DNA of 64,000 bases from Chiloscyllium plagiosum (GCF_004010195.1 NC_057749.1:7523416-7587415), one strand, 5' to 3'; positions 1 to 64,000 are shown, numbered from the stretch's first letter. Made by a program: numbers and translations. The notes: generated from the sequence alone by a model not told the origin.

Positions 1-627
1 CTCCCTTTCATTCACGCAAACACATAATCAATTAGCAAGTTATTGGTCTCACCTTTAATTCTTTCTTAAATCAAATGCATAGTTGACAAAAAGCAATTCA
101 AAACCAAGTGACAATTAGCCACGATTAATAACAGGTGCAGTCTTGTTCTGGCCAGCAAATTAAAGTCAAAGTGCAGTTAATCTTAAAATAACTTCTTCTC
201 AGGGAGCATAAGCAAAGGCTTTGCCATGGCAAGGTTGCCAAATTCAGTCACTGTCGGAGCTCCATAGTAATCTAATGGGCTTGACGTCATGCACTTTCCT
301 TCCAGAAGAGTTGTGATGGGAGAATTGGACAGCAGCAGATTAAAGCTGTGTTCAGTCGCTGAAAGAGTAGGTTTATCTGTCTCCTGAGGTGGTCCCTAAG
401 CTTTGAATCCATTCTCCACACCTGCTACCCTGTGCCCATCCCCCATACCACCTGCTCCAGGTTTCTATGTGGCAGCTTCATTGTAGGCAGGACTGCCTCA
501 GGTACTGGTCCTTGTGAAGAAAAGGTCAACGTGACCAGCAGAAACCAGGAAAGGGCTTCACTCAGAAAATATACTTAATTATGCCTCACAGGTAGGTGAA
601 GGCTTTGTTATTCTAGAAGCTAAAAGG

Positions 628-1245
628 CTTGCATTTGTATGGCGTCCTTTCCCTACCATAGGTCACTTTAAAGTACTTCACAACTGAAGAAACATCCCTT
701 GCAGAATAATCCCTGTTGCACGCAAAATCGGTAGCTAATTTGTACACAGCAGGATCCCAGACACAGTAAGTGCGACAAGAATGGATTATCTATTTTAAGG
801 ATTTTAAGGAGTACACATTAATTTGAATGTCTGAAGATAGCACCCCTTTTCTTCTGCTGATATAGAGCCCTAGTATGTGTTATGGCCAGTTGAGAATGGA
901 ATTAACTGTCAGAGGAAGTGGTGGAGGCTGGTACAATTACAACATTGAAAAGGCATCTGGATGGATACATGAACAGTAAGTGTTCAGAGGGAGATGGGCC
1001 AAATGCTGGCAAATGGGACTAGATCAACATGGACAAGTTAGACAGAAGGGTCTGTTTTTGTGTTGTACATCTCTATGACTCTATGAGAGACAGCTGACAT
1101 GGCCTTGAATGTAAAGCCTTATGGGAGAATAGTTCTTCTGTCAGTACAGCACTCCCCCCACTGCAGTGCCAGCCAAATCTTAAAATCTCTGGAGTGGGAC
1201 ATGAATCAATGATTTTATGTCTCAAAGGCAAAAGAGCTACTGGCA
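628..1245 (-). mobile_element. Old Deu-domain-like SINE (SacSINE1/AmnSINE-related), split by a CR1 tail
   Basis: L2-like tail ttgcattt.tat.gcg.cttt, body cacagca.gatccca, head ctctggagtgggac.tgaa. Related fragments at 1840-1990, 4400-4600, 12660-12760 plus 13070-13160, and 41030-41220. Family name from recall, not from an alignment. Confidence 0.5.
896..1086 (+). mobile_element. CR1 LINE 3' tail nested in an older SINE
   Basis: gaggaagtggtggaggctggtacaattacaac...tctctatgactctatga. Confidence 0.85.
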
Positions 1246-1509
1246 ACAGGATTCAACATCCCTTACACATTAAAGAGCTTTTTGCTTTCTATTCAAAGGT
1301 GGTGAGTATCATTTTTCTTCCAATGCTTCTGCAAAGCATCTTTCAACATAAAATTTAGCACAGTATTGGAACTCTGCAAAGGTACATAGTTACATATGAC
1401 ATGTACTGTGTTAAGCATCTGTGATACCTTTGCATTGCAATGATGCAATGGAGTAGGGCACGTAGAAACATTAACGTGTCACCAAGAAGCTCCTCTGCAC
1501 ATTATTACC

Positions 1510-1678
1510 AAAGTCAGAAATCACACGACACCAAGTTACAGTCCAACGTGGACATCACCCGACAAAGGGGCAGTGCTCCGAAAGCTTGTGAATTCAAATA
1601 AACCTGCCGGATTATTACCTGGTGTTGTGTGACCTCTGACTTTGTCCACCCCAGTCCAACACCAGCAGCTCCACATCA
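1510..1678. mobile_element. Penelope-like element, family B, degenerate
   Basis: Shares aaatcacac-acacca-gtta-agtccaac, gctccgaaagct-gtg and accccagtccaacacc with 18547-18926. Confidence 0.7.
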
Positions 1679-2189
1679 TTATTGCCAAAGGCAACAACAT
1701 GCTCAAAATAAACAGATTAGCCCCAGGAAGGAAAAAATAAAGCAAAAAAAGAACAAAGAGAGAGGCGGCGGGGGAAAATAAAAGTTCCGCTTTTATTTTC
1801 CGCAGGCAGTCAATGAGTATTTCCTTTTGAATTGTAGCAATCTTCTCATGCAAGAAACGAGCATCTAACTTGTGCACAGCAAGATCCCACAATGGGAGAG
1901 GGGTACATTACCACATTGTTCCTTTCTGATAATCCTGATGAGAGATAAAGTGTGGGTCAGGATACGTTCCCTGGTCTTCTTGCACTGAGAGAGATCCCCT
2001 GTGGCCACTTTAGGAAGCAGGAAAGGTCTGGTCACAAAGCTCAAGAGGTTTTTAAGTCTTAAATGATTATACAAAATAGGCAGGGGGAGAAACTGCAGCC
2101 AGATTCACATTTCCTTCAAATTTCCGCTGCAGTCAATTTAATCTCTCATGAAAATCAGGCAGTATGTCGGTCTGAAGTAATTGTTGTGG

Positions 2190-2756
2190 CCGTACAGGAT
2201 ATTGGTAAGGCCACTTTTGGAATATTGTGTCCAATTCTGGCTTCCTTCCTATTGGAAGGATATTGTGAAACTTGAAAGGGTTCAGAAAAGGCTTACAAGG
2301 ATGTTTCCAAGGTTTGAGCTATAGGGAGAGGCTGAACTGGCTGGGCTGTTTTCCATGGAGTGTCAGAGGCTGAGGGATGACCTTATACAGGTTTATAAAA
2401 TCATGAGGGACATGGATAAGGTAAATAAACAATGTCTTTTCCCTGGTGTGTGGGAGTCCAGAACTAGAGGGTATAGGTTTGGGGTGAGAAGGGAAAGATC
2501 TAAAAGAAATCTAAGGGGCAACCTTACACGTAGATGGTGATATGTGTATGGAATAAGCTACCAGAGAAAATGGTAGAGGCTGATACAATTACAACATTTA
2601 AACGTCATCTGGATGGGTATATGAATAGGAAGGTTTTGGAGAGATATGGGCCAAGTGCTGGGGCAAATGGGACTAGATTAGGTTGGGATATCTGGTCGGT
2701 ATAGAAAAGTTGGACTGAAGGGTCTGTTTCCATGCTGTACATCTCTATGACTCTAT
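2190..2756 (+). mobile_element. CR1 (HER1-like) LINE 3' end
   Basis: RLRDDLIQVYKIMR.MDKVN...LFP...SRTRG.RF.VR followed by the tail gaagggtctgtttccatgctgtacatctctatgactctat. Confidence 0.88.
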
Positions 2757-2881
2757 CACCATAGAGACCATACTCCATCACCAAATCACCATTTAGTTAC
2801 ACATGAATAGTCCTTGACTTTAATACTGCCTCGTCCAGAGTCAGGTAGCAGCGTATCAGGATGTCTGAAACTCCCTTTTTT

Positions 2882-3425
2882 AGAGTCATAGAGTTGTACG
2901 ACATGGAAACAACTCCTTCGGTCCAACTCACTCATGCCAATTAGATATCCTAAATTCATCTAGTCCCATTTGCCAGCATTAGGGCTTATAGAGGTATAGG
3001 CTAAATGCTGGAAAACGGAAATAGATGAATTGAGGATATCCGATCGGTATGGACGAGTTCAACTGAAGGGTCTGCTTCCATTCTGTTCAACTCTATGATG
3101 CTAACTATTTGCTTACCTATCTGGGTGCTTTTTTGAATGTTGTAATTGTACCAGCCTCCACCTCTTCCTCTGCCAGTTCATTCTGTACATGCACCACCCT
3201 CTGCATGAAAATGTTGTCCCTTAGGTCCCTTTTATATCTTTTCCCTCTCACCTTGAACCTATGCCCTGTAATTTTGGACTCCCCTACCCTTGGGGAGTGA
3301 CCTTGGCTATTCACCCTATCCATACCCCTCATGATTTTATAAACTTCTACAAGGTCACCCCTCAGCCTCTGATGCTCAGGGAAAACAGTCCCAGCCTATT
3401 CAGCCTCTCCCTATAGCTCAAATCT
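2882..3425 (-). mobile_element. CR1 LINE 3' end containing an inverted tail segment
   Basis: Minus-strand ORF 3117-3332 (MRGMDRVN...GHRFKVRG); tail at 2882-2985; plus-orientation tail copy at 2985-3102. Confidence 0.82.
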
Positions 3426-3467
3426 TTGTGTCAGCCAGGGCTCTCTGATTGGACCAGATTGATAGCT

Positions 3468-3985
3468 AGGAGAAATGAAGACTGCAGGTGCTGGAGAGTC
3501 AGCGTCGAAAAGGGTGGCGCTGGAAAAGCACAGCAGGTCAGGCAGCATCTGTGGAGTGGGAGATGGATATTTCAGGCATAAGCCCTTCATCAGGAATGTG
3601 AGGGGGGGAAGGAGGATGAGAGATAATAAGAATGGGTGGGGCTGGAGGAAGGGAGGTGGGAAGGCAATAGGTGGATGCAGGTGGGGCAAAATTGTGGGAG
3701 GTCAGTGGGGAGAGTAGAGCGGTAATTTGGCACCGCTCTCTTGACCTGTCCTACCTGTCCATCTTCCATCCCACCTATCCACTCCATCCTCCCCACTGAC
3801 CTCCCACAATCACCCCCTATCACCTTCCCACCTGCCTTCCCCTCAGCCCCACCCATCCCTATTTATCTCTCATCCTCCTTCCCCTTCCACATTCCTGATG
3901 AAGGGCTTACACCTGAAATGTCGACACTCCTGCTCCTCAGATGCCGCCTGACCTGCTGTGCTTTTCCAGCGCCACCCTTTTTGAC
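3468..3985. mobile_element. Penelope-like element, family A, longer inverted copy
   Basis: Family A termini with G-rich and C-rich inverted internal arms; decayed ctgatgaagggc...gaaa motif at about 3895-3925. Confidence 0.75.
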
Positions 3986-4772
3986 CCAGATTAATACCCT
4001 CAATCGTGGAATGCATATTCTATGATGTCAATCACTTCCGGTCAGTCTGTCGATTCCTGAGCTCACAAAAAGAACGTTTCTACCCTTCGCTTCAAGGGTG
4101 CAGCATTTCCTCAGCATCTCTGGAGTGGGGCTTGAACCCATTTTTTCTGATAGAGCAAGGCACAACCAAGTCTAAAAATCGAGCAAAGGATCATCAAAGG
4201 TTTATCCATACAGACTGCCAGTTCTCTAAAAAAATACAGCCTCTGCTTTCTAATTGATTTATAGATGATAGATATACATACGGTAAACAGCCATAGCTTT
4301 CTGTATCCCAGTTTTTTTTCACAAATATTTTCTTTCTCTTTACACCTCGAACCCTAGGATGCAGGGTCAGATGTAAATGATCCCTCAAAACTATCCCAGA
4401 GAACATCAAGGGGCATTCTCCCTGGCATTCTGTCCCAGTTTTAACTCCTCAACATCATGAGAGCAGATTGTCTGGTCATGATTGCTTTGCGGGAGCTTGC
4501 TGTGCACTACCTGGCAGTGCTTATCACCACGTGGCAGTGCCTTCACTTCAAAGCTGCGTCACTGGCTGTAATATGGCGCTATATAAAGGCACATCTTTCT
4601 TTTCCTTCCTTCTGCCTCAGTTACCAGATCATACCCAGGCTGTCTGCTGAGACTCCATGCACACCAGTCACAAATGCATCCAATTTTGTTCCTCTGGTTT
4701 ATTTACACATTGTAATATTTATGGGTTTCATTGCTCCTGGCTCTGCTGTGCAGTGTTTGGCCTGAGAAAGTA

Positions 4773-4988
4773 CAGGTCGCTCTACTATAACGCACGTTTC
4801 GTTAATGCAAATTCGCTGTAACACGATTGACGAACTGGGGACACTATTTCTAAAGCGCAAACTTTTAAAGTGTATCTTATAACGTGGGTTCTGGCCCCAT
4901 TCGTTTAAATGGTGCTGCTGTAACATAATTTTCTCATAACATAAGGTTGCATGAGAACAGAATGACTGCGTTATAGCAGAACCGACTG
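4773..4988. mobile_element. Tigger/pogo-like MITE (Tc1-mariner superfamily)
   Basis: Imperfect TIRs caggtcgctctactataacgca / tgcgttatagcagaaccgactg with TA on both sides (4771-4772 and 4989-4990). Confidence 0.8.
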
Positions 4989-5247
4989 TACTCTGCATTC
5001 AGAGACTGCTGTTAGATATAATGTGCAAAATTAAATCTATTTGGTCAGTACTTTCAATGGTCAGATTACATGGCTTGTTCTTCCCATGCTCGAAATGTGT
5101 CGTTTGCAACGCTCTTTCTTCTCACTAAAGTTCTCAACTAAAGTTAATCTTCTACACCAAAGTATAGTTTTCCAGGAATTTATCAACTGGAATCCTTCCC
5201 CACGTTTTGTTAATGATATACCTTGTAAAGCCCAACCAATGTTTATA

Positions 5248-5545
5248 AGAGTCATAGAATCATACCTCATGGACATAGACCCTTCGGTCCAACACATCAA
5301 TGCTGAACATAATCCCAAACTAAACTAGTCCCACATGCCTGCTCCTGGCCCATTTCTCTCCAAACCTTTCCTATTCATGTATTTATCCAAATGTCTTTTA
5401 AACATTGTGATTATGCCCACATCCACCACTTCCTCAGGAAGTTCTTTCCCTAAGCAACCCACTCTCTGTGTAAAAAATTTGCCTCTCATGCCTTTTTAAA
5501 ATCTCTCTCCTCTGGCCTTAAAAATTGTACGTCCTAGTCTTGATG
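5248..5545 (-). mobile_element. CR1 LINE 3' end
   Basis: Reverse complement of the CR1 tail. Confidence 0.8.
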
Positions 5546-5874
5546 ATCTCCTTCAATTTCTAACTTATTCTTTTCATCTTAGATGGATCTACTAGAAGAG
5601 CAATCAATGTGCTAGTTGCTAGATCAATCAATATATTGGTTGGATAGATTGCTCGATCAATACCAGGTCAATAGAAATTCTAGATAGATCGAGGCAAAAG
5701 GTGCATTTCGAGGTCTTCAGATTTTATTGTTAAACTGATAATTTTAAGTAATTCTGTTAAAACAATCTCTCAAAGGATTGTTTTTATTGCCAATTGTTGA
5801 ATTGTACAGCTCTGAATCAATAACTGAGTTAACACTTATGGATCTCTAAATGGCAGCTTGTAAGAAACTATTTG

Positions 5875-5990
5875 AGGCCTCAGTGGTGCAGTGGTAACAT
5901 CCCAATCCCTGGACTGGGAGGTCCGGATTCAAGCCCCACCTTCTCCAGAGGTGTGTAAACACATCGCTGAGCAGGTTGATTCCAAAAATA
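5875..5990 (+). mobile_element. Short tRNA-like SINE (third family)
   Basis: gtggtgcagtggta...ccct....ctg...ggattcaagccccacc..ctccagaggtgtgt. Relatives at 12490-12580 (-), 15205-15275 (+), 18318-18425 (-), 23030-23130 (+), 33255-33365 (-), 63225-63300 (-) and 63350-63425 (-). Confidence 0.65.
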
Positions 5991-6019
5991 GGTTTAACAA
6001 ATCTTACAATGAACTAAAG

Positions 6020-6503
6020 CAGGAGGTCCTCAGGTAACAAGTGGATTCCATTCCTGAGCACATTTGTAAGTTGATTCATATGCAAATCAGAACACAATAC
6101 AGTATGACATAAAATATTCAGTACCAAATAACAGAAATTGCTGGAAAAACTCAGCAGGTCTGGCAGCATCTGTGGACTATGTAATCAAAGTTAATGTTTT
6201 GGGTCTAATGACTTCTTCAGAACTGAAGAAGGTGACTGTTCTAAAGGAGGGTCACTGGTCTCGAAATGTTAACTCTGATTTCTCTCCACAGATGCTGCCA
6301 GACCTGCTGAGCTCTTCCAGCAGCTTCTGTTTTTGTTTCTGATTTACAGCATCTGCAGCTCTTTCAGTTTTTATAAAATATTTGGTTGCAAGAATGTGTG
6401 AACATTCACATGGTGGATCCTTAAAATGAATGGTAATATGAGATTTTGTTCGTAAGTATAAGAATTTGCAAGTCAAATGTTTGTAAATCCGAGATCCCCT
6501 GTA
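6020..6503. mobile_element. Possible Tigger-like MITE split by a family C insertion
   Basis: Ends caggaggtcctcaggtaacaa / tttgtaaatccgagatcccctg-ta. Confidence 0.45.
6124..6372. mobile_element. Penelope-like palindromic element, family C
   Basis: Inverted arms acagaaattgctggaaaaactcagcaggtctggcagcatctgtgga / tccacagatgctgccagacctgctgag. Related pieces at 6523-6628, 7190-7312, 12355-12452 and 60380-60497. Confidence 0.7.
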
Positions 6504-7405
6504 CAAAAACTCAAAACTTCAGAAATAACAACAGAAAATGCTGGAGAAAATCGACAGCAAATGTGGAGAGAGAAACAGTGTTTCTGTTTCAAGTCTGATA
6601 TGATTTAACTTCAGCATTCTGAAGAGTCATAGATCATAGAATTATAGAAACCCTACAATGTGGAAACAGGGCATTCAGCCCTACAAGTCCACACTGACCA
6701 TCTGAAGAGTAACCCACCCAGACCCATTCCTCTACCCTAGTACTCTACACTTACCCTGACTAATGCACAGAACCTGCACATCTCTGAACACTGTGGTCAA
6801 TTTAGCATGAGATAGGGGCAGTGTCACCGTATGCTGTCCAGGGATAGCAATGAGAACATCACATCACGATACCCAGCATATCTGCAATGGAACATTTTCT
6901 TCCAATGGGGCCACCGAGGTAAATAGGATTGCCCTCCACATCAGGTTTTCATGCAAGTCATGTCTGGGACTTTGTGCAAATACCATGCAGATAGAAGATG
7001 CCAATTGATTCTAAGAATTTCTGCTCCAGATAACTGGCTAAGCTAGAAGCTAGGCCGTGAGGATCCACGACAGCCACCGCACCATATCAACTAAGAACAG
7101 GAGGGTGTTTTTCAGACAGAACAGCATCCTCAGCACCGTGCAGTGCAACAGTTCAAGCAAAGTAATGCAGACAGGACCTCTTTGTGAGTCATGGCAAACA
7201 CAAAACATTAACTCTGTTTCTCTCTCTACAGATACTGCCAGACCTGCCGAGTTTCTCCAGTACTTTGTTTTTATTTCAGATTGCCGGTATCCACAGAGTT
7301 TTGTTTTTATTCAAAACTTCAGCGTAGGTTTACGGAAACTGAGGTGAGTCAACAAAAGCCTCAGAGTAGAATTGTAGTCACTGCACTGACGGTCAATGTC
7401 TGGGG

Positions 7406-7602
7406 GGAAGTGAGTACTGCTGATGCTGGAGATCAGCGTCAGGATTAGAGTGGTGCTGAAAAAGCACAGCAGGCCAGGCAGCGTCCGAGGAGCAGGAAAA
7501 TCAATGTTGCCTGATGAAGGGCTTCTGCCCGAAATGCCGATTTTCCTGCTCCTTGGATGCTGCCTGGCCTGCTGTGCTTTTCCAGCACCACTCTAATCTT
7601 GA
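7406..7602. mobile_element. Penelope-like short palindromic element, family A
   Basis: Inverted arms, core ctgatgaagggcttctgcccgaaa, 13-bp target duplication gtcaatgtctggg (7392-7404 and 7603-7615). Confidence 0.8.
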
Positions 7603-7936
7603 GTCAATGTCTGGGTCCTAATGTCTGATTGATTTAAAACCTCTGACATGATGCAGTGCCGTGTAGCCCATGAGTCAACTCATCATGAATAGTTCAGTAT
7701 ATTGGGGAACACTGCCTCCAATCCCAGCCTTGGTTGCTGCTGAGATGGCTCCCACTGGAATGATGATGGCCTCGTGGTGATATCACAAGGCTACTAATTC
7801 ATAGACCCAGCTAATGTTCTGGGGTCATCCAAATCATTTGTTTTTGATCTGGCTTGATGGACAAATATTGGCCAGGACACCAGGGAGAAATCCCCTTCCT
7901 TTCTTCAAGGGATTGTCATTGGCTCTTCCAGAGCCA

Positions 7937-8250
7937 AGGGGAGGTGATGGTCTTGTGCTATTATCACTAGACTATTAATCCAGAGGACCTGGGTTCAAAT
8001 CCTGCCATGACAAATGGTGGAATTCAAATTCATTAAAAATCCAGAGTTACTATTTTAACCATGATCACAAAATTGTTGGAAAAACCCATCTGGTTCACTA
8101 ATATCCTTTAAGGAAGGAAACTGCCATCCTTACCTGGTCTGGCCTACATGTGACTCCAGACTCACAGCAATGTGGTTGGCTCTCAACTGCCCTCTGGGCA
8201 ATTAGGGGATGGGACGGTGACATCCACGTCCCTTGAATGAATTTTAAAAA
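7937..8250 (+). mobile_element. Second SINE family copy
   Basis: Homologous to 53997-54350. Confidence 0.75.
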
Positions 8251-9339
8251 AGCTGATCTCAGCCAGTGAGGGAAATGCAAATCTTTGCTGGAAGTGATGC
8301 TCCAGATCTATTCAGCACTTGCATTTCATTTCTTCCATCCTCTCCATTGAAAAACATGTGTACTTAGAGTTGGCACACTGGAGATAGTCTTTGATGCAGA
8401 ACAGGATTAAGAGAGTAGGGATAAAAATAACACAAAAATAGAAAAGAGGATGGATCTGACACAAAAGCAAAACCAACAGAGCTGGGAAAGAAGCAGCCAG
8501 AATTAATTGTGTAAAGACAGATTTGAAAATATTGCCCTGAATGGGTGGCAGGAATCTTTTTTTTAACTTCACAGAAATACATCATTGCACAATATACCAG
8601 CAAATTCAGTGAGAGGAGGTACCTCAGAGATGCATCTCGACAATGTAAAAATAAAGGAGTTCAGATCTAGTAAAGACAGATGTACATTTCATCAAAGGAA
8701 ATCCCAAAACTGAATTACTTACGACTAACTTTTCAAATTTTAACAAGCGATGCTGAGGCTCATTGAAATTGTAGTGTTCAAACGATTCAAAACCTCAACT
8801 GCACATTTATTGTCAAACCTACACTCCCCTGCTTCTCAGTGGAATACCCTATCAGATTAAATCTCAGATCCTCGTGTATATTTTTAAAAAAACAGGAAAT
8901 TCAGCCAAGAGCACGTCATATTGATTCAAAATTTGGAACCTTTGAAGACCAGGCTTTTATTAATTATGAAGATTTTAACATTTTCATTTTAAAGCCAAAT
9001 AAAGCTAGAGACATTACTAAGCTTAAATGAGGCAGCTGAGATGAATTGAGTTAAAATTGATTGATGACAGTACCTAGCTTAAAACATACTAGGATGCATG
9101 ATCAAAGGACTATAGAGAGAGACGAAGAGTACGACATTGCTAAGGATTTGTAGCGAGGAGTTTGAATTGGACACAATGCCAACAGACCCAATATTAACAG
9201 TGAGGATGCAGAAAAAGGAAGAACTTTATTTTTTCCTCATTTTTAATCTTAGAAAGGTGCCGTGTCAAATGAAAGCTGTTCAATAACATTACTGAAGGTT
9301 TGTTTTGAAAAGTTTATTCAGAAGGTACAGTTAGGAATG

Positions 9340-10320
9340 GAGAGAATCCAAAGCATGTACAGGGGAAGAGAAAGCAGGCACAGGAGGAGACAAAGAGACA
9401 CAAAGAAAGAGAGAGAGAGAGAGACAGACAGACAGAGTAGGCATAGAGACAGAGAGATTGAGAGAAGACATAGGGTGAAAGAAAGAGGTGGAAGAAAGAG
9501 AGAGAGAGGAGAGGAGGGAGGAGGGTAGAGAGCAAGAGAAAACGGAGAGAGAGGANNNNNNNNNNNNNNNNNNNNNNNNNNNNNNNNNNNNNNNNNNNNN
9601 NNNNNNNNNNNNNNNNNNNNNNNNNNNNNNNNNNNNNNNNNNNNNNNNNNNNNNNNNNNNNNNNNNNNNNNNNNNNNNNNNNNNNNNNNNNNNNNNNNNN
9701 NNNNNNNNNNNNNNNNNNNNNNNNNNNNNNNNNNNNNNNNNNNNNNNNNNNNNNNNNNNNNNNNNNNNNNNNNNNNNNNNNNNNNNNNNNNNNNNNNNNN
9801 NNNNNNNNNNNNNNNNNNNNNNNNNNNNNNNNNNNNNNNNNNNNNNNNNNNNNNNNNNNNNNNNNNNNNNNNNNNNNNNNNNNNNNNNNNNNNNNNNNNN
9901 NNNNNNNNNNNNNNNNNNNNNNNNNNNNNNNNNNNNNNTGGGGGGGGAACAGAAAGAGAAAACATGTGGGGAGAGAGAGAGTGAGAAAACTTGTGGGGAG
10001 AGAGAGAACATGTTGGGGGAGAGAGAGAAAGAGCATATACAGGAAGAGGGCAAGACAGCAAGAGAGACACTGCGCATGGAAAGAGAGAGAGAGCACATGC
10101 AACGAGAGAGAGAGATCGTGTGGGAAGAGGCAGGGAGAGAGAAAGCACACATGGGTAAGGAGAGAAAAATGGAGAAAAAGAAGTGAGAAAAGGGTAGATT
10201 AAAAAAAGAGAATAGAACATGAGACAAGGAGAGAGAGACAAAATAAAAGGCAAGAGAAAAAGAGACAGGAAAGAGAGAGAAAGGGAAAGCAAGAGAAAGA
10301 TATTGGAGACAAGAGAAAAC
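9340..10320. repeat. GA-rich low-complexity (polypurine) tract spanning the gap
   Basis: Degenerate (GA)n; similar tracts at 19370-19800, 30400-30650 and 40520-40740. Confidence 0.9.
9556..9938. other. Assembly gap
   Basis: Run of N flanked by GA-rich low-complexity sequence. Confidence 1.
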
Positions 10321-11261
10321 TTACCTGTCAGATACATTTATAGGAGCATTCAGTCATTGAGGAGAAAATTACTATTTGGCACGAAAAGGAGAGTCAGGCT
10401 TGCTGCAGGCAGCTTTAGAGATTGAGATCAACTCGGATCACAGGAAAAAGTGAGGCCAAGGATTTCAATAACTGAAGTCACGTTTGTGGTTAACTTGCTT
10501 TAAGGGTTTAATAAGTGAATTCTCCCTTGAGGGGAAGCCCAGAAAGTCAATCACTCTGACCAAGGAAGGTTGAGATGAAACCCTGTCCTTGTGTATGTCT
10601 CTTTTACCCAATCATTTCCTCATTTTTTTTGTCTTTAATAAATACATTTTTCAGGCAATTCCTTGAAAGTTCAAACTTTACATGCCCAACTTTCGCTGTT
10701 AAGCTTTTCTAATAGACTTTGCTAAGCGATTTTTGCTTGTGTGGTATTACGAGTTTAAAAATTAATTTTAATTAATATTTCCAGTATATGCTATTCATCA
10801 TGTAGTTACTGAATTTCAGCAAATATGGCACAGATCCATATAGACTAGAAAGGTCTCAGGTGGATTGCCTGATATGCTCAGTTAGCTGGGGTGGCACTTG
10901 GAGAGTTATAATTAGCCTGAATGGCTCTGGGATGTAGATAGGGTTACCAACCCTCTAGCGTTGTCTTAGAGTCTCTGAGAATTAAAAGATTAATCACCAG
11001 GACATTGCTATGAGCAGCCCAGGAGAAAAATCACAGAGAGAATAAATGTTCCTATTTCCTTTGAACATTCATTAACTGTAAAAATATTGAAGATGAAACA
11101 AAAAGGCTGGTTGGGTTTGAATTGTGAACACCATTCAGTCAGCTAATTAAGAGCCTGTTTGTTTTCCATGGGGCTGCAAATATGTACCCATTAAGCAACC
11201 AATAGTAGAAACCAGGATTGTTGAATGTAGCGCAATCAGTTCACGCCTCTGGGAATACCTC

Positions 11262-11680
11262 CAAAAGGTTAACGGGCAGGGGTTGAGTAGGTTGGATCTA
11301 CACTCGTTGAGCTTCGAAGAATGAAAGGCGACCTTATTGAAAAATACAAGATTCTTAGGGTTGTTTCCCCTTGCGAGTGAACCTAAGGCCCGAGGGCATA
11401 ATCTCAGAGTGAGAAGCTGCCTATTTAAGACAGAGATGAGGAGGAAATTTTTCCCTCAGTGCGTAATAAATCTGGAATTCTTTGCTGCAGTGGGCTGTCG
11501 AGGCTGGTCTGTTAAATATATTCAAGGCTGAAAAAGGCAGATTTTTAATCAGTATCAAGGGTTACAGGGAAAGGCCAAAGGAAGTGGAGTTGAGGATTAT
11601 CATGTCTCAATCTCACTCAATAGCATAGCAGGCTCATTGGACTGATTGGTCCATTCCATTCCGAGATCTTTTGGTCTAAC
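11262..11680 (+). mobile_element. CR1 LINE 3' end (different subfamily)
   Basis: RGHNLRVR...FKTEMRRKFF.Q.V.NL. Confidence 0.75.
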
Positions 11681-12763
11681 CCTTGCCAGAATCTTTAGGC
11701 ATGTATAATGTTCAAGTGTTCAATTTTTAATTCTGCAAGACCGTTGCCTATTAATGCTTATTTGGCGAAGCCTATGTGTGCACTGTAAAAATCCAGCGAT
11801 GAAGCATAGAGCAGACATTTCAAAGCATTGTAAATTATATTCCTGTAAGTGCACAAACTAGAATCATTTCCTGAACCTGAAATATAAAGTGTATAATGTT
11901 ATGGATCTGAAGATTCAACCAGAGAGTGCCCACTTCAAATTGCTACCTCCCAGAACCTGTATTGAGTGAAAATAAAAGGTTAAGCCAGAAGATGATAACC
12001 CTCCATCAAGTCCTTCACTTTGGGCAGCTAACAGGGCCAGTCAAAAGATCACAGTCCAGGCGAGATCAAAATCTTCAGGAGTTCCCTCCGTTCAATGGGA
12101 GGTCCAACATACAATCTCAGCCGTGGTACTGCATGGCATGGGCCAGCAACCAAATTCCTCATGCCATTACAGCTGGAGTGGGCAACTGTACCCTGAGCTG
12201 TTGGCGCCAATCAGATTCATCATCCAGCCATTGAGAAAACTGGCCCACTCAAACAGATCAGTCTACTATAGCAAAATGCTCCTTTTACATTTATCTTGAA
12301 CTAAAAGTTCCAATGTTCTGTCCTTCACACAGCAAGCCAGGCACTTCTCCCCCATGAGAGAAAAGTTCACTGGACTCCAAACTTTAACTCTACTTTCTCT
12401 CCACAGATACTGCCAGACCTGCTGGGTTTCTCCAGCTCTCTCTGCTTTTGTTATTGACGTGCATGGGAATGGACCTGCAGGTTGATAATTTTGGCCGTAT
12501 TTGGAGTCCTAGAGTGGGATTTAATCCCTGAGCTCTCAGCTCAGAGGCAAAGGGGTGGTACCCACTGCACCACAAAACCTTTCCATCAGAAGGAGCACAA
12601 AAGAGAATCATACTACAAATTTAAAAAAAAAAACACTTAAAAACTTTCATTTCCATAGCTCCCCAATGTGATTTTCAGTCCGGGACAGACTTCTGAATTT
12701 CATTCACTGTTGTGAGGAACTAACTTGGACATAGCAATCTCACACAAACAGTAATACAATGAT

Positions 12764-13064
12764 GGGAGGCACGGTGGCACAATGGTTAGCACTGCTGCCT
12801 CACAATGCCAGAGACCTGGGTTCAATTCCCACCTCCCCACTGTGTGGAGTTTGCACATTCTCTCCGTGTCTGTGTGGGTTTCCTCCGGGTGCTCTAGTTT
12901 CCTCCCACAGTCCAACAATGTGCAGGTTAGGTGAATTGGCCGTGTTAAATTGCCTGTAGTGTTAGGTGTAGGGGAATGGATCTGGGTGGGTTGCACTTCG
13001 GAGGGTCAGTGTGGACTAGTTGGGCCGAAGGGCCTATTTCCACGCTGTAAGTAATCCAATCTAA
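12764..13064 (+). mobile_element. HE1-type V-SINE (tRNA-derived)
   Basis: A box (ggtggcacaatggttag), B box (gggttcaattcc), V-domain (tgtgtggagtttgcacattctc...tcctcccacagtcc) and a CR1-like tail. Confidence 0.88.
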
Positions 13065-13166
13065 TTTATTTTTGATCTTGGTTGAGGGACAAATATTAGT
13101 CAAGATGCCAGGGAGAAGTCCACCTACCCAACTTCAAGAGAGTGCTGTTGGCTCTTCAGAATACAA

Positions 13167-13765
13167 GGGGAGGTGATGGCCTAGCAATATTATTGCTAGA
13201 CTCTTAATCCAGAGAGGTCAGGCAGCATCTGAGGAGCAAGAGAGTCAACATTTGGGCATAACCCTTGAAGTTGACTTTGCCTGAAATGTCGACTCTCTTG
13301 CTCCTCAGATGCTGCTTGACCTGCTGTGTCTTTTGACTTTGATCTCCAGCATCTGCAGTCCTCACTACCTCTTAATCCAGAGGCCCAGGTAATGTCCTGG
13401 GAAACTGGGTTCGAATCTCGTTCATGGCAGATGGTGGAATTTGAATTCAATTTAAAAAAAAGGAATCTGGAATTAAGAGTCTGATGATGATTATGAATCA
13501 ACTGTCGGGAAAAAACCCACCTGGTTTACTAATGTCCTTTAAGGGCATAATATCTATAACATTAGTCTCAACTATCATGAATTGTCAGAAAAAAGGTTGG
13601 CTCACTTAATCCCCTTGAGGGAAGGAAACTGCTGTCCTTACCTGGTCTGGCCTGCACGTGACTCCAGACCCACAGCAATGTGGCTGACTCTCAAACTACC
13701 CTCTGGATAATTAAGGCAATAAATGCTGGCCTGACAAGCAATATCCTCATCCTGTGAATGAATTT
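13167..13765 (+). mobile_element. Second SINE family copy interrupted by a Penelope-like element
   Basis: Homologous to 53997-54350. Other copies at 17725-18295 (-), 34980-35310 (+), 38985-39330 (-) and 46990-47470 (-, fragmented). Confidence 0.72.
13215..13368. mobile_element. Penelope-like element, family A, nested in a SINE
   Basis: 14-bp target duplication ctcttaatccagag (13201-13214 and 13369-13382); inverted arms. Confidence 0.78.
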
Positions 13766-15749
13766 TTTTTAAAAACTCATCCCATTAAAAAAATACACCC
13801 AAGGGGGAAGCCAGGATCTCTGTTTAATATCTCACCCACATTTTTGAACTCCTGGCTGTCTGGAATTTATGTAGGCCTCGTTCTAAAATTAGTTTGCACC
13901 TTCCAGTGGATGAGCAGTATATACAGCTCTTGCGACTTCCCAGAGTTTTATTTTTAAACTCCTGGAGTGTCCTTATATGCCGATAATGACTTGTTAGCAA
14001 ATCAATCTGTGAATTCTGAGAGACCAGAATGCTTCCAAAGGAACCCTCATGCAATTGTCTCCAAGGTAAATATAGCCATGGAAACACCCCTAAAGCTATT
14101 TGTTGCTAGTACAGGCAGATAACATCATCAATTCCAAATCCCTTGTGGATGACAGCAAAGAATGGACACAGCAGTCAATTGACAAAGGTGCCAGCTTATA
14201 TTTTGCAGAGCAAAAACTAAGTCAGAAAGCCGGAGGAAGAAAACAAACACACACTCGGTAGCAGATGATTGCAATTCCTTTCTTTGTGCAACTGAATTGT
14301 TCATTTAAATTGCCACTCGTCCTTTTCTCAATGTTAAGTTTCTACAAGTATTAACAGTGACTAGAAGTGGCCAAATATTTATCAAAGCAAAATTAAATAT
14401 TATGGCCCGCAAACTAATCTATTGATTTCTTGTACGGTTTTATGTGGATTTTGACCTCCAGAGCTTAACAAAGTGAAAATAAATATTTAATTATTTCCCT
14501 AAATAAAAATCAATATTTCCCAGAGTTAGCTAAACAAATTAGTCCCATAAATTCTCAAAATGTGCCTGTGACAATTGGACTCTCCATGACGTGCACGGTT
14601 TTTCCCCTGCTGTGGTTTGGAAAGGTAACGACAGGACTACCAAAGTAGGCATTTATTGTTTATTTCTACAGTCGATAGCTTTCTAATTATTCACTCAGAC
14701 TCTCGCAGTGCACTCTCCAGAACAGACATAATGACTGCTGTTGTTCCCGGCCAACGTGCCTGCTCCCAATTCCTCCTCTTGCTCTCAAGAGATGCTTTAA
14801 TGCCAGAAGAAATACAATTTGAAAAAGAAATCTGGTTTGTGCATACACACCCGCACAAGAACAACAGCTTTGCAGGAGTAATAGTGTTTGGGGTTTTGCA
14901 CAAGAACAGCATTAATTGTAACTTGCACCTTTCGTGAGAGCAACCAACAGAGGGAGTCCAGTACCTTTGTGCTAACCAACAAAGTACCAACAAAATGTAG
15001 AGAAGCTTGCTTTTCTCTTTCTGTTATGCAAGCTCAGAAGGTGCTTCTACTGCCTGTAAATTCCTATGACAAAACACAGCCCTAAAAACTCAAAAGAGAG
15101 AGAGAGCATCTCACCATTAGAGAGACCAACATGTGAAACAAGACCGTCAGGGAAAATGAGAGTTTCTATTTAAGCCAGGTCTATGTTAGCCTTGTGGACA
15201 GGGCTCAGAGGTTTTGTGGTGCAATGCATATTGGCCCTGCCTCCCAGCCAGAAGCTCTGGGTTTGAATACTAGCTGATCGATTGGATTTAAGGATGGTTC
15301 TTTCATAACGTGGCCAGTGCCTTCCTGCACTGCGATCAGTTTGCTGGATGGCTAGTTTGCAATGCAGTGGGACGCCAACTATGCGGGTTCAATTCCCGCA
15401 CCCGCTGAGGTTAACCTGAATGTCCTGCCTTCACAACTTCCCCCCTCACCAGAACTGTGGAGACTTTCAGATTAAACCATCGATCATCTCTCTCTCTCTC
15501 TCTCTCTCTACTGAGAGAGCAACCCCCGGTCCTCTAGGACTATGATGACTTTGCCTTGACATGGCAACGGCAGGCACTAAGTTCAGGAGAGTTTCCTGGT
15601 TACATTGGACCTTCCACCACTCCTATCTATGGCCACACAGTTAAAAGCACAACAATTCAAACTGCCCAGGTGAACTGTAACAACAAGGACATCTTCCTCT
15701 GGAATAGATCCACAGAACGATGATGAGAGAGCAGGGATGTTTGGGGGTG

Positions 15750-16037
15750 AATCACAGAATCCTTACAGCGTGGAAGCAGGCAGTTCCAAAGAACATGCCA
15801 CCTAAACCCACCCCCATAATCTATCCCTGTAACCTTGCATCTCCCATGGTCAAGCCACTGAGCCTGCAGGTCCCCGAGCATCGAGACTCCACACAGACAG
15901 TCACCCAAGGGTGGAATCAAACACAGGTCCCTGGTGCTGTGAGGCAGCAGTGCTAACCACTGAGCCACAGCCCAAGGCTGGAATTGTACCTGGGTTCCTG
16001 GTGCTGTGAGGCAGCAGTGCTAACCACTGAGCCACCG
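15750..16037 (-). mobile_element. HE1-type SINE, internally deleted, with a duplicated tRNA-like head
   Basis: The head segment occurs twice (about 15904-15968 and 15971-16036). Confidence 0.8.
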
Positions 16038-17866
16038 AAGAGGGAAGGGGAAACAATTTTCTCTTAAACTGAAAAGTACATTAAATATATATAAAAACAG
16101 AATGCAATATTAATCTGAATCAAACTTCCTTCCTTCAAATCAAACCCACACAGCAAGACACCATGAACCAGCAGAAGGTAGTCAAAATTAATGATCACTT
16201 CTGGATTCCAGCTACCTCTGAACTATTATTCCCTCTTCAGTGAAGGTAATTTTGGTCTTTAACTACAAGTCTTTTCAGCCCCAGGGAAGGGATGTGGAGC
16301 CACTCAACATCATATGGCTACTTTTCTTAATAGTGGGAAAAAAGTGAGAAACAAAAGGGCATTTGTTATTAAAGAAAGACAAGCTACCAAATTCATTTTC
16401 ACTTTTCAGTCTACAGGCTTGCCAATCATTCAACGTTGATTCTTAATTAAAAACAAAATTACTGTCAAGGTGAACATTTAAGGTCCTGCTAATTTAACAG
16501 AGTGTTAAAATTGCCGGCAAAACCAGACAAAAACACACACACACACACAGTAGAACATGCAGTGAGCTCACTTCAATTCCCCAGCAAACAGGCAAGAGAA
16601 AATGAATGCAGGGCTATTGACAAAGTGAAGGCCTTTACACCTCTTCCACTGAACTGGACATTCAACTGACACCCCACAAACAGCACAGCCTCCTTTTCCA
16701 ATCCTCCTCATTGTTAAGATTGGAAGGTTGTTGAGAATTTCAGCAGGTTATTACAGGGCCTTTCAGCTTCCATCGTCCCCCAGTGCGAGAGACAGTTATT
16801 ACGCATCCTCATATCTCACCATCTCTTTGCAATTGGCTGCCTATTAGCTACAATGGCTTGCCTGTAAATCACTTCGCCTTATTTATGCTAAAATCATTAT
16901 AATTTCGTTTCTGCCATTCATTGAATTTTATGCGCAGTTACAGCCGTTTAATGTAAGTTGCAAGATCATTCTTTAGTGTAAAACCCGGCATTACAGTGTT
17001 CGTCATTCAGTGTAAATCATTATTAGTGGGTGCCGCACTCTGTGTACATCATTGTTAGTGTGAATGGGAAGGACAGTCGAGAGCGATTACTTCCTACGTG
17101 TATTACATTTGTCCAAGATGGTCTGTTGTTGCTGCTGGCAAAACAGAACCATTGAACAATGTGCTGGGCTACGACTTACCAAGCCAGTTTCCCCTGCAAG
17201 ATGGGTTGCCAACTCTGCAGAACAGGAATTTGAGTCCCTAGAAATTGCCACTTGCGCCATTGAAATGGAAATTCCTGGTGCTCTCGAAAGCCTAGGCAGC
17301 TTTGATGGAAGTGGTGCACTCAGTACCACATCCCCTGCCTTTAACTAGTATGCACATCAGACAAGTATTGTGCAGTAAGGGAGGGGGAGAATCTGTTGAC
17401 TTTGTTTGGGTGACCTGGTCAGGTGTCCCCCTTCCCGGCATGGGAGAATTACAAACGATTTTACCATCCCTTCCACATTTCCCCACCTTCCTGCTCTACC
17501 ACATCAAAGAACAAGTAATCATGGACCAACCTCCTCACTCTACATGCTGACCAGTATAATTGGGCTAGTCATTAGCATGTTGTTACTGGCCACTGAATAT
17601 TCCTGCAAGTTGGACTCAGAATAATTTTGAGCCTTCACACTGATGGGACAAAACACCACCCTCAGAAATAACAGTTGTGCAACACTTCCAGCTTACACAG
17701 ATACCAATATTACTTTATCTTGAAAAATTCTTTGGTGGGATGTTTGTGTTAATGGTGAGGCCAGCATTTGTTGCCTATCCCTAACTGCCTTTGAACTAAA
17801 TGGCCATTCCAGAGAGCTGCTTATAGTCAACCCCATTGCTGTGGATCTGAGGTTACATGGATGCCG

Positions 17867-18065
17867 GCTGAAAATGTGTTGCTGGAAAAGCGCAGCAGGT
17901 CAGGCAGCATCCAAGGAGCAGGAGAATCGACGTTTCGGGCATGAGCCCTTCTTCATGCCCGAAACGTCGATTCTCCTGCTCCTTGGATGCTGCCTGACCT
18001 GCTGCGCTTTTCCAGCAACACATTTTCAGCTCTGATCTCCAGTATCTGCAGTCCTCACTTTCTCC
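17867..18065. mobile_element. Penelope-like short palindromic element, family A
   Basis: Perfect 78-bp inverted arms (17867-17944 and 17953-18030), terminus ...atctgcagtcctcactttctcc, imperfect target duplication tacatgga(a)tgcc; interrupts a SINE. Confidence 0.8.
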
Positions 18066-18546
18066 TACATGGAATGCCAGACCAGGTAAGGACAACAGGT
18101 GTCTTTCCCGAAAGAAAGAGAAAGTGAACCAAGAAGGAGTTTTGAACAACAATCAAAAGTTGTCAGCATTACCAAGACTAGTCTTGTATTCCAGATTTTA
18201 CTAATAAATTTAAATTCCAGCAGCCGTCCTGATATTCCCGAAAGCATTGCCCCGTCTGCTGGATTACTAATCAGACAAAATTATCACTACACCACAGTGA
18301 GTGAGGTAGTTATTTGAATTAGCCTGTTCAGATTTGTTATGACACACCACTGGAGTAGGTGGGGCTTGAACACAGGCTTCCTGGCCCAGAGGTAGGGACA
18401 CTACCACTGAACCTTAAGAACCACCCATGAAAGAGGTACAATTGTTAGAAGTGATCTGTGCACTTCTTTGTATTCTCATCCAGAGCTAATAACTGAGCGA
18501 CATAGTGGAACCAGCTATTTCACAATGTACAGCGTCACTCACAAAA

Positions 18547-18926
18547 ACAAAGTTAAAAATCACACAACACCAGGTTATAATCCAACAGGTTTAATTGGAA
18601 ACACACTAGCTTTCGGAGCAATGCTCCCTCATCAGGTGATAGTGGAGGGCTCGATCGTAACACAGAATTTATAGCAAAAATTTGCAGTGTGATGTAACTG
18701 AAATTATACATTGAAAAATATATAATTTCATGTATAATTTCAGTTACATCACACTGCAAATTTTTGCTATAATTTCTGTGTTACGATCGAGCCCTCCACT
18801 ATCAACTGATGAAGGAGCGTCGCTCCGAAAGCTAGTGTGCTTCCAATTAAACCTGTTGGACTATAACCTGGTGTTGTGTGATTTTTAACTTTGTACACCC
18901 CAGTCCAACACCGGCATCTCCAAATC
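18547..18926. mobile_element. Penelope-like palindromic element, family B
   Basis: Inverted arms of about 165 bp (18547-18711 and 18730-18894), a hammerhead motif in each arm, 12-bp target duplication ctcacaaaaaca (18538-18549 and 18927-18938). Confidence 0.82.
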
Positions 18927-19486
18927 CTCACAAAAACATTGTTACTTCCATTTGTTTACTCAGATAGTCCTCTGCTCACGGGTAGAAAGTGAGCAGAGGT
19001 ATTTGGATTACTGTCACCTCCTGGTTAGAATGCAAATACTGTCCTTTGTTAATATCTAGTCTTTCTTTCAGAACTCACTGCGTTATTTTCCCTTTGTGTT
19101 TGATTAGAGAACCTAGCTGAAGACTCAAGATCTGTAGCTGCAAAACTTGCATAGAAAATTAACTAAACCAAGGAGGAGGGATTAGGTTTTACCTACTGTG
19201 AGTTTTGAAAATGTCAGGCTGGAGGAGAAAGGGGATGCTGGAAGGGAGGAAGGAGTTATCCATAATTGAAGATTCTGTGCACAGTAAGTTTCTGAACAAT
19301 ATATTGTTGTCAGAGTATGGATTTCATTATATACTATGAATGGTAAACGTGAGAGACATTAGATAGAAGGCAAATGAGAACAGCATTAAAAAGGGGAAGA
19401 AAAAAAGGAGAACAACAGGCATAAACAGAGAGGAATGGAAAGGAAAAAGGTTGGAGGGGGAGAGAGAGGAAAAAACAGAAAGAAAA

Positions 19487-19635
19487 NNNNNNNNNNNNNN
19501 NNNNNNNNNNNNNNNNNNNNNNNNNNNNNNNNNNNNNNNNNNNNNNNNNNNNNNNNNNNNNNNNNNNNNNNNNNNNNNNNNNNNNNNNNNNNNNNNNNNN
19601 NNNNNNNNNNNNNNNNNNNNNNNNNNNNNNNNNNN
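19487..19635. other. Assembly gap
   Basis: Run of N flanked by A/G-rich low-complexity sequence. Confidence 1.
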
Positions 19636-20309
19636 TGAAAAAAGAGAAAACAAGAGAAAGAGAAAGGAAAAAGAAAAAAATGAAATAAAGACAAAAAAAT
19701 TAAGAAAAAGTGAAGGAAAGAATGAAAAAAGAAATAAAAAGAGCGAGAGAGGAAAAAAGACAAAGAGCAGGAGGGAGAGAAAGAAAGAAAATGAGAAAGA
19801 TCTGCCCCTTGCAATATGTATATTAGGTGTCAGAGCTTTAAATTGAGTCTGGAGGAAAAAACGACAACGAACTCTCAATTCGGCAGCAGTGCACTGGAGA
19901 GGTGATTAGTTGAGACTGTCGTACACTAAAGTATGAGGCACAACATGTCCTCAATAGAGATTAAATGAACAGCAGCCAACCAATCAAACCACTGTATTTG
20001 CTCGCACTATGATCAAATTAATAATACTTACACATGTCATACTGCAAAGGTCATAGCAGCAGACTTTGTCTAAAAGTACAAAGCTCGACAGTACGAATAC
20101 TGATTGAATTAAAGTCAAACTTCAAAATACACAGTAATAAATGAAAAGGTATTTAAACAAACTAAAGAACAGATCAGCTGAAGGTGTTATTTTATTATTG
20201 ACTGATGCACAAAGAACAAGTGTTTAAAAGCTACATTCCGACTGCATGTAAAAGATGTAGAAAATAAATGTGCAAGTGGAACAAAACTCAAATAAATCGA
20301 GTCTTGTGT

Positions 20310-20930
20310 GTGCTTCATCTCCATTACAGCACCTGACTCTATCCTCAGCTTGTCCACTGCAGAATGCTTCATCCATGCCTTTGTTGCCTCTACTCCCATG
20401 TGGCGGTCATCCTACTCTCTGGGGAGGATTTATTTGTTCTCATCCAACCCTTTGTCTGCCGTGTCCTAAGTCATACTGTGTTCCATTCACTCTCCCCAAC
20501 TCCCCCCACACCCCATCCCCACACTCATTGATCTGCATTAATATCTCAATGAAGCTACATCTTAATTGTACAGTACTCCAGTTTATTTTCAAATCCCTCC
20601 CTGACCTCACAATTGCTTACCTCTACATTATCCTTCAGCCCCATAACCTCCTGAGATTTCTACACTCACTAAACTCTGTTCTCATGAGCTTCCTCCATTT
20701 TAATCACTCTGCCACTTCAGCTAGTAAGGCCAAACATCTGGAATGCCTTCCCTAAAATCTCATGTTCCTCCATTAAAATGCCCTTAAAACTTATCTCTTT
20801 GAAGCTTCTGGACATTTGCCCCCAATAGTACCTCACATGGCTCAATGTCATATGTTGTTCCAAAAACTCCTTGTGAGTTGGGATGTTACATGACAGGAAA
20901 GAACAATGTAATTGAAAGTTGTCATTTTGT
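20310..20930 (+). mobile_element. Old L2-like LINE 3' remnant
   Basis: FIHAFV.S and IFKSL..L..AYL...LQPHN..R.L.S motifs plus an L2-type tail; a similar tail at 23270-23590. Confidence 0.6.
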
Positions 20931-23900
20931 GAAGCCAAATCCAAGCATTGGCCAATTGCTGGATGTGTTGGATTAACAATATTAAAGCTTATGACTGTCT
21001 AATGTGATACTGAACCATAACAACTGGGAGGATGTGATGTTTCTCCATGTCAGTGTTGTGTTAGCTATCCACGATTGGTATGGTGGTGGGAACGTGGAAC
21101 ATTGACATGGCTCTTTTGAGTTAGGCCAGTAAGAGAAAATAACCAGCTGGAATTCCCCTTGCTATCAACTACCCATCGACCCTTCTGAGGTGCTGAAGAG
21201 GTGGGTCAGGTCTGTCTTGAATAGCAGTCAATCAATGGATTGCCCAGTGATCCTCACCACCTGGGCATGCACAATGGTGCCCGAGGAGCAATGGTGATAG
21301 TGGAACTGGGCTAAACCAATACCAGAGAGATGAGGAGGGGAAGGAGCCTCCATATTACAAGTTGGTGAAACAAGGAAACAGATCAGTCCATTGCTGCCCC
21401 ACAATCTTCCTCAAGGCATGCTCTCCATTACAGTTGAGCCATGTTTTGGATAAGGAGCAAGTATAGAGGGTAAAATGACACTGAAGAGCAGAAACAAAAT
21501 ATCACAAGGGGAAGATTATAATGCTACCTCTTGGGTGATTGAACATCTGACTAGAAACGGACTTGAAGAAAGAAATGCTTGTGAGCAAGTTGCCCAAAAG
21601 GGAAATACATTTGTATGCTGGGCATAGTGACATGAAAAATAAGATATAGGTTTATTTCTACGGTTTGATACACATCAAGTCATCCATACTGCAACTATGA
21701 ACACCATCCAACAGTTGTCTGACAGATTAGCCCACATAACTCTTTGAAACCCAAAGTTGTTGACTAGATACTGCTGTCGGTTTACAGCATCACTGTGGAG
21801 TTTCCTACATTTCGGAAACATGGTAAATCAATGTCCTACTCTTTGACACACAGGCAGTTCGAGAAACAAACTTGCTATGGTCAAACTGTTTAATACTCTT
21901 CATGCCAAGCACATTCATTATTAATTCCAGTTTAAATGCAGTGGGGATAAAAATATTCATTTAAAAAAAAAACTCAAATCAAGCACATCTAAAAATACTG
22001 CTCAGAACAAACCATATTTTAGCAACACCAGTGTGATATTCATTAATAAATAAAACCAGATGCACAAAACTGGGAGCAGAGGTCAAAAAAAAAGTTATAT
22101 TAATTCAAGCATCATACATCAAAATGGATCACAACGGAATTGAAAAAAAAATGCCAATTTTTCCTTTCAAACTATGCGAAGAAAACAAGATCTCTTTTAA
22201 TGTATCCATGAACACTTTCAATGCAGTAACTTTAACTGCATCATTTAGCTTGCATTTCTCATCCATTTGGAATTTCAAAGGGAGATAAATTGTCACACAG
22301 ATTGCATTTTAATTAGGAAGTAGAAGGAACTTTAGTGTTGAAATGAGACATTTCCTGCCCAGAATTCTCCATTCTGAGATAAGACGTGTTCAACATAGAG
22401 AAGAGATGCAAATTATACATAAAGAATTTGGAACAGGGAGGGGGTAAATTAGCACTGATTCCAACATTTGAAGGGGAAGTAGAATTCAGGCAAAAGGGAA
22501 ATTGAGGTGTTACCTCCACAGCTTTCTCCATTTGGACAGAAATGGGATAAACACAAAGTATTTTTGAAGCAGTATTGTGTAATCAAATATTTTGTGCTCA
22601 GTGTTGACAGGAAATAATCTCTGGTCACAGTCACCACAAACTGCACACAATGTAAAGTACCCCCCTACAATTTCTTAACAATGAGTGTTTACCCCAAGTT
22701 TGCTTCTGTACACTCTATTTCAATGTAAAGCTTCATCTATGTCAGTTTATCAGACTGCAGAGATACAAATGCCATTCAATACTAGACAAGGTGATCTGGA
22801 TTTAGATTGTCGAAAACTTTGATTACAGAACCTACTTCATTCCTGAGGAACATAGTTTTCATGGTTAAGAGAGATCTTCATCAATCCAGGCTGGAGTTAA
22901 TCCCGGAGGTCATCAGATACGCGTTGTCAGCCACCACCTGCTGGCCTGGCTGGCTCAATCTGCAGAGCCTGCAGCATTTTATATCAGAGCTCTGGGTTCG
23001 AGCCCAGTGCTAGGCACTCTGGGTTTAAAATCTGGGGTCTTCGGACACAGTGGTGGCATCCCTGCCTCTGCCCCAGAGGAGTGTCAAAACATGCCAAGTC
23101 AAGTTCATGAAAAATATATCACCCACTACCTCCACTTTTAATCTCCTCCCACGCTGGTCAAGAACAATCCAAAATATTAAGTGGAGGTATCCTATAAAAG
23201 CCTTCCCAGCAGTAACCTGCACTTTAAATTATATGACACAATTGATTATTTTCCTTTGAACCTTTGAACTTACCTCCACCACTCCAAATTCCCAAACTTC
23301 TGCATTCCTTCAACCCTTGCCTCTTGTGTATCTCTAACACATCACCCCTGCTATCTTCTGTCAACTAGGCCTGAGCTCTGTTCCTCACCATCAGTCTCTC
23401 TCTCTCTCTGTCTGTTTCTCTCTCTGTCTCTCCCTCTCATTTTTTTAATGCACTCTTCCTCTTTCACCAAGTATTTGGCCTCCAAACCTAAAGACTCCTT
23501 CGATATTTATGCAAAATTGTAGTGAGGTTGTGTTTCTTTTGAAGTGCCTGAGGACATTTTACATTGAAATAGCCGCAATGAGATGCTGAAGTATCACAAA
23601 CAACTGTGCAGTATCACTCTTCCTTCTCACTCTCAAGAGTGAGCTTCCAACCTCTCTGCCCTGTTTGTGGAGTTGCGAGTTAAGCAACTGAAAGGGGGAG
23701 TTGAGAGTGAAGAATGCTAAATGGTGGCTTCACAAACTACAAATGGGACTATAAATGCAGAAAGACCCAAGCACCCAGGAAAGTCACTTATCCGTGCATC
23801 TCTTTATGGTTGACAACTAAAACAAAACTGCAGCAAAGGTGACAGCAATTATGAAGCCCAGAACCATGAAAGTATGTGAAAAATCAATCATTAGGCTTCA

Positions 23901-26414
23901 AGGTATAGACCAAGCCAAAACAGAAACAAACTACATTTGGAAATAAGCAAAGGACATTCAAAATTAAATACAACATCAGTCATCAAAAAAAGGAGTATCT
24001 TTTTAAAATAAAAAAAGTAATCTGGCATTAACAGGTTCAAAATCAACTAAGATTAAATGCACCACAATGAAATTTTACACTGTTAAAACTTCCCATTGTA
24101 CCAAGGACAATTTCACAGGATACATTTGTGCAACTCAATAAATAGCAAAAGCTGTACTGAATTAATTGTTCAATTTCTTTTTAAAGGTGGAAACCTCATA
24201 GGGGATTGGTTAATGATTTATTAACTACTCCTGAAAAGAGAGGATTGCAATTTTGCCTTTTCGCAACAGCCAGAGATAAAGAAAATCATTATCTGAAAAA
24301 GGTATAGCTCTCTCTCTGAACGACCATACTGCTACTAATTACAAGCAAAACAGCTTTCTACACAAAAATAAGTATGTTCAAAGGCAAATCCAAAGATAAA
24401 ATATTTGCAATCCTAAATTGGAAGTGCTACTTATACAGAATTCCCCGTCGGTACAGAAGTAACCTGTGGAGCAACATTATAATGGGAATGGAAAACCTAT
24501 TGTAGAATCAACAATCCATGTCAACAGGCAGTGAAGAGCCCCTTCTTTAATACTAGTGTTCACACCACTGACGAAAAAAATCTTCCCTTTTTTTTAAAAG
24601 GCAATAAATATTCATAACTTTCGATGGGAAACATCAGCATCTGCACAGAGAGGCAAAGCCCTAAAGAGCACTCAAGCCTTATGCAGTGTTTATATAATAA
24701 AAATTTCACCAGCCCTACAGAGGAAGACAGGAGTTTCTCTTGTCAACCTTTTGCATCAAGTGCGGTGCCTGCTGCAGTTTGGCAAGTATCAGCCGGGAAT
24801 GAGTAACTGCACCCGGTGGATTCGGAAATAGACGTTTAACGTGTTGCTAATCGCGTCAAACCGCATCTCTTAACCACTGAAATCCGCGCTTGCCCTTCGT
24901 TAGGTATTCAACAGCACACAGGGAAACAAAAATGGATCTGCTGAACATGGGCTACCTCCCCGTCACAAGTGCTGAAATGCTGGACAGCTCCCTGCTTCCT
25001 ACTGTCAGAGACGCATTATTGGAACATTGTATGATGGGCATGGAAACTAACCAAACGGGAGTACCACATCGAATGTCAAAGGCTGACATCCATGTCACCG
25101 GGAGGCGGGTCTCATCTAACTACCTTGAAATTAAGCAGTGCAGATAAATGTCAAGTGTGGCCACATGTCTGACTGAGAGAGTAAATTTCAGACTCAAAAA
25201 AAAGTACATATGTTGCAACTGTTTCACATCCTCCAGCAACTTCTCGTGTCCACCATCTCACGACAGGTTAGAAAGCACCCCAACCCCTCCATTTTCAGTA
25301 TTGCCAGTTCAAATGGCGATGGCAATTCAGCAACACAACATTAACACTTAAAACAGCTGACCTCTATTTTTGCCTCCAACCCCTCCCCATGTAACCGAGC
25401 ATATAGCATTCAGGGCAACAGTATTTATCACTGTCTGCTTTACTTGGATACAGGAACACAGATAACAGTAATCAATGTGAATGGTACAGTAATTTTTCAA
25501 CAAAGTCCTTTGGTCAAAATGGGAAGCGTCAAATGGAATTTGCAGAACTCATTTCCAGTTTAATATTCACATCCCTCCCTCCCACCTCCCTCCAGCCCCC
25601 AGCTTGATGAAGTGAAGGGTCTTCCTCATCTTGTAACAAAGCCTGTTATATTCATTCGTCTTATCAGCTTATATTTGTGACTTGAACAACAATGCAAATA
25701 CTGCAGCATGACGTATCCAAAAAAAAATTTAATTCAGCCCATGGCAGCTCAGAGGGAAGTGGATTCGGCTACAAAAAAAAACACCCCAGCACTACAAACC
25801 CAGCGTTAGCAGAGATGCAAAATAAAAACTAAAAAAAAATCCAGGCACAACAACGTTTAATTCCAAGCCCAAAACACACGTTTTAGAAATGATCATTAAG
25901 TGCCAAGGTAGAGAACATGTCAAGGGAAGGAGAGATTGAAAATGTTGGAAATAACACCACTTGGGTATCATGCCAGTCTCACATGCCTTAACAGAAGCAG
26001 TTTGCTCCGTGGGACAGGCAGATCTCATTTCAGAAATCAGGAGCAGCAATGCGCAGTTGCTCAATGGATCTCTCTTCAGCCAGTGTTTGCACTCTGTGAA
26101 ATCTTGCAATGATCTTGCCTGCTGCAATGTCAAGATCTGTGACTGACAGGACAGATTGACACGTTATTTTTATATGCAGGAGGTGATGGGAGGATGGAGT
26201 GGGGGGGGTAGAAATTCATGAAAAGAAGCCGTCCTCTTCTGCTCTGCTGTTGAAGCAACTAGTATATGATGCATGTGCACCACTGTTAACAAGAGCCTTC
26301 ACAAACAGGAACTGCCAAGACGCAGAGCCTGGCAGAAATACTGAAGTGGGTGAAGGGATAAAAAGGTCAGATCTTTCATAACGGTAAGGTAATAAAACAA
26401 AATTATCCACTCAC

Positions 26415-26497
26415 CCCTGGTAACGTTTTCTGCTCGTGCAAAGCGCTCTGAGCTTTAAGGGCCGAATCTCTGGCACAGTATGTGAGGAAGGCACAAC
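26415..26497 (-). CDS. CELF6: CELF6-like coding exon 2 (rest of RRM1), not in the ORF track
   Basis: 83-nt exon flanked by cacacag| and |gtgagt; phase matches exon 1. It reads (G)[35 protein letters not shown] (CELF4 has CERESALK) together with exon-1 MKDHD favours CELF6; the paralogue assignment is less certain than the family. Confidence 0.92.
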
Positions 26498-28702
26498 CTG
26501 TGTGAAAAACAGAGCAAGTTACTCAATACCATAAATGCTAGTGTACTCATTTTATTAAATCCTGCACATAGAACACAGAAAATTTGTCTCCGTGTTCACA
26601 TTTCACTCCACATCTCCCTTTCCCAAGCAGGCAATTTTATCTCACTCCCCACCCAGCTTCCCTGTTCAAATTAAATCCAGATGCAGTAATGAAGTCGACA
26701 AAGTACAGAAAATGGCTTGTTTACTAAACAAGTTCAGCTACAGACAGCTTTTTTCTTTAATGAGGCAGGTTTAAGTCAATGTCCAATTGAAACTTTTCAG
26801 TCAAATCACAGACCTAATTCAATCGGCCCAATATCAAGCTTCATATTTTACAAAAAAGAAGCAATTGCTCAGAAAGGGATTTTATATCATAACTGTCTCA
26901 AGTTACACACAAGAGCACAGTCTAGGGCACAGACTTGATTTGCGGTAGGTTATTTCGACATCCAGTACATCAACTTAGCATGAATTCTTCAATATCACTG
27001 CAACACTCACTGTGGACAGCAGCATCCCTGGTCTGCAACCATGCACATTCAAATGACAATTAATGCAAGGGAGCTAGGAGTAAAGATTATTTTGCTGCAA
27101 AGACAGACACAGCAAGAAGACTCACCATGCTAATTCTTGCTGCCCAGTTAAGACAAAACAATGTCCAGACATTCCAGGCAGTTAATTCATCAAGGGCTCC
27201 TGGTAACTCAAAAGCTGAACTATACTGTGAACACATCTTATTAGTATGTATTGCAACAGATGTCAATAGTTTGGCTGCTTATCATGGCTGTTTAAGATCC
27301 AACAATCCGTCTCTTTATAGAACAAGAACAAAGCAGTCATTTGCTCGTCAGGTATGGCCTCATCAGCATCCGTGTTAATAAGACTTGACTATAAATGGGT
27401 GTGCATTAATGTCCACAGTTTATTGTCCAAGCTAAAATTATTGACAACTGCAGTTACATGAACTCCAAAGCCCAGTGGAGGAGAACGTATTTCCATTAAG
27501 ATCTACATCCCATTGATAATTTAACACAAGCTAAGGTCAGCCAATGCATGCAAATGATGATATTACTTGACAATTTTTTTTGTTACCCAATGCTATCTCA
27601 AGTCAGTGAATGAAAGGCTCAAGTCTACAGAGTAGTTAAAATAAACACTCTCAGGAAGAAAGCAGAAACAGAGAGAAGAGAAAAAGTAAAAAGAAATCCC
27701 TCCTTATATATATACACACACACACACAGATACAAATAGACACAATCCACAGAAATAGATCTGAGCTGAAATTGCGCAACTTAACTTGAGGCCAAAGTGA
27801 TTTACCGCAACAGAGCTAAGTCACTGTGGATCTGCATCTGTCATTGAAAGGCAATGTACTACACATGGTTCAGGATTCGAAGTACGATTAAAAAAAACAC
27901 CCACACACAAGGGTCCACGTTGAAGTGACAAATCGGACGAAAGTGGTAGTGTCCAACCCTCACAGACTCAAACCGGATCACGAGCTAAACAGAAATGGAA
28001 TTTTGCAAAAACTTTCTCACGGTCTCACAGTCCGAATATGACAATGATGCACGTTTAATCCCTAACCCTGGATTAACCAGACACAGTTTCAAATGCTTCT
28101 CTTTTTGAAAAAAAAATGTTTGTAAATTTAGCCGTTTGTTTTTACAAATCAGAAAGAGAAAATTGCAGGAAGGGAGGGAGGAAAAAGTGCAGCTCCGATT
28201 TGAGCTCTGTACACACACAAAAAAATACACAAACTGAAATAAACTTTTGAGCGTCCGTCATTTTCGGATGAGGGTCATGTTTAGATTTTTTTTCAGACAT
28301 ACTAATCAAGGCTGTCTAATTCCGGACATCAAAAAAAAAATCACATGAGATCAGGTCAGCAGAACACCGAATAAAGTGTTTGTTTTATTTCTGGACACAG
28401 AGTGAGAGGGAGAGAGAGGCAGAAAACCCACTCTCCAGCTAATGAAGGAAAATCGGCTGTTTGCAATTTCTCGGGAAACTTTCATGACAGGTCGTTGAAA
28501 AGTAATGGGGAAGGAGTGACACACGCAAAATTAAAAAAAAACACAAAACCTTAAAGTGGTCAGACATTAGCAGTAAAAGCCAACCAGCCAGAGGGAAAAA
28601 TAAAGTCAGCCGGGCTCTCTGTTATATTAACACACACACACACACACATAACGCTGCACCGGGGTGTCTTCATTGAACAGAAGGAGACTGGGAGCCACAG
28701 AC

Positions 28703-28943
28703 CTTTGTGCATACCGGTGAAACGATCCTTCAGCACAGTCAATTCATAGATCTTCCCAAATTCCTCGAACAGCGGCTTTAGGTCTTTCTCCTCCAGATTG
28801 CGGGGGATCTGGCCGATGAATAGCTTGATGGCGTCGTGGTCTTTCATTGGGATGGTGTTCTGACTGCTGTGGTTCAAGCCGTTCATCCGACTGCTGCCGC
28901 TGTTGCTGTTGTCTAGCTGCACTCCGTTGGTTACAGTGGCCAT
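28703..28943 (-). CDS. CELF6: CELF/Bruno-like RNA-binding protein, coding exon 1 (N-terminus and first part of RRM1); best match CELF6
   Basis: ATG at 28943 in strong Kozak context (aacATGG). It translates MATVTNG...[51 protein letters not shown] (80 codons + 1 nt) and ends at a GT donor (AAAG|gtctgt). [10 protein letters not shown] is the CELF4/CELF6 signature. The ORF track starts two codons earlier at a TTG and reads on into the intron. Confidence 0.93.
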
Positions 28944-28952
28944 GTTCAAGCG

Positions 28953-28986
<34 letters not shown>
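28953..28986. repeat. (CT/GA)n microsatellite immediately upstream of the CELF6 start codon, probably in the 5' UTR
   Basis: Near-pure ct repeat about 10 nt from the ATG. Confidence 0.9.
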
Positions 28987-28989
28987 GAT

Positions 28990-29045
28990 CGCTCACGTCA
29001 GCCTCTAACTAGGAGACTCTGCAAGTCCTGACGTCAGGATTGCAT
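28990..29045. promoter_or_regulatory. Putative CELF6 proximal promoter/5' region with CRE (CREB/ATF) sites
   Basis: Perfect TGACGTCA at 29029-29036 inside the 14-bp palindrome TCCTGACGTCAGGA (29026-29039); CRE-like TCACGTCA at 28993-29000; 50-95 bp upstream of the ATG in a locally CpG-richer region. Confidence 0.55.
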
Positions 29046-29134
29046 GGTTGGTGCCGAAACAAATGTGGCTGGATTCACACACGGTCAGGAGCCTTAAAGG
29101 TACAGGAGCCCTCTGTCCGGCTCACCCGCTAAAC

Positions 29135-29700
29135 ACACACACACACACAGGGACAGACCCACCCCAACACAATCCAATCAGAACAAGAGGGTATGTGGGA
29201 TTACAGTATACACACACACACACACACAGAGATACCCCACTCCCATTCACAATTAAGTGTGTGCAAGAGGGTGTGTGGGATCACAGTATATACACACACA
29301 CAGATACCCCACTCCCATTCACAATTAAGTGTGTGCAAGAGGGTGTGTGGGATTACAGTATATACACACACACATATACCCCACTCCCATTCACAATTAA
29401 GTGTGCAAGAGGGTATGTGGGATTACAGTATATACACACACACACAGATGCCCTAATTAAGTGTGTGCAAGAGGGTGGGATTACAGGACACAGACAGACG
29501 GATATCCCACTCTCCCAATACAATGCAGTGTGGGCAACAGGGGGCATGAAGACTAAAGTAGACACACACAAACATACACACACAGACCCAACCCAACACA
29601 ATCCAATGTGAACAAAAGGGTGTGTGGGATTACAGTACACACACACACATCCTACTTCCATTCACAATCCTGTGTGTACAAGAGAGGGTGTGGGATTATA
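29135..29700. repeat. Minisatellite, about 72-bp unit with embedded (CA)n
   Basis: (g/t)ataccccactcccattcacaattaagtgtg recurs at 29231, 29303 and 29375 (period 72), with degenerate copies on both sides. Confidence 0.88.
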
Positions 29701-29707
29701 CATTAAA

Positions 29708-30012
29708 CCCAGGTAGGGGAGATCAAAACTAGAGGGAATAGGTTTAAGGTGAGAGGGGAAAGATTTCAAAGGGACCTAAGGGGCAACCTTTTAATGCAGA
29801 GGGTGGTGACTGTATGGAATGAAATGTCAGAGGAAGTGGTGGAGGTTGGTACAATTACAGTATTTAAATGCATTTGGATGGGTATGTGAATAGGAAGAGT
29901 TTGAAGAGATATGGGTCAAGTGCTGGCAAATGGGGCTAGATTAATTTAAGATATCTGGTCGGCCTGGATGAGTTGGGCTGAAGGGTCTGTTTCTGTGCAG
30001 AAAATCTTTATG
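29708..30012 (+). mobile_element. CR1 LINE 3' end
   Basis: Same sequence as the tail of 2450-2756. Confidence 0.85.
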
Positions 30013-30491
30013 ACACACACACACACGCACACACACACACGCAGAGGCACAGGACAAGCTTCCTCTTTAACCCATGCCTTGCTGAATCACTGCATCTCAT
30101 AAAAACTCTTGGATTCGTTCCTGAGAGTGCAGTGAAAGATGCAATGGTATAGATCATTGTGCTTTGTTTGCCAGACAAAATGAAGCATTCCATTTTCCAA
30201 TTTATTCCCTGTCAGTTTAATTGTCGCTCCTTATCAGTGTGAAGTCATGGGGTACCTGACCAGCTGATGTCTGGAGTTGGTTGCAAGTTACTGTCATTTG
30301 TAGTACCCAACCTTGCACTTAGGTATCTCACTGTCTCATCCAGACTGAAACTTCATGCTAAATCACCCTCCTGGAAGGAAAAAATACATGCGTGTGAAAG
30401 AAAATGAAAAACTGAAAGAGAGAGAGAGAGAGACAAACAGAGTGACAAAGTGACATTGCAATAGGCAGAGTGAGAGAATGATAGACAAAGA

Positions 30492-30522
<31 letters not shown>

Positions 30523-31449
30523 CATAAGTGACAGGGAAAGGCAGTGAGAGAGTGAAGCAGAGAATGGATGGAGAAACAGAGTTGAACCAGAGAGTGAGAA
30601 AGACAGAGGCAGTAGAGAAAGAGTGAATGACAGATGCAAAGAGAACTAAATCACATCCCAGAATTTATGTACAATATCCTTACCTTCTTAGATAGGGGTC
30701 AAGAATTTGAATATCATCCATACCAAACTAACCCTGATGATTCCAGTGCCACAATTTACAAAATAAATGGCACAAATTCTTAGTGAAGTACAGAGTGTGT
30801 GTATTCCATTACAATACCAACACTGCTTATGAATGAGACCATACTGAGAATTGAATAATATAAGTCTTTTGAGTGTAGATGTTTGTGAAAAGGAGAGAAT
30901 GGGCAATAACTTGAGGATAATGAACACATGTACCCAAGGTAATAGCCAATGGGATTCTTCTCATTTCCGGACAATAACCACTTGCAAATTAAATAATTTC
31001 CTCTGAATTCAGGAATTTCACATTAAACATGATTGAAATATATCCACGATATTCTATTGTGTATTCAGAAGAAAAGATTGCAGTGAATTTATTTAAAATT
31101 TGGCACAAATTGAATAGCCTTCTTCTGTGGTGTAAGTTTGTATAATACCTGCACATTTTCAACCTGGTAGAGTTTACAGCTTTGATCATCAGATTACTGT
31201 CACAGAGGATGAAGGTTAGCAAGAAGCTGCATTGCTTTATGTCAATGGTTGCTATCTGAGAGGTTTCTATCTGCCTTTGGAAGGGGGTTTTAAACAGTTG
31301 TACTGGCAATGAAAGCACTGGTATCATTACTGACAAACTGCTCCTTAAACCACACGCAGACTCCTTTAAAAATAATATTGCCAATGGATTAAAAGGAAGA
31401 AACAGTCTCAATGATATGTCCACCAGGTACAAAGCTCGTTAAAATATCA

Positions 31450-32450
31450 TGAACAAGTACAGAAAATAATCAAAAAGGTTAGTGGAATGTTGTTCCTTAT
31501 CTCTCTCTCTCTCTCTCTCTCTCACTCTCTCTATAATATATATACGTACTCACATAGAAGTCATGGGTTTCAACTCTATGAACCATTGGTTTGATCCATA
31601 CTTGAGTGTTGTTAGCAATCTGCATACCACACTGTAGGAAGAATGTACTTTGTCATAGAGCCAAAGAGTTGTTCAGCACTGAAATGGATCCTTCAGTCTA
31701 ACTTGTCCAGGCTAACCAGATATCTTAAATTAATCCAGTCCCATTTGCCAGCATTTGGCCAATTTCCCTCTAAACTCTTCATATTAGAAACCCATTCAGA
31801 TGCTTTTACTTTGAGGAGTGTGGTATAAATTTACCAGAATGGTAGTTGGACTCCTGGAGTTAAATAATGAGGAGAGGTTACGCAAATTAGGATTACATTG
31901 CTCCAAATTTGGAAGATGAGAGATGACTGAATCAATTTTTTTCAAGTTATTCAGGGGAACAGGTAGTTCAGATGAATGTAAACTACTTCTGCTAGGTAGG
32001 GCATCCAGGAGAAGGAGGAATGGGTGAAAAAGTTAGAGCGAGATCTTTCGAGACTGAAGTTTGGAAATACTTCTCTACGCAAACAAATGGTGGAAATGTT
32101 AAAACCGATAGAACTATGGATGCTGTAAATCAGAAACAAAAACAGAAGTTGCTGGAAAAGTTCAGCAGGTCTGGCAGCACCTGTGAAGAGAAATCAGAGT
32201 TAACATTTCAGGTCCAGTGACCCTTCCTCAGAACAGGGACCCTTCCTTTCCTCAGGTGAAAATGTTTAGCTCTCTTCCATAAACAATAACTAATACGAAG
32301 CCAGCTGTGAACTTTGCTCTGGAAATCATCAGTCAAAGTCGTTAGGAGGTTATGGGGTATATATGGTTCACAGATCATCCATCATCTCATTAAATGGCAG
32401 AATCAGCTAGTGAAACAAAATGACTCTGTGCTGTACCTTATCCTGAAATT
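31450..32450. mobile_element. Cluster of nested CR1 remnants
   Basis: Plus-strand CR1 ORF2 end (FETEVWKYFSTQ) interrupted by a minus-strand CR1 tail (31650-31810) and a family C element. Confidence 0.6.
32112..32234 (-). mobile_element. Penelope-like family C fragment with a hammerhead motif
   Basis: Minus strand 32234-32199: gtt CTGAGGA a gggtc actg gacct GAAA tgTT aac. Confidence 0.7.
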
Positions 32451-34156
32451 TCACCGTTTCATCGAGAGTCATCGGTTTGATAGAAAAAACATTTAGCATT
32501 GGAAAAAAGAGAGATATGTTGCAAAGCCTTTCACTTGGGAACTCATCAGTATAAATGCAAGAATGCCAAATTTCAAACAGGCACAACAATTTATACTACC
32601 AGAGAAGACCGATAGGATAGCAGGCTCAGTCTGCTTAGCTGACGTATTGCCTTGGATGGGAATCTTAGACTCTTTAAGCCTCTGGGCAATACAAAAAAAA
32701 GTGTACAATATTAATATATTTCTTTAATTACAAAGAATGGGTCCGTGAGTATAAATGTCTATCACTTTTGTTGCATAACTGGACATTGTACAAGCTGAAG
32801 TGATTATCTGAAATTATTTATTCAAGTAACTCACCCAGGATTGTTGAGCTAGTGCTTAATTATGGGATTGCCACCAACTCAGTACAGCAGCGCTTCACAG
32901 GAGGTTCCACAGCACTGAGGATGTCACCGAGAAAGGGGACGAACCGTCATACAATCCAAATTCCCAACTTGACGAACACGCCCACAACTGTGGCATCACA
33001 TCTAAGAGGAGACATTGTATTTTGGGCTTGACAAACACAGGTCAGTTGAGTGCAGTAATGTAGTCAGTACTCTGCCTATGCTGAACAGTCAAAGGAACAT
33101 GTGGTTTGATTCACTCAGCTAATCATTGGGATTTGCAGCTTATATATTTAGGCTTTGGGAACAGTTAACAATCGATAGACAGATTACCATATTATTATCT
33201 GAATACCTTTTTAAAAGAAAAATGCCAATCCTTCTAAGCGTTAAAGGACATAAATATCTTTGATCAACCTGTTTAGAGATATTAATGCACACCTCTGGAG
33301 CAGGTGGGATTTGAACCGAAGCCTCCTGGCTCAGGAGAAGGGACATGATTCCTTGCCTCAGTGTCATTCCTGGTACCTTCATGGCCAGCAGAATGATACA
33401 ACAACAACAATGCTCTCATACACTCTATATAAATGTCCCCATTCAACACTGTTCTATTCCCTCAAAATCTACATGTCTCACCTTGTACCTAGTCATATCT
33501 GTCTCCCCAACTTTGTTTCCACTTTCTCTTGGTATCTATTACTGCACAGGTAAAACACAACAGTTGTACATTCCCTCAGAGTCCCTGCTGCTGCCAACAT
33601 TGAGATTGGAGAGAGTTTCAGATGGACCAGGAACTGCACCATTCTCTTGTTGTCACTTTGCCTGACCAAAGCCACCAGGAGGCACACTTGAGTAATTCAG
33701 AGGGCATTCCCTCCTATCATATATATATATATATATATATATGCATCCACATATCAATACCAAAAAAACATTTTTTTCATTGCTGAGGAAATTCACTCTT
33801 TCGGAAGAATCTTCCCCAACTCACTCAGCATATTGAGAAACTAAATTGCAGAATACATTTTGCATTGTGCTCAGCAGTGGCAGGGGATGGATCAGCTGGA
33901 TGAGGAACCCTGCAGTTACCAAGTGTGTAGCCAAGTTTTTAATTGCTGGTGTTGAAAATTGAATACAGGTGAATATTTGAAAGTAGGTTTATGGTTTGGG
34001 ACGTCGAGCTCCAAACGTCAAAAGAATTCTGTTTTTCATGGCACACCAGACTTTCATAGATTTGCTGCATTGAGCTTCTCATAGTGTTATGTATCATTAT
34101 ACATAACGAGGGGAGGACCCTTTTAAGAGAAGGATTCAGCAATTCTCTGATCCATA

Positions 34157-34495
34157 ATGGCACAGTGGAGTGGTGGCACGGTGGCACAGTGGAGTGGGCA
34201 GCACGGTGACTCTGTGATTAGCGCTGCTGCCTCACAGCGCCAGAGACCTGGATTCAATTCCCACCTCAGGCGACTCACTGTGTGGAGTTTGCACATTCTC
34301 CCCGTGTCTGCGTGGGTTTCCTCCGGGTGCTCCGGTTTCCTCCCACAGTCCAAAAATGTGTAGGTTAGGTGAATTGGCCATGCTAAATTGTCTGTAGTGT
34401 TAGGTGAAGGGGTAAATGTAGGGGAATGGGTCGGTGTGGACTTGTTGGGCCGAAGGGCCTGTTTCCACACTGGAAGTAATCTAATCTAATCTAAT
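34157..34495 (+). mobile_element. HE1-type V-SINE
   Basis: Full head, V-domain and (taatc)n tail; stuttered 5' end. Confidence 0.88.
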
Positions 34496-34516
34496 TTAGT
34501 CTACAAAAAACCCCTA

Positions 34517-34863
34517 CAAGTGTGGAAGCAGGTCATTCAGCCCATCGAGTCCACCCAAACAGCATCCCACCCAGACTCACCCCATCCCTGTAACCCTGCA
34601 TTTCCCATGGCTAATCTACCTAACCTATACATCCACGGAAATTATGGGCAATTTAGCATGGCCAATCCACCTAAACTGCACATCTCTGTGCAAATCAGAG
34701 AGGAAACCAGAGCACGTGGAGGAAACGCTTGCAGACACAGACTGGATGTGCAAACTCACGACAGATAGTTGCCCGAGGTTGGAATGGAACACAGGTCACA
34801 CTTGAAACCAGGTCCCTGGCACTGAGAGGCAACAGTGCTAACCACTGAGCCATTGTCCTGCCC
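34517..34863 (-). mobile_element. HE1-type V-SINE, tail-to-tail with the previous copy
   Basis: Reverse complement of head, V-domain and tail. Confidence 0.82.
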
Positions 34864-35949
34864 CAACATGAGGCACATATGTCAGAAATAAGCCAGACAT
34901 AATCTTCAGCCTGATAAACCAGTCAGCCTTTAAAGCAAAAGGGGCATCATTCCTCTTCGACAATATTGGTGTGTGAAGATGGTAGGGTAATGGTGGTGGT
35001 AATGTCACCGCACTGGTAGTCCGGATGGACAGACTAATATTCTGGGGAGTGAGGGGACACAGGTTTCAAATCCTGCCACAATAGACACTGAAATTTAACC
35101 GCAATTGATAAATTTGAAGCCAGTCTCAATAGTGGCGACCATGACAACTATTGATTATTGTAAAATAAAACTATCAGGTGCACGAGTATTCTTGAGGGCA
35201 GGAGGCCTGCTGTCTTTAACCAGTCTGGCCGACATAATGTGATCGGCTCTTAACTATCCCTTCAGACCAAATTAGGTACAATAAACACCAGCCCTGCCAG
35301 TGATCCTATGTCAAGAACTGCAGCACTCATCCTTCATGTACACTATTATGTGCACACACATCGAGTCATCGAGACACAGATACAGACCCTTCGGCCCAAC
35401 CTGTCAATGCTGAATATAATCCCAATCTCATGCAAAAATAAATAGAAATAATATAAAATAAAATCAATGTGTGAAGCAAGCAAAGTGATTAACAGAGAAG
35501 AAGTCAGAAGCAAAGTTGGGTCAGCTGGGTCCAACTCAATACAAGAGGTGGTCTTGGAACTGATTTTTAAAAAAGGCAGGCAGTGGAATGCAGAGATTGA
35601 CAGAGAGAATGGAAAGATGTTGTGGCTGAAGCCATTGCCATTGATACACATCAAACCATACCAGTGCAGATGGCAACCATTTGGCCCATCACGCCTGTGC
35701 ATAAAGGGAGGAGGAAATCAAAGTCAGGTTGGGGGAGGGTTGAAGACAAAGGGAGTGCTGTGGGACCATGAACGGATTTTACAGCAGGCCTCGCATGTTT
35801 TGCTGGCAAGGTTGTGGGCCGGGGTTGTGCAAGACCTATGACATTGTCAATTGCACACCTATCTTTTTCCAGGTGACAGGGTGAAATGGATTATCAACCT
35901 GGAACCCAAACTGAGAGAAGCTTTTATCATTAAAGAAATTTAGTCAGTT

Positions 35950-38900
35950 TTTTGATACACTCATCGGACACAAGTGTTGCTGTCTGAGTCTGCATTTGTT
36001 GCCCTTATCTAGTCACCCCATCAGAAGGTGATGGTGAGTTGCCTTTCTGAACTGCTGCAGTCTATGTATTGGATATACACATAATGCCCTCAGGGAGGGA
36101 ATTCTAAGTTTTTGACCCTGTGACAGTGAAGGATCGACGATATATTTCTAAGTCAGGATAGTGAATAGCTTGGAAGGGAACTTGCAGGTGGTGATGTTCC
36201 TGTGTATCTGCTGCCCTCGTCCTTCCAGATGGAAGTGGTCATGGGTTTGGAAGGTGCTGTCTGAGGATCTTTGGTGAATTTCTACAGTGCATCTTGTTGA
36301 TAATACACTCTGCTACTCCTGAGTGTCAGTGGTGGAGGAAATGGATGCTTGTGAATGCAGTGCCAATTAAGTCAGCTGCTATTTTCTGGATGGTGTCAAG
36401 CTCATTGAGTGTTGTTGGAGCTGCACCCATCCAGGCACGTGGGGTGTATTCCATCACACTCCTGACTTGAGTCCCTGTGTAGATGGTGGACAGGCTTTGG
36501 GGAGTCAGGAGGTGAGTTACTCGCTGCAGTATTCCAAACCTCTGACCTGCTCTTGTAGTTGTTTATGCAGTGAGTCCAGTTGAGATTCTGGTCAATGGTA
36601 ACCCCCAGGATGTCGATAGTGGGGGAATTCAGTTTTGGTAACAGCACAAGGTTAGCTTGACACTTATTGGTGATGGTCACTGCCTGGCATTTGTGTGGCA
36701 CCAATGTTACTTGCCACTTGTCAGCCCAAGCCTGGATATTGTCCAGATTTTGTTGCACATGAATATGGAATGCTTCAGTATCTGAGGAGTTGCGAAATGT
36801 GCTGAATATTTTCTCACCTTACAATGGAGGGAAAGTCAATGATGAAGTAGCTGAAGATGTTTGGGCCTAGGACACTACTCGGAGGAACTCCTGCAGAGAT
36901 GTTATGGAATTGAGATGACTGACATCCAACAACCACCACCATCTTCCTATGTGCCATGTATGACTCCCACTAGCAGAGACTTTGCCCCCTCAGATACCCA
37001 TCAACTCCAGTTTTGCTAGGAGGGTTCCTTGATGCCATACTTGGGTAGAATGCAGCATTAATGTCAAGGGCTGTCACTCTCACCTCCTCTCTGGAATTCA
37101 GCTCTTTTGTCCACGTTTGAACCAAGGCTATAATGAGGTCAGGAGCTGAGTGACCCTGGCAGAACTCAAACTGAGCATCACTGAAAAGTTTATTGCTGAG
37201 AGGTGCAGCATTAATGTCAAGGGCTGTCACTCTCACCTCCTTTCTGGAATTCAGCTCTTTTGTCCATGTTTGAACCAAGGCTATAATGAGGTCAGGAGCT
37301 GAGTGACCCTGGCAGAACTCAAACTGAGCATCACTGAAAAGTTTATTGCTGAGAGGTGCTGCTTGATCACACCGTTGATGGCAACTTCCATCATTTTACT
37401 GATGATGAAAAGTAGGCTCTTGGGATGGTAATTGGTCAGGCTTGATTTGCCCTGTTTTTATATACAGGACATATCTGAGCAATTTTACACATTATTGGGT
37501 AGGTACCAGTGTTGTAACTGTACTGGAAGAGTCAGGCTAGGGGAGCAGCAACTTCTGGAAAACAAGTCTTCAGTGCTATTGCCAGAACGTTGTCAGGGCC
37601 CATAACCTTTGCATTTTCCAGCACCTCCAAGTGTTTCTTGATATCACATGTAATGAATTGGATTGGCTGAAGATTGGTATCAGTAATAGCTGGAGACCAC
37701 TGGAGGAGGCTGAGATGGATCATCCACTCAGCACCTCTGGCTGAAGTTTGCTGCGAAAGCTTCAGCCTTATCTTTTGCCCTGATGTGCTGGGCTCTTCCA
37801 TAATTGAGGATGGGGATAATTGTGCAGCCTCCTCCTGCAATGAGTTGTTTAATTACCATCACCATTCATGACTGGATGTGACTGGACTGCAGAGCTTAGA
37901 TCTAACCTGTTGATTGTGGGGATTTCTCAGCTCTCTCTATCATTTGCTGCTTATGCTGTTGGTATGCAAGTAGTCCTGTTTGGTAGCTTCAGCAGATTCA
38001 CATGTCATCTTTAGGTATGCCTGGTACTGCTCCTGGCATGCCCTCCTGCACTCTCCATTGAACTAGAATTGATTGCTAGGCTTGATGATAATGGTTGAGT
38101 GGGGGATATGCTGGGCTGTGAGATTGCAGATTGAGCTGGAGTACAGTTCTGCTGCTGTTGATGGCCCACAGCAGCACATTGATGCCCAGTCTTGAGTCTA
38201 TCCCATTTAACACTGTGATAGTGCCACACAACATGCTGGAGGGTATTCTCAATGTGAAGGCGGGACTTTGTCATCACAAGGACAGCACGGTGGTCACTCT
38301 CACCGATACTGTTATGGACAGATACACCTGCAGCCAGCAGATTGGTAAGGATGAGGTCATGTATGTTTTACCCTCTTGTTGGTTCCTTCACCAACTGCTG
38401 CAGACCCAGTCTAGCAGCTATGTCCTTTAGGACCCGACTGGCTCGATCAGCAGTGTTACTGCCAAGTCACTCTTGGTGGTGGACATTGAAATCCTCCATC
38501 CAGTGATTACATTTTGTACCCTTGCCAGCCTCATTGTTTCCTCCAAGTGTTGTTCAACATGGAGGCGTATTGATTCATCGGTCAAGGGAGGGTGGTGCGT
38601 GGTAATCAGCAGGAAGTTTCCTTGCCCATGTCGAAACTGAAGCTAAGCGACTTCATGGGGTCCAGAGTCAATGTTGAGGACTCCCAGGGCAACTCTCTCC
38701 CGACTGTATGTCACTGTTCTACCACCTCTGCTGGGTTTGTCCTGCCAGTGGGACAGGACATATCCAGGGATGGTGATGGCGGTGTCTGGGACAGTGTCAG
38801 GCACGATTCCATGAGTATGAATATGTCGGGCTGTTGTTCACTCATCTGTGAGATGACTCTCCCAATTTTGGCACTAGCCCCCAGATGTTAGTGAGAAGGA

Positions 38901-38950
38901 CTTTGCAGGGTTGATGGGGCTGTTTCTGCCATTGTCTCTTTCAGTGCCCA
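35950..38950 (-). mobile_element. Degenerate CR1-clade LINE, most of ORF2 (endonuclease-RT) plus 3' end
   Basis: Collinear, frameshifted minus-strand ORF fragments: VWHYH..KWDRLK, KVMGPDNV.AIALKTC.PE.AAPLA, QF.F.QGHSAPDLI.ALVQTWTKELNSREEVRVTALDI.AAF, MQQNLDNIQAWADKWQVT..PHKCQ, ILGVTIDQ.LNWT. Confidence 0.88.
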
Positions 38951-39789
38951 GGTCAATGGCAGCTGGTCTGATACGCTTCATTTCTTTGTTGAGACTACAT
39001 ACTGAATGTGACAACTGAGTGGCTCATTGGGTCATTTCAGAAAGCAGTTGAGAGTCAACCACATTGTGTGGGTCTGGAATCACATGGAGGCCAGACCAGG
39101 CAGGGATGGCAGTTTCTTTCCCTGAAGGACATTAATGAACCAGATGGCTTTTTCCAACAATCGTCAATAGTTTCATGGTCATCGGTAGAATCTTAATTGC
39201 AGATTTTCCTTTGAAACTGATTTCAAATTTCACCAGCTGCCCTGAGGAGATTTGAACCTGTGTTTCCCAGAACATTAGCTGAGTTTCTGGATGAGTAGTC
39301 CCACAATAATACCACTAGGCCATTGCTTCCCCAGCTACAGACTGGACCCTACTATGAAAGACAGTTCCACGAGAAATTTCCAGACAAGTTTCTGGTATTC
39401 TATATCAAATGGATCTACCAGACATGTTATAGCAGAAACATACAGGATAAAACCCAGAGCTCACAATGCAATAGAACTTGTGCTGGATGGAGTTAAACAA
39501 TGATCACAAGAGCTAATTTCACAGCAGAAAAAGTGCAGAGAAGCTCCAATAGAAGAGAAATAAGAGACTGTAGGGGAAAGAAAAGTTAATGAACAGCATT
39601 ACTTAAGTGCAATGTCATGAACGGGATCATCATATCAGCAGAGTCAAAACATAGAAAATAGGCACAGGAGTAGGCCATTTGGCCCTTTGGGACTCATCCC
39701 CCATTCATTCTGATCACCCAACTCTAGTTATTGGAACTGGGCAAAGATCTTGAATGTAAAATTTTTTTTCATGATTGGATGGAGATGAA

Positions 39790-40300
39790 GGTCAGTGTTA
39801 ACTAGAAGACACAAACTTGTAACAAGAACAAATAAAACTTATACCTTGCTACTTTTAGAAATTTGGACAGCAACTGAAGAAAATAGAAGCCTTTGAATTG
39901 TGGATGCTGAGTCATAGAGTCATAGAGATGTACAGCGCAGAAACAGATGCTTTGGGTCAACTCGTCCATGCCAACCAGATATCCCAAACCAATCTGGTCC
40001 CATTTGTCAGCACCTGATCCATATCTCTCTAAACCCTTCTTATTCATATACCCAACCAGATGCCTTTTCAATATTCTGTATGCTAAAATCTCCAGATACT
40101 GCATTGAGACAAGTGAAGTGCTCAAAATTGCAATAGCTTAAGAACTCCAAAAAGTGACATCCAAAACAGAAAATGTCATTATTTTGGCCGTTTGATCAGA
40201 GCTGATAAGATAGGGATCTCTTTCAGAGAGCAGGGTACAGGGCAGCAGAGAAAGGGATCGACAGAGATGCAGATGCCAGCAGGCAAGAGCGAACAACTCC
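39790..40300 (+). mobile_element. RTE-clade LINE C-terminal remnant, split by a CR1 tail
   Basis: KKIEAFELWML before the 39909-40070 insert; KIS....TSEVLKI...RKCHYFGRLIRAD after it. Confidence 0.55.
39909..40070 (-). mobile_element. CR1 LINE tail
   Basis: gagtcatagagtcatagagatgtacagc... is the reverse complement of the tail. Confidence 0.85.
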
Positions 40301-40881
40301 AGTGGTGCCCACGTGAGGATGGGGCAGGGCAGATGACTGTGACCGACCACATCAGCAGAGCCCCTCCCAGAAATGACTACAGGCTACAGTAACCATGCTG
40401 CTGCCACACTCCAATGTGAGAACATGGAGTGACAACAGTCACTTGGAGGCATCATCTTCCTTTTGAGATGTTAAACAACAGGAAACATCTTTCTCTCCAG
40501 GAAATCACAGACCTATTTCAAAGGAAAAGGGGTGAGAAGGAATGGCTGAGTGAGTGCGAGGGGAAGAGAGAGAATGGATGGGTGTGAGAGATAGAGACAG
40601 AGAGAGAAGGAGGATGGGTGGGCATGATAGAGAGAGAGGATGGTGAGTGAGAGAGGGGGGAGAGGAAATAGAAAGGTGAGGGGAGAGGGAGAAAGAAAGG
40701 ATGGATAGGTGAGTGAAAGAGAGAAAAAGGGGATGGGTGATTCAATTACTTCATACACCTGGCTGCAACATTTATTAAAAAGCCAAAATTTGCATCCTTG
40801 CTAATGAATATGTCCCTTCCTCAGGCATTCTCTCAAGTTTAATAAAACCTGAGAGAGAGAGAGAGAGAGATAGATACATAG

Positions 40882-40975
40882 TTGAAACTTTATTGCTGGA
40901 ACAGCACAGCAGGTCAGGCAGCATCCAGGGAACAGGAGATTCGACGTTTCGGGCACAGGCCCTTCTTCAGGAATG
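40882..40975 (-). mobile_element. Penelope-like family A fragment with an intact minimal hammerhead motif
   Basis: Minus strand 40974-40939: attc CTGAAGA a gggc ctgt gccc GAAA cgTC gaat. Confidence 0.75.
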
Positions 40976-42359
40976 AATGATACACAGACAGACACACAGA
41001 CAGATCTATCTACTCATCTCCTGGCCAATATGTATTCTTCTATAAAACCTGAAAAGGAACCAACATCATCTGCCATTATCCTATTGCTGTTGGTGGGATC
41101 TTGTTTTTCTGAAAATTAACCACTGCACTTTTTATCCTTCAAGAATTTGAATGAGCTGCATTGGCTGTAAAGTCCTTCAGGAATCATGATAATCAGAAAA
41201 GGTGCTACATAAATGTAATTTACGAAAAACAAAGGAAACCTTTCGCATGCACGCGAACAGCTCAGCTCCATTATCACTGCTTAAATTACCCTATTCTCAT
41301 GCAATGAATGTCAGCTGTCCCTTGTGCTGAATCCACTCCTGGACCATGGCCAAAACAGGTTTGATTCTGAAATGCCACTTACAATATGTAAGCCATTAAT
41401 GTTAGTTAAAGGCAAGATGCATTTCAATAAAACAGACAGAAGACAAAAGATTTTGAAGGCAGACAAACAGGAAAGCGAGAGTGGGATGTCACACAATGAT
41501 CCAGGAGGCAAAAGGAAACGACGATGAAGGTGTTGCGTATTACGACAGATGGATTCCACAATCATCTCATGCTCCATTTGCCCCACCCCACCCCCACTCC
41601 GCTCTTTGTGGTCCGGTGGTAGATCTTGCCAGCACATACTTGATGGGGCTAAACTTAACAAAGCACCCCCTACTGCACGTGTGCGACATTTTCATTTCTT
41701 TCAGCAGCCTTCACTGTGGCCACACGGCGAGAGAGTGCCAATTATCTGCCAATTAGTGCCAAATTATAGGCAGCTGTGTGCGGTGGGCCCATGCCCATGA
41801 CCAAGTGAGTTCACGTCATTTCCCAGGGATTTTCCTGAGGGAATGAGGAGACAGCCCCTTATTATTCACTCTGGGCTTATGCGAGAGTGGCAGTTGTGTT
41901 GGAAGTTCAGTGCTGACTGACAGAATTTTAATTTAAATGATTTTTGTTCCAACTATGTTTACATTTCTGGGGCATTGGTCATGTGCTGGCTTTGAGATAT
42001 CCAGCGTCGAGCACTGGTGAAGCAAAGGTCACATCCACACTCCCAATTAGTACTGCTAGGCTTCTCAGTCTTTTCCAAAATTAAATTCAACATGAACTTA
42101 GGGACAAAGGAGCTGCTTTCTCCTTTAAAGCTGTGTCATTGCATGACTCGAGTACATTTGCCAAATGAAACTTGGGTTGGACCTGAGCAGGGGGCATACA
42201 CAGATCAATGATAGAGACTGCACGTGTGAGCGATTCACTCCTTTTCATTATTTCAGAAATAACAGAGAGTTGTGAACACAACCCAGTCCACCACAAGAAC
42301 CAGCCTTCCTTCTATTGACTGCATCTATATTTCCTACTGCCTCGGGAAACCACCAACAA

Positions 42360-43145
42360 AATCAAGGACAATATTCTCGGTTATACTCTCTTCCATCGGG
42401 CAGAAGACATAAAAGTTTGAAACCACATACCAGCAGATTAAAGAACAGATTCTTCCCTGCTGTTATCTGACTTATTTGATTTGATTTATTATTGTCCCAT
42501 GTACCTGCTTTCAGTGAAAAGTTTTGTTTTGTGTGCTGCACAGACAGATTATGACATACAGAGTGATGGAATACAGCAAGAAATACAATGTTATGGCTGC
42601 AAGGATGGTGTACAAAAGCAAGATCAACATCAGATTGGAAATTTGAGAGGTCCATTCAACAGTCTAATAACAGCAGGGAAGAAGCTGTTCTTGAACCTGC
42701 TGGTTCTTGTGTTTAAGCTTCTGTATCTTCTGGAAGAGGTTGGAACAGATTCTAGCCAGGGTGAGAGGGATCTTTGATGATGAAGGCTGCCTTTCCATAT
42801 AGATGGAGTCAATGGATGGGAGGTTGGCTTGTGTGATGGTCTGGGCTGTGCTCGCAACCGTCCGTAGTTTGTTATGGTCCTGAGCAGAGCAGTTACCATC
42901 ACAAGCCATTATGCATCCAGATAGAATGCTTTCTATGACATATCCATAAAAGTTGGTGAGAGACATTATGGACATGCCGAATTTCCTTATGAATGGATGT
43001 CTCAAGTTTATCTTTCTCTGCACTCTCTCTGTAGCTGTAATACTATTTTCTGCGTTCTTTTTCTATTACCCTGGTGTAAGGTATGATTTGTCTGGCTAGC
43101 ATGTAAAGCAATACTTTTCACTGTAACTCGGTACATGTGACAATA
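42360..43145. mobile_element. Rex1-like LINE 3' fragments in mixed orientation
   Basis: Minus-strand RKFGMS..SLTNFY...IESILSGCI and RRYRSLNTRTSRFKNSFFPAVIRLLN (about 42475-42990), flanked by plus-strand pieces of the same tail. Confidence 0.75.
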
Positions 43146-44240
43146 GTTAATTATATGTTTGACTGAAGATACAAGCCAATTATTGACCAATCATGATTTT
43201 GGAATGAAGACCCACACAGCAGACAAAGCAAAGGAAACTAACTTTAGACCACATTGATGTGATTCAGGGCTGCTGGATCATGCAATGTTTCAGCTACTCA
43301 GGGCTCTATGGCTGAAGGTTGCGGGACCAGATCCTGCTCCAGAGATTCAAGCCCAGGCCGACCGTCCCAGTCCGGTACCGAAGGAGAATATGGAACGAGG
43401 AGAAGGAGAAGGCATTCAACCCCTCAAGATGGCTCCACCATTTAAAACAATCATGGCTAATCACATCTTGGCCTCAATGCCCATTCGCTTTAACCTGTTA
43501 TTAATTAAAGATCTACGTCCTCCTTAAATTCAGTGTCCTGGCATCCATCAGACTGTGAATTCCACAGTTTCACAAGCCTTTGACAGAAGTAATTCCCTCC
43601 TCATCAAGGTCCATATTGCATCTGCCACCCCTTATTCTAAGACTGTCACCTCTTACTCTAGATTGACCCCCCGGGAGGGAATAGCATCTCCACATCAACA
43701 TTGTCAAGCCACGATAACATTTTACCCACATCATTTCGATCACTTCTGATTTGTCTCAACTACTTAGAGGGCTGCCTTTCAGACCAGATTTTAAATGTCT
43801 CAGGTGAAACATTCTGGAAGAAGAATGTGGAGTTATTCCTGGTGTCTGATGAATAATGAGAAAAGAAATTCATTCTCCTGTTTTCCTCCTAGTCCTTGTA
43901 CCATCAGAATTTCTTTGTCTCCCACAATGACCAAACGACCCCTCAATATCCTTTGAGTCAATGTGAAATAACCCCAGCCTGCCCAACCTAATGTCGGAGC
44001 TAAAATCCCTCAAGCCTAGACCTGTTCTGGTAAGTCTCCATCGCATCCAGTCAAGAAATCTTATGTTCATCCTCAAGAGTGGTGGTGAGGTTTTAACATC
44101 ACAAATATGGAAATATCTCAAACCTCATGCAGTTTGTGTGAACTCCAACTGTTACGAGCAACGCAGGCAATCAAGAGCCGGTAGTGATTAGGAAAACCAC
44201 CAGGGCTTTCCCAGCAAATCCTGGTTAATCCTGGGTGACA

Positions 44241-44697
44241 ACAGTTAGCACTGCTGCCTCACAACGCCAAGAACCTGGGTTTGATTCCAGCCATGGGTGA
44301 CTGTGCGGAGTTTGCACATTCTCCCAGTGTCTGTGTGTGTTTCCTCCAGGTGTTCTGGTTTCCTCCCACAATCCAAAGATGTGTAGGTGAGGTGAATTGG
44401 CCAAACTAAATTGCCCATAGTGTTCAGGGTTGTGTATGATAATAGAGTAGGGGAATTGGTGTGGCTGGGTTACTCTTCGGAGGGTCAGTGTGGACATATT
44501 TGGCAAAGGACCTGTTTCCACACTGTAGAGATTCTATGACTCTATGAAATTCTAGAGTCCATGAATGTGCAGGTTAGGTGGATTAGCCATGGGAAATGTG
44601 GGGATAGGGTGGGTCTGGGTAGGATACTCTTCGGAGGGTCTGTACATACTCAGTGCACCAAATGGACTTTCCTGCACTGTTGGGATTCTATTCTATG
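44241..44697 (+). mobile_element. HE1-type SINE followed by a 5'-truncated second copy
   Basis: Copy 1 at 44241-44546; copy 2 at about 44562-44697. Confidence 0.82.
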
Positions 44698-45450
44698 CTT
44701 TCCTGTCTCCTTGGACCAACTTTGGGGATGTTGCATTTTTTCAGTTGACTGAGAGTTCACTTTTTAAGAGTGTGTAAGCAAGGCACCTCTCACCAGAAAG
44801 GGGCTGCCTTCATACAGGAATATTCTCTGCAATATACCCCTCACAAATACAGACTATTTCATTCTTTCTTCGTGAGGAACTACTGTTGACACTAACGAGT
44901 GAACAAGCCAACCAGTAAATGCAGTCATTGTTGATTACTTCTGGTTATCCAATACTCAGTCAACCTTTTATAAATAGATTTGTAATTTTAAGATTAACAC
45001 TTAGTTTTTCTTATGCGATATACTCTTTGGTCACTTTTTTTTCCCCATCTAAAGAGAGTCTGTTTGTTCCGTCTTTGTTTTAATGCATTGAGAGAGGTCT
45101 ATGCTTGTGTGTGTGCTCCCTCATGTCAGTAAAGCCAGTTGGCTTAATCTTACTCGTGTGTGCACATGCAGAGTCAGTCATAATAACAATAATAAAGTTC
45201 ATTAGTGTCAGCAAACAGAATCTATGCTGTCAACCTCAGCAATGCTGTAATAGAATTACAATTAGCATATGTTTTATTGTCACATGTACTCCAGTACAGA
45301 AATACAGTGAAAAGTTTACAATGTCACTTCTTATGATGTTATTTCAGGTACAAAGTGCCTGGGTACAAATCTTAGATACAAATGAGGAATAAAAAAAAGG
45401 TAGTTGCATGACTTTACAGTGATTCATAAAATATGTTAGAAATATGACAA

Positions 45451-45650
45451 ACGGTCAGTTCTGTTATAACGAGACACTACTGTTACTGTGCAATCCCATG
45501 TTATAAGAAAATTGTGTAATAGCAACACCATTTAAACTAAATGGGGCCAGAATTGCATTATAACCAATACACGCTTTAGAAACAGTGCCCCCAATTCATC
45601 AATTGTGTTGCAGCAAATTTGCAGTAACGAAATATAGCAGAACGACCTCT
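45451..45650. mobile_element. Second, inverted and more decayed copy of the same MITE
   Basis: caccatttaaactaatggggccagaa is the reverse complement of the internal part of 4773-4988; TIR remnants at both ends. Confidence 0.7.
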
Positions 45651-45849
45651 GTTAAAAGGGTAGACATTACAGTCAGATAAACAATTTATAAATAAACATT
45701 ACATTGCAGTAACTCAGCACAGGGACTTCCATATGTGGTCTGAACGCCCATGCCAAACCCCAGTCTAACAACCATCCTCACTCGACTCCAAGCCTCCAGC
45801 CCCCTCTCAGCTGTTTCAAGGTAGGTTTTCTTTAGGATTTGCCTCCCTC

Positions 45850-46660
45850 GTCAGCCTCCGCTCCAGGACTGCATTCCCCCACACCGGCCTCTGGTCCAGG
45901 ACTCATGTCCCCACGCCGGCCTCTGGTCCAGGACTCATGTCCCCACACCGGCCTCTGGTCCAGGACTCATGTCCCCACGCCGGCCTCTGGTCCAGGACTC
46001 ATGTCGGTCCAGGACTCATGTCCCCACGCCGGCCTCTGGTCCAGGACTCATGTCCCCACGCCGACCTCTGGTCCAGGACTCATGTCCCCACGCCGGCCTC
46101 TGGTCCAGGACTCATGTCCCCACGCCGACCTCGCTCCAGGACTGCATGTCCCCACGCCGGCCTCCGCTCCAGGACTGCATTCCCCCACACCGACCTCTGG
46201 TCCAGGACTCATGTCCCCACGCCGGCCTCTGGTCCAGGACTCATGTCCCCACGCCGACCTCGCTCCAGGACTGCATTCCCCCACACCGACCTCTAGTCCA
46301 GGATTCATGTCCCCACGCCGGCCTCTGGTCCAGGACTCATGTCCCCATGCCGGCCTCTGGTCCAGGACTCATGTCCCCACGCCGGCCTCTGGTCCAGGAC
46401 TCATGTCCCCACGCCGACCTGTGGTCCAGGATTCATGTCCCCACGCCGGCCTCTGGTCCAGGATTCATGTCCCCACGCCGGCCTCTGGTCCAGGACTCAT
46501 TTCCCCACGCCGGCCTCTGGTCCATGACTCATGTCCCCACGCCGGCCTCTGGTCCAGGACTCATGTCCCCACGCCGGCCTCTGGTCCAGGACTCATGTCC
46601 ACACGCCGGCCTCTGGTCCAGGACTCATTTCCCCATGCCGGCCTCTGCTCCGGGACCTGC
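45850..46660. repeat. GC-rich minisatellite, 32-bp unit, roughly 24 copies
   Basis: Unit ccggcctctggtccaggactcatgtccccacg (actcatgt at 45901, 45933, ...), with an interspersed variant ccgacctcgctccaggactgcattcccccaca. Confidence 0.95.
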
Positions 46661-48521
46661 TTCCTCATGTCAGCTCCCACTCCAGCTCTCATTTCCCCCA
46701 CAGTGGCTTCCGTTCTGGGATTTACTTCCCCATAATGGTCTCCGGGACTCACCAGCGTCAGAGTCCGGTTTAGAATCACAACCTCCATTCGCCTTCGGGT
46801 AAGTCCAAGTCAAAAATGGAAAAAGAAAATGCTAAACAGAGAAAAGAGAGGGATACAAAAAAAGGAAAAAGAGAGGGCGGAGCAGAGGAACACCATCAGG
46901 ATCATTTTACTCTGGTGTCATCTGGCCAGAAGTCTGGCGACATTGTTACTATTAATGCCAACTGAATGGCATACTGCTAACACGATGGTGCATTCTTTTA
47001 ATTCATTCAAAGGATGTGAGCACAATGGCTGTGGCCAGCAATTATTTCCTGTATCTAATTGCCCAGAGGGCAATTCACAGTCAACCATATTGTGGAGTCT
47101 GGAGTCCAGAATTAGGCCACTTTTACAATTAAAAGACAGTCAATCTGCATGTCACAAATTGTGTGTGTGTATGCGTCACAATGCATTAAGCTATGTGGAG
47201 GCTCGAGGTGTTTGTTTGAATTAAACTTTGAATTCAGTTAGTCAGCAGGTGAGAATAATTGATGTGTGGAAAACAACCAAGAGACGGTGACAACTTTGGG
47301 TCTGATGGAGCTTTTTGTTATTCATTCATTAGATGAGAGCATCATTGGCTGGGTCAGCAAATTTTGCCCATATCTAATTGCCCAGAATGCACTTAAGTGT
47401 CAACCATATTGTTGTGGATCTGGAGTCACATGTAGGTCAGACCAGGGAAGGATGGCAGTTTTCTTCCCTTTGAAGTCCAAAGATAAAGCTAGACACACAC
47501 CCGAAGGAGAATAAATGCAAGTTCTATCCTGTATAATGCAGTCTATAATTGTCTTGTGCTGAAAACTAGTCCCAAAGTTAGCAAGAGGTAAAACAGCAGG
47601 AAGATTTGTTTAACTTGATACTAAAGAAGTAACTCAATAGCAATCCTCTCAAGAAAAGGTCGTTCACTTCCAAAGCTCCACTCTTGCAAAGTTATCAACT
47701 CGGTTGCATTTTGAAACCATTAATGGCTATTGGAAGTCATGGGTCTTTTATGACGTTTTAAACTATAGCACGAGGGTCACAGAGATGCCTGTGGCTGAGC
47801 TATGGATTTCTGGATTGAGTGTTGAGGTTTAAAAGAAAATCAGAAGGTCACTTGTCCTCAAGTTAAAGGAAGGATCATCCTGGGACAACAGCTGAAACCC
47901 TGAAGAGAAGTAAAGTAAATGCCAGACATACATTTTTCTGGGACCAAACTAAATGTATTTTCAAGAGTTTACAGCATAGATCTTTAAAGATTGAATGCTA
48001 TATTAGTATCACTTGCTTACTCTAATTTTTCTATTTCTATATGTGATAAAGTTTGTTTTTCTTCTGAAAAATGAAATCATGCGACAGTTCTGTCAGTTAA
48101 TTCATGAAGTTCACATCTCTTCTTTAAATGTTAATGGTCCCTAACAGGTAAGTTATTTATAACACTTATTATTTATGTTCTATAGTTCCAGATACTACCA
48201 CAGGTGAAATTTGTACCTACCCTATCAAAATACTTCATTATTTTAATGAACTTCAGTTTCATCATCATTCAGTCTTTCCTCCTCGAGGGGAATAAAAAGC
48301 CCAGCTTGTTCAATCATCACTACTGGTTACAATGGCTCAGTTTTGTGTTTTCTTTGAGCAAGTTTTTGTGTATCATCTCCTGTGCCTCTGAATTCTTGCA
48401 ATTATAATGCACAACATTCCAAATTCGGTCAAAATATCAGGGAAAGTCACTACAATGCTGCTGGATTGTTACAGAAAGCCCAAATGATTTTCTAAGGTCT
48501 TCAGTAACCAATACGGACAGG

Positions 48522-49153
48522 TGTAATGATACTACGGCTTTAAGAGGTGAATTTTCTCCTGTCTTTTTTTGAAGTGAGGTTTTATAGACAGATGTACAGA
48601 GCTGTCTATTGAAATCTGACAAAGCCCACGAGGTATTGTTTTTTTTTAAGTTGGAACAGTAGAAGCAGCCTGAATGGGTCGGGCAAGACCCCACAGAACC
48701 AGGACTTCTAGTTTTTGCTTTTCCGTGGAAGTTGCTGGGGTCTTGAAGCTGAGTGAGGAAACTGTTTTGCCACTCTCAGTTACACTGAAAACTGGGGATT
48801 CTCTTCCTGCTGCCAGAATTGCACGTGAGACGTTCAGTTTGACTAAATTTGCCTTTTACCAAGGCTGTGGTTATGGATGTTACAATATTGGAACAGTTAC
48901 TGTTTAGTAGTTAAATAATCTATAATTCTGTTAAGTTTTCCAATAGAGTTAAGGTATCCACTTTTTCTTCTTTCTTTTGTTGTATTTTAACTGTAGTGCA
49001 CAAATAAAGTGCGATTTGCTTAATGCTGAGTAGTTTGACCAATCAAATTGCATCTGCAATGCCATGTTTGAACTTATCTTAAAAATAAGAAAAACTTAGG
49101 GCAAAGACTATCCTCTGAATATATTTTGAGGGGATTTGATCAGGTCCATAGCA
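48522..49153 (+). mobile_element. Possible solo LTR
   Basis: TG...CA ends and AATAAA near 49002. Its organisation resembles 56525-57045 and 47700-48150. No clean target duplication. Confidence 0.35.
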
Positions 49154-49236
49154 CATGGTCGGATCTATACACAACTACAGGCTCAGATCCATGACATAGA
49201 TACTTGTAGTTAACCTGTTCAGGTGCATTATAACAT

Positions 49237-49533
49237 TGGGAGGCACAGTGGCACAGTGGTTAGCACTACTGCCTCACAGAACCAGAGACCCAGGTTCATT
49301 TCCCACCTCAGGCGACTGTCTGAGTGGAGTTTGCACATTCTCCCTGTGTGTGGGTGGCTTTCCTCTAGGTTTTCTGGTTTCCTCCCACAGTCCAAAAATG
49401 TGCAGGTTAGGTGAATTGGCCGTGCTAAATTACCCGTAGCATTAGGTGAAGGGGTAAATGTAGGGGAATGGTGGGTTGGTGTGGACTTGTTGGACCGAAG
49501 GGCCTGTTTCCACACTGTAAGTAATCTAATCTA
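49237..49533 (+). mobile_element. HE1-type V-SINE
   Basis: Head, V-domain and taagtaatctaatcta tail. Confidence 0.88.
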
Positions 49534-50699
49534 AAAAATATATCTGGAGAAAGGTGAGACATGAAACTGGAATCATTTTCATGAACATGAGAGCCTCTCA
49601 GTTGTAGCAAGCGATGACAAAGTTTCTCGTAACAATTGAAAGATAGGCGCTAAAATGTCAGCTTGCCCCTATTTGTGACCTGCCTGGATGTAACAGTCAG
49701 TTTTAAATCAAAAGTAGTTTTCCACTCCGGGCATACAGCAACTAATACTGACATAAACCACTGAAATTCATTTTATATTAGGGAACCAAAGCAGCAAGCT
49801 TTATATAAAATAATCCAGCACAGGAGCCAGCTCTTTGATCCATCAGGATGTGCTGGAGCTATACAATGAGTCCCTTCCTGTTTCTGCACAGCCATGTGTA
49901 CTTTCCCAGATCTAGCACATGTCCAATCTCCTTTTCAAAGTTATGATTGGATGTGCTTACTCTAGCCTTTCCCTCAGTACATTCCTGGATGACAAAACGC
50001 TGCAGATATTTCCCTTGCCTGATGTCATTGGTTCTTCTGCAAATTACCTCGAATCTGTGTCCTCCGGTTATCAACTCTGCTGCCATGGAAAACTGCTTCT
50101 AATGACGCTCATTAAAACCCTTCATGATTCTGAACACCTCTCCCATCTTCTGAAACAAAAACTAGGGATGCATATTTGCAGCAAGTCATGGAGATCTTTG
50201 GCATTTGATTGTCAAGCTGATGCTCAGTGTGCATGTACCAAAAAATAAAATGATACAATCGCTTGCAAGTAGGCAATGGCAGCTTGTTAAGTAATTTGTT
50301 CACCATCAAGATCACCAAGTGCTCAATTCTAACTTGGGTTGACATATCATTCCTTGGGAAAGCCTTTGAACCTGTCATAAGGGATTGTTTGTCTTGCCTG
50401 TGATAGCAGTGCTTGAGCTAGTAGGTTCAAATGGAGTGGCCTCAGAGCAGCTGGAGAATATCACACTTCTCCTGAGAATAGATGTGGATAGCACATATCA
50501 AATCCGGCTGCCAACCTTGCCCATTAAGCTGCCAGCTGTATCCTTTCTGCAGTCTATCAGCTTGCAAAGTGAAAGCAATAAACAGGGCTCATTTCCAATT
50601 AGCTCCATTCCCTACTTTCTGACAGAAACATTCCCTTAAAGTCCAACCCTCTTCCCTTCTCACTGCCCGATGCCCCAAAACAGGCCTGCTTAGGTGACT

Positions 50700-50960
50700 C
50701 AGTGATGTTCATCTTTCCGTTTATTATACAACATTCGCTGCTCACATTGGGCCTCCTCTACAATGAAGAGACCAAAAATGCTGGGTGACCACTTTGAGGA
50801 ACATTTCTTTTCAGGCTACAAGGAGTGACCCTGAACTTTCAGTCGCTGTCACCTCAATCCTCTACTTTGCTCTCACTTTGACCTCTCTATCCTTGGCCCA
50901 CTTCAGCGTGTACAGTGGCTACGTTTTTAATGGAGGATACTTCACTACGAGGCCCTGCAA
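50700..50960 (+). mobile_element. Decayed Penelope-like GIY-YIG endonuclease fragment
   Basis: Frameshifted pieces read IRCS..GLLY.EETK..LGDHFEEH...DPELSVA.H.N.....H.DLSILG, resembling the C-terminal GIY-YIG domain of Penelope elements. Confidence 0.6.
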
Positions 50961-50994
50961 GATTTTGCACTGCATCTGACCAAACCCACCTCGT

Positions 50995-51282
50995 TATTCT
51001 GAAAATAAAGAGTAAGTCATTCAGGCCTGAGATGAGGCAGAATTTCTTCACTCAGAGAGCTGTGAGCCTGGGGAATTCTCTCCCGCAGGAAGCTGTGGGG
51101 GCCAGTTTGTTAGATCTATCCAAGAGGGAGCTGAATGTGACCCTTGCAGTGAAAGGGATCAAGGGGTATGGGGAGACGGCGGGAGTGGGATACTGAGATT
51201 GTATGATTAGCCACGATTGTATTGAATGAGGGTTCAGGCTTGAAGGTCAGAATGGCCTACTCCTGCACCTATTTTCTATGTT
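50995..51282 (+). mobile_element. CR1 LINE 3' end
   Basis: LKIKSKSFRPEMRQNFFTQRAVSL.NSLPQEAV.A. Confidence 0.82.
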
Positions 51283-51449
51283 CCCATTAACTACCTACCC
51301 CACTCATATGGTGTTCCATTCATCCAACTCCAGCCCTGCCTTGGCACCTGCCACTCAGTGGATATCCGCCTGCATCCCTGCTACCCACCCCATATTGAAA
51401 AGGTCACCGAGCATCTGAACTGGCACTGGCATTCCGAAGCTGCCCTGGT

Positions 51450-52075
51450 CGGTGATGGACATGGGTCAAAAACGGAGGAGTGAGAGAGGACGGTGCTGCG
51501 ATTCTCCAATAGAAATCGGGTGGACCTGGAGGAAGGGGTGCTATGGGGGTCGGGGGGTCAGGGGGGATGGTGTCCCTCTCCCAGGAGGACTGGCCCATGA
51601 GGCCATGCCATCAGGACATGCCAACCTGGTCCAAGGTCACCACCCAGGATCAGTGCCACCTCCATGTTGCAGAGGAACAGGCAGAGGTCCCTGCAAGATT
51701 AGTGACCTTTCCTCGCTGTGCCCAAGATAAGTGCCACACTCTTGCCTCCGTTACCTCAATCTCTGCTACTGAGCCTAATGCTCAACTGAGGCTCTCGCCC
51801 TGACACTCACTTGGTCCACAACATCTTCCCTCGCCCCACTCTCAGCCTGCCACATCACGAACCCTGCATGCCAACTGCGCTGCCTACTCACTCTGTCAGA
51901 ATACCCCACCCACTATTCCATCACCTGTACCAGCCACCCCTCAGCTTACACTGATTCCCTCACTTCTTCTCGTGCCAGAAGAAAGCAGCCCACACCAGGG
52001 CAGAATGGACCTGGAGGGCTGCCTGACACCAGGCTCCTTGACCCTCCTGGGAGGACATAATCCCAGTCCTCGCAG
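51450..52075 (+). mobile_element. Possible decayed PIF/Harbinger Myb/SANT-like ORF remnant
   Basis: GC-rich island with frameshifted pieces WSKV....SA.S...R and K.AH.R....GG.PD.R.LT, resembling Harbinger DNA-binding proteins. Confidence 0.4.
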
Positions 52076-52123
52076 GAAAAGACCAGGATATCTCCTGTGG
52101 GGATACTAGGATACATCTGTGTC

Positions 52124-52510
52124 GAAGGCTGAAGAGTGACCTTACAGAGGTTAATAAAATCATGAGGGGCATGGATAGGATAAATAGACAAAGTCTTTTC
52201 CCTGGGGTGGAGGAGTCCAGAACTAGACAGCATAGATTTAGGGTGAGAGGGGAAAGATATAAAAGAGACCAAAGTGGCAACTTTTTCACGAAGAGGGTGG
52301 TACATGTATGGAATGAGCTGCCAGAGGAAGCGATGGAGGCTGGTACAATTGCAACATTTAACAGGCATTTGGATGGGTATATGAATAGGAAGGGTTTGGA
52401 GGGATATGGGCCGGATACTGGCAGGTGGGGCTAGATTGGGTTGGGATATCTGGTCAGCATGGACGGGTTGAACCGAAGGGTCCGCTTCCATGCTGAACAT
52501 CTCTATGACT
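52124..52510 (+). mobile_element. CR1 (HER1-like) LINE 3' end
   Basis: ORF 52162-52434 MRGMDRINRQSLFPGVEESRTR.HRFRVRG...FFTKRVVHVWNELPEE plus tail. Confidence 0.88.
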
Positions 52511-52732
52511 CGAACTAACATCTTTGTATGTGCAGTTTATGTACACAATATAGACTGTCAGGCAGAGTCGCAACATTGTGCACACACAGCATATGGAGCC
52601 CTTAAAAAGGTGAACTCTCTTCAAAAGACAAATTACACACTTGTCACAGACCTTCATCGTTGTCACTTGTCAAAAATCTATAACTTCTGTTCTCCCAATT
52701 GAGTTGAAAGGTCACAAAATTACCGCATTTGT

Positions 52733-53061
52733 GGCATGGTGGCTCCATGGTTAGCACTGCTGCCTCACAGCTCCACGGGTTTGATTCCATTCTCAGGTGA
52801 CTGTCTGTGTGGAGTTTGCACATTTGTCCCATGTTTGTGCGGGTTAGCTCCGGTTTCCTCCCACAGTCCAAAGATGTGCAGGTTAGGGTGGATTGGCCAA
52901 GGGAAATTGCCCATAGTGTTCAGAAATGTGCAGGCTGGGTCGATTAGCCATGGAGAATGTGGGGTTATGGGGATAAAGAAGGGGGTTGGAATGCTCTTTG
53001 GAAGATAGGTTTGGATTCGATGGGCTGAATAACCTGCTTCTGCACTGTAGGGATTCTATGA
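52733..53061 (+). mobile_element. HE1-type V-SINE
   Basis: Head, V-domain and tail. Confidence 0.82.
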
Positions 53062-53519
53062 CATTAACTGTGTTCCATTTTCAACAATTGTTGCTAGACC
53101 AACATTTTCAGTTTTTATTTCAGGCTTCCAACATTCTAAATAGTTTGCTTTCCTGTTTGAGTGATTTCCAACTTGTCGTTACCCAAACAGGTGATGTCCA
53201 GAAGAATTAACTTCTAATAAAATTCTTAATAATTCCCAACTGACATTTCCTCATCAAATTTTTACCCACTTCAAAGAAGATCTCAACTCCTGCTGCACCA
53301 CCCTCCAAAGGTATAACTACTGTACAAGGCAGTTAGTGCCTGAGAGAGTTAACAAAGACCACAAGATAACCCCAAATCATCAGGATATAGAGGAGCATTC
53401 CTGGGAGAAGCTAACCCAGTTTAGAGCTAGTTACAGAAGGAATATTCCCAAGGCAGCAATGTGAATTACTTGTACATTGAGCCAGATATCTCACAGGACA
53501 ACATCATAGAGGATTTCAA

Positions 53520-53806
53520 GACGAGGGAGCATAGTTTTCCAGGTAAGAGGAGAGAGATTTAAAGAAGACGAGACATTTTTTTTGCATGGAAGGTGGTCCA
53601 AGTGTGAAATGAACGTCCTGAGGAAGTGGTGGATACAGGCACAATTATAACGTTTAATAGACATTTAGATAAGTACACGAGTAGGAAATGTTTGGAGGAA
53701 TATGGGCCCGGAGCAGGCAGTTAGGATTGGTTTAGTTTAGTTTGTGATTATGCTCAGCATGGACTGCTTGGACTGAAGGGTCTGTTCCCATGTTGTATAA
53801 CTCTAT
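53520..53806 (+). mobile_element. CR1 LINE 3' end
   Basis: Same tail motif family as the other CR1 ends. Confidence 0.78.
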
Positions 53807-53996
53807 GTATTGCAAATGCAAAATGAGTCACTATTACACAATATGTAATAAACCCATTCACTATCCATCAAGATTAGGCCTATCCTTTGCTGATGAATAT
53901 ATTCTTACCCACATGATATCAGGAGCTTATACTTGCAACAAAGATTTGTGGTAGTGAAACCAGCCAAAGCTTCTAAGCCCTTCGTTATAATGGCGT

Positions 53997-54350
53997 GGGG
54001 GAGGCAATGGCCTAGTGATGTTATTGCTGAACTGTTAGTCCAGAGACCCAGGTAATGTTCTGGGGACCCAGGTTTGAATCTGCCATGGTAGAATTTGAAT
54101 TCAGTTTTTTTTAAAAACTGGAATTAAGCGTCTAATGATGACTATGAATCCATTACTGATTAGTGAACCAGATGAATTTTTTCAACAATGTCCTTTAGGG
54201 AAGGAAATCTGCCATCCTTACCTGGTCCTGACTACATTTGACTCCAGACCCACAGCATTGTGGTTGACTTTTAACTGCCCTGTTGGCAATTAGCGATGGA
54301 CAATAAATGCTGGCCTGGCCAGTGGCCCCACATCCTGTGAATGAATTAAA
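53997..54350 (+). mobile_element. Second tRNA-derived SINE family (about 350 bp), most complete copy
   Basis: A-box-like tggcctagtg, B-box-like ggtttgaatc, body cctttagggaaggaaatctgccatccttacctgg, tail caataaatgctggcc...gtgaatgaat. Confidence 0.75.
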
Positions 54351-54477
54351 AAGAAGTCACTTTGCAGGCACTATTTGAGACTTTTGGAGCTTGATCTTAG
54401 AAGAATTTCAGACAATCCTGCAGGACGTATCCTATTCCCCAGTTCAGGAAGTTTGATATAAACTGAACCTATTAAAA

Positions 54478-54714
54478 TCTGAAACAAACACAGAATACTG
54501 GAGAATGTCAGCAGGTTTGGCCACAGCTGTGAAGAGGGAGAAAGAAAGGAAAAAAAAACCCACAATTAAAAGAGTTCTGAACCAAAGAGTCATACTGGAC
54601 TCAAAACATTAATTAAGTTTCTCTCTCTCCACAGATGCTGCCAGACCTGCTGAGGTTCTCCAACAACCTCTGTATTTGTTTCAGATTTTCATCATCCACA
54701 GTATTTTGCTTTTA
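54478..54714. mobile_element. Penelope-like palindromic element, family C, degenerate
   Basis: Inverted arms; decayed core with a gagtc/gactc stem. Confidence 0.65.
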
Positions 54715-55239
54715 TTGCTATTAAAGTCTAGACTGGCTGAAACCCCTCAAATTACTCCCCGATATTATTTCTGAGAAACACACGTCAAACTGTATTTAGC
54801 AAGTGAAGTACTGAGGCAGTCTCAGTTGTTGCAATACAAATAAAATGCAGCATTAATGGGATGCGAATACACTCAGACTGTCTGCGGTCAGAAGACGGAG
54901 ATATCAAAGCTCAATGCACAGCAAGATCCCATAGCTGAATGTTTAATGCAACAATGCAATTAATTAACATCGGCACTGGACATCGCTAATTAAATTGAGA
55001 AGATCTTCATCAATAGGCAACCCAATCTACTAATAGAAACATTGTCCATCATCAATTTGGCTCTAAAATTCTAGATCATCTACTTCAACATCATTTTGCT
55101 GCACTATTCCCATGCCCCTTGATGTCTTCTGTACTGTGTCTAGAAATTCAATCTTGAGCACATTTGACATCTTAGTTTTCACCACCCTTTGTAGCAGACA
55201 ATTCCAAAGATTCACCACCCCAGAAAGGAGAAAGACAGG

Positions 55240-55525
55240 CCTCTGTCTTCGTCAATGGAGCTGAGGTGGAGAGGGTCGAGATCATCAAGTTCTGAAGAGT
55301 GACGATTGCCAACAATCTGTCCTGGTCCACCCAAGTCGATGCCACAGTCAGGAAGGCACAACAACGCCTCTTTTTCCTAAGCAGGCTTATGAGAACCCTC
55401 ACCAACTTTTACAGACATACCACAGAAAGCATTCTATCTGGGTGCATAACAGCATGGTGCAGCAACTGCTCTGCCTTGGACCATAAGAAACTATAGAAAG
55501 TTGTGAACACAGCCCAGGTACACGT
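55240..55525 (+). mobile_element. Rex1-like LINE fragment inserted in a CR1 remnant
   Basis: NNLSWSTQVDATVRKAQQRLFFL...LTNFYR.TTESILSGCITAW. Confidence 0.75.
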
Positions 55526-55961
55526 GACAACAATAAATCAAATCAAAGAAGAAATTCCTCCTTCTCTCAGTCCAAAATAGAGTCCTCTTTTTCGGACACT
55601 GAATGACATGATTGTGGACCACCCCACCCCAAGGCCAGGGGAAACATCCTTCCTGCATTTGACCTGTCATGTAATTTAAGAGTTTTGGAGTAAATTGATG
55701 CATGCCCAGAAATAAGATTGTCAGCATCAAAAACCCACAATGTCTACTTCTTAATGGCAAGCTAGTCCAGCCTTTTGATAGTTAAAAATTCATTTGTGAA
55801 GTGATTGAACCAAACTTAACATGCAAGGAGTTTGCAAAGTTCATGTTCTTAGCTTCGCCTGGAGCAACTATCAATTAGATAGCAGTTCATTTCCTGAGAT
55901 AAATTGCATGCTAAGTCACTAATGGACTTTATTTTTGTGTAAGATAAATATTAATAATATT

Positions 55962-56291
55962 GGGTAGCATGGTGGCTCAGGGGTTAGCACTGCTGCCTCA
56001 CAGCACCAGGGTCCCAGGTTCGATTCCAGCCTTGGGCGATTGTCTGTGTGGAGTTTGCACATTCTCCCAGTGTCTGCGTGGGTTTCCTCCGGGTGCTCCT
56101 GTTTCCTTCCACAGTCCAAAGATGTGCAAGTCAGGTGAACTGACCATGATAAATTGCCCATAGTGTTAGGTGTATTAGTTAGAGGGAAATGAGTCTGGGT
56201 GGGTTACTCTTCGGAGGGTCGGTGTGGACTGGTTGAGCAGAGTGGCGTGTTTCCACACTGTAGGGAATCGAATCTAATTTAATCTAATCTA
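55962..56291 (+). mobile_element. HE1-type V-SINE
   Basis: Head, V-domain and tail. Confidence 0.88.
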
Positions 56292-58218
56292 AAAGAGGCA
56301 CAAATTGTGAAAATTGCAACCTCCATTCTCTCCATTGTTACATTCAGTGCAAAACATTGTTGAATTAATTCTTATTCGTAAAATCAAATGGGTACTTCAG
56401 GCAGGATGCAGTGTCACAAAGCTGGTCCTTTTTTCCTAAAAAGCTGTTCCTTTTCTCAAGGATACTGTGCCCTTGATCTTTTTCAGAGGTGTCATAAAAC
56501 CCTCCTGGCTCCGATATGGCTAGTTTGGTACAGTAATGATAAAGGGTGTAGAGCGGCCTTTTGTTTATATGTAAACAGATGAGACTTCAGGCCAAAGTGG
56601 TCATGTTTTAGAAGTGACCTGTATAAATGAAAGGAAAGTGGTCAGCTCTGGAAGCAAAAGCTCAGTCCAGAACTATTTAGGAGTTCAGCTGTGTGGAAAC
56701 AGACTGCTAAACTCTCTCTCTCCTTCTGCTCTTCTCACTTCAACATATCGGCACTTGTTCCATTTTACTGTTTTTCTAAGGGGGTTTGCTTATTAGGACT
56801 TTATATTTATTCGGAACAGCATAATTAAGTCTAGTTTGGATTGACTGAGTTCTGTAGGGGTTCTTTATTCTGTCCCTTGTGTTTCATTGTGTAATTTTGT
56901 GAATGAATTTTTGTCTGTTTTAAAACCTGGTCGTCAACCTCGGTAACTTCGGGTAATTTTCACTGTACACATACCAAAACAAATTGCAAAGTTATGGCCT
57001 AGGCTGGCTGCTCTGGGCTGAGTGCTTTGGCCTAATCCACAACAGTAGTAATCCATAACGGACAAAACAAAAGTTGTGCAACAATATATTGGGATTCTCA
57101 GGAATAGTGTGGCTGAATTGGAGGTGGGAAAGAGGAAGAAATCCGAAACATAGGGGGAAACATCAGCTTTAAAACAAGGCCAAGCAGATACGAATCAAAT
57201 GACAACCAGCCAAAAGAGAACTGAAACTTATAAATGTAAAAAGCAAAATGGAAAGTCAGTACAATTGACAATTCCTTGTAACAGTTCATTCACAGAATGT
57301 AAAATAATCCAAACGTAGAAGGTGGGAGTTCTTTCAAGCGCATATATGAATCAATTTAGATTTGTTATGCATTATTTATTACTTATTCTATAATGATTTA
57401 TTAAAAGTTAATAATTAGGCAGTATGCACTTGGGCGCTTTCTTTGAGTTTGTTTCTACTCAGTATCATGGAACTTGTGAATTACATGAGGCAGCTTCAAG
57501 GGAGCTCTTTCAAAAGGGAGCTGGTCACCTCCTACTAACAGCATAAATGTTTAACAGGAATTGAAAAGGATTTCATTCCCATATTCCCAGCTTGAAGCGA
57601 GTTATAGGACAGTACAAAGGAAACCAAGAGATAATTGGGTAAAGATGGGAATAAGCGAACAAATTCCAAATGGATAGTTGGGCACGTTTATTGCAATGTT
57701 TTTGTTACATATCCAACAGACTGGGTAAACTTATTATACGCAGTGTGACTAACGCTACACATAAATGTTAATAAATGTATATCGATACCAATATCTAAGA
57801 GATGACCCAATGAGCAGCACAATCCTTCTGAGGTACCAGAAGATTGAGTGTTGCCCCATTGTTTTAAAACTGCATGAGGGACTGACCAATTAACTACTGA
57901 TTGATCAGGCCAGCTTCAGTGTTCTGCAAATTATTCAATTCAACTCTGAGAAATACAATCAACTTTTTTTTTTCTTACTTATCTGTTCAGTAATTTGTTC
58001 AGCCAGCATTTATTGCCCATCCCAAACTATCCCAGAGAAGGTGGTGGTGAGCTGCCTTCTTGAACCATGTGCTTTAGGACTGTTAAAGGAAGAAGTTCCA
58101 GGTGAAGAAATAACAATAAGTTTGCAAGACAAGATAACATGAGGCTTGGTGGTGGCTCAGTGCCTGCCTCAGTAACTAAGGTACAGTGTCATCAGGGTAG
58201 TCTGTATGATCACGTTAC

Positions 58219-58427
58219 AAGATTAGAGTGGTGCTGGAAAAGCACAGTAGGTCAGGCAGCATCCGATGAGCAGGAAAATCGACATTTCAGGCAAAAGCCC
58301 GAAGGATGGGCATTTGCCTGAAACATGATTTTCCTCCTCCTTGAATGCTGCCTGACCTGCTGTGCGTTTCCAGCACCACTCTAATCTTGTCTCTGATCTC
58401 TAGCATCTGCAGTACTCACTTTCGCCT
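58219..58427. mobile_element. Penelope-like short palindromic element, family A
   Basis: Inverted arms agattagagtggtgctggaaa / tttccagcaccactctaatct and the family A terminus. Confidence 0.75.
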
Positions 58428-58508
58428 GGTCTTGTTACAGCCAGGTTTTGTATTTTGTGGTAGTTACGAAAATGATGAAGCAGAGTGATGCAGTACATGT
58501 TGTCCACA

Positions 58509-58803
58509 TGAATCATAGAATCCCAACAATGTGGAAGTAGGCCATTAGGCCCATCAAGTCTATACCAATCCTCCGAAGAGCATTTCACCCAGACCATCCC
58601 CATCCCCATAACCCTCCATTTAGTATGGCCGATCCACATAACCTGCACATCTTTGGGCTGTGGGAGAAGACCGAAGCACCCGGAGGAAACCAACACAGAC
58701 ATGGGGAGAAGATGCAAACTCCACACAGAGTAACTCAAGGGTGGGATTGAACCAGGGTCCCTGGCACTGAGAGGGGACTAACCACTGAGCCACTGTGCCA
58801 CCG
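58509..58803 (-). mobile_element. HE1-type V-SINE
   Basis: Reverse complement of the consensus seen elsewhere in the window. Confidence 0.82.
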
Positions 58804-59313
58804 CAACATCTTGGTGAGAATTTGACAAGATCACATGGACTAGACTGGTCAGGGAAGTAAAAACCCACAGGATAGAGGGATATGTGACAAGTTGGATCCA
58901 TAATTAATTCAGCAAAAGGAGACAAAGAGCATTGGTCAATGGATGTTTTTGAAACTAAAAAGTGGTTTTCAGTGACATTTCACAAGTCTCTGTGTGGAGT
59001 CCTTTGCTTTTTGTTGTACATATATGAATGAGTTGGACTTAAATCTGGGAGGCATGATTAAAAAACTTTCAGGTAAAAATCTGCCGCAGAGTTAATAATG
59101 AAGAGAATAGTTGCTAACTCCAGAAACAATGTTAATGGTTTGGTTGAGTTTTGATTATAGAGGTGTTAACTGGAGATGTGAAAGACATCACCAGGAGGAA
59201 ATATGCATTTTCGACATAACCCTTTCTCATCTGGGTTCGATTTTTAGCTCTGCCTTGACTTTACCAACTTGCTAGTAGGAGGGCGAGTCAATACATTAGC
59301 TCTACACCAGGAA

Positions 59314-59446
59314 AAATTAAAAATCACACAACACCAGGTTATAGTCCAACAGGTTTATTTAGAAGCACAAGCTTTCAGAGCGCTGCTCCTTCATCAGGTG
59401 GTTATGAACCTGATGAAGGAGCAGTACTCCGAAAGCTAGTGCTCCT
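59314..59446. mobile_element. Penelope-like element, family B, two inverted hammerhead motifs
   Basis: Minus-strand motif at 59400-59366 and plus-strand motif ctgatgaaggagcagtactccgaaagctagtg at 59410-59441. Confidence 0.75.
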
Positions 59447-59804
59447 GTTTATTTTTTAAAATTTCATTAACCAGTACAAATTACAAACAAACAGTTAACA
59501 TAAACAGCGGTATACAAGAAACAGCAATTTACAGGGGAAAGGGACAGCAAAGCCAGTCCCCAAACCCTACCATTCAACAAGTTTTCAGGGAAATGAGGAC
59601 AAACCTCAAATCCCAGTTTCAGTCATCACAAAACAGTAACAATGACAAGTGTATATTAGACACTCCAATTACATAGAAAAGTACATAAAACACAGCTACC
59701 TTCCCCCAGCAACCCACCCGTCCCTCCCACCTTCCGCCCACTCTAAGGTAGCCCACCCTGTGCCCCTTCCGGCTCTCGGTCCAACCTGACACACCTAGTT
59801 TCCT

Positions 59805-60101
59805 TTTATATCTGTCAGCCATGGCTCCCTGATTGGCCCAAGTGAACAATCAGAGATCTCAGTCAATGAGATCCACTAGCCCTTATTCCAATTGTTACAG
59901 GTTTCCTTTTCAGGAAGTACACTGCATAATTGCTACACCTAAACTGAGAAGACTCTGAATCTCCTGTTTATATCTGTCAGCCATGGCTCCCTGATTGGCC
60001 CAAGTTAACAATCAGAGATCTCAGTCAATGAGATCCACTAGCCCTTATTCCAATTGTTACAGGTTTCCTTTTCAGGAAGTACACTGCATAATTGCTACAC
60101 C
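59805..60101. repeat. 135-bp direct duplication (59805-59939 and 59967-60101)
   Basis: The two copies differ at one position that I could see (gtgaac/gttaac); period 162. Confidence 0.9.
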
Positions 60102-60559
60102 CTAACTTATGTTACAGAATCCTGACAGGTGGATGGAATTAAGATTCAGATTTAGCATGGTCCAATAAAATGGGACTGAAGGCAGAATGGCCATCGCCTT
60201 TTCTTTTAAAATACACACAGCTTCCTTCCCGCACTGTTTGCTTTCTGCATGAGTGCAATGTAGAAAGAAAACAAATCAAGCCAAGGCATTTCAAGAACAG
60301 ATAACAGAGATTAAAATTCACAGGATATGTGCCAATTTCTAAATAACAAAGAAAATTGGCGAGCTAAATGCGGACAGTCATTCCAAACTCAAACCATTAA
60401 CTCTGTTTCCATGTTCCGAGATGGTGCCAGAACTTGCAGAGTCTCTTTCAAACTTTCTGCCTTTAAGACTTCCAGCATCTGCAGTATTTTGTTTTTAGTT
60501 AAGCCTCAATAAATGTGGAGATGTCGATCTAGGGGTATAAAATTAGAGAGTGCATTATT

Positions 60560-60874
60560 ATAGTGTGGAAGCAGGCCATTCAGCCCATCAAGTCCACACT
60601 GACCCTCTGAAGAGCATCCCATCCTGACCCCACCCTGTAACCCTGCAGTTTCCATGGCTAATCCACCGAGTCTGCACATCTCTGGACACTATGGGCAATA
60701 TATCATGGACAATCCACCTAACCTGCACAGCTTTGGACTGTGGGAGGATACCGGAGCACCCAGAGGAAACCCACACAGAACACAGGGAGAATGTGCAAGC
60801 TCCACACAGTCGCCTGAGGCTGGAATTGAACCCAGGTCCCTCGCACTGTGAGGCAGCAGTGCTAACCACTGAGC
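60560..60874 (-). mobile_element. HE1-type V-SINE
   Basis: Reverse complement of the consensus seen elsewhere in the window. Confidence 0.85.
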
Positions 60875-61329
60875 TGACCAATTAAAATCATGGAAATGTA
60901 TGGCACAGAAATGGATTAGCAGACGCAGTTTAAAACACATCCCAGCACCTCGTACTCAATTTTCCATTGCTTCAAATATTTGTTCACTCTCCCCTTAAAC
61001 AGTTATAAACTATTTGATTAAAGTAAACTTAATTTAACTATATAAATATGAATGTTGACCAAGAAAGCTTCAGGATTAACTAACAGAAGTTGCTGCTCTT
61101 TGCTGTACAAAATGGAGACTCAACACAAATTTAGGGAGTATTCAACTCAATCCAATGATGTATTACATTTTCATTACTCTACAATTATGCCCATTCACTG
61201 AATTTCCCTGTATTTACCAATGGAGGATAAATCACATTTCTTCCTTTGGATAATCCTGCAGGACATGTGCAATTGGAATCACTATTGTCTGTGGCACTTC
61301 ATTAATTGTTCATTTTAAAACAAAGATTG

Positions 61330-61607
61330 ATAGATCATAGAATCCCTGTGGAAACAGACCATTCAGCCCATCGGTTCCACACCAACCCTCTGAAGAGCAT
61401 CACATGCAGACTCTTCCCTACCCCTATAACCCATTTCCCATGGCCAATCCATCTAACCTGCACATCTTTGGACTGTGGGAGGAAACCCACACAAACACAT
61501 TGAGAATGTGCAAACTCCACACAGACAGTTGCCTGAGGCTAGAGGCAAACCTAGGTCCCTGGTGCTGTGAGGCAGTACTGTTGACCACTGAGCCACTGTG
61601 CCACCCG
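61330..61607 (-). mobile_element. HE1-type V-SINE
   Basis: Reverse complement of the consensus seen elsewhere in the window. Confidence 0.82.
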
Positions 61608-61989
61608 TTATGATTGAGAGTTGAAAGCATCCCTGATAGTGTCACCTAAATCCCGCAAGGATGTCGATGCAGTCACTGGAGAGAGACTGTTCCAACTGGT
61701 GGGAGGGTCAAGAACCTGAGGACTCCAATGTCAATGGTACAGGAGACAACAAAAACAATCACTTCCTTTTTTAAGTGCAGTGGGCTATTAGAAGCTGGAA
61801 TGAATTATTTGAAAGCATAGGGAGCATGAAAAGAAAATTTGATCAGCACTCGAAAAGGCTTTTCTTACCAGGGCTCAGGAAAAGGGTGAAGTAATGGGAA
61901 TGATCAAAATCATTTCTGCATACAAAAAAGGGATTCATTCCTAGGTCTGTTTCATTTACACACATACACACATATACACACACAATGTG

Positions 61990-63165
61990 GTTTTATTTAT
62001 TATTGTCACATGTACTTGGTACAGTGAAAGGTTTTGTTTTGTGTGCAGTACAGGCAGATCATACCATACAAAGCACACCAGAGGAATAAAGTGGAGTGAG
62101 GAATACAATGTTACAGCTTCAAAGAAGGTGCACAAAAGATGACGTCAACATTAAATTTGAAATTTGAGATGTCTGTTCAGAAGTTATTAATAGCAGGGAA
62201 GAAGCTGTTCTTGAATCTGTTGGTATGTGCGTTTAAACTTTTGTATCTTCTGCCTGACGGAAGAGTTTAGAAGAGTTTATAATTGGAGTGGGAGGGGTCT
62301 TTGATTATATTGTCTGACTTTCCAAAGGAGTGAGAAAGTTTGACGGAGTCAATGAATGGAAAGTTGGCTTGCTTGATGGACTGGGCTATGTTCATAATTC
62401 TCTGTAGTTTCTTATGGTCCTGGGTAGAGCAGTTGTCATACCATGATGCATCTGGATAGAATGCTTTCGTTGGTGCAACTATAAAAATTTGGTAAGAGTC
62501 TTTATGGACATGCTGAATTTCCTTAGCCTCCTGAGGAAGTAGAGATGCTGTTGTGCTTTCTTGACTGTCACATCATGGATGGAATTGTTCATGATCTTCA
62601 CTCCTCGGAACTTGATGCTCTCGACCATCTCCACTTCAGCTTCATTGATGCAGACATGGACGTGCCCCCCACCCTGCTTCCTGAAGTCAACGAGCAGCTC
62701 TTTAGTTTTGCAAACTTTTAGGGAGAGATTGTTACCTTTATACCACACCACAAGGTACTCTATCTCTTTCCTGTATTCTGTCTCATTATTGTTTGAGATC
62801 CAGCCTACAGTGACGGTATCATCAGCAAGTTCGGATAAACTTCGGTCACACAGTCAGGAGTGTATTGGGAGTAGAGTAAGGGGCTGAGTATGCCAGTGTT
62901 GGGGATTGTCACGGAGGTGGTATTGTTGTCTATCCCCACTGAGTGTGGTCTGTGGGTCAGAAGTTGAGGGTCCAGTGGCAGAGAGGGGAGCAGAGACCTA
63001 GGTCTCAGAGTTTGGAGATAAGTTTGGTTGGAATTATGGTGTTGAAGGCAGAGCTGCAGTCAACGAGTAGGAGCCTGACATAGGTATCCTTGTTTCCAGA
63101 TTTTTCACAGATGAGTGTAGGGCCAGGGAGATGGCATCTGCTGAGGTCCTGTTGCAATAGTAGGC
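61990..63165 (-). mobile_element. Rex1/Babar-like LINE, 3' part of RT ORF and tail
   Basis: NNLSLKV.KTKEL.VDFRK...VEMVESIKF.GV...KKAQQHLYFLRRLRKF.MS..TL. Confidence 0.8.
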
Positions 63166-63438
63166 AAATAATAACACTTGGGTCAGTTTTCTCGATATTT
63201 TTAAAATCAACCCAATCAGTGTATCGGGGCAGGTAAGATATGAACCTAGATCTTCTGGCTCTCTGGTAGGGAAACTACAGCTGTGTCATAAGAACTCTCT
63301 TGGGTCTGCTTTTGTTTTGAATCCACCCGTTGAGTTGTTAAGAAAGACCCCTGTGCAGGCGAGAATTCAACCCAGGTTTCCTGGCTCAGAGATAGGGACA
63401 CTACCGCTGCATCATAAGAGACCCTCTACTCTGGCTAG

Positions 63439-63524
63439 TACACCCAGGTGGTCTCCCATCCTAGTACAAACAAGGGCTGAGTTGGCTTAGCTTCAAAGAT
63501 CAGACGAGATTGGGAATTTTCAGA
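63439..63524 (-). pseudogene. Degenerate 5S rRNA-derived sequence (pseudogene or SINE head)
   Basis: The minus strand reads cccaatctcgtctgatctttgaagctaagc...gtactaggatgggagaccacctggg. This matches vertebrate 5S (cccgatctcgtctgatctcggaagctaagc...gtacttggatgggagaccgcctggg), including the internal control region, with many substitutions. Confidence 0.85.
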
Positions 63525-64000
63525 CTAAGCCAGGGTCTGTTTTCTATTTTTATATTCAGAAGCACGTACACACACACACACACAAAACAGCACCTCCACC
63601 ACCAAATCACTACAACCTTTTTTTCAAACTATTAACCACCAGTGGTAATCACCCATGCAGCCAATCAGAAGTTTACAAAGCGAAGCACAACATGGACATT
63701 GTGAGCAGTCAAAAAGTAGGATTCGTGTCGGGAGAGAAGGAAGGGGCGAAATCAAAATGGAGTTGGAGAGGGGAGATAAAGCACTGTATATTCCACTCCC
63801 CCACCACCACCCCAGTGCCCACCTCTCTGTGAAGGCATCAAGAGTATTGATGACACTGCATGTTGGATCTCCAAGGTCACCTAGGCACAAATGTAACCGT
63901 GGAAGGGAGGAGATAGTTGGCAGACATGTCTCCCACTGCAAGCTGCTGCCCAGACCTTTTTATAGCCAGCCAGGCCAGGCCCTGGAGCAGACCCAAGAGA

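What the first reader, a model, noticed from the sequence alone, without database searches (positions are those of the whole stretch)
18604..40974. Three shark Penelope-like families each carry a minimal hammerhead ribozyme with covarying stems
Seen: three short-element families share CUGANGA-(extra purine)-stem II-GAAA-NN-UH, but their stems differ while keeping base pairing. Family A (40974-40939, -) is auuc CUGAAGA a gggc-cugu-gccc GAAA cg UC gaau. Family B (18638-18604, -) is cac CUGAUGA g ggagc-auu-gcucc GAAA gc UA gug. Family C (32234-32199, -) is guu CUGAGGA a ggguc-acug-gaccu GAAA ug UU aac. Stem I (auuc/gaau, cac/gug, guu/aac) and stem II both covary. Stem III is reduced to a self-complementary tetramer: ACGU in A, AGCU in B, and AUGU in this C copy (probably ACGU before CpG decay). 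Known: Penelope-like retroelements carry minimal type I hammerheads thought to cleave as dimers. Inference: about 15 related insertions in 64 kb point to a very abundant ribozyme-bearing retroelement system in this genome; whether these families have been described as such is unknown to me.
Basis: partly seen in the sequence, partly recalled or inferred. Interest (0 to 1): 0.8.

Follow-up and report, generated by a model that had tools for sequence, protein, structure and literature searches.

The report
Penelope-type hammerhead retroelement fragments, inverted pairs
The three motifs are real minimal hammerhead ribozyme sequences carried by short, mostly dead fragments of Penelope-like jumping genes; this arrangement is already described in other vertebrates, so the catch is correct but of a known kind.

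Summary
The motif CTGANGA-N8-22-GAAA-NN-TH occurs 8 times against 0.95 expected. Profile searches find 26 element arms at 15-16 loci, about 3.1 kb or 4.8% of the window.

Between families A, B and C, six base pairs change on both sides and stay paired. In register, 71 of 80 stem cells pair, against 12-40 of 80 when the partner is slid.

Ten loci are head-to-head inverted pairs of 5'-truncated arms. Eight of the ten have 10-14 bp target-site duplications (one 13 bp with an indel). Nine of the ten carry a 25-39 nt "tail" on one arm only. These are published hallmarks of Penelope-like element (PLE) insertion (PMC8557442, PMC11167929). The ribozyme architecture matches the PLE minimal hammerhead of PMC4209133.

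Not shown:
- Any link to a reverse transcriptase (RT) / GIY-YIG endonuclease ORF. None was found in the window.
- Cleavage.
- The organism.

Rfam hammerhead models do not detect the motifs, and only 8 of the 26 arms keep an intact core.

Verdict: a new member of a known kind, of low to moderate interest. This scan found similar head-to-head PLE ends before, in rotifers.

The parts
1514..1676 (.). Family B inverted pair. The left arm is only about 40 nt. The right arm has a decayed hammerhead (segment 1554-1595 +) and a tail. TSD CATTATT[A/G]CCAAAG at 1500-1513 and 1677-1690.
3465..3985 (.). Family A inverted pair with about 145 nt kept upstream of each hammerhead. Intact cores at 3566-3593 (-) and 3895-3922 (+). 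Tail on the left arm only (3465-3503). TSD CCAGATT[G/A]ATA at 3454-3464 and 3986-3996. The arms are 77% identical.
6119..6372 (.). Family C inverted pair. Decayed hammerheads at 6185-6225 (-) and 6236-6278 (+). Tail on the right arm only. TSD ATAAAATATT at 6109-6118 and 6373-6382. The arms are 74% identical.
6519..6600 (-). Weak, single C-like arm (nhmmer E 0.0036).
7195..7303 (+). Single family C arm that starts inside the hammerhead and carries a tail.
7405..7602 (.). Family A inverted pair. The hammerhead at 7511-7538 (+) has its core boxes intact but U16.1 changed to C. The left arm starts near the cleavage site and carries the tail (7405-7438). TSD GTCAATGTCTGGG at 7392-7404 and 7603-7615.
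12360..12463 (+). Single family C arm with a decayed hammerhead.
13215..13368 (.). Family A inverted pair whose junction lies inside the hammerhead. Tail on the right arm only. The left arm also lacks its last ~30 nt. TSD CTCTTAATCCAGAG at 13201-13214 and 13369-13382.
17867..18065 (.). Youngest family A inverted pair (arms 95% identical, ACGT kept in both). The junction lies in stem II. A 5'-truncated hammerhead is at 17921-17961 (-). Tail on the right arm only (18031-18065). TSD TACATGGA(A)TGCC at 17854-17866 and 18066-18078.
18550..18926 (.). Intact hammerheads at 18607-18635 (-) and 18806-18834 (+). About 85 nt are kept upstream of each. Tail on the right arm only (18895-18926). TSD CTCACAAAAACA at 18538-18549 and 18927-18938. 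The arms are 94% identical.
32107..32236 (-). Intact core at 32202-32231. It carries a tail.
40887..40975 (-). Intact hammerhead at 40943-40970 with a 4-bp stem I. No tail. It is embedded in simple-repeat DNA.
54480..54717 (.). Family C inverted pair, decayed. Tail on the right arm only. TSD CTATTAAA[A/G]TC at 54469-54479 and 54718-54728.
58217..58425 (.). Family A inverted pair whose junction lies inside the hammerhead. Tail on the right arm only. No TSD was found.
59313..59446 (.). Family B inverted pair. Intact cores at 59369-59397 (-) and 59410-59438 (+), only 12 nt apart. The right arm is cut short after the hammerhead. No tail and no TSD.
60385..60492 (+). Single C-like arm with a tail. 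It starts inside the hammerhead.

Best explanation
The window holds 15-16 old insertion products made by the Penelope-like element (PLE) retrotransposition machinery. They belong to three lineages: A and C, which are related, and B. Each arm is the 3'-terminal module of the element RNA. That module is a minimal type I hammerhead (CUGANGA, one unpaired purine, a 4-5 bp helix II, GAAA, and a 4-nt palindrome in place of helix III), followed by 55-65 nt, with or without a further ~25-39 nt tail.

Shown here:
- The motif, and its covariation between lineages.
- The twin, inverted, 5'-truncated arms.
- The one-sided tail.
- The 10-14 bp target-site duplications, which show that each pair entered as a single event.

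Inferred from published PLE biochemistry (Anolis Poseidon PAc, PMC11167929):
- The element endonuclease cuts both DNA strands with a stagger.
- Both 3' ends prime reverse transcription on the RNA 3' module, at one of two adjacent internal start sites. The tail is the sequence between those sites.
- The two short cDNAs are joined head to head.

Inferred from PMC4209133 and the review PMC6765202: in master elements the hammerhead lacks its own helix III, so it can cut only when two copies pair through the ACGU/AGCU palindrome, or with protein help.

The copies in this window are dead on arrival. None has two hammerheads in tandem on one strand. In the inverted pairs the sense ribozyme would be sequestered by its antisense twin. 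Only 8 of the 26 arms keep the core.
For: - Sequence at the stated sites.
- 8 motif matches against 0.95 expected.
- 26 arms at 15-16 loci.
- Six pairs with compensatory changes between lineages.
- 71 of 80 stem cells paired in register, against 12-40 of 80 when slid.
- The minimum-free-energy fold of the A copy is the two-stem hammerhead layout.
- 10 loci are inverted pairs.
- TSDs lie directly outside the element ends in 8 of 10 pairs.
- Exactly one tail in 9 of 10 pairs, and never two. If tails were assigned to arms independently, the probability of this is about 0.002.
- CpG-decay pattern at the palindrome, with window CpG observed/expected 0.28.
- Literature read: PMC4209133, PMC8557442 passages, PMC11167929 passages, PMC6765202 passages.
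Against: - No RT or GIY-YIG ORF is linked to any copy. None was found among the 99 of 112 ORFs of 90 aa or more that were scanned. The only RT trace, at 36402-36818, is weak and unclassifiable.
- No Rfam hammerhead family matches, even at E<=10.
- A covariance model built from 7 A+C hammerheads finds B copies only at E 0.87-5.4, and misses 18801-18842 altogether. So the A/C-B relationship rests on the short core plus the shared layout.
- Stem I of family A pairs at only 1-2 of the first four positions in 3 of 4 copies.
- No tandem pseudo-LTR arrangement is present.
- Cleavage was never observed here. In Anolis PAc no RNA-seq reads ended at the hammerhead site, and the ribozyme was dispensable for insertion in vitro.
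Confidence: 0.85

Rival explanations
1. The arms are copies of short non-autonomous elements of about 100-135 nt (a hammerhead plus the 3' recognition module) that PLE proteins mobilise in trans. They are not random 5' truncations of 3-4 kb autonomous PLEs.
For: The 5' ends of 22 of 26 arms fall inside the hammerhead or within about 10 nt upstream of it. Only two loci (3465-3985 and 18550-18926) keep more upstream sequence. A 2026 preprint argues that vertebrate hammerhead retrozymes are non-autonomous PLE derivatives and counts one chondrichthyan among the carriers (10.64898/2026.07.22.740005: abstract, section 14 and passages).
Against: Published PLE insertions are described as highly 5'-truncated anyway. 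The two longer loci show that longer templates existed. One window cannot give a length distribution.
Confidence: 0.3
2. The elements are non-LTR retrozymes: tandem hammerhead repeats that spread through small circular RNAs.
For: They have a type I hammerhead with a short palindromic helix III and occur in a vertebrate genome, and retrozymes are reported in one chondrichthyan.
Against: No head-to-tail tandem copies were found at any of the 16 loci. All multi-copy loci are inverted, with defined 3' ends, tails and TSDs.
Confidence: 0.05
3. The inverted pairs are foldback or MITE-type DNA transposons whose terminal inverted repeats happen to contain a hammerhead-like string.
For: Ten loci are palindromes flanked by direct duplications.
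Against: The inner junction differs in every pair. One outer end always carries an extra ~25-39 nt that the other lacks. TSD length varies from 10 to 14 bp. Five or six loci are single arms with the same 3' ends. None of this is expected of cut-and-paste elements.
Confidence: 0.03
4. The hammerhead-like strings are chance matches in a repeat, with no ribozyme history.
For: Rfam models do not score them. The conserved core is only about 13 nt. There is no activity data.
Against: There is an eightfold excess over shuffles. Three lineages have different stems that all pair in register. Every ancillary feature listed for PLE minimal hammerheads is present.
Confidence: 0.02

Closest known systems
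Minimal hammerhead ribozymes (min-HHR) in the pseudo-LTRs of metazoan Penelope-like elements (Cervera & de la Pena 2014, PMC4209133)
   Same: Type I order of the core boxes. An unpaired nucleotide before helix II. The G10.1-C11.1 pair. Helix III replaced by a palindrome. A short helix I. Several covarying families within one genome. Mostly solitary truncated copies. Pairs on opposite strands 100-700 bp apart.
   Different: The parts read of that paper name fishes, coelacanth, Xenopus and reptiles, but no cartilaginous fish. Here no copy sits in a full element. Helix II here is 4-5 bp, against the 7-8 bp described there for Schistosoma.
Poseidon PAc of Anolis carolinensis, reconstituted in vitro (PMC11167929)
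   Same: As printed in that paper's methods (compared by eye), its hammerhead has the same CUGAGGA + one nucleotide + helix II + GAAACGUC layout. Its reverse-transcription start sites lie about 85-92 nt after the cleavage site. Its tail is the stretch between two start sites. Both DNA strands are cut and extended.
   Different: In PAc the ORF starts inside the hammerhead. Here no frame stays open through the B and C modules. No protein or activity data exist for the elements here.
General PLE insertion anatomy (Craig et al. 2021, PMC8557442, Fig. 2 legend and text)
   Same: High 5' truncation. An adjacent inverted 5'-truncated copy. A 30-40 bp tail, often at one end only.
   Different: No partial tandem (pseudo-LTR) and no ORF in this window. 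Here the units are reduced to twin arms of 80-280 nt.
Non-LTR retrozymes of animals (PMC7229834, search listing only; 10.64898/2026.07.22.740005)
   Same: Type I hammerheads with a weak helix III, and a proposed descent from PLE pseudo-LTRs.
   Different: Retrozymes are head-to-tail tandem arrays that give circular RNAs. No tandem arrangement was found here.
Athena/Terminon 3' hammerhead modules of bdelloid rotifers
   Same: Head-to-head fragments of PLE 3' ends with minimal hammerheads.
   Different: Those lack the endonuclease and end in telomere-complementary repeats. The elements here are dispersed and have TSDs.

Membership tests
PLE-type minimal type I hammerhead ribozyme | Conserved boxes CUGANGA ... 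GAAA ... UH in type I order | tested here: met
   8 exact matches against 0.95 expected. Of the 12 full-length copies, 9 have all nine fixed letters of the two boxes and 8 also keep U16.1.
PLE-type minimal type I hammerhead ribozyme | Helix II directly after the core, closed by G10.1-C11.1, with one unpaired nucleotide between A9 and G10.1 | tested here: met
   The unpaired purine is present in 12 of 12 copies. The 10.1-11.1 pair is G-C in 8 and G-U in 4. Helix II is 4-5 bp.
PLE-type minimal type I hammerhead ribozyme | Helix III absent, with positions 15.1-15.2-16.2-16.1 forming a self-complementary tetramer able to pair between two copies | tested here: met
   ACGU in A, AGCU in B. C has AUGU or ACAU, consistent with CpG decay of ACGU.
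PLE-type minimal type I hammerhead ribozyme | Short helix I whose strands covary | tested here: met
   3 bp in B and C. In A, 4 bp in 1 of 4 copies and 1-2 paired positions in the rest. Three pairs show compensatory differences between lineages.
PLE-type minimal type I hammerhead ribozyme | Self-cleavage after H17, as a dimer or with protein help | not testable with these tools
Rfam hammerhead families | Score at or above the gathering threshold of a curated hammerhead covariance model | tested here: not met
   No hammerhead family matched at the gathering threshold or at E<=10. That those models include a helix III is my recollection, not a call result.
Penelope-like element (PLE) | ORF with reverse transcriptase plus GIY-YIG endonuclease linked to the repeat | tested here: inconclusive
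   None was found among the 99 of 112 ORFs of 90 aa or more that were scanned. The arms are too truncated to contain one, and no whole genome is held.
Penelope-like element (PLE) | Strong 5' truncation with an adjacent inverted 5'-truncated copy | tested here: met
   10 of 16 loci are head-to-head pairs.
Penelope-like element (PLE) | [quoted passage not shown] | tested here: met
   Exactly one tail of about 25-39 nt in 9 of 10 pairs, and never two.
Penelope-like element (PLE) | Partial tandem copies forming pseudo-LTRs | tested here: not met
   No two arms lie in direct orientation next to each other in the window.
Non-LTR retrozyme | Head-to-tail tandem repeats, each unit with a hammerhead | tested here: not met
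   No tandem units.
MITE / foldback DNA transposon | Fixed terminal inverted repeats and a TSD of fixed length | tested here: not met
   Variable inner junctions, asymmetric outer ends, TSDs of 10-14 bp, and single arms.

The most novel reading that the evidence does not exclude
The hammerhead may be more than a passenger ribozyme. It may also be the structural end-point of PLE mini-insertions. The 5' ends of 22 of 26 arms, and the junctions of 7 of 10 twin insertions, fall inside the hammerhead or within about 10 nt of it. Every determinable twin has exactly one tailed and one untailed arm.

This would fit a dimeric ribonucleoprotein that holds two RNA 3' modules together through the palindromic helix III/helix II region. 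It would copy one module from each DNA strand, from different start sites, and join the cDNAs where the two RNAs meet. The minimal hammerhead would then have a role in insertion geometry, which could explain why it is kept although it cuts poorly.
Probability: 0.12. Interest if true: 0.6.

Novelty: new member of a known kind. Interest (0 to 1): 0.28.

Why it matters
Minimal hammerheads in Penelope-like elements, their covarying families and their likely action as dimers have been in print since 2014. PLE expansion in a shark genome has also been reported (whale shark preprint 10.1101/443036, passages). The window therefore adds a cartilaginous-fish example rather than a new principle.

Its modest value is as a clean natural record of PLE integration. 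Eight TSD-flanked twin insertions with a strictly one-sided tail agree with the in vitro finding that a PLE enzyme extends both DNA strands from two internal RNA start sites. A genome this rich in such footprints would allow two tests by counting end-points genome-wide:
- whether hammerhead cleavage ever shapes the template;
- why truncation stops at the ribozyme.

Tried and rejected
- Rfam scans at gathering threshold and at E<=10 gave no hammerhead family. The sub-threshold miRNA-family hits at 18660-18781, 7461-7578, 17902-17996, 13216-13321 and 3631-3856 are simply the palindromes of the twin insertions.
- MAFFT misaligned family B against A/C, so pair counts were made on a manual length-based parse in a script, not with the count of structure pairs.
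- A covariance model built from A+C did not significantly recover B.
- RNAalifold on eight A/C 3' modules predicted 12 pairs between the conserved GCTGCC..CTGCTG block and the tail, but with no compensatory change. The tail stem seen in single folds is therefore unproven.
- No whole genome is held for the window.
- Earlier notes of this scan hold nothing for this genome or sequence.
- Sequencing runs: no RNA holder is listed. There are therefore no data on expression, RNA ends or empty orthologous sites.
- A metagenome scan with a 19-nt conserved block gave 81 loci. All match only the seed plus a few bases, and none of the 10 best extensions carries a hammerhead. They are chance matches.
- The weak RT fragment at 36402-36818 could not be classified.
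- No frame stays open through the B and C modules.
- Literature: searches 'hammerhead ribozyme' + 'cartilaginous' and 'Penelope-like' + 'Chondrichthyes' found no paper describing these motifs in cartilaginous fishes. Lunse et al. 2016 (dimer cleavage) is not held and is cited only through PMC6765202. The supplementary tables of PMC4209133 and of the 2026 preprint were not seen and may list cartilaginous-fish species. Repbase and Dfam were not available.


Full report
**Observation.** A pattern for the motif (CTGANGA, 8-22 nt, GAAA, 2 nt, TH) has 8 exact matches:

- 3566-3593 (-)
- 3895-3922 (+)
- 18607-18635 (-)
- 18806-18834 (+)
- 32202-32231 (-)
- 40943-40970 (-)
- 59369-59397 (-)
- 59410-59438 (+)

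The mean over 100 dinucleotide-preserving shuffles is 0.95, and no shuffle reached 8. Profiles built from the arms find 20 A/C-type and 6 B-type arms at 15-16 loci, together about 3.1 kb or 4.8% of the window.

**The ribozyme motif.** I parsed the 12 copies that span the whole motif by segment length.

| Feature | Result |
|---|---|
| Both core boxes fully intact | 9 of 12 copies (8 also keep U16.1) |
| Unpaired purine between A9 and G10.1 | 12 of 12 copies |
| Pair 10.1-11.1 | G-C in 8, G-U in 4 |
| Central tetramer, family A | ACGU (40975 copy) |
| Central tetramer, family B | AGCU (5 of 5 copies) |
| Central tetramer, family C | AUGU or ACAU |

In the four G-U copies the T sits in TG where the other copies have CG, which is what CpG decay would give. 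Across the 16 A/C arms that reach the tetramer, the middle dinucleotide is CG 3, TG 7, CA 4, TA 1 and CT 1 (read). The window's CpG observed/expected ratio is 0.28.

Between the lineages, both sides change and pairing is kept at six pairs:

- 1.1-2.1
- 1.2-2.2
- 1.3-2.3
- 10.3-11.3
- 10.4-11.4, with three different Watson-Crick pairs
- 15.2-16.2

In register, 71 of 80 stem cells pair. When the 3' partner is slid by 1-3 positions, only 12-40 of 80 pair. The minimum-free-energy fold of the family A copy is the expected two-stem layout.

Points against:
- Family A's 4-bp stem I is found only in the quoted copy. The other three A copies pair at 1-2 of the first four positions.
- No Rfam hammerhead model scores these sites, even at E<=10.
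- A covariance model built from seven A+C motifs recovers further A copies (E 2e-8 to 0.01). It finds B copies only at E 0.87-5.4 and misses one entirely.

B is therefore tied to A/C by the short core and the shared architecture, not by a significant model score.

**What the elements are.** Self-comparison shows that 10 of the 16 loci are head-to-head inverted pairs. The hammerheads lie near the centre and read outward. Printing the arms in a common orientation shows three things.

1. The arms share a defined 3' end, 55-65 nt after the cleavage site, but start at different points. They are 5'-truncated copies.
2. In 9 of 10 pairs exactly one arm continues past the common end for a further ~25-39 nt, and no pair has two such tails. 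If tails were assigned to arms independently, this would have a probability of about 0.002.
3. In 8 of 10 pairs a 10-14 bp direct duplication lies immediately outside the two outer ends. Examples are CTCTTAATCCAGAG at 13201-13214 and 13369-13382, GTCAATGTCTGGG at 7392-7404 and 7603-7615, and CTCACAAAAACA at 18538-18549 and 18927-18938. Each pair therefore entered as one event.

The remaining five or six loci are single arms with the same 3' ends, with or without the tail. Arm-to-arm identity within pairs runs from 74% to 95%, so the insertions are of very different ages and mostly old.

**Comparison with what is known.** Craig et al. 2021 describe PLE insertions as highly 5'-truncated. They often have an inverted 5'-truncated copy adjacent, and a 30-40 bp tail that is often present at one end only (PMC8557442, passages). 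The in vitro study of the Anolis Poseidon element (PMC11167929, passages) reports four things:
- the enzyme cuts and extends both DNA strands;
- reverse transcription starts at two adjacent internal RNA sites;
- the tail is the sequence between those sites;
- the start sites lie about 85-92 nt after the hammerhead cut site.

Cervera & de la Pena 2014 (PMC4209133, parts 1-2 read) list the marks of PLE minimal hammerheads:
- covarying families within one genome;
- the G10.1-C11.1 pair;
- a palindromic 15.2-16.2;
- mostly solitary truncated copies;
- pairs on opposite strands 100-700 bp apart.

Every one of these is met here. By eye, the Anolis hammerhead printed in the methods of PMC11167929 has the same CUGAGGA + one nucleotide + helix II + GAAACGUC layout.

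**What is missing.** The defining protein link could not be tested. Of the 112 stop-to-stop ORFs of 90 aa or more, 99 were scanned against Pfam. Thirteen were left out: 11 run across the N gaps and 2 are alternative frames of a simple repeat. No GIY-YIG domain and no clear PLE RT was found. One weak RT fragment at 36402-36818 is unlinked to any arm and could not be classified.

No whole genome is held. A metagenome scan gave only chance matches. There is therefore no evidence on transcripts, RNA ends or empty orthologous sites. The organism stayed coded, so 'shark' is unverified.

**Mechanism.** The most likely account has three inferred steps.

1. A PLE ribonucleoprotein made a staggered double cut.
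2. Both DNA ends primed cDNA synthesis on the RNA 3' module, one from the tail-distal and one from the tail-proximal start site.
3. Synthesis stopped after about 100 nt, usually within the hammerhead, and the two cDNAs were joined.

The anatomy is shown. The enzymology is inferred from the Anolis work.

Lacking its own helix III, the hammerhead could act only by pairing two copies through the palindrome, or with protein help (PMC4209133; PMC6765202 passages). In this window no locus offers two sense copies in tandem. In the inverted pairs the antisense twin would sequester the ribozyme. Only 8 of the 26 arms keep the core. These copies are fossils, and any ribozyme function belongs to master elements elsewhere in the genome.

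**An unexplained regularity.** The 5' ends of 22 of 26 arms, and the junctions of 7 of 10 pairs, lie inside the hammerhead or within about 10 nt upstream of it. Only the loci at 3465-3985 and 18550-18926 extend further. There are three possible reasons:
- short non-autonomous master elements;
- a structural stop for the reverse transcriptase;
- a role of the hammerhead pair in joining the two cDNAs.

It is not simple run-off at the cleavage site, because many arms include helix II and part of the core.

**Novelty.** The kind is in print for fishes, coelacanth, amphibians and reptiles. PLEs are reported in the elephant shark (PMC4350176, passages) and as expanded in whale shark introns (10.1101/443036, passages). 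A 2026 preprint counts one chondrichthyan among carriers of PLE-derived hammerhead retrozymes. My searches found no paper that describes these motifs in cartilaginous fishes. However, Repbase, Dfam and the relevant supplements were not seen. I file this as a new member of a known kind.

Noticed in passing
window 28560-28997 (-): An ORF contains a start-like MATVTNG... peptide followed by an RRM_1 match (Pfam E 6e-8), ending near a likely splice donor. From memory it looks like exon 1 of a CELF (CUGBP/Elav-like) family gene. If so, positions below 28560 are its first intron, and many of the insertions are intronic.
   Followed up: partly
window 63428-63535 (-): A 5S rRNA match above the Rfam gathering score (45.2 bits against 38), but with broken terminal helix pairs and internal deletions. 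It is probably a 5S-derived SINE or a pseudogene rather than a working 5S gene.
   Followed up: no
window 62479-62853 (-): An ORF matches Pfam ALKBH8_N (E 1.8e-8). From memory its sequence resembles the C-terminal region of fish LINE reverse-transcriptase ORFs rather than a host ALKBH8 exon. It is probably a LINE fragment.
   Followed up: no
window 18660-18781, 7461-7578, 17902-17996, 13216-13321, 3631-3856: Sub-threshold Rfam hits to assorted miRNA precursor families all coincide with the centres of the inverted twin insertions. If transcribed, such loci would fold into long hairpins and could feed small-RNA pathways.
   Followed up: no
window 3465-3565, 6271-6372, 17969-18065, 18835-18926, 1588-1676 and other tail-bearing arms: In single-sequence folds the first half of the tail pairs with a block about 20 nt after the cleavage site. 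The pairing is CAGAUGCUG with CAGCAUCUG in A/C, and CCUGGUGUUG or UGUUGGACU with the CAACACC/AGUCCAAC part of the tail in B. The untailed 3' end therefore lies inside the enclosed loop. This recalls the stem-loop at the reverse-transcription start sites of the Anolis element. RNAalifold found no compensatory change within A/C.
   Followed up: partly
window 36402-38367 (-): A run of short ORFs on one strand with a weak RVT_1 match (E 0.004) at 36402-36818. It is a degraded reverse-transcriptase element of unknown class and is not adjacent to any hammerhead arm.
   Followed up: partly
window 32237-32265 (-): Just upstream of the family C hammerhead there is a partial direct repeat of its first half (CTGAGGAAAGGAAGGGTCC beside CTGAGGAAGGGTCAC). 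It may be a template-jump scar.
   Followed up: no
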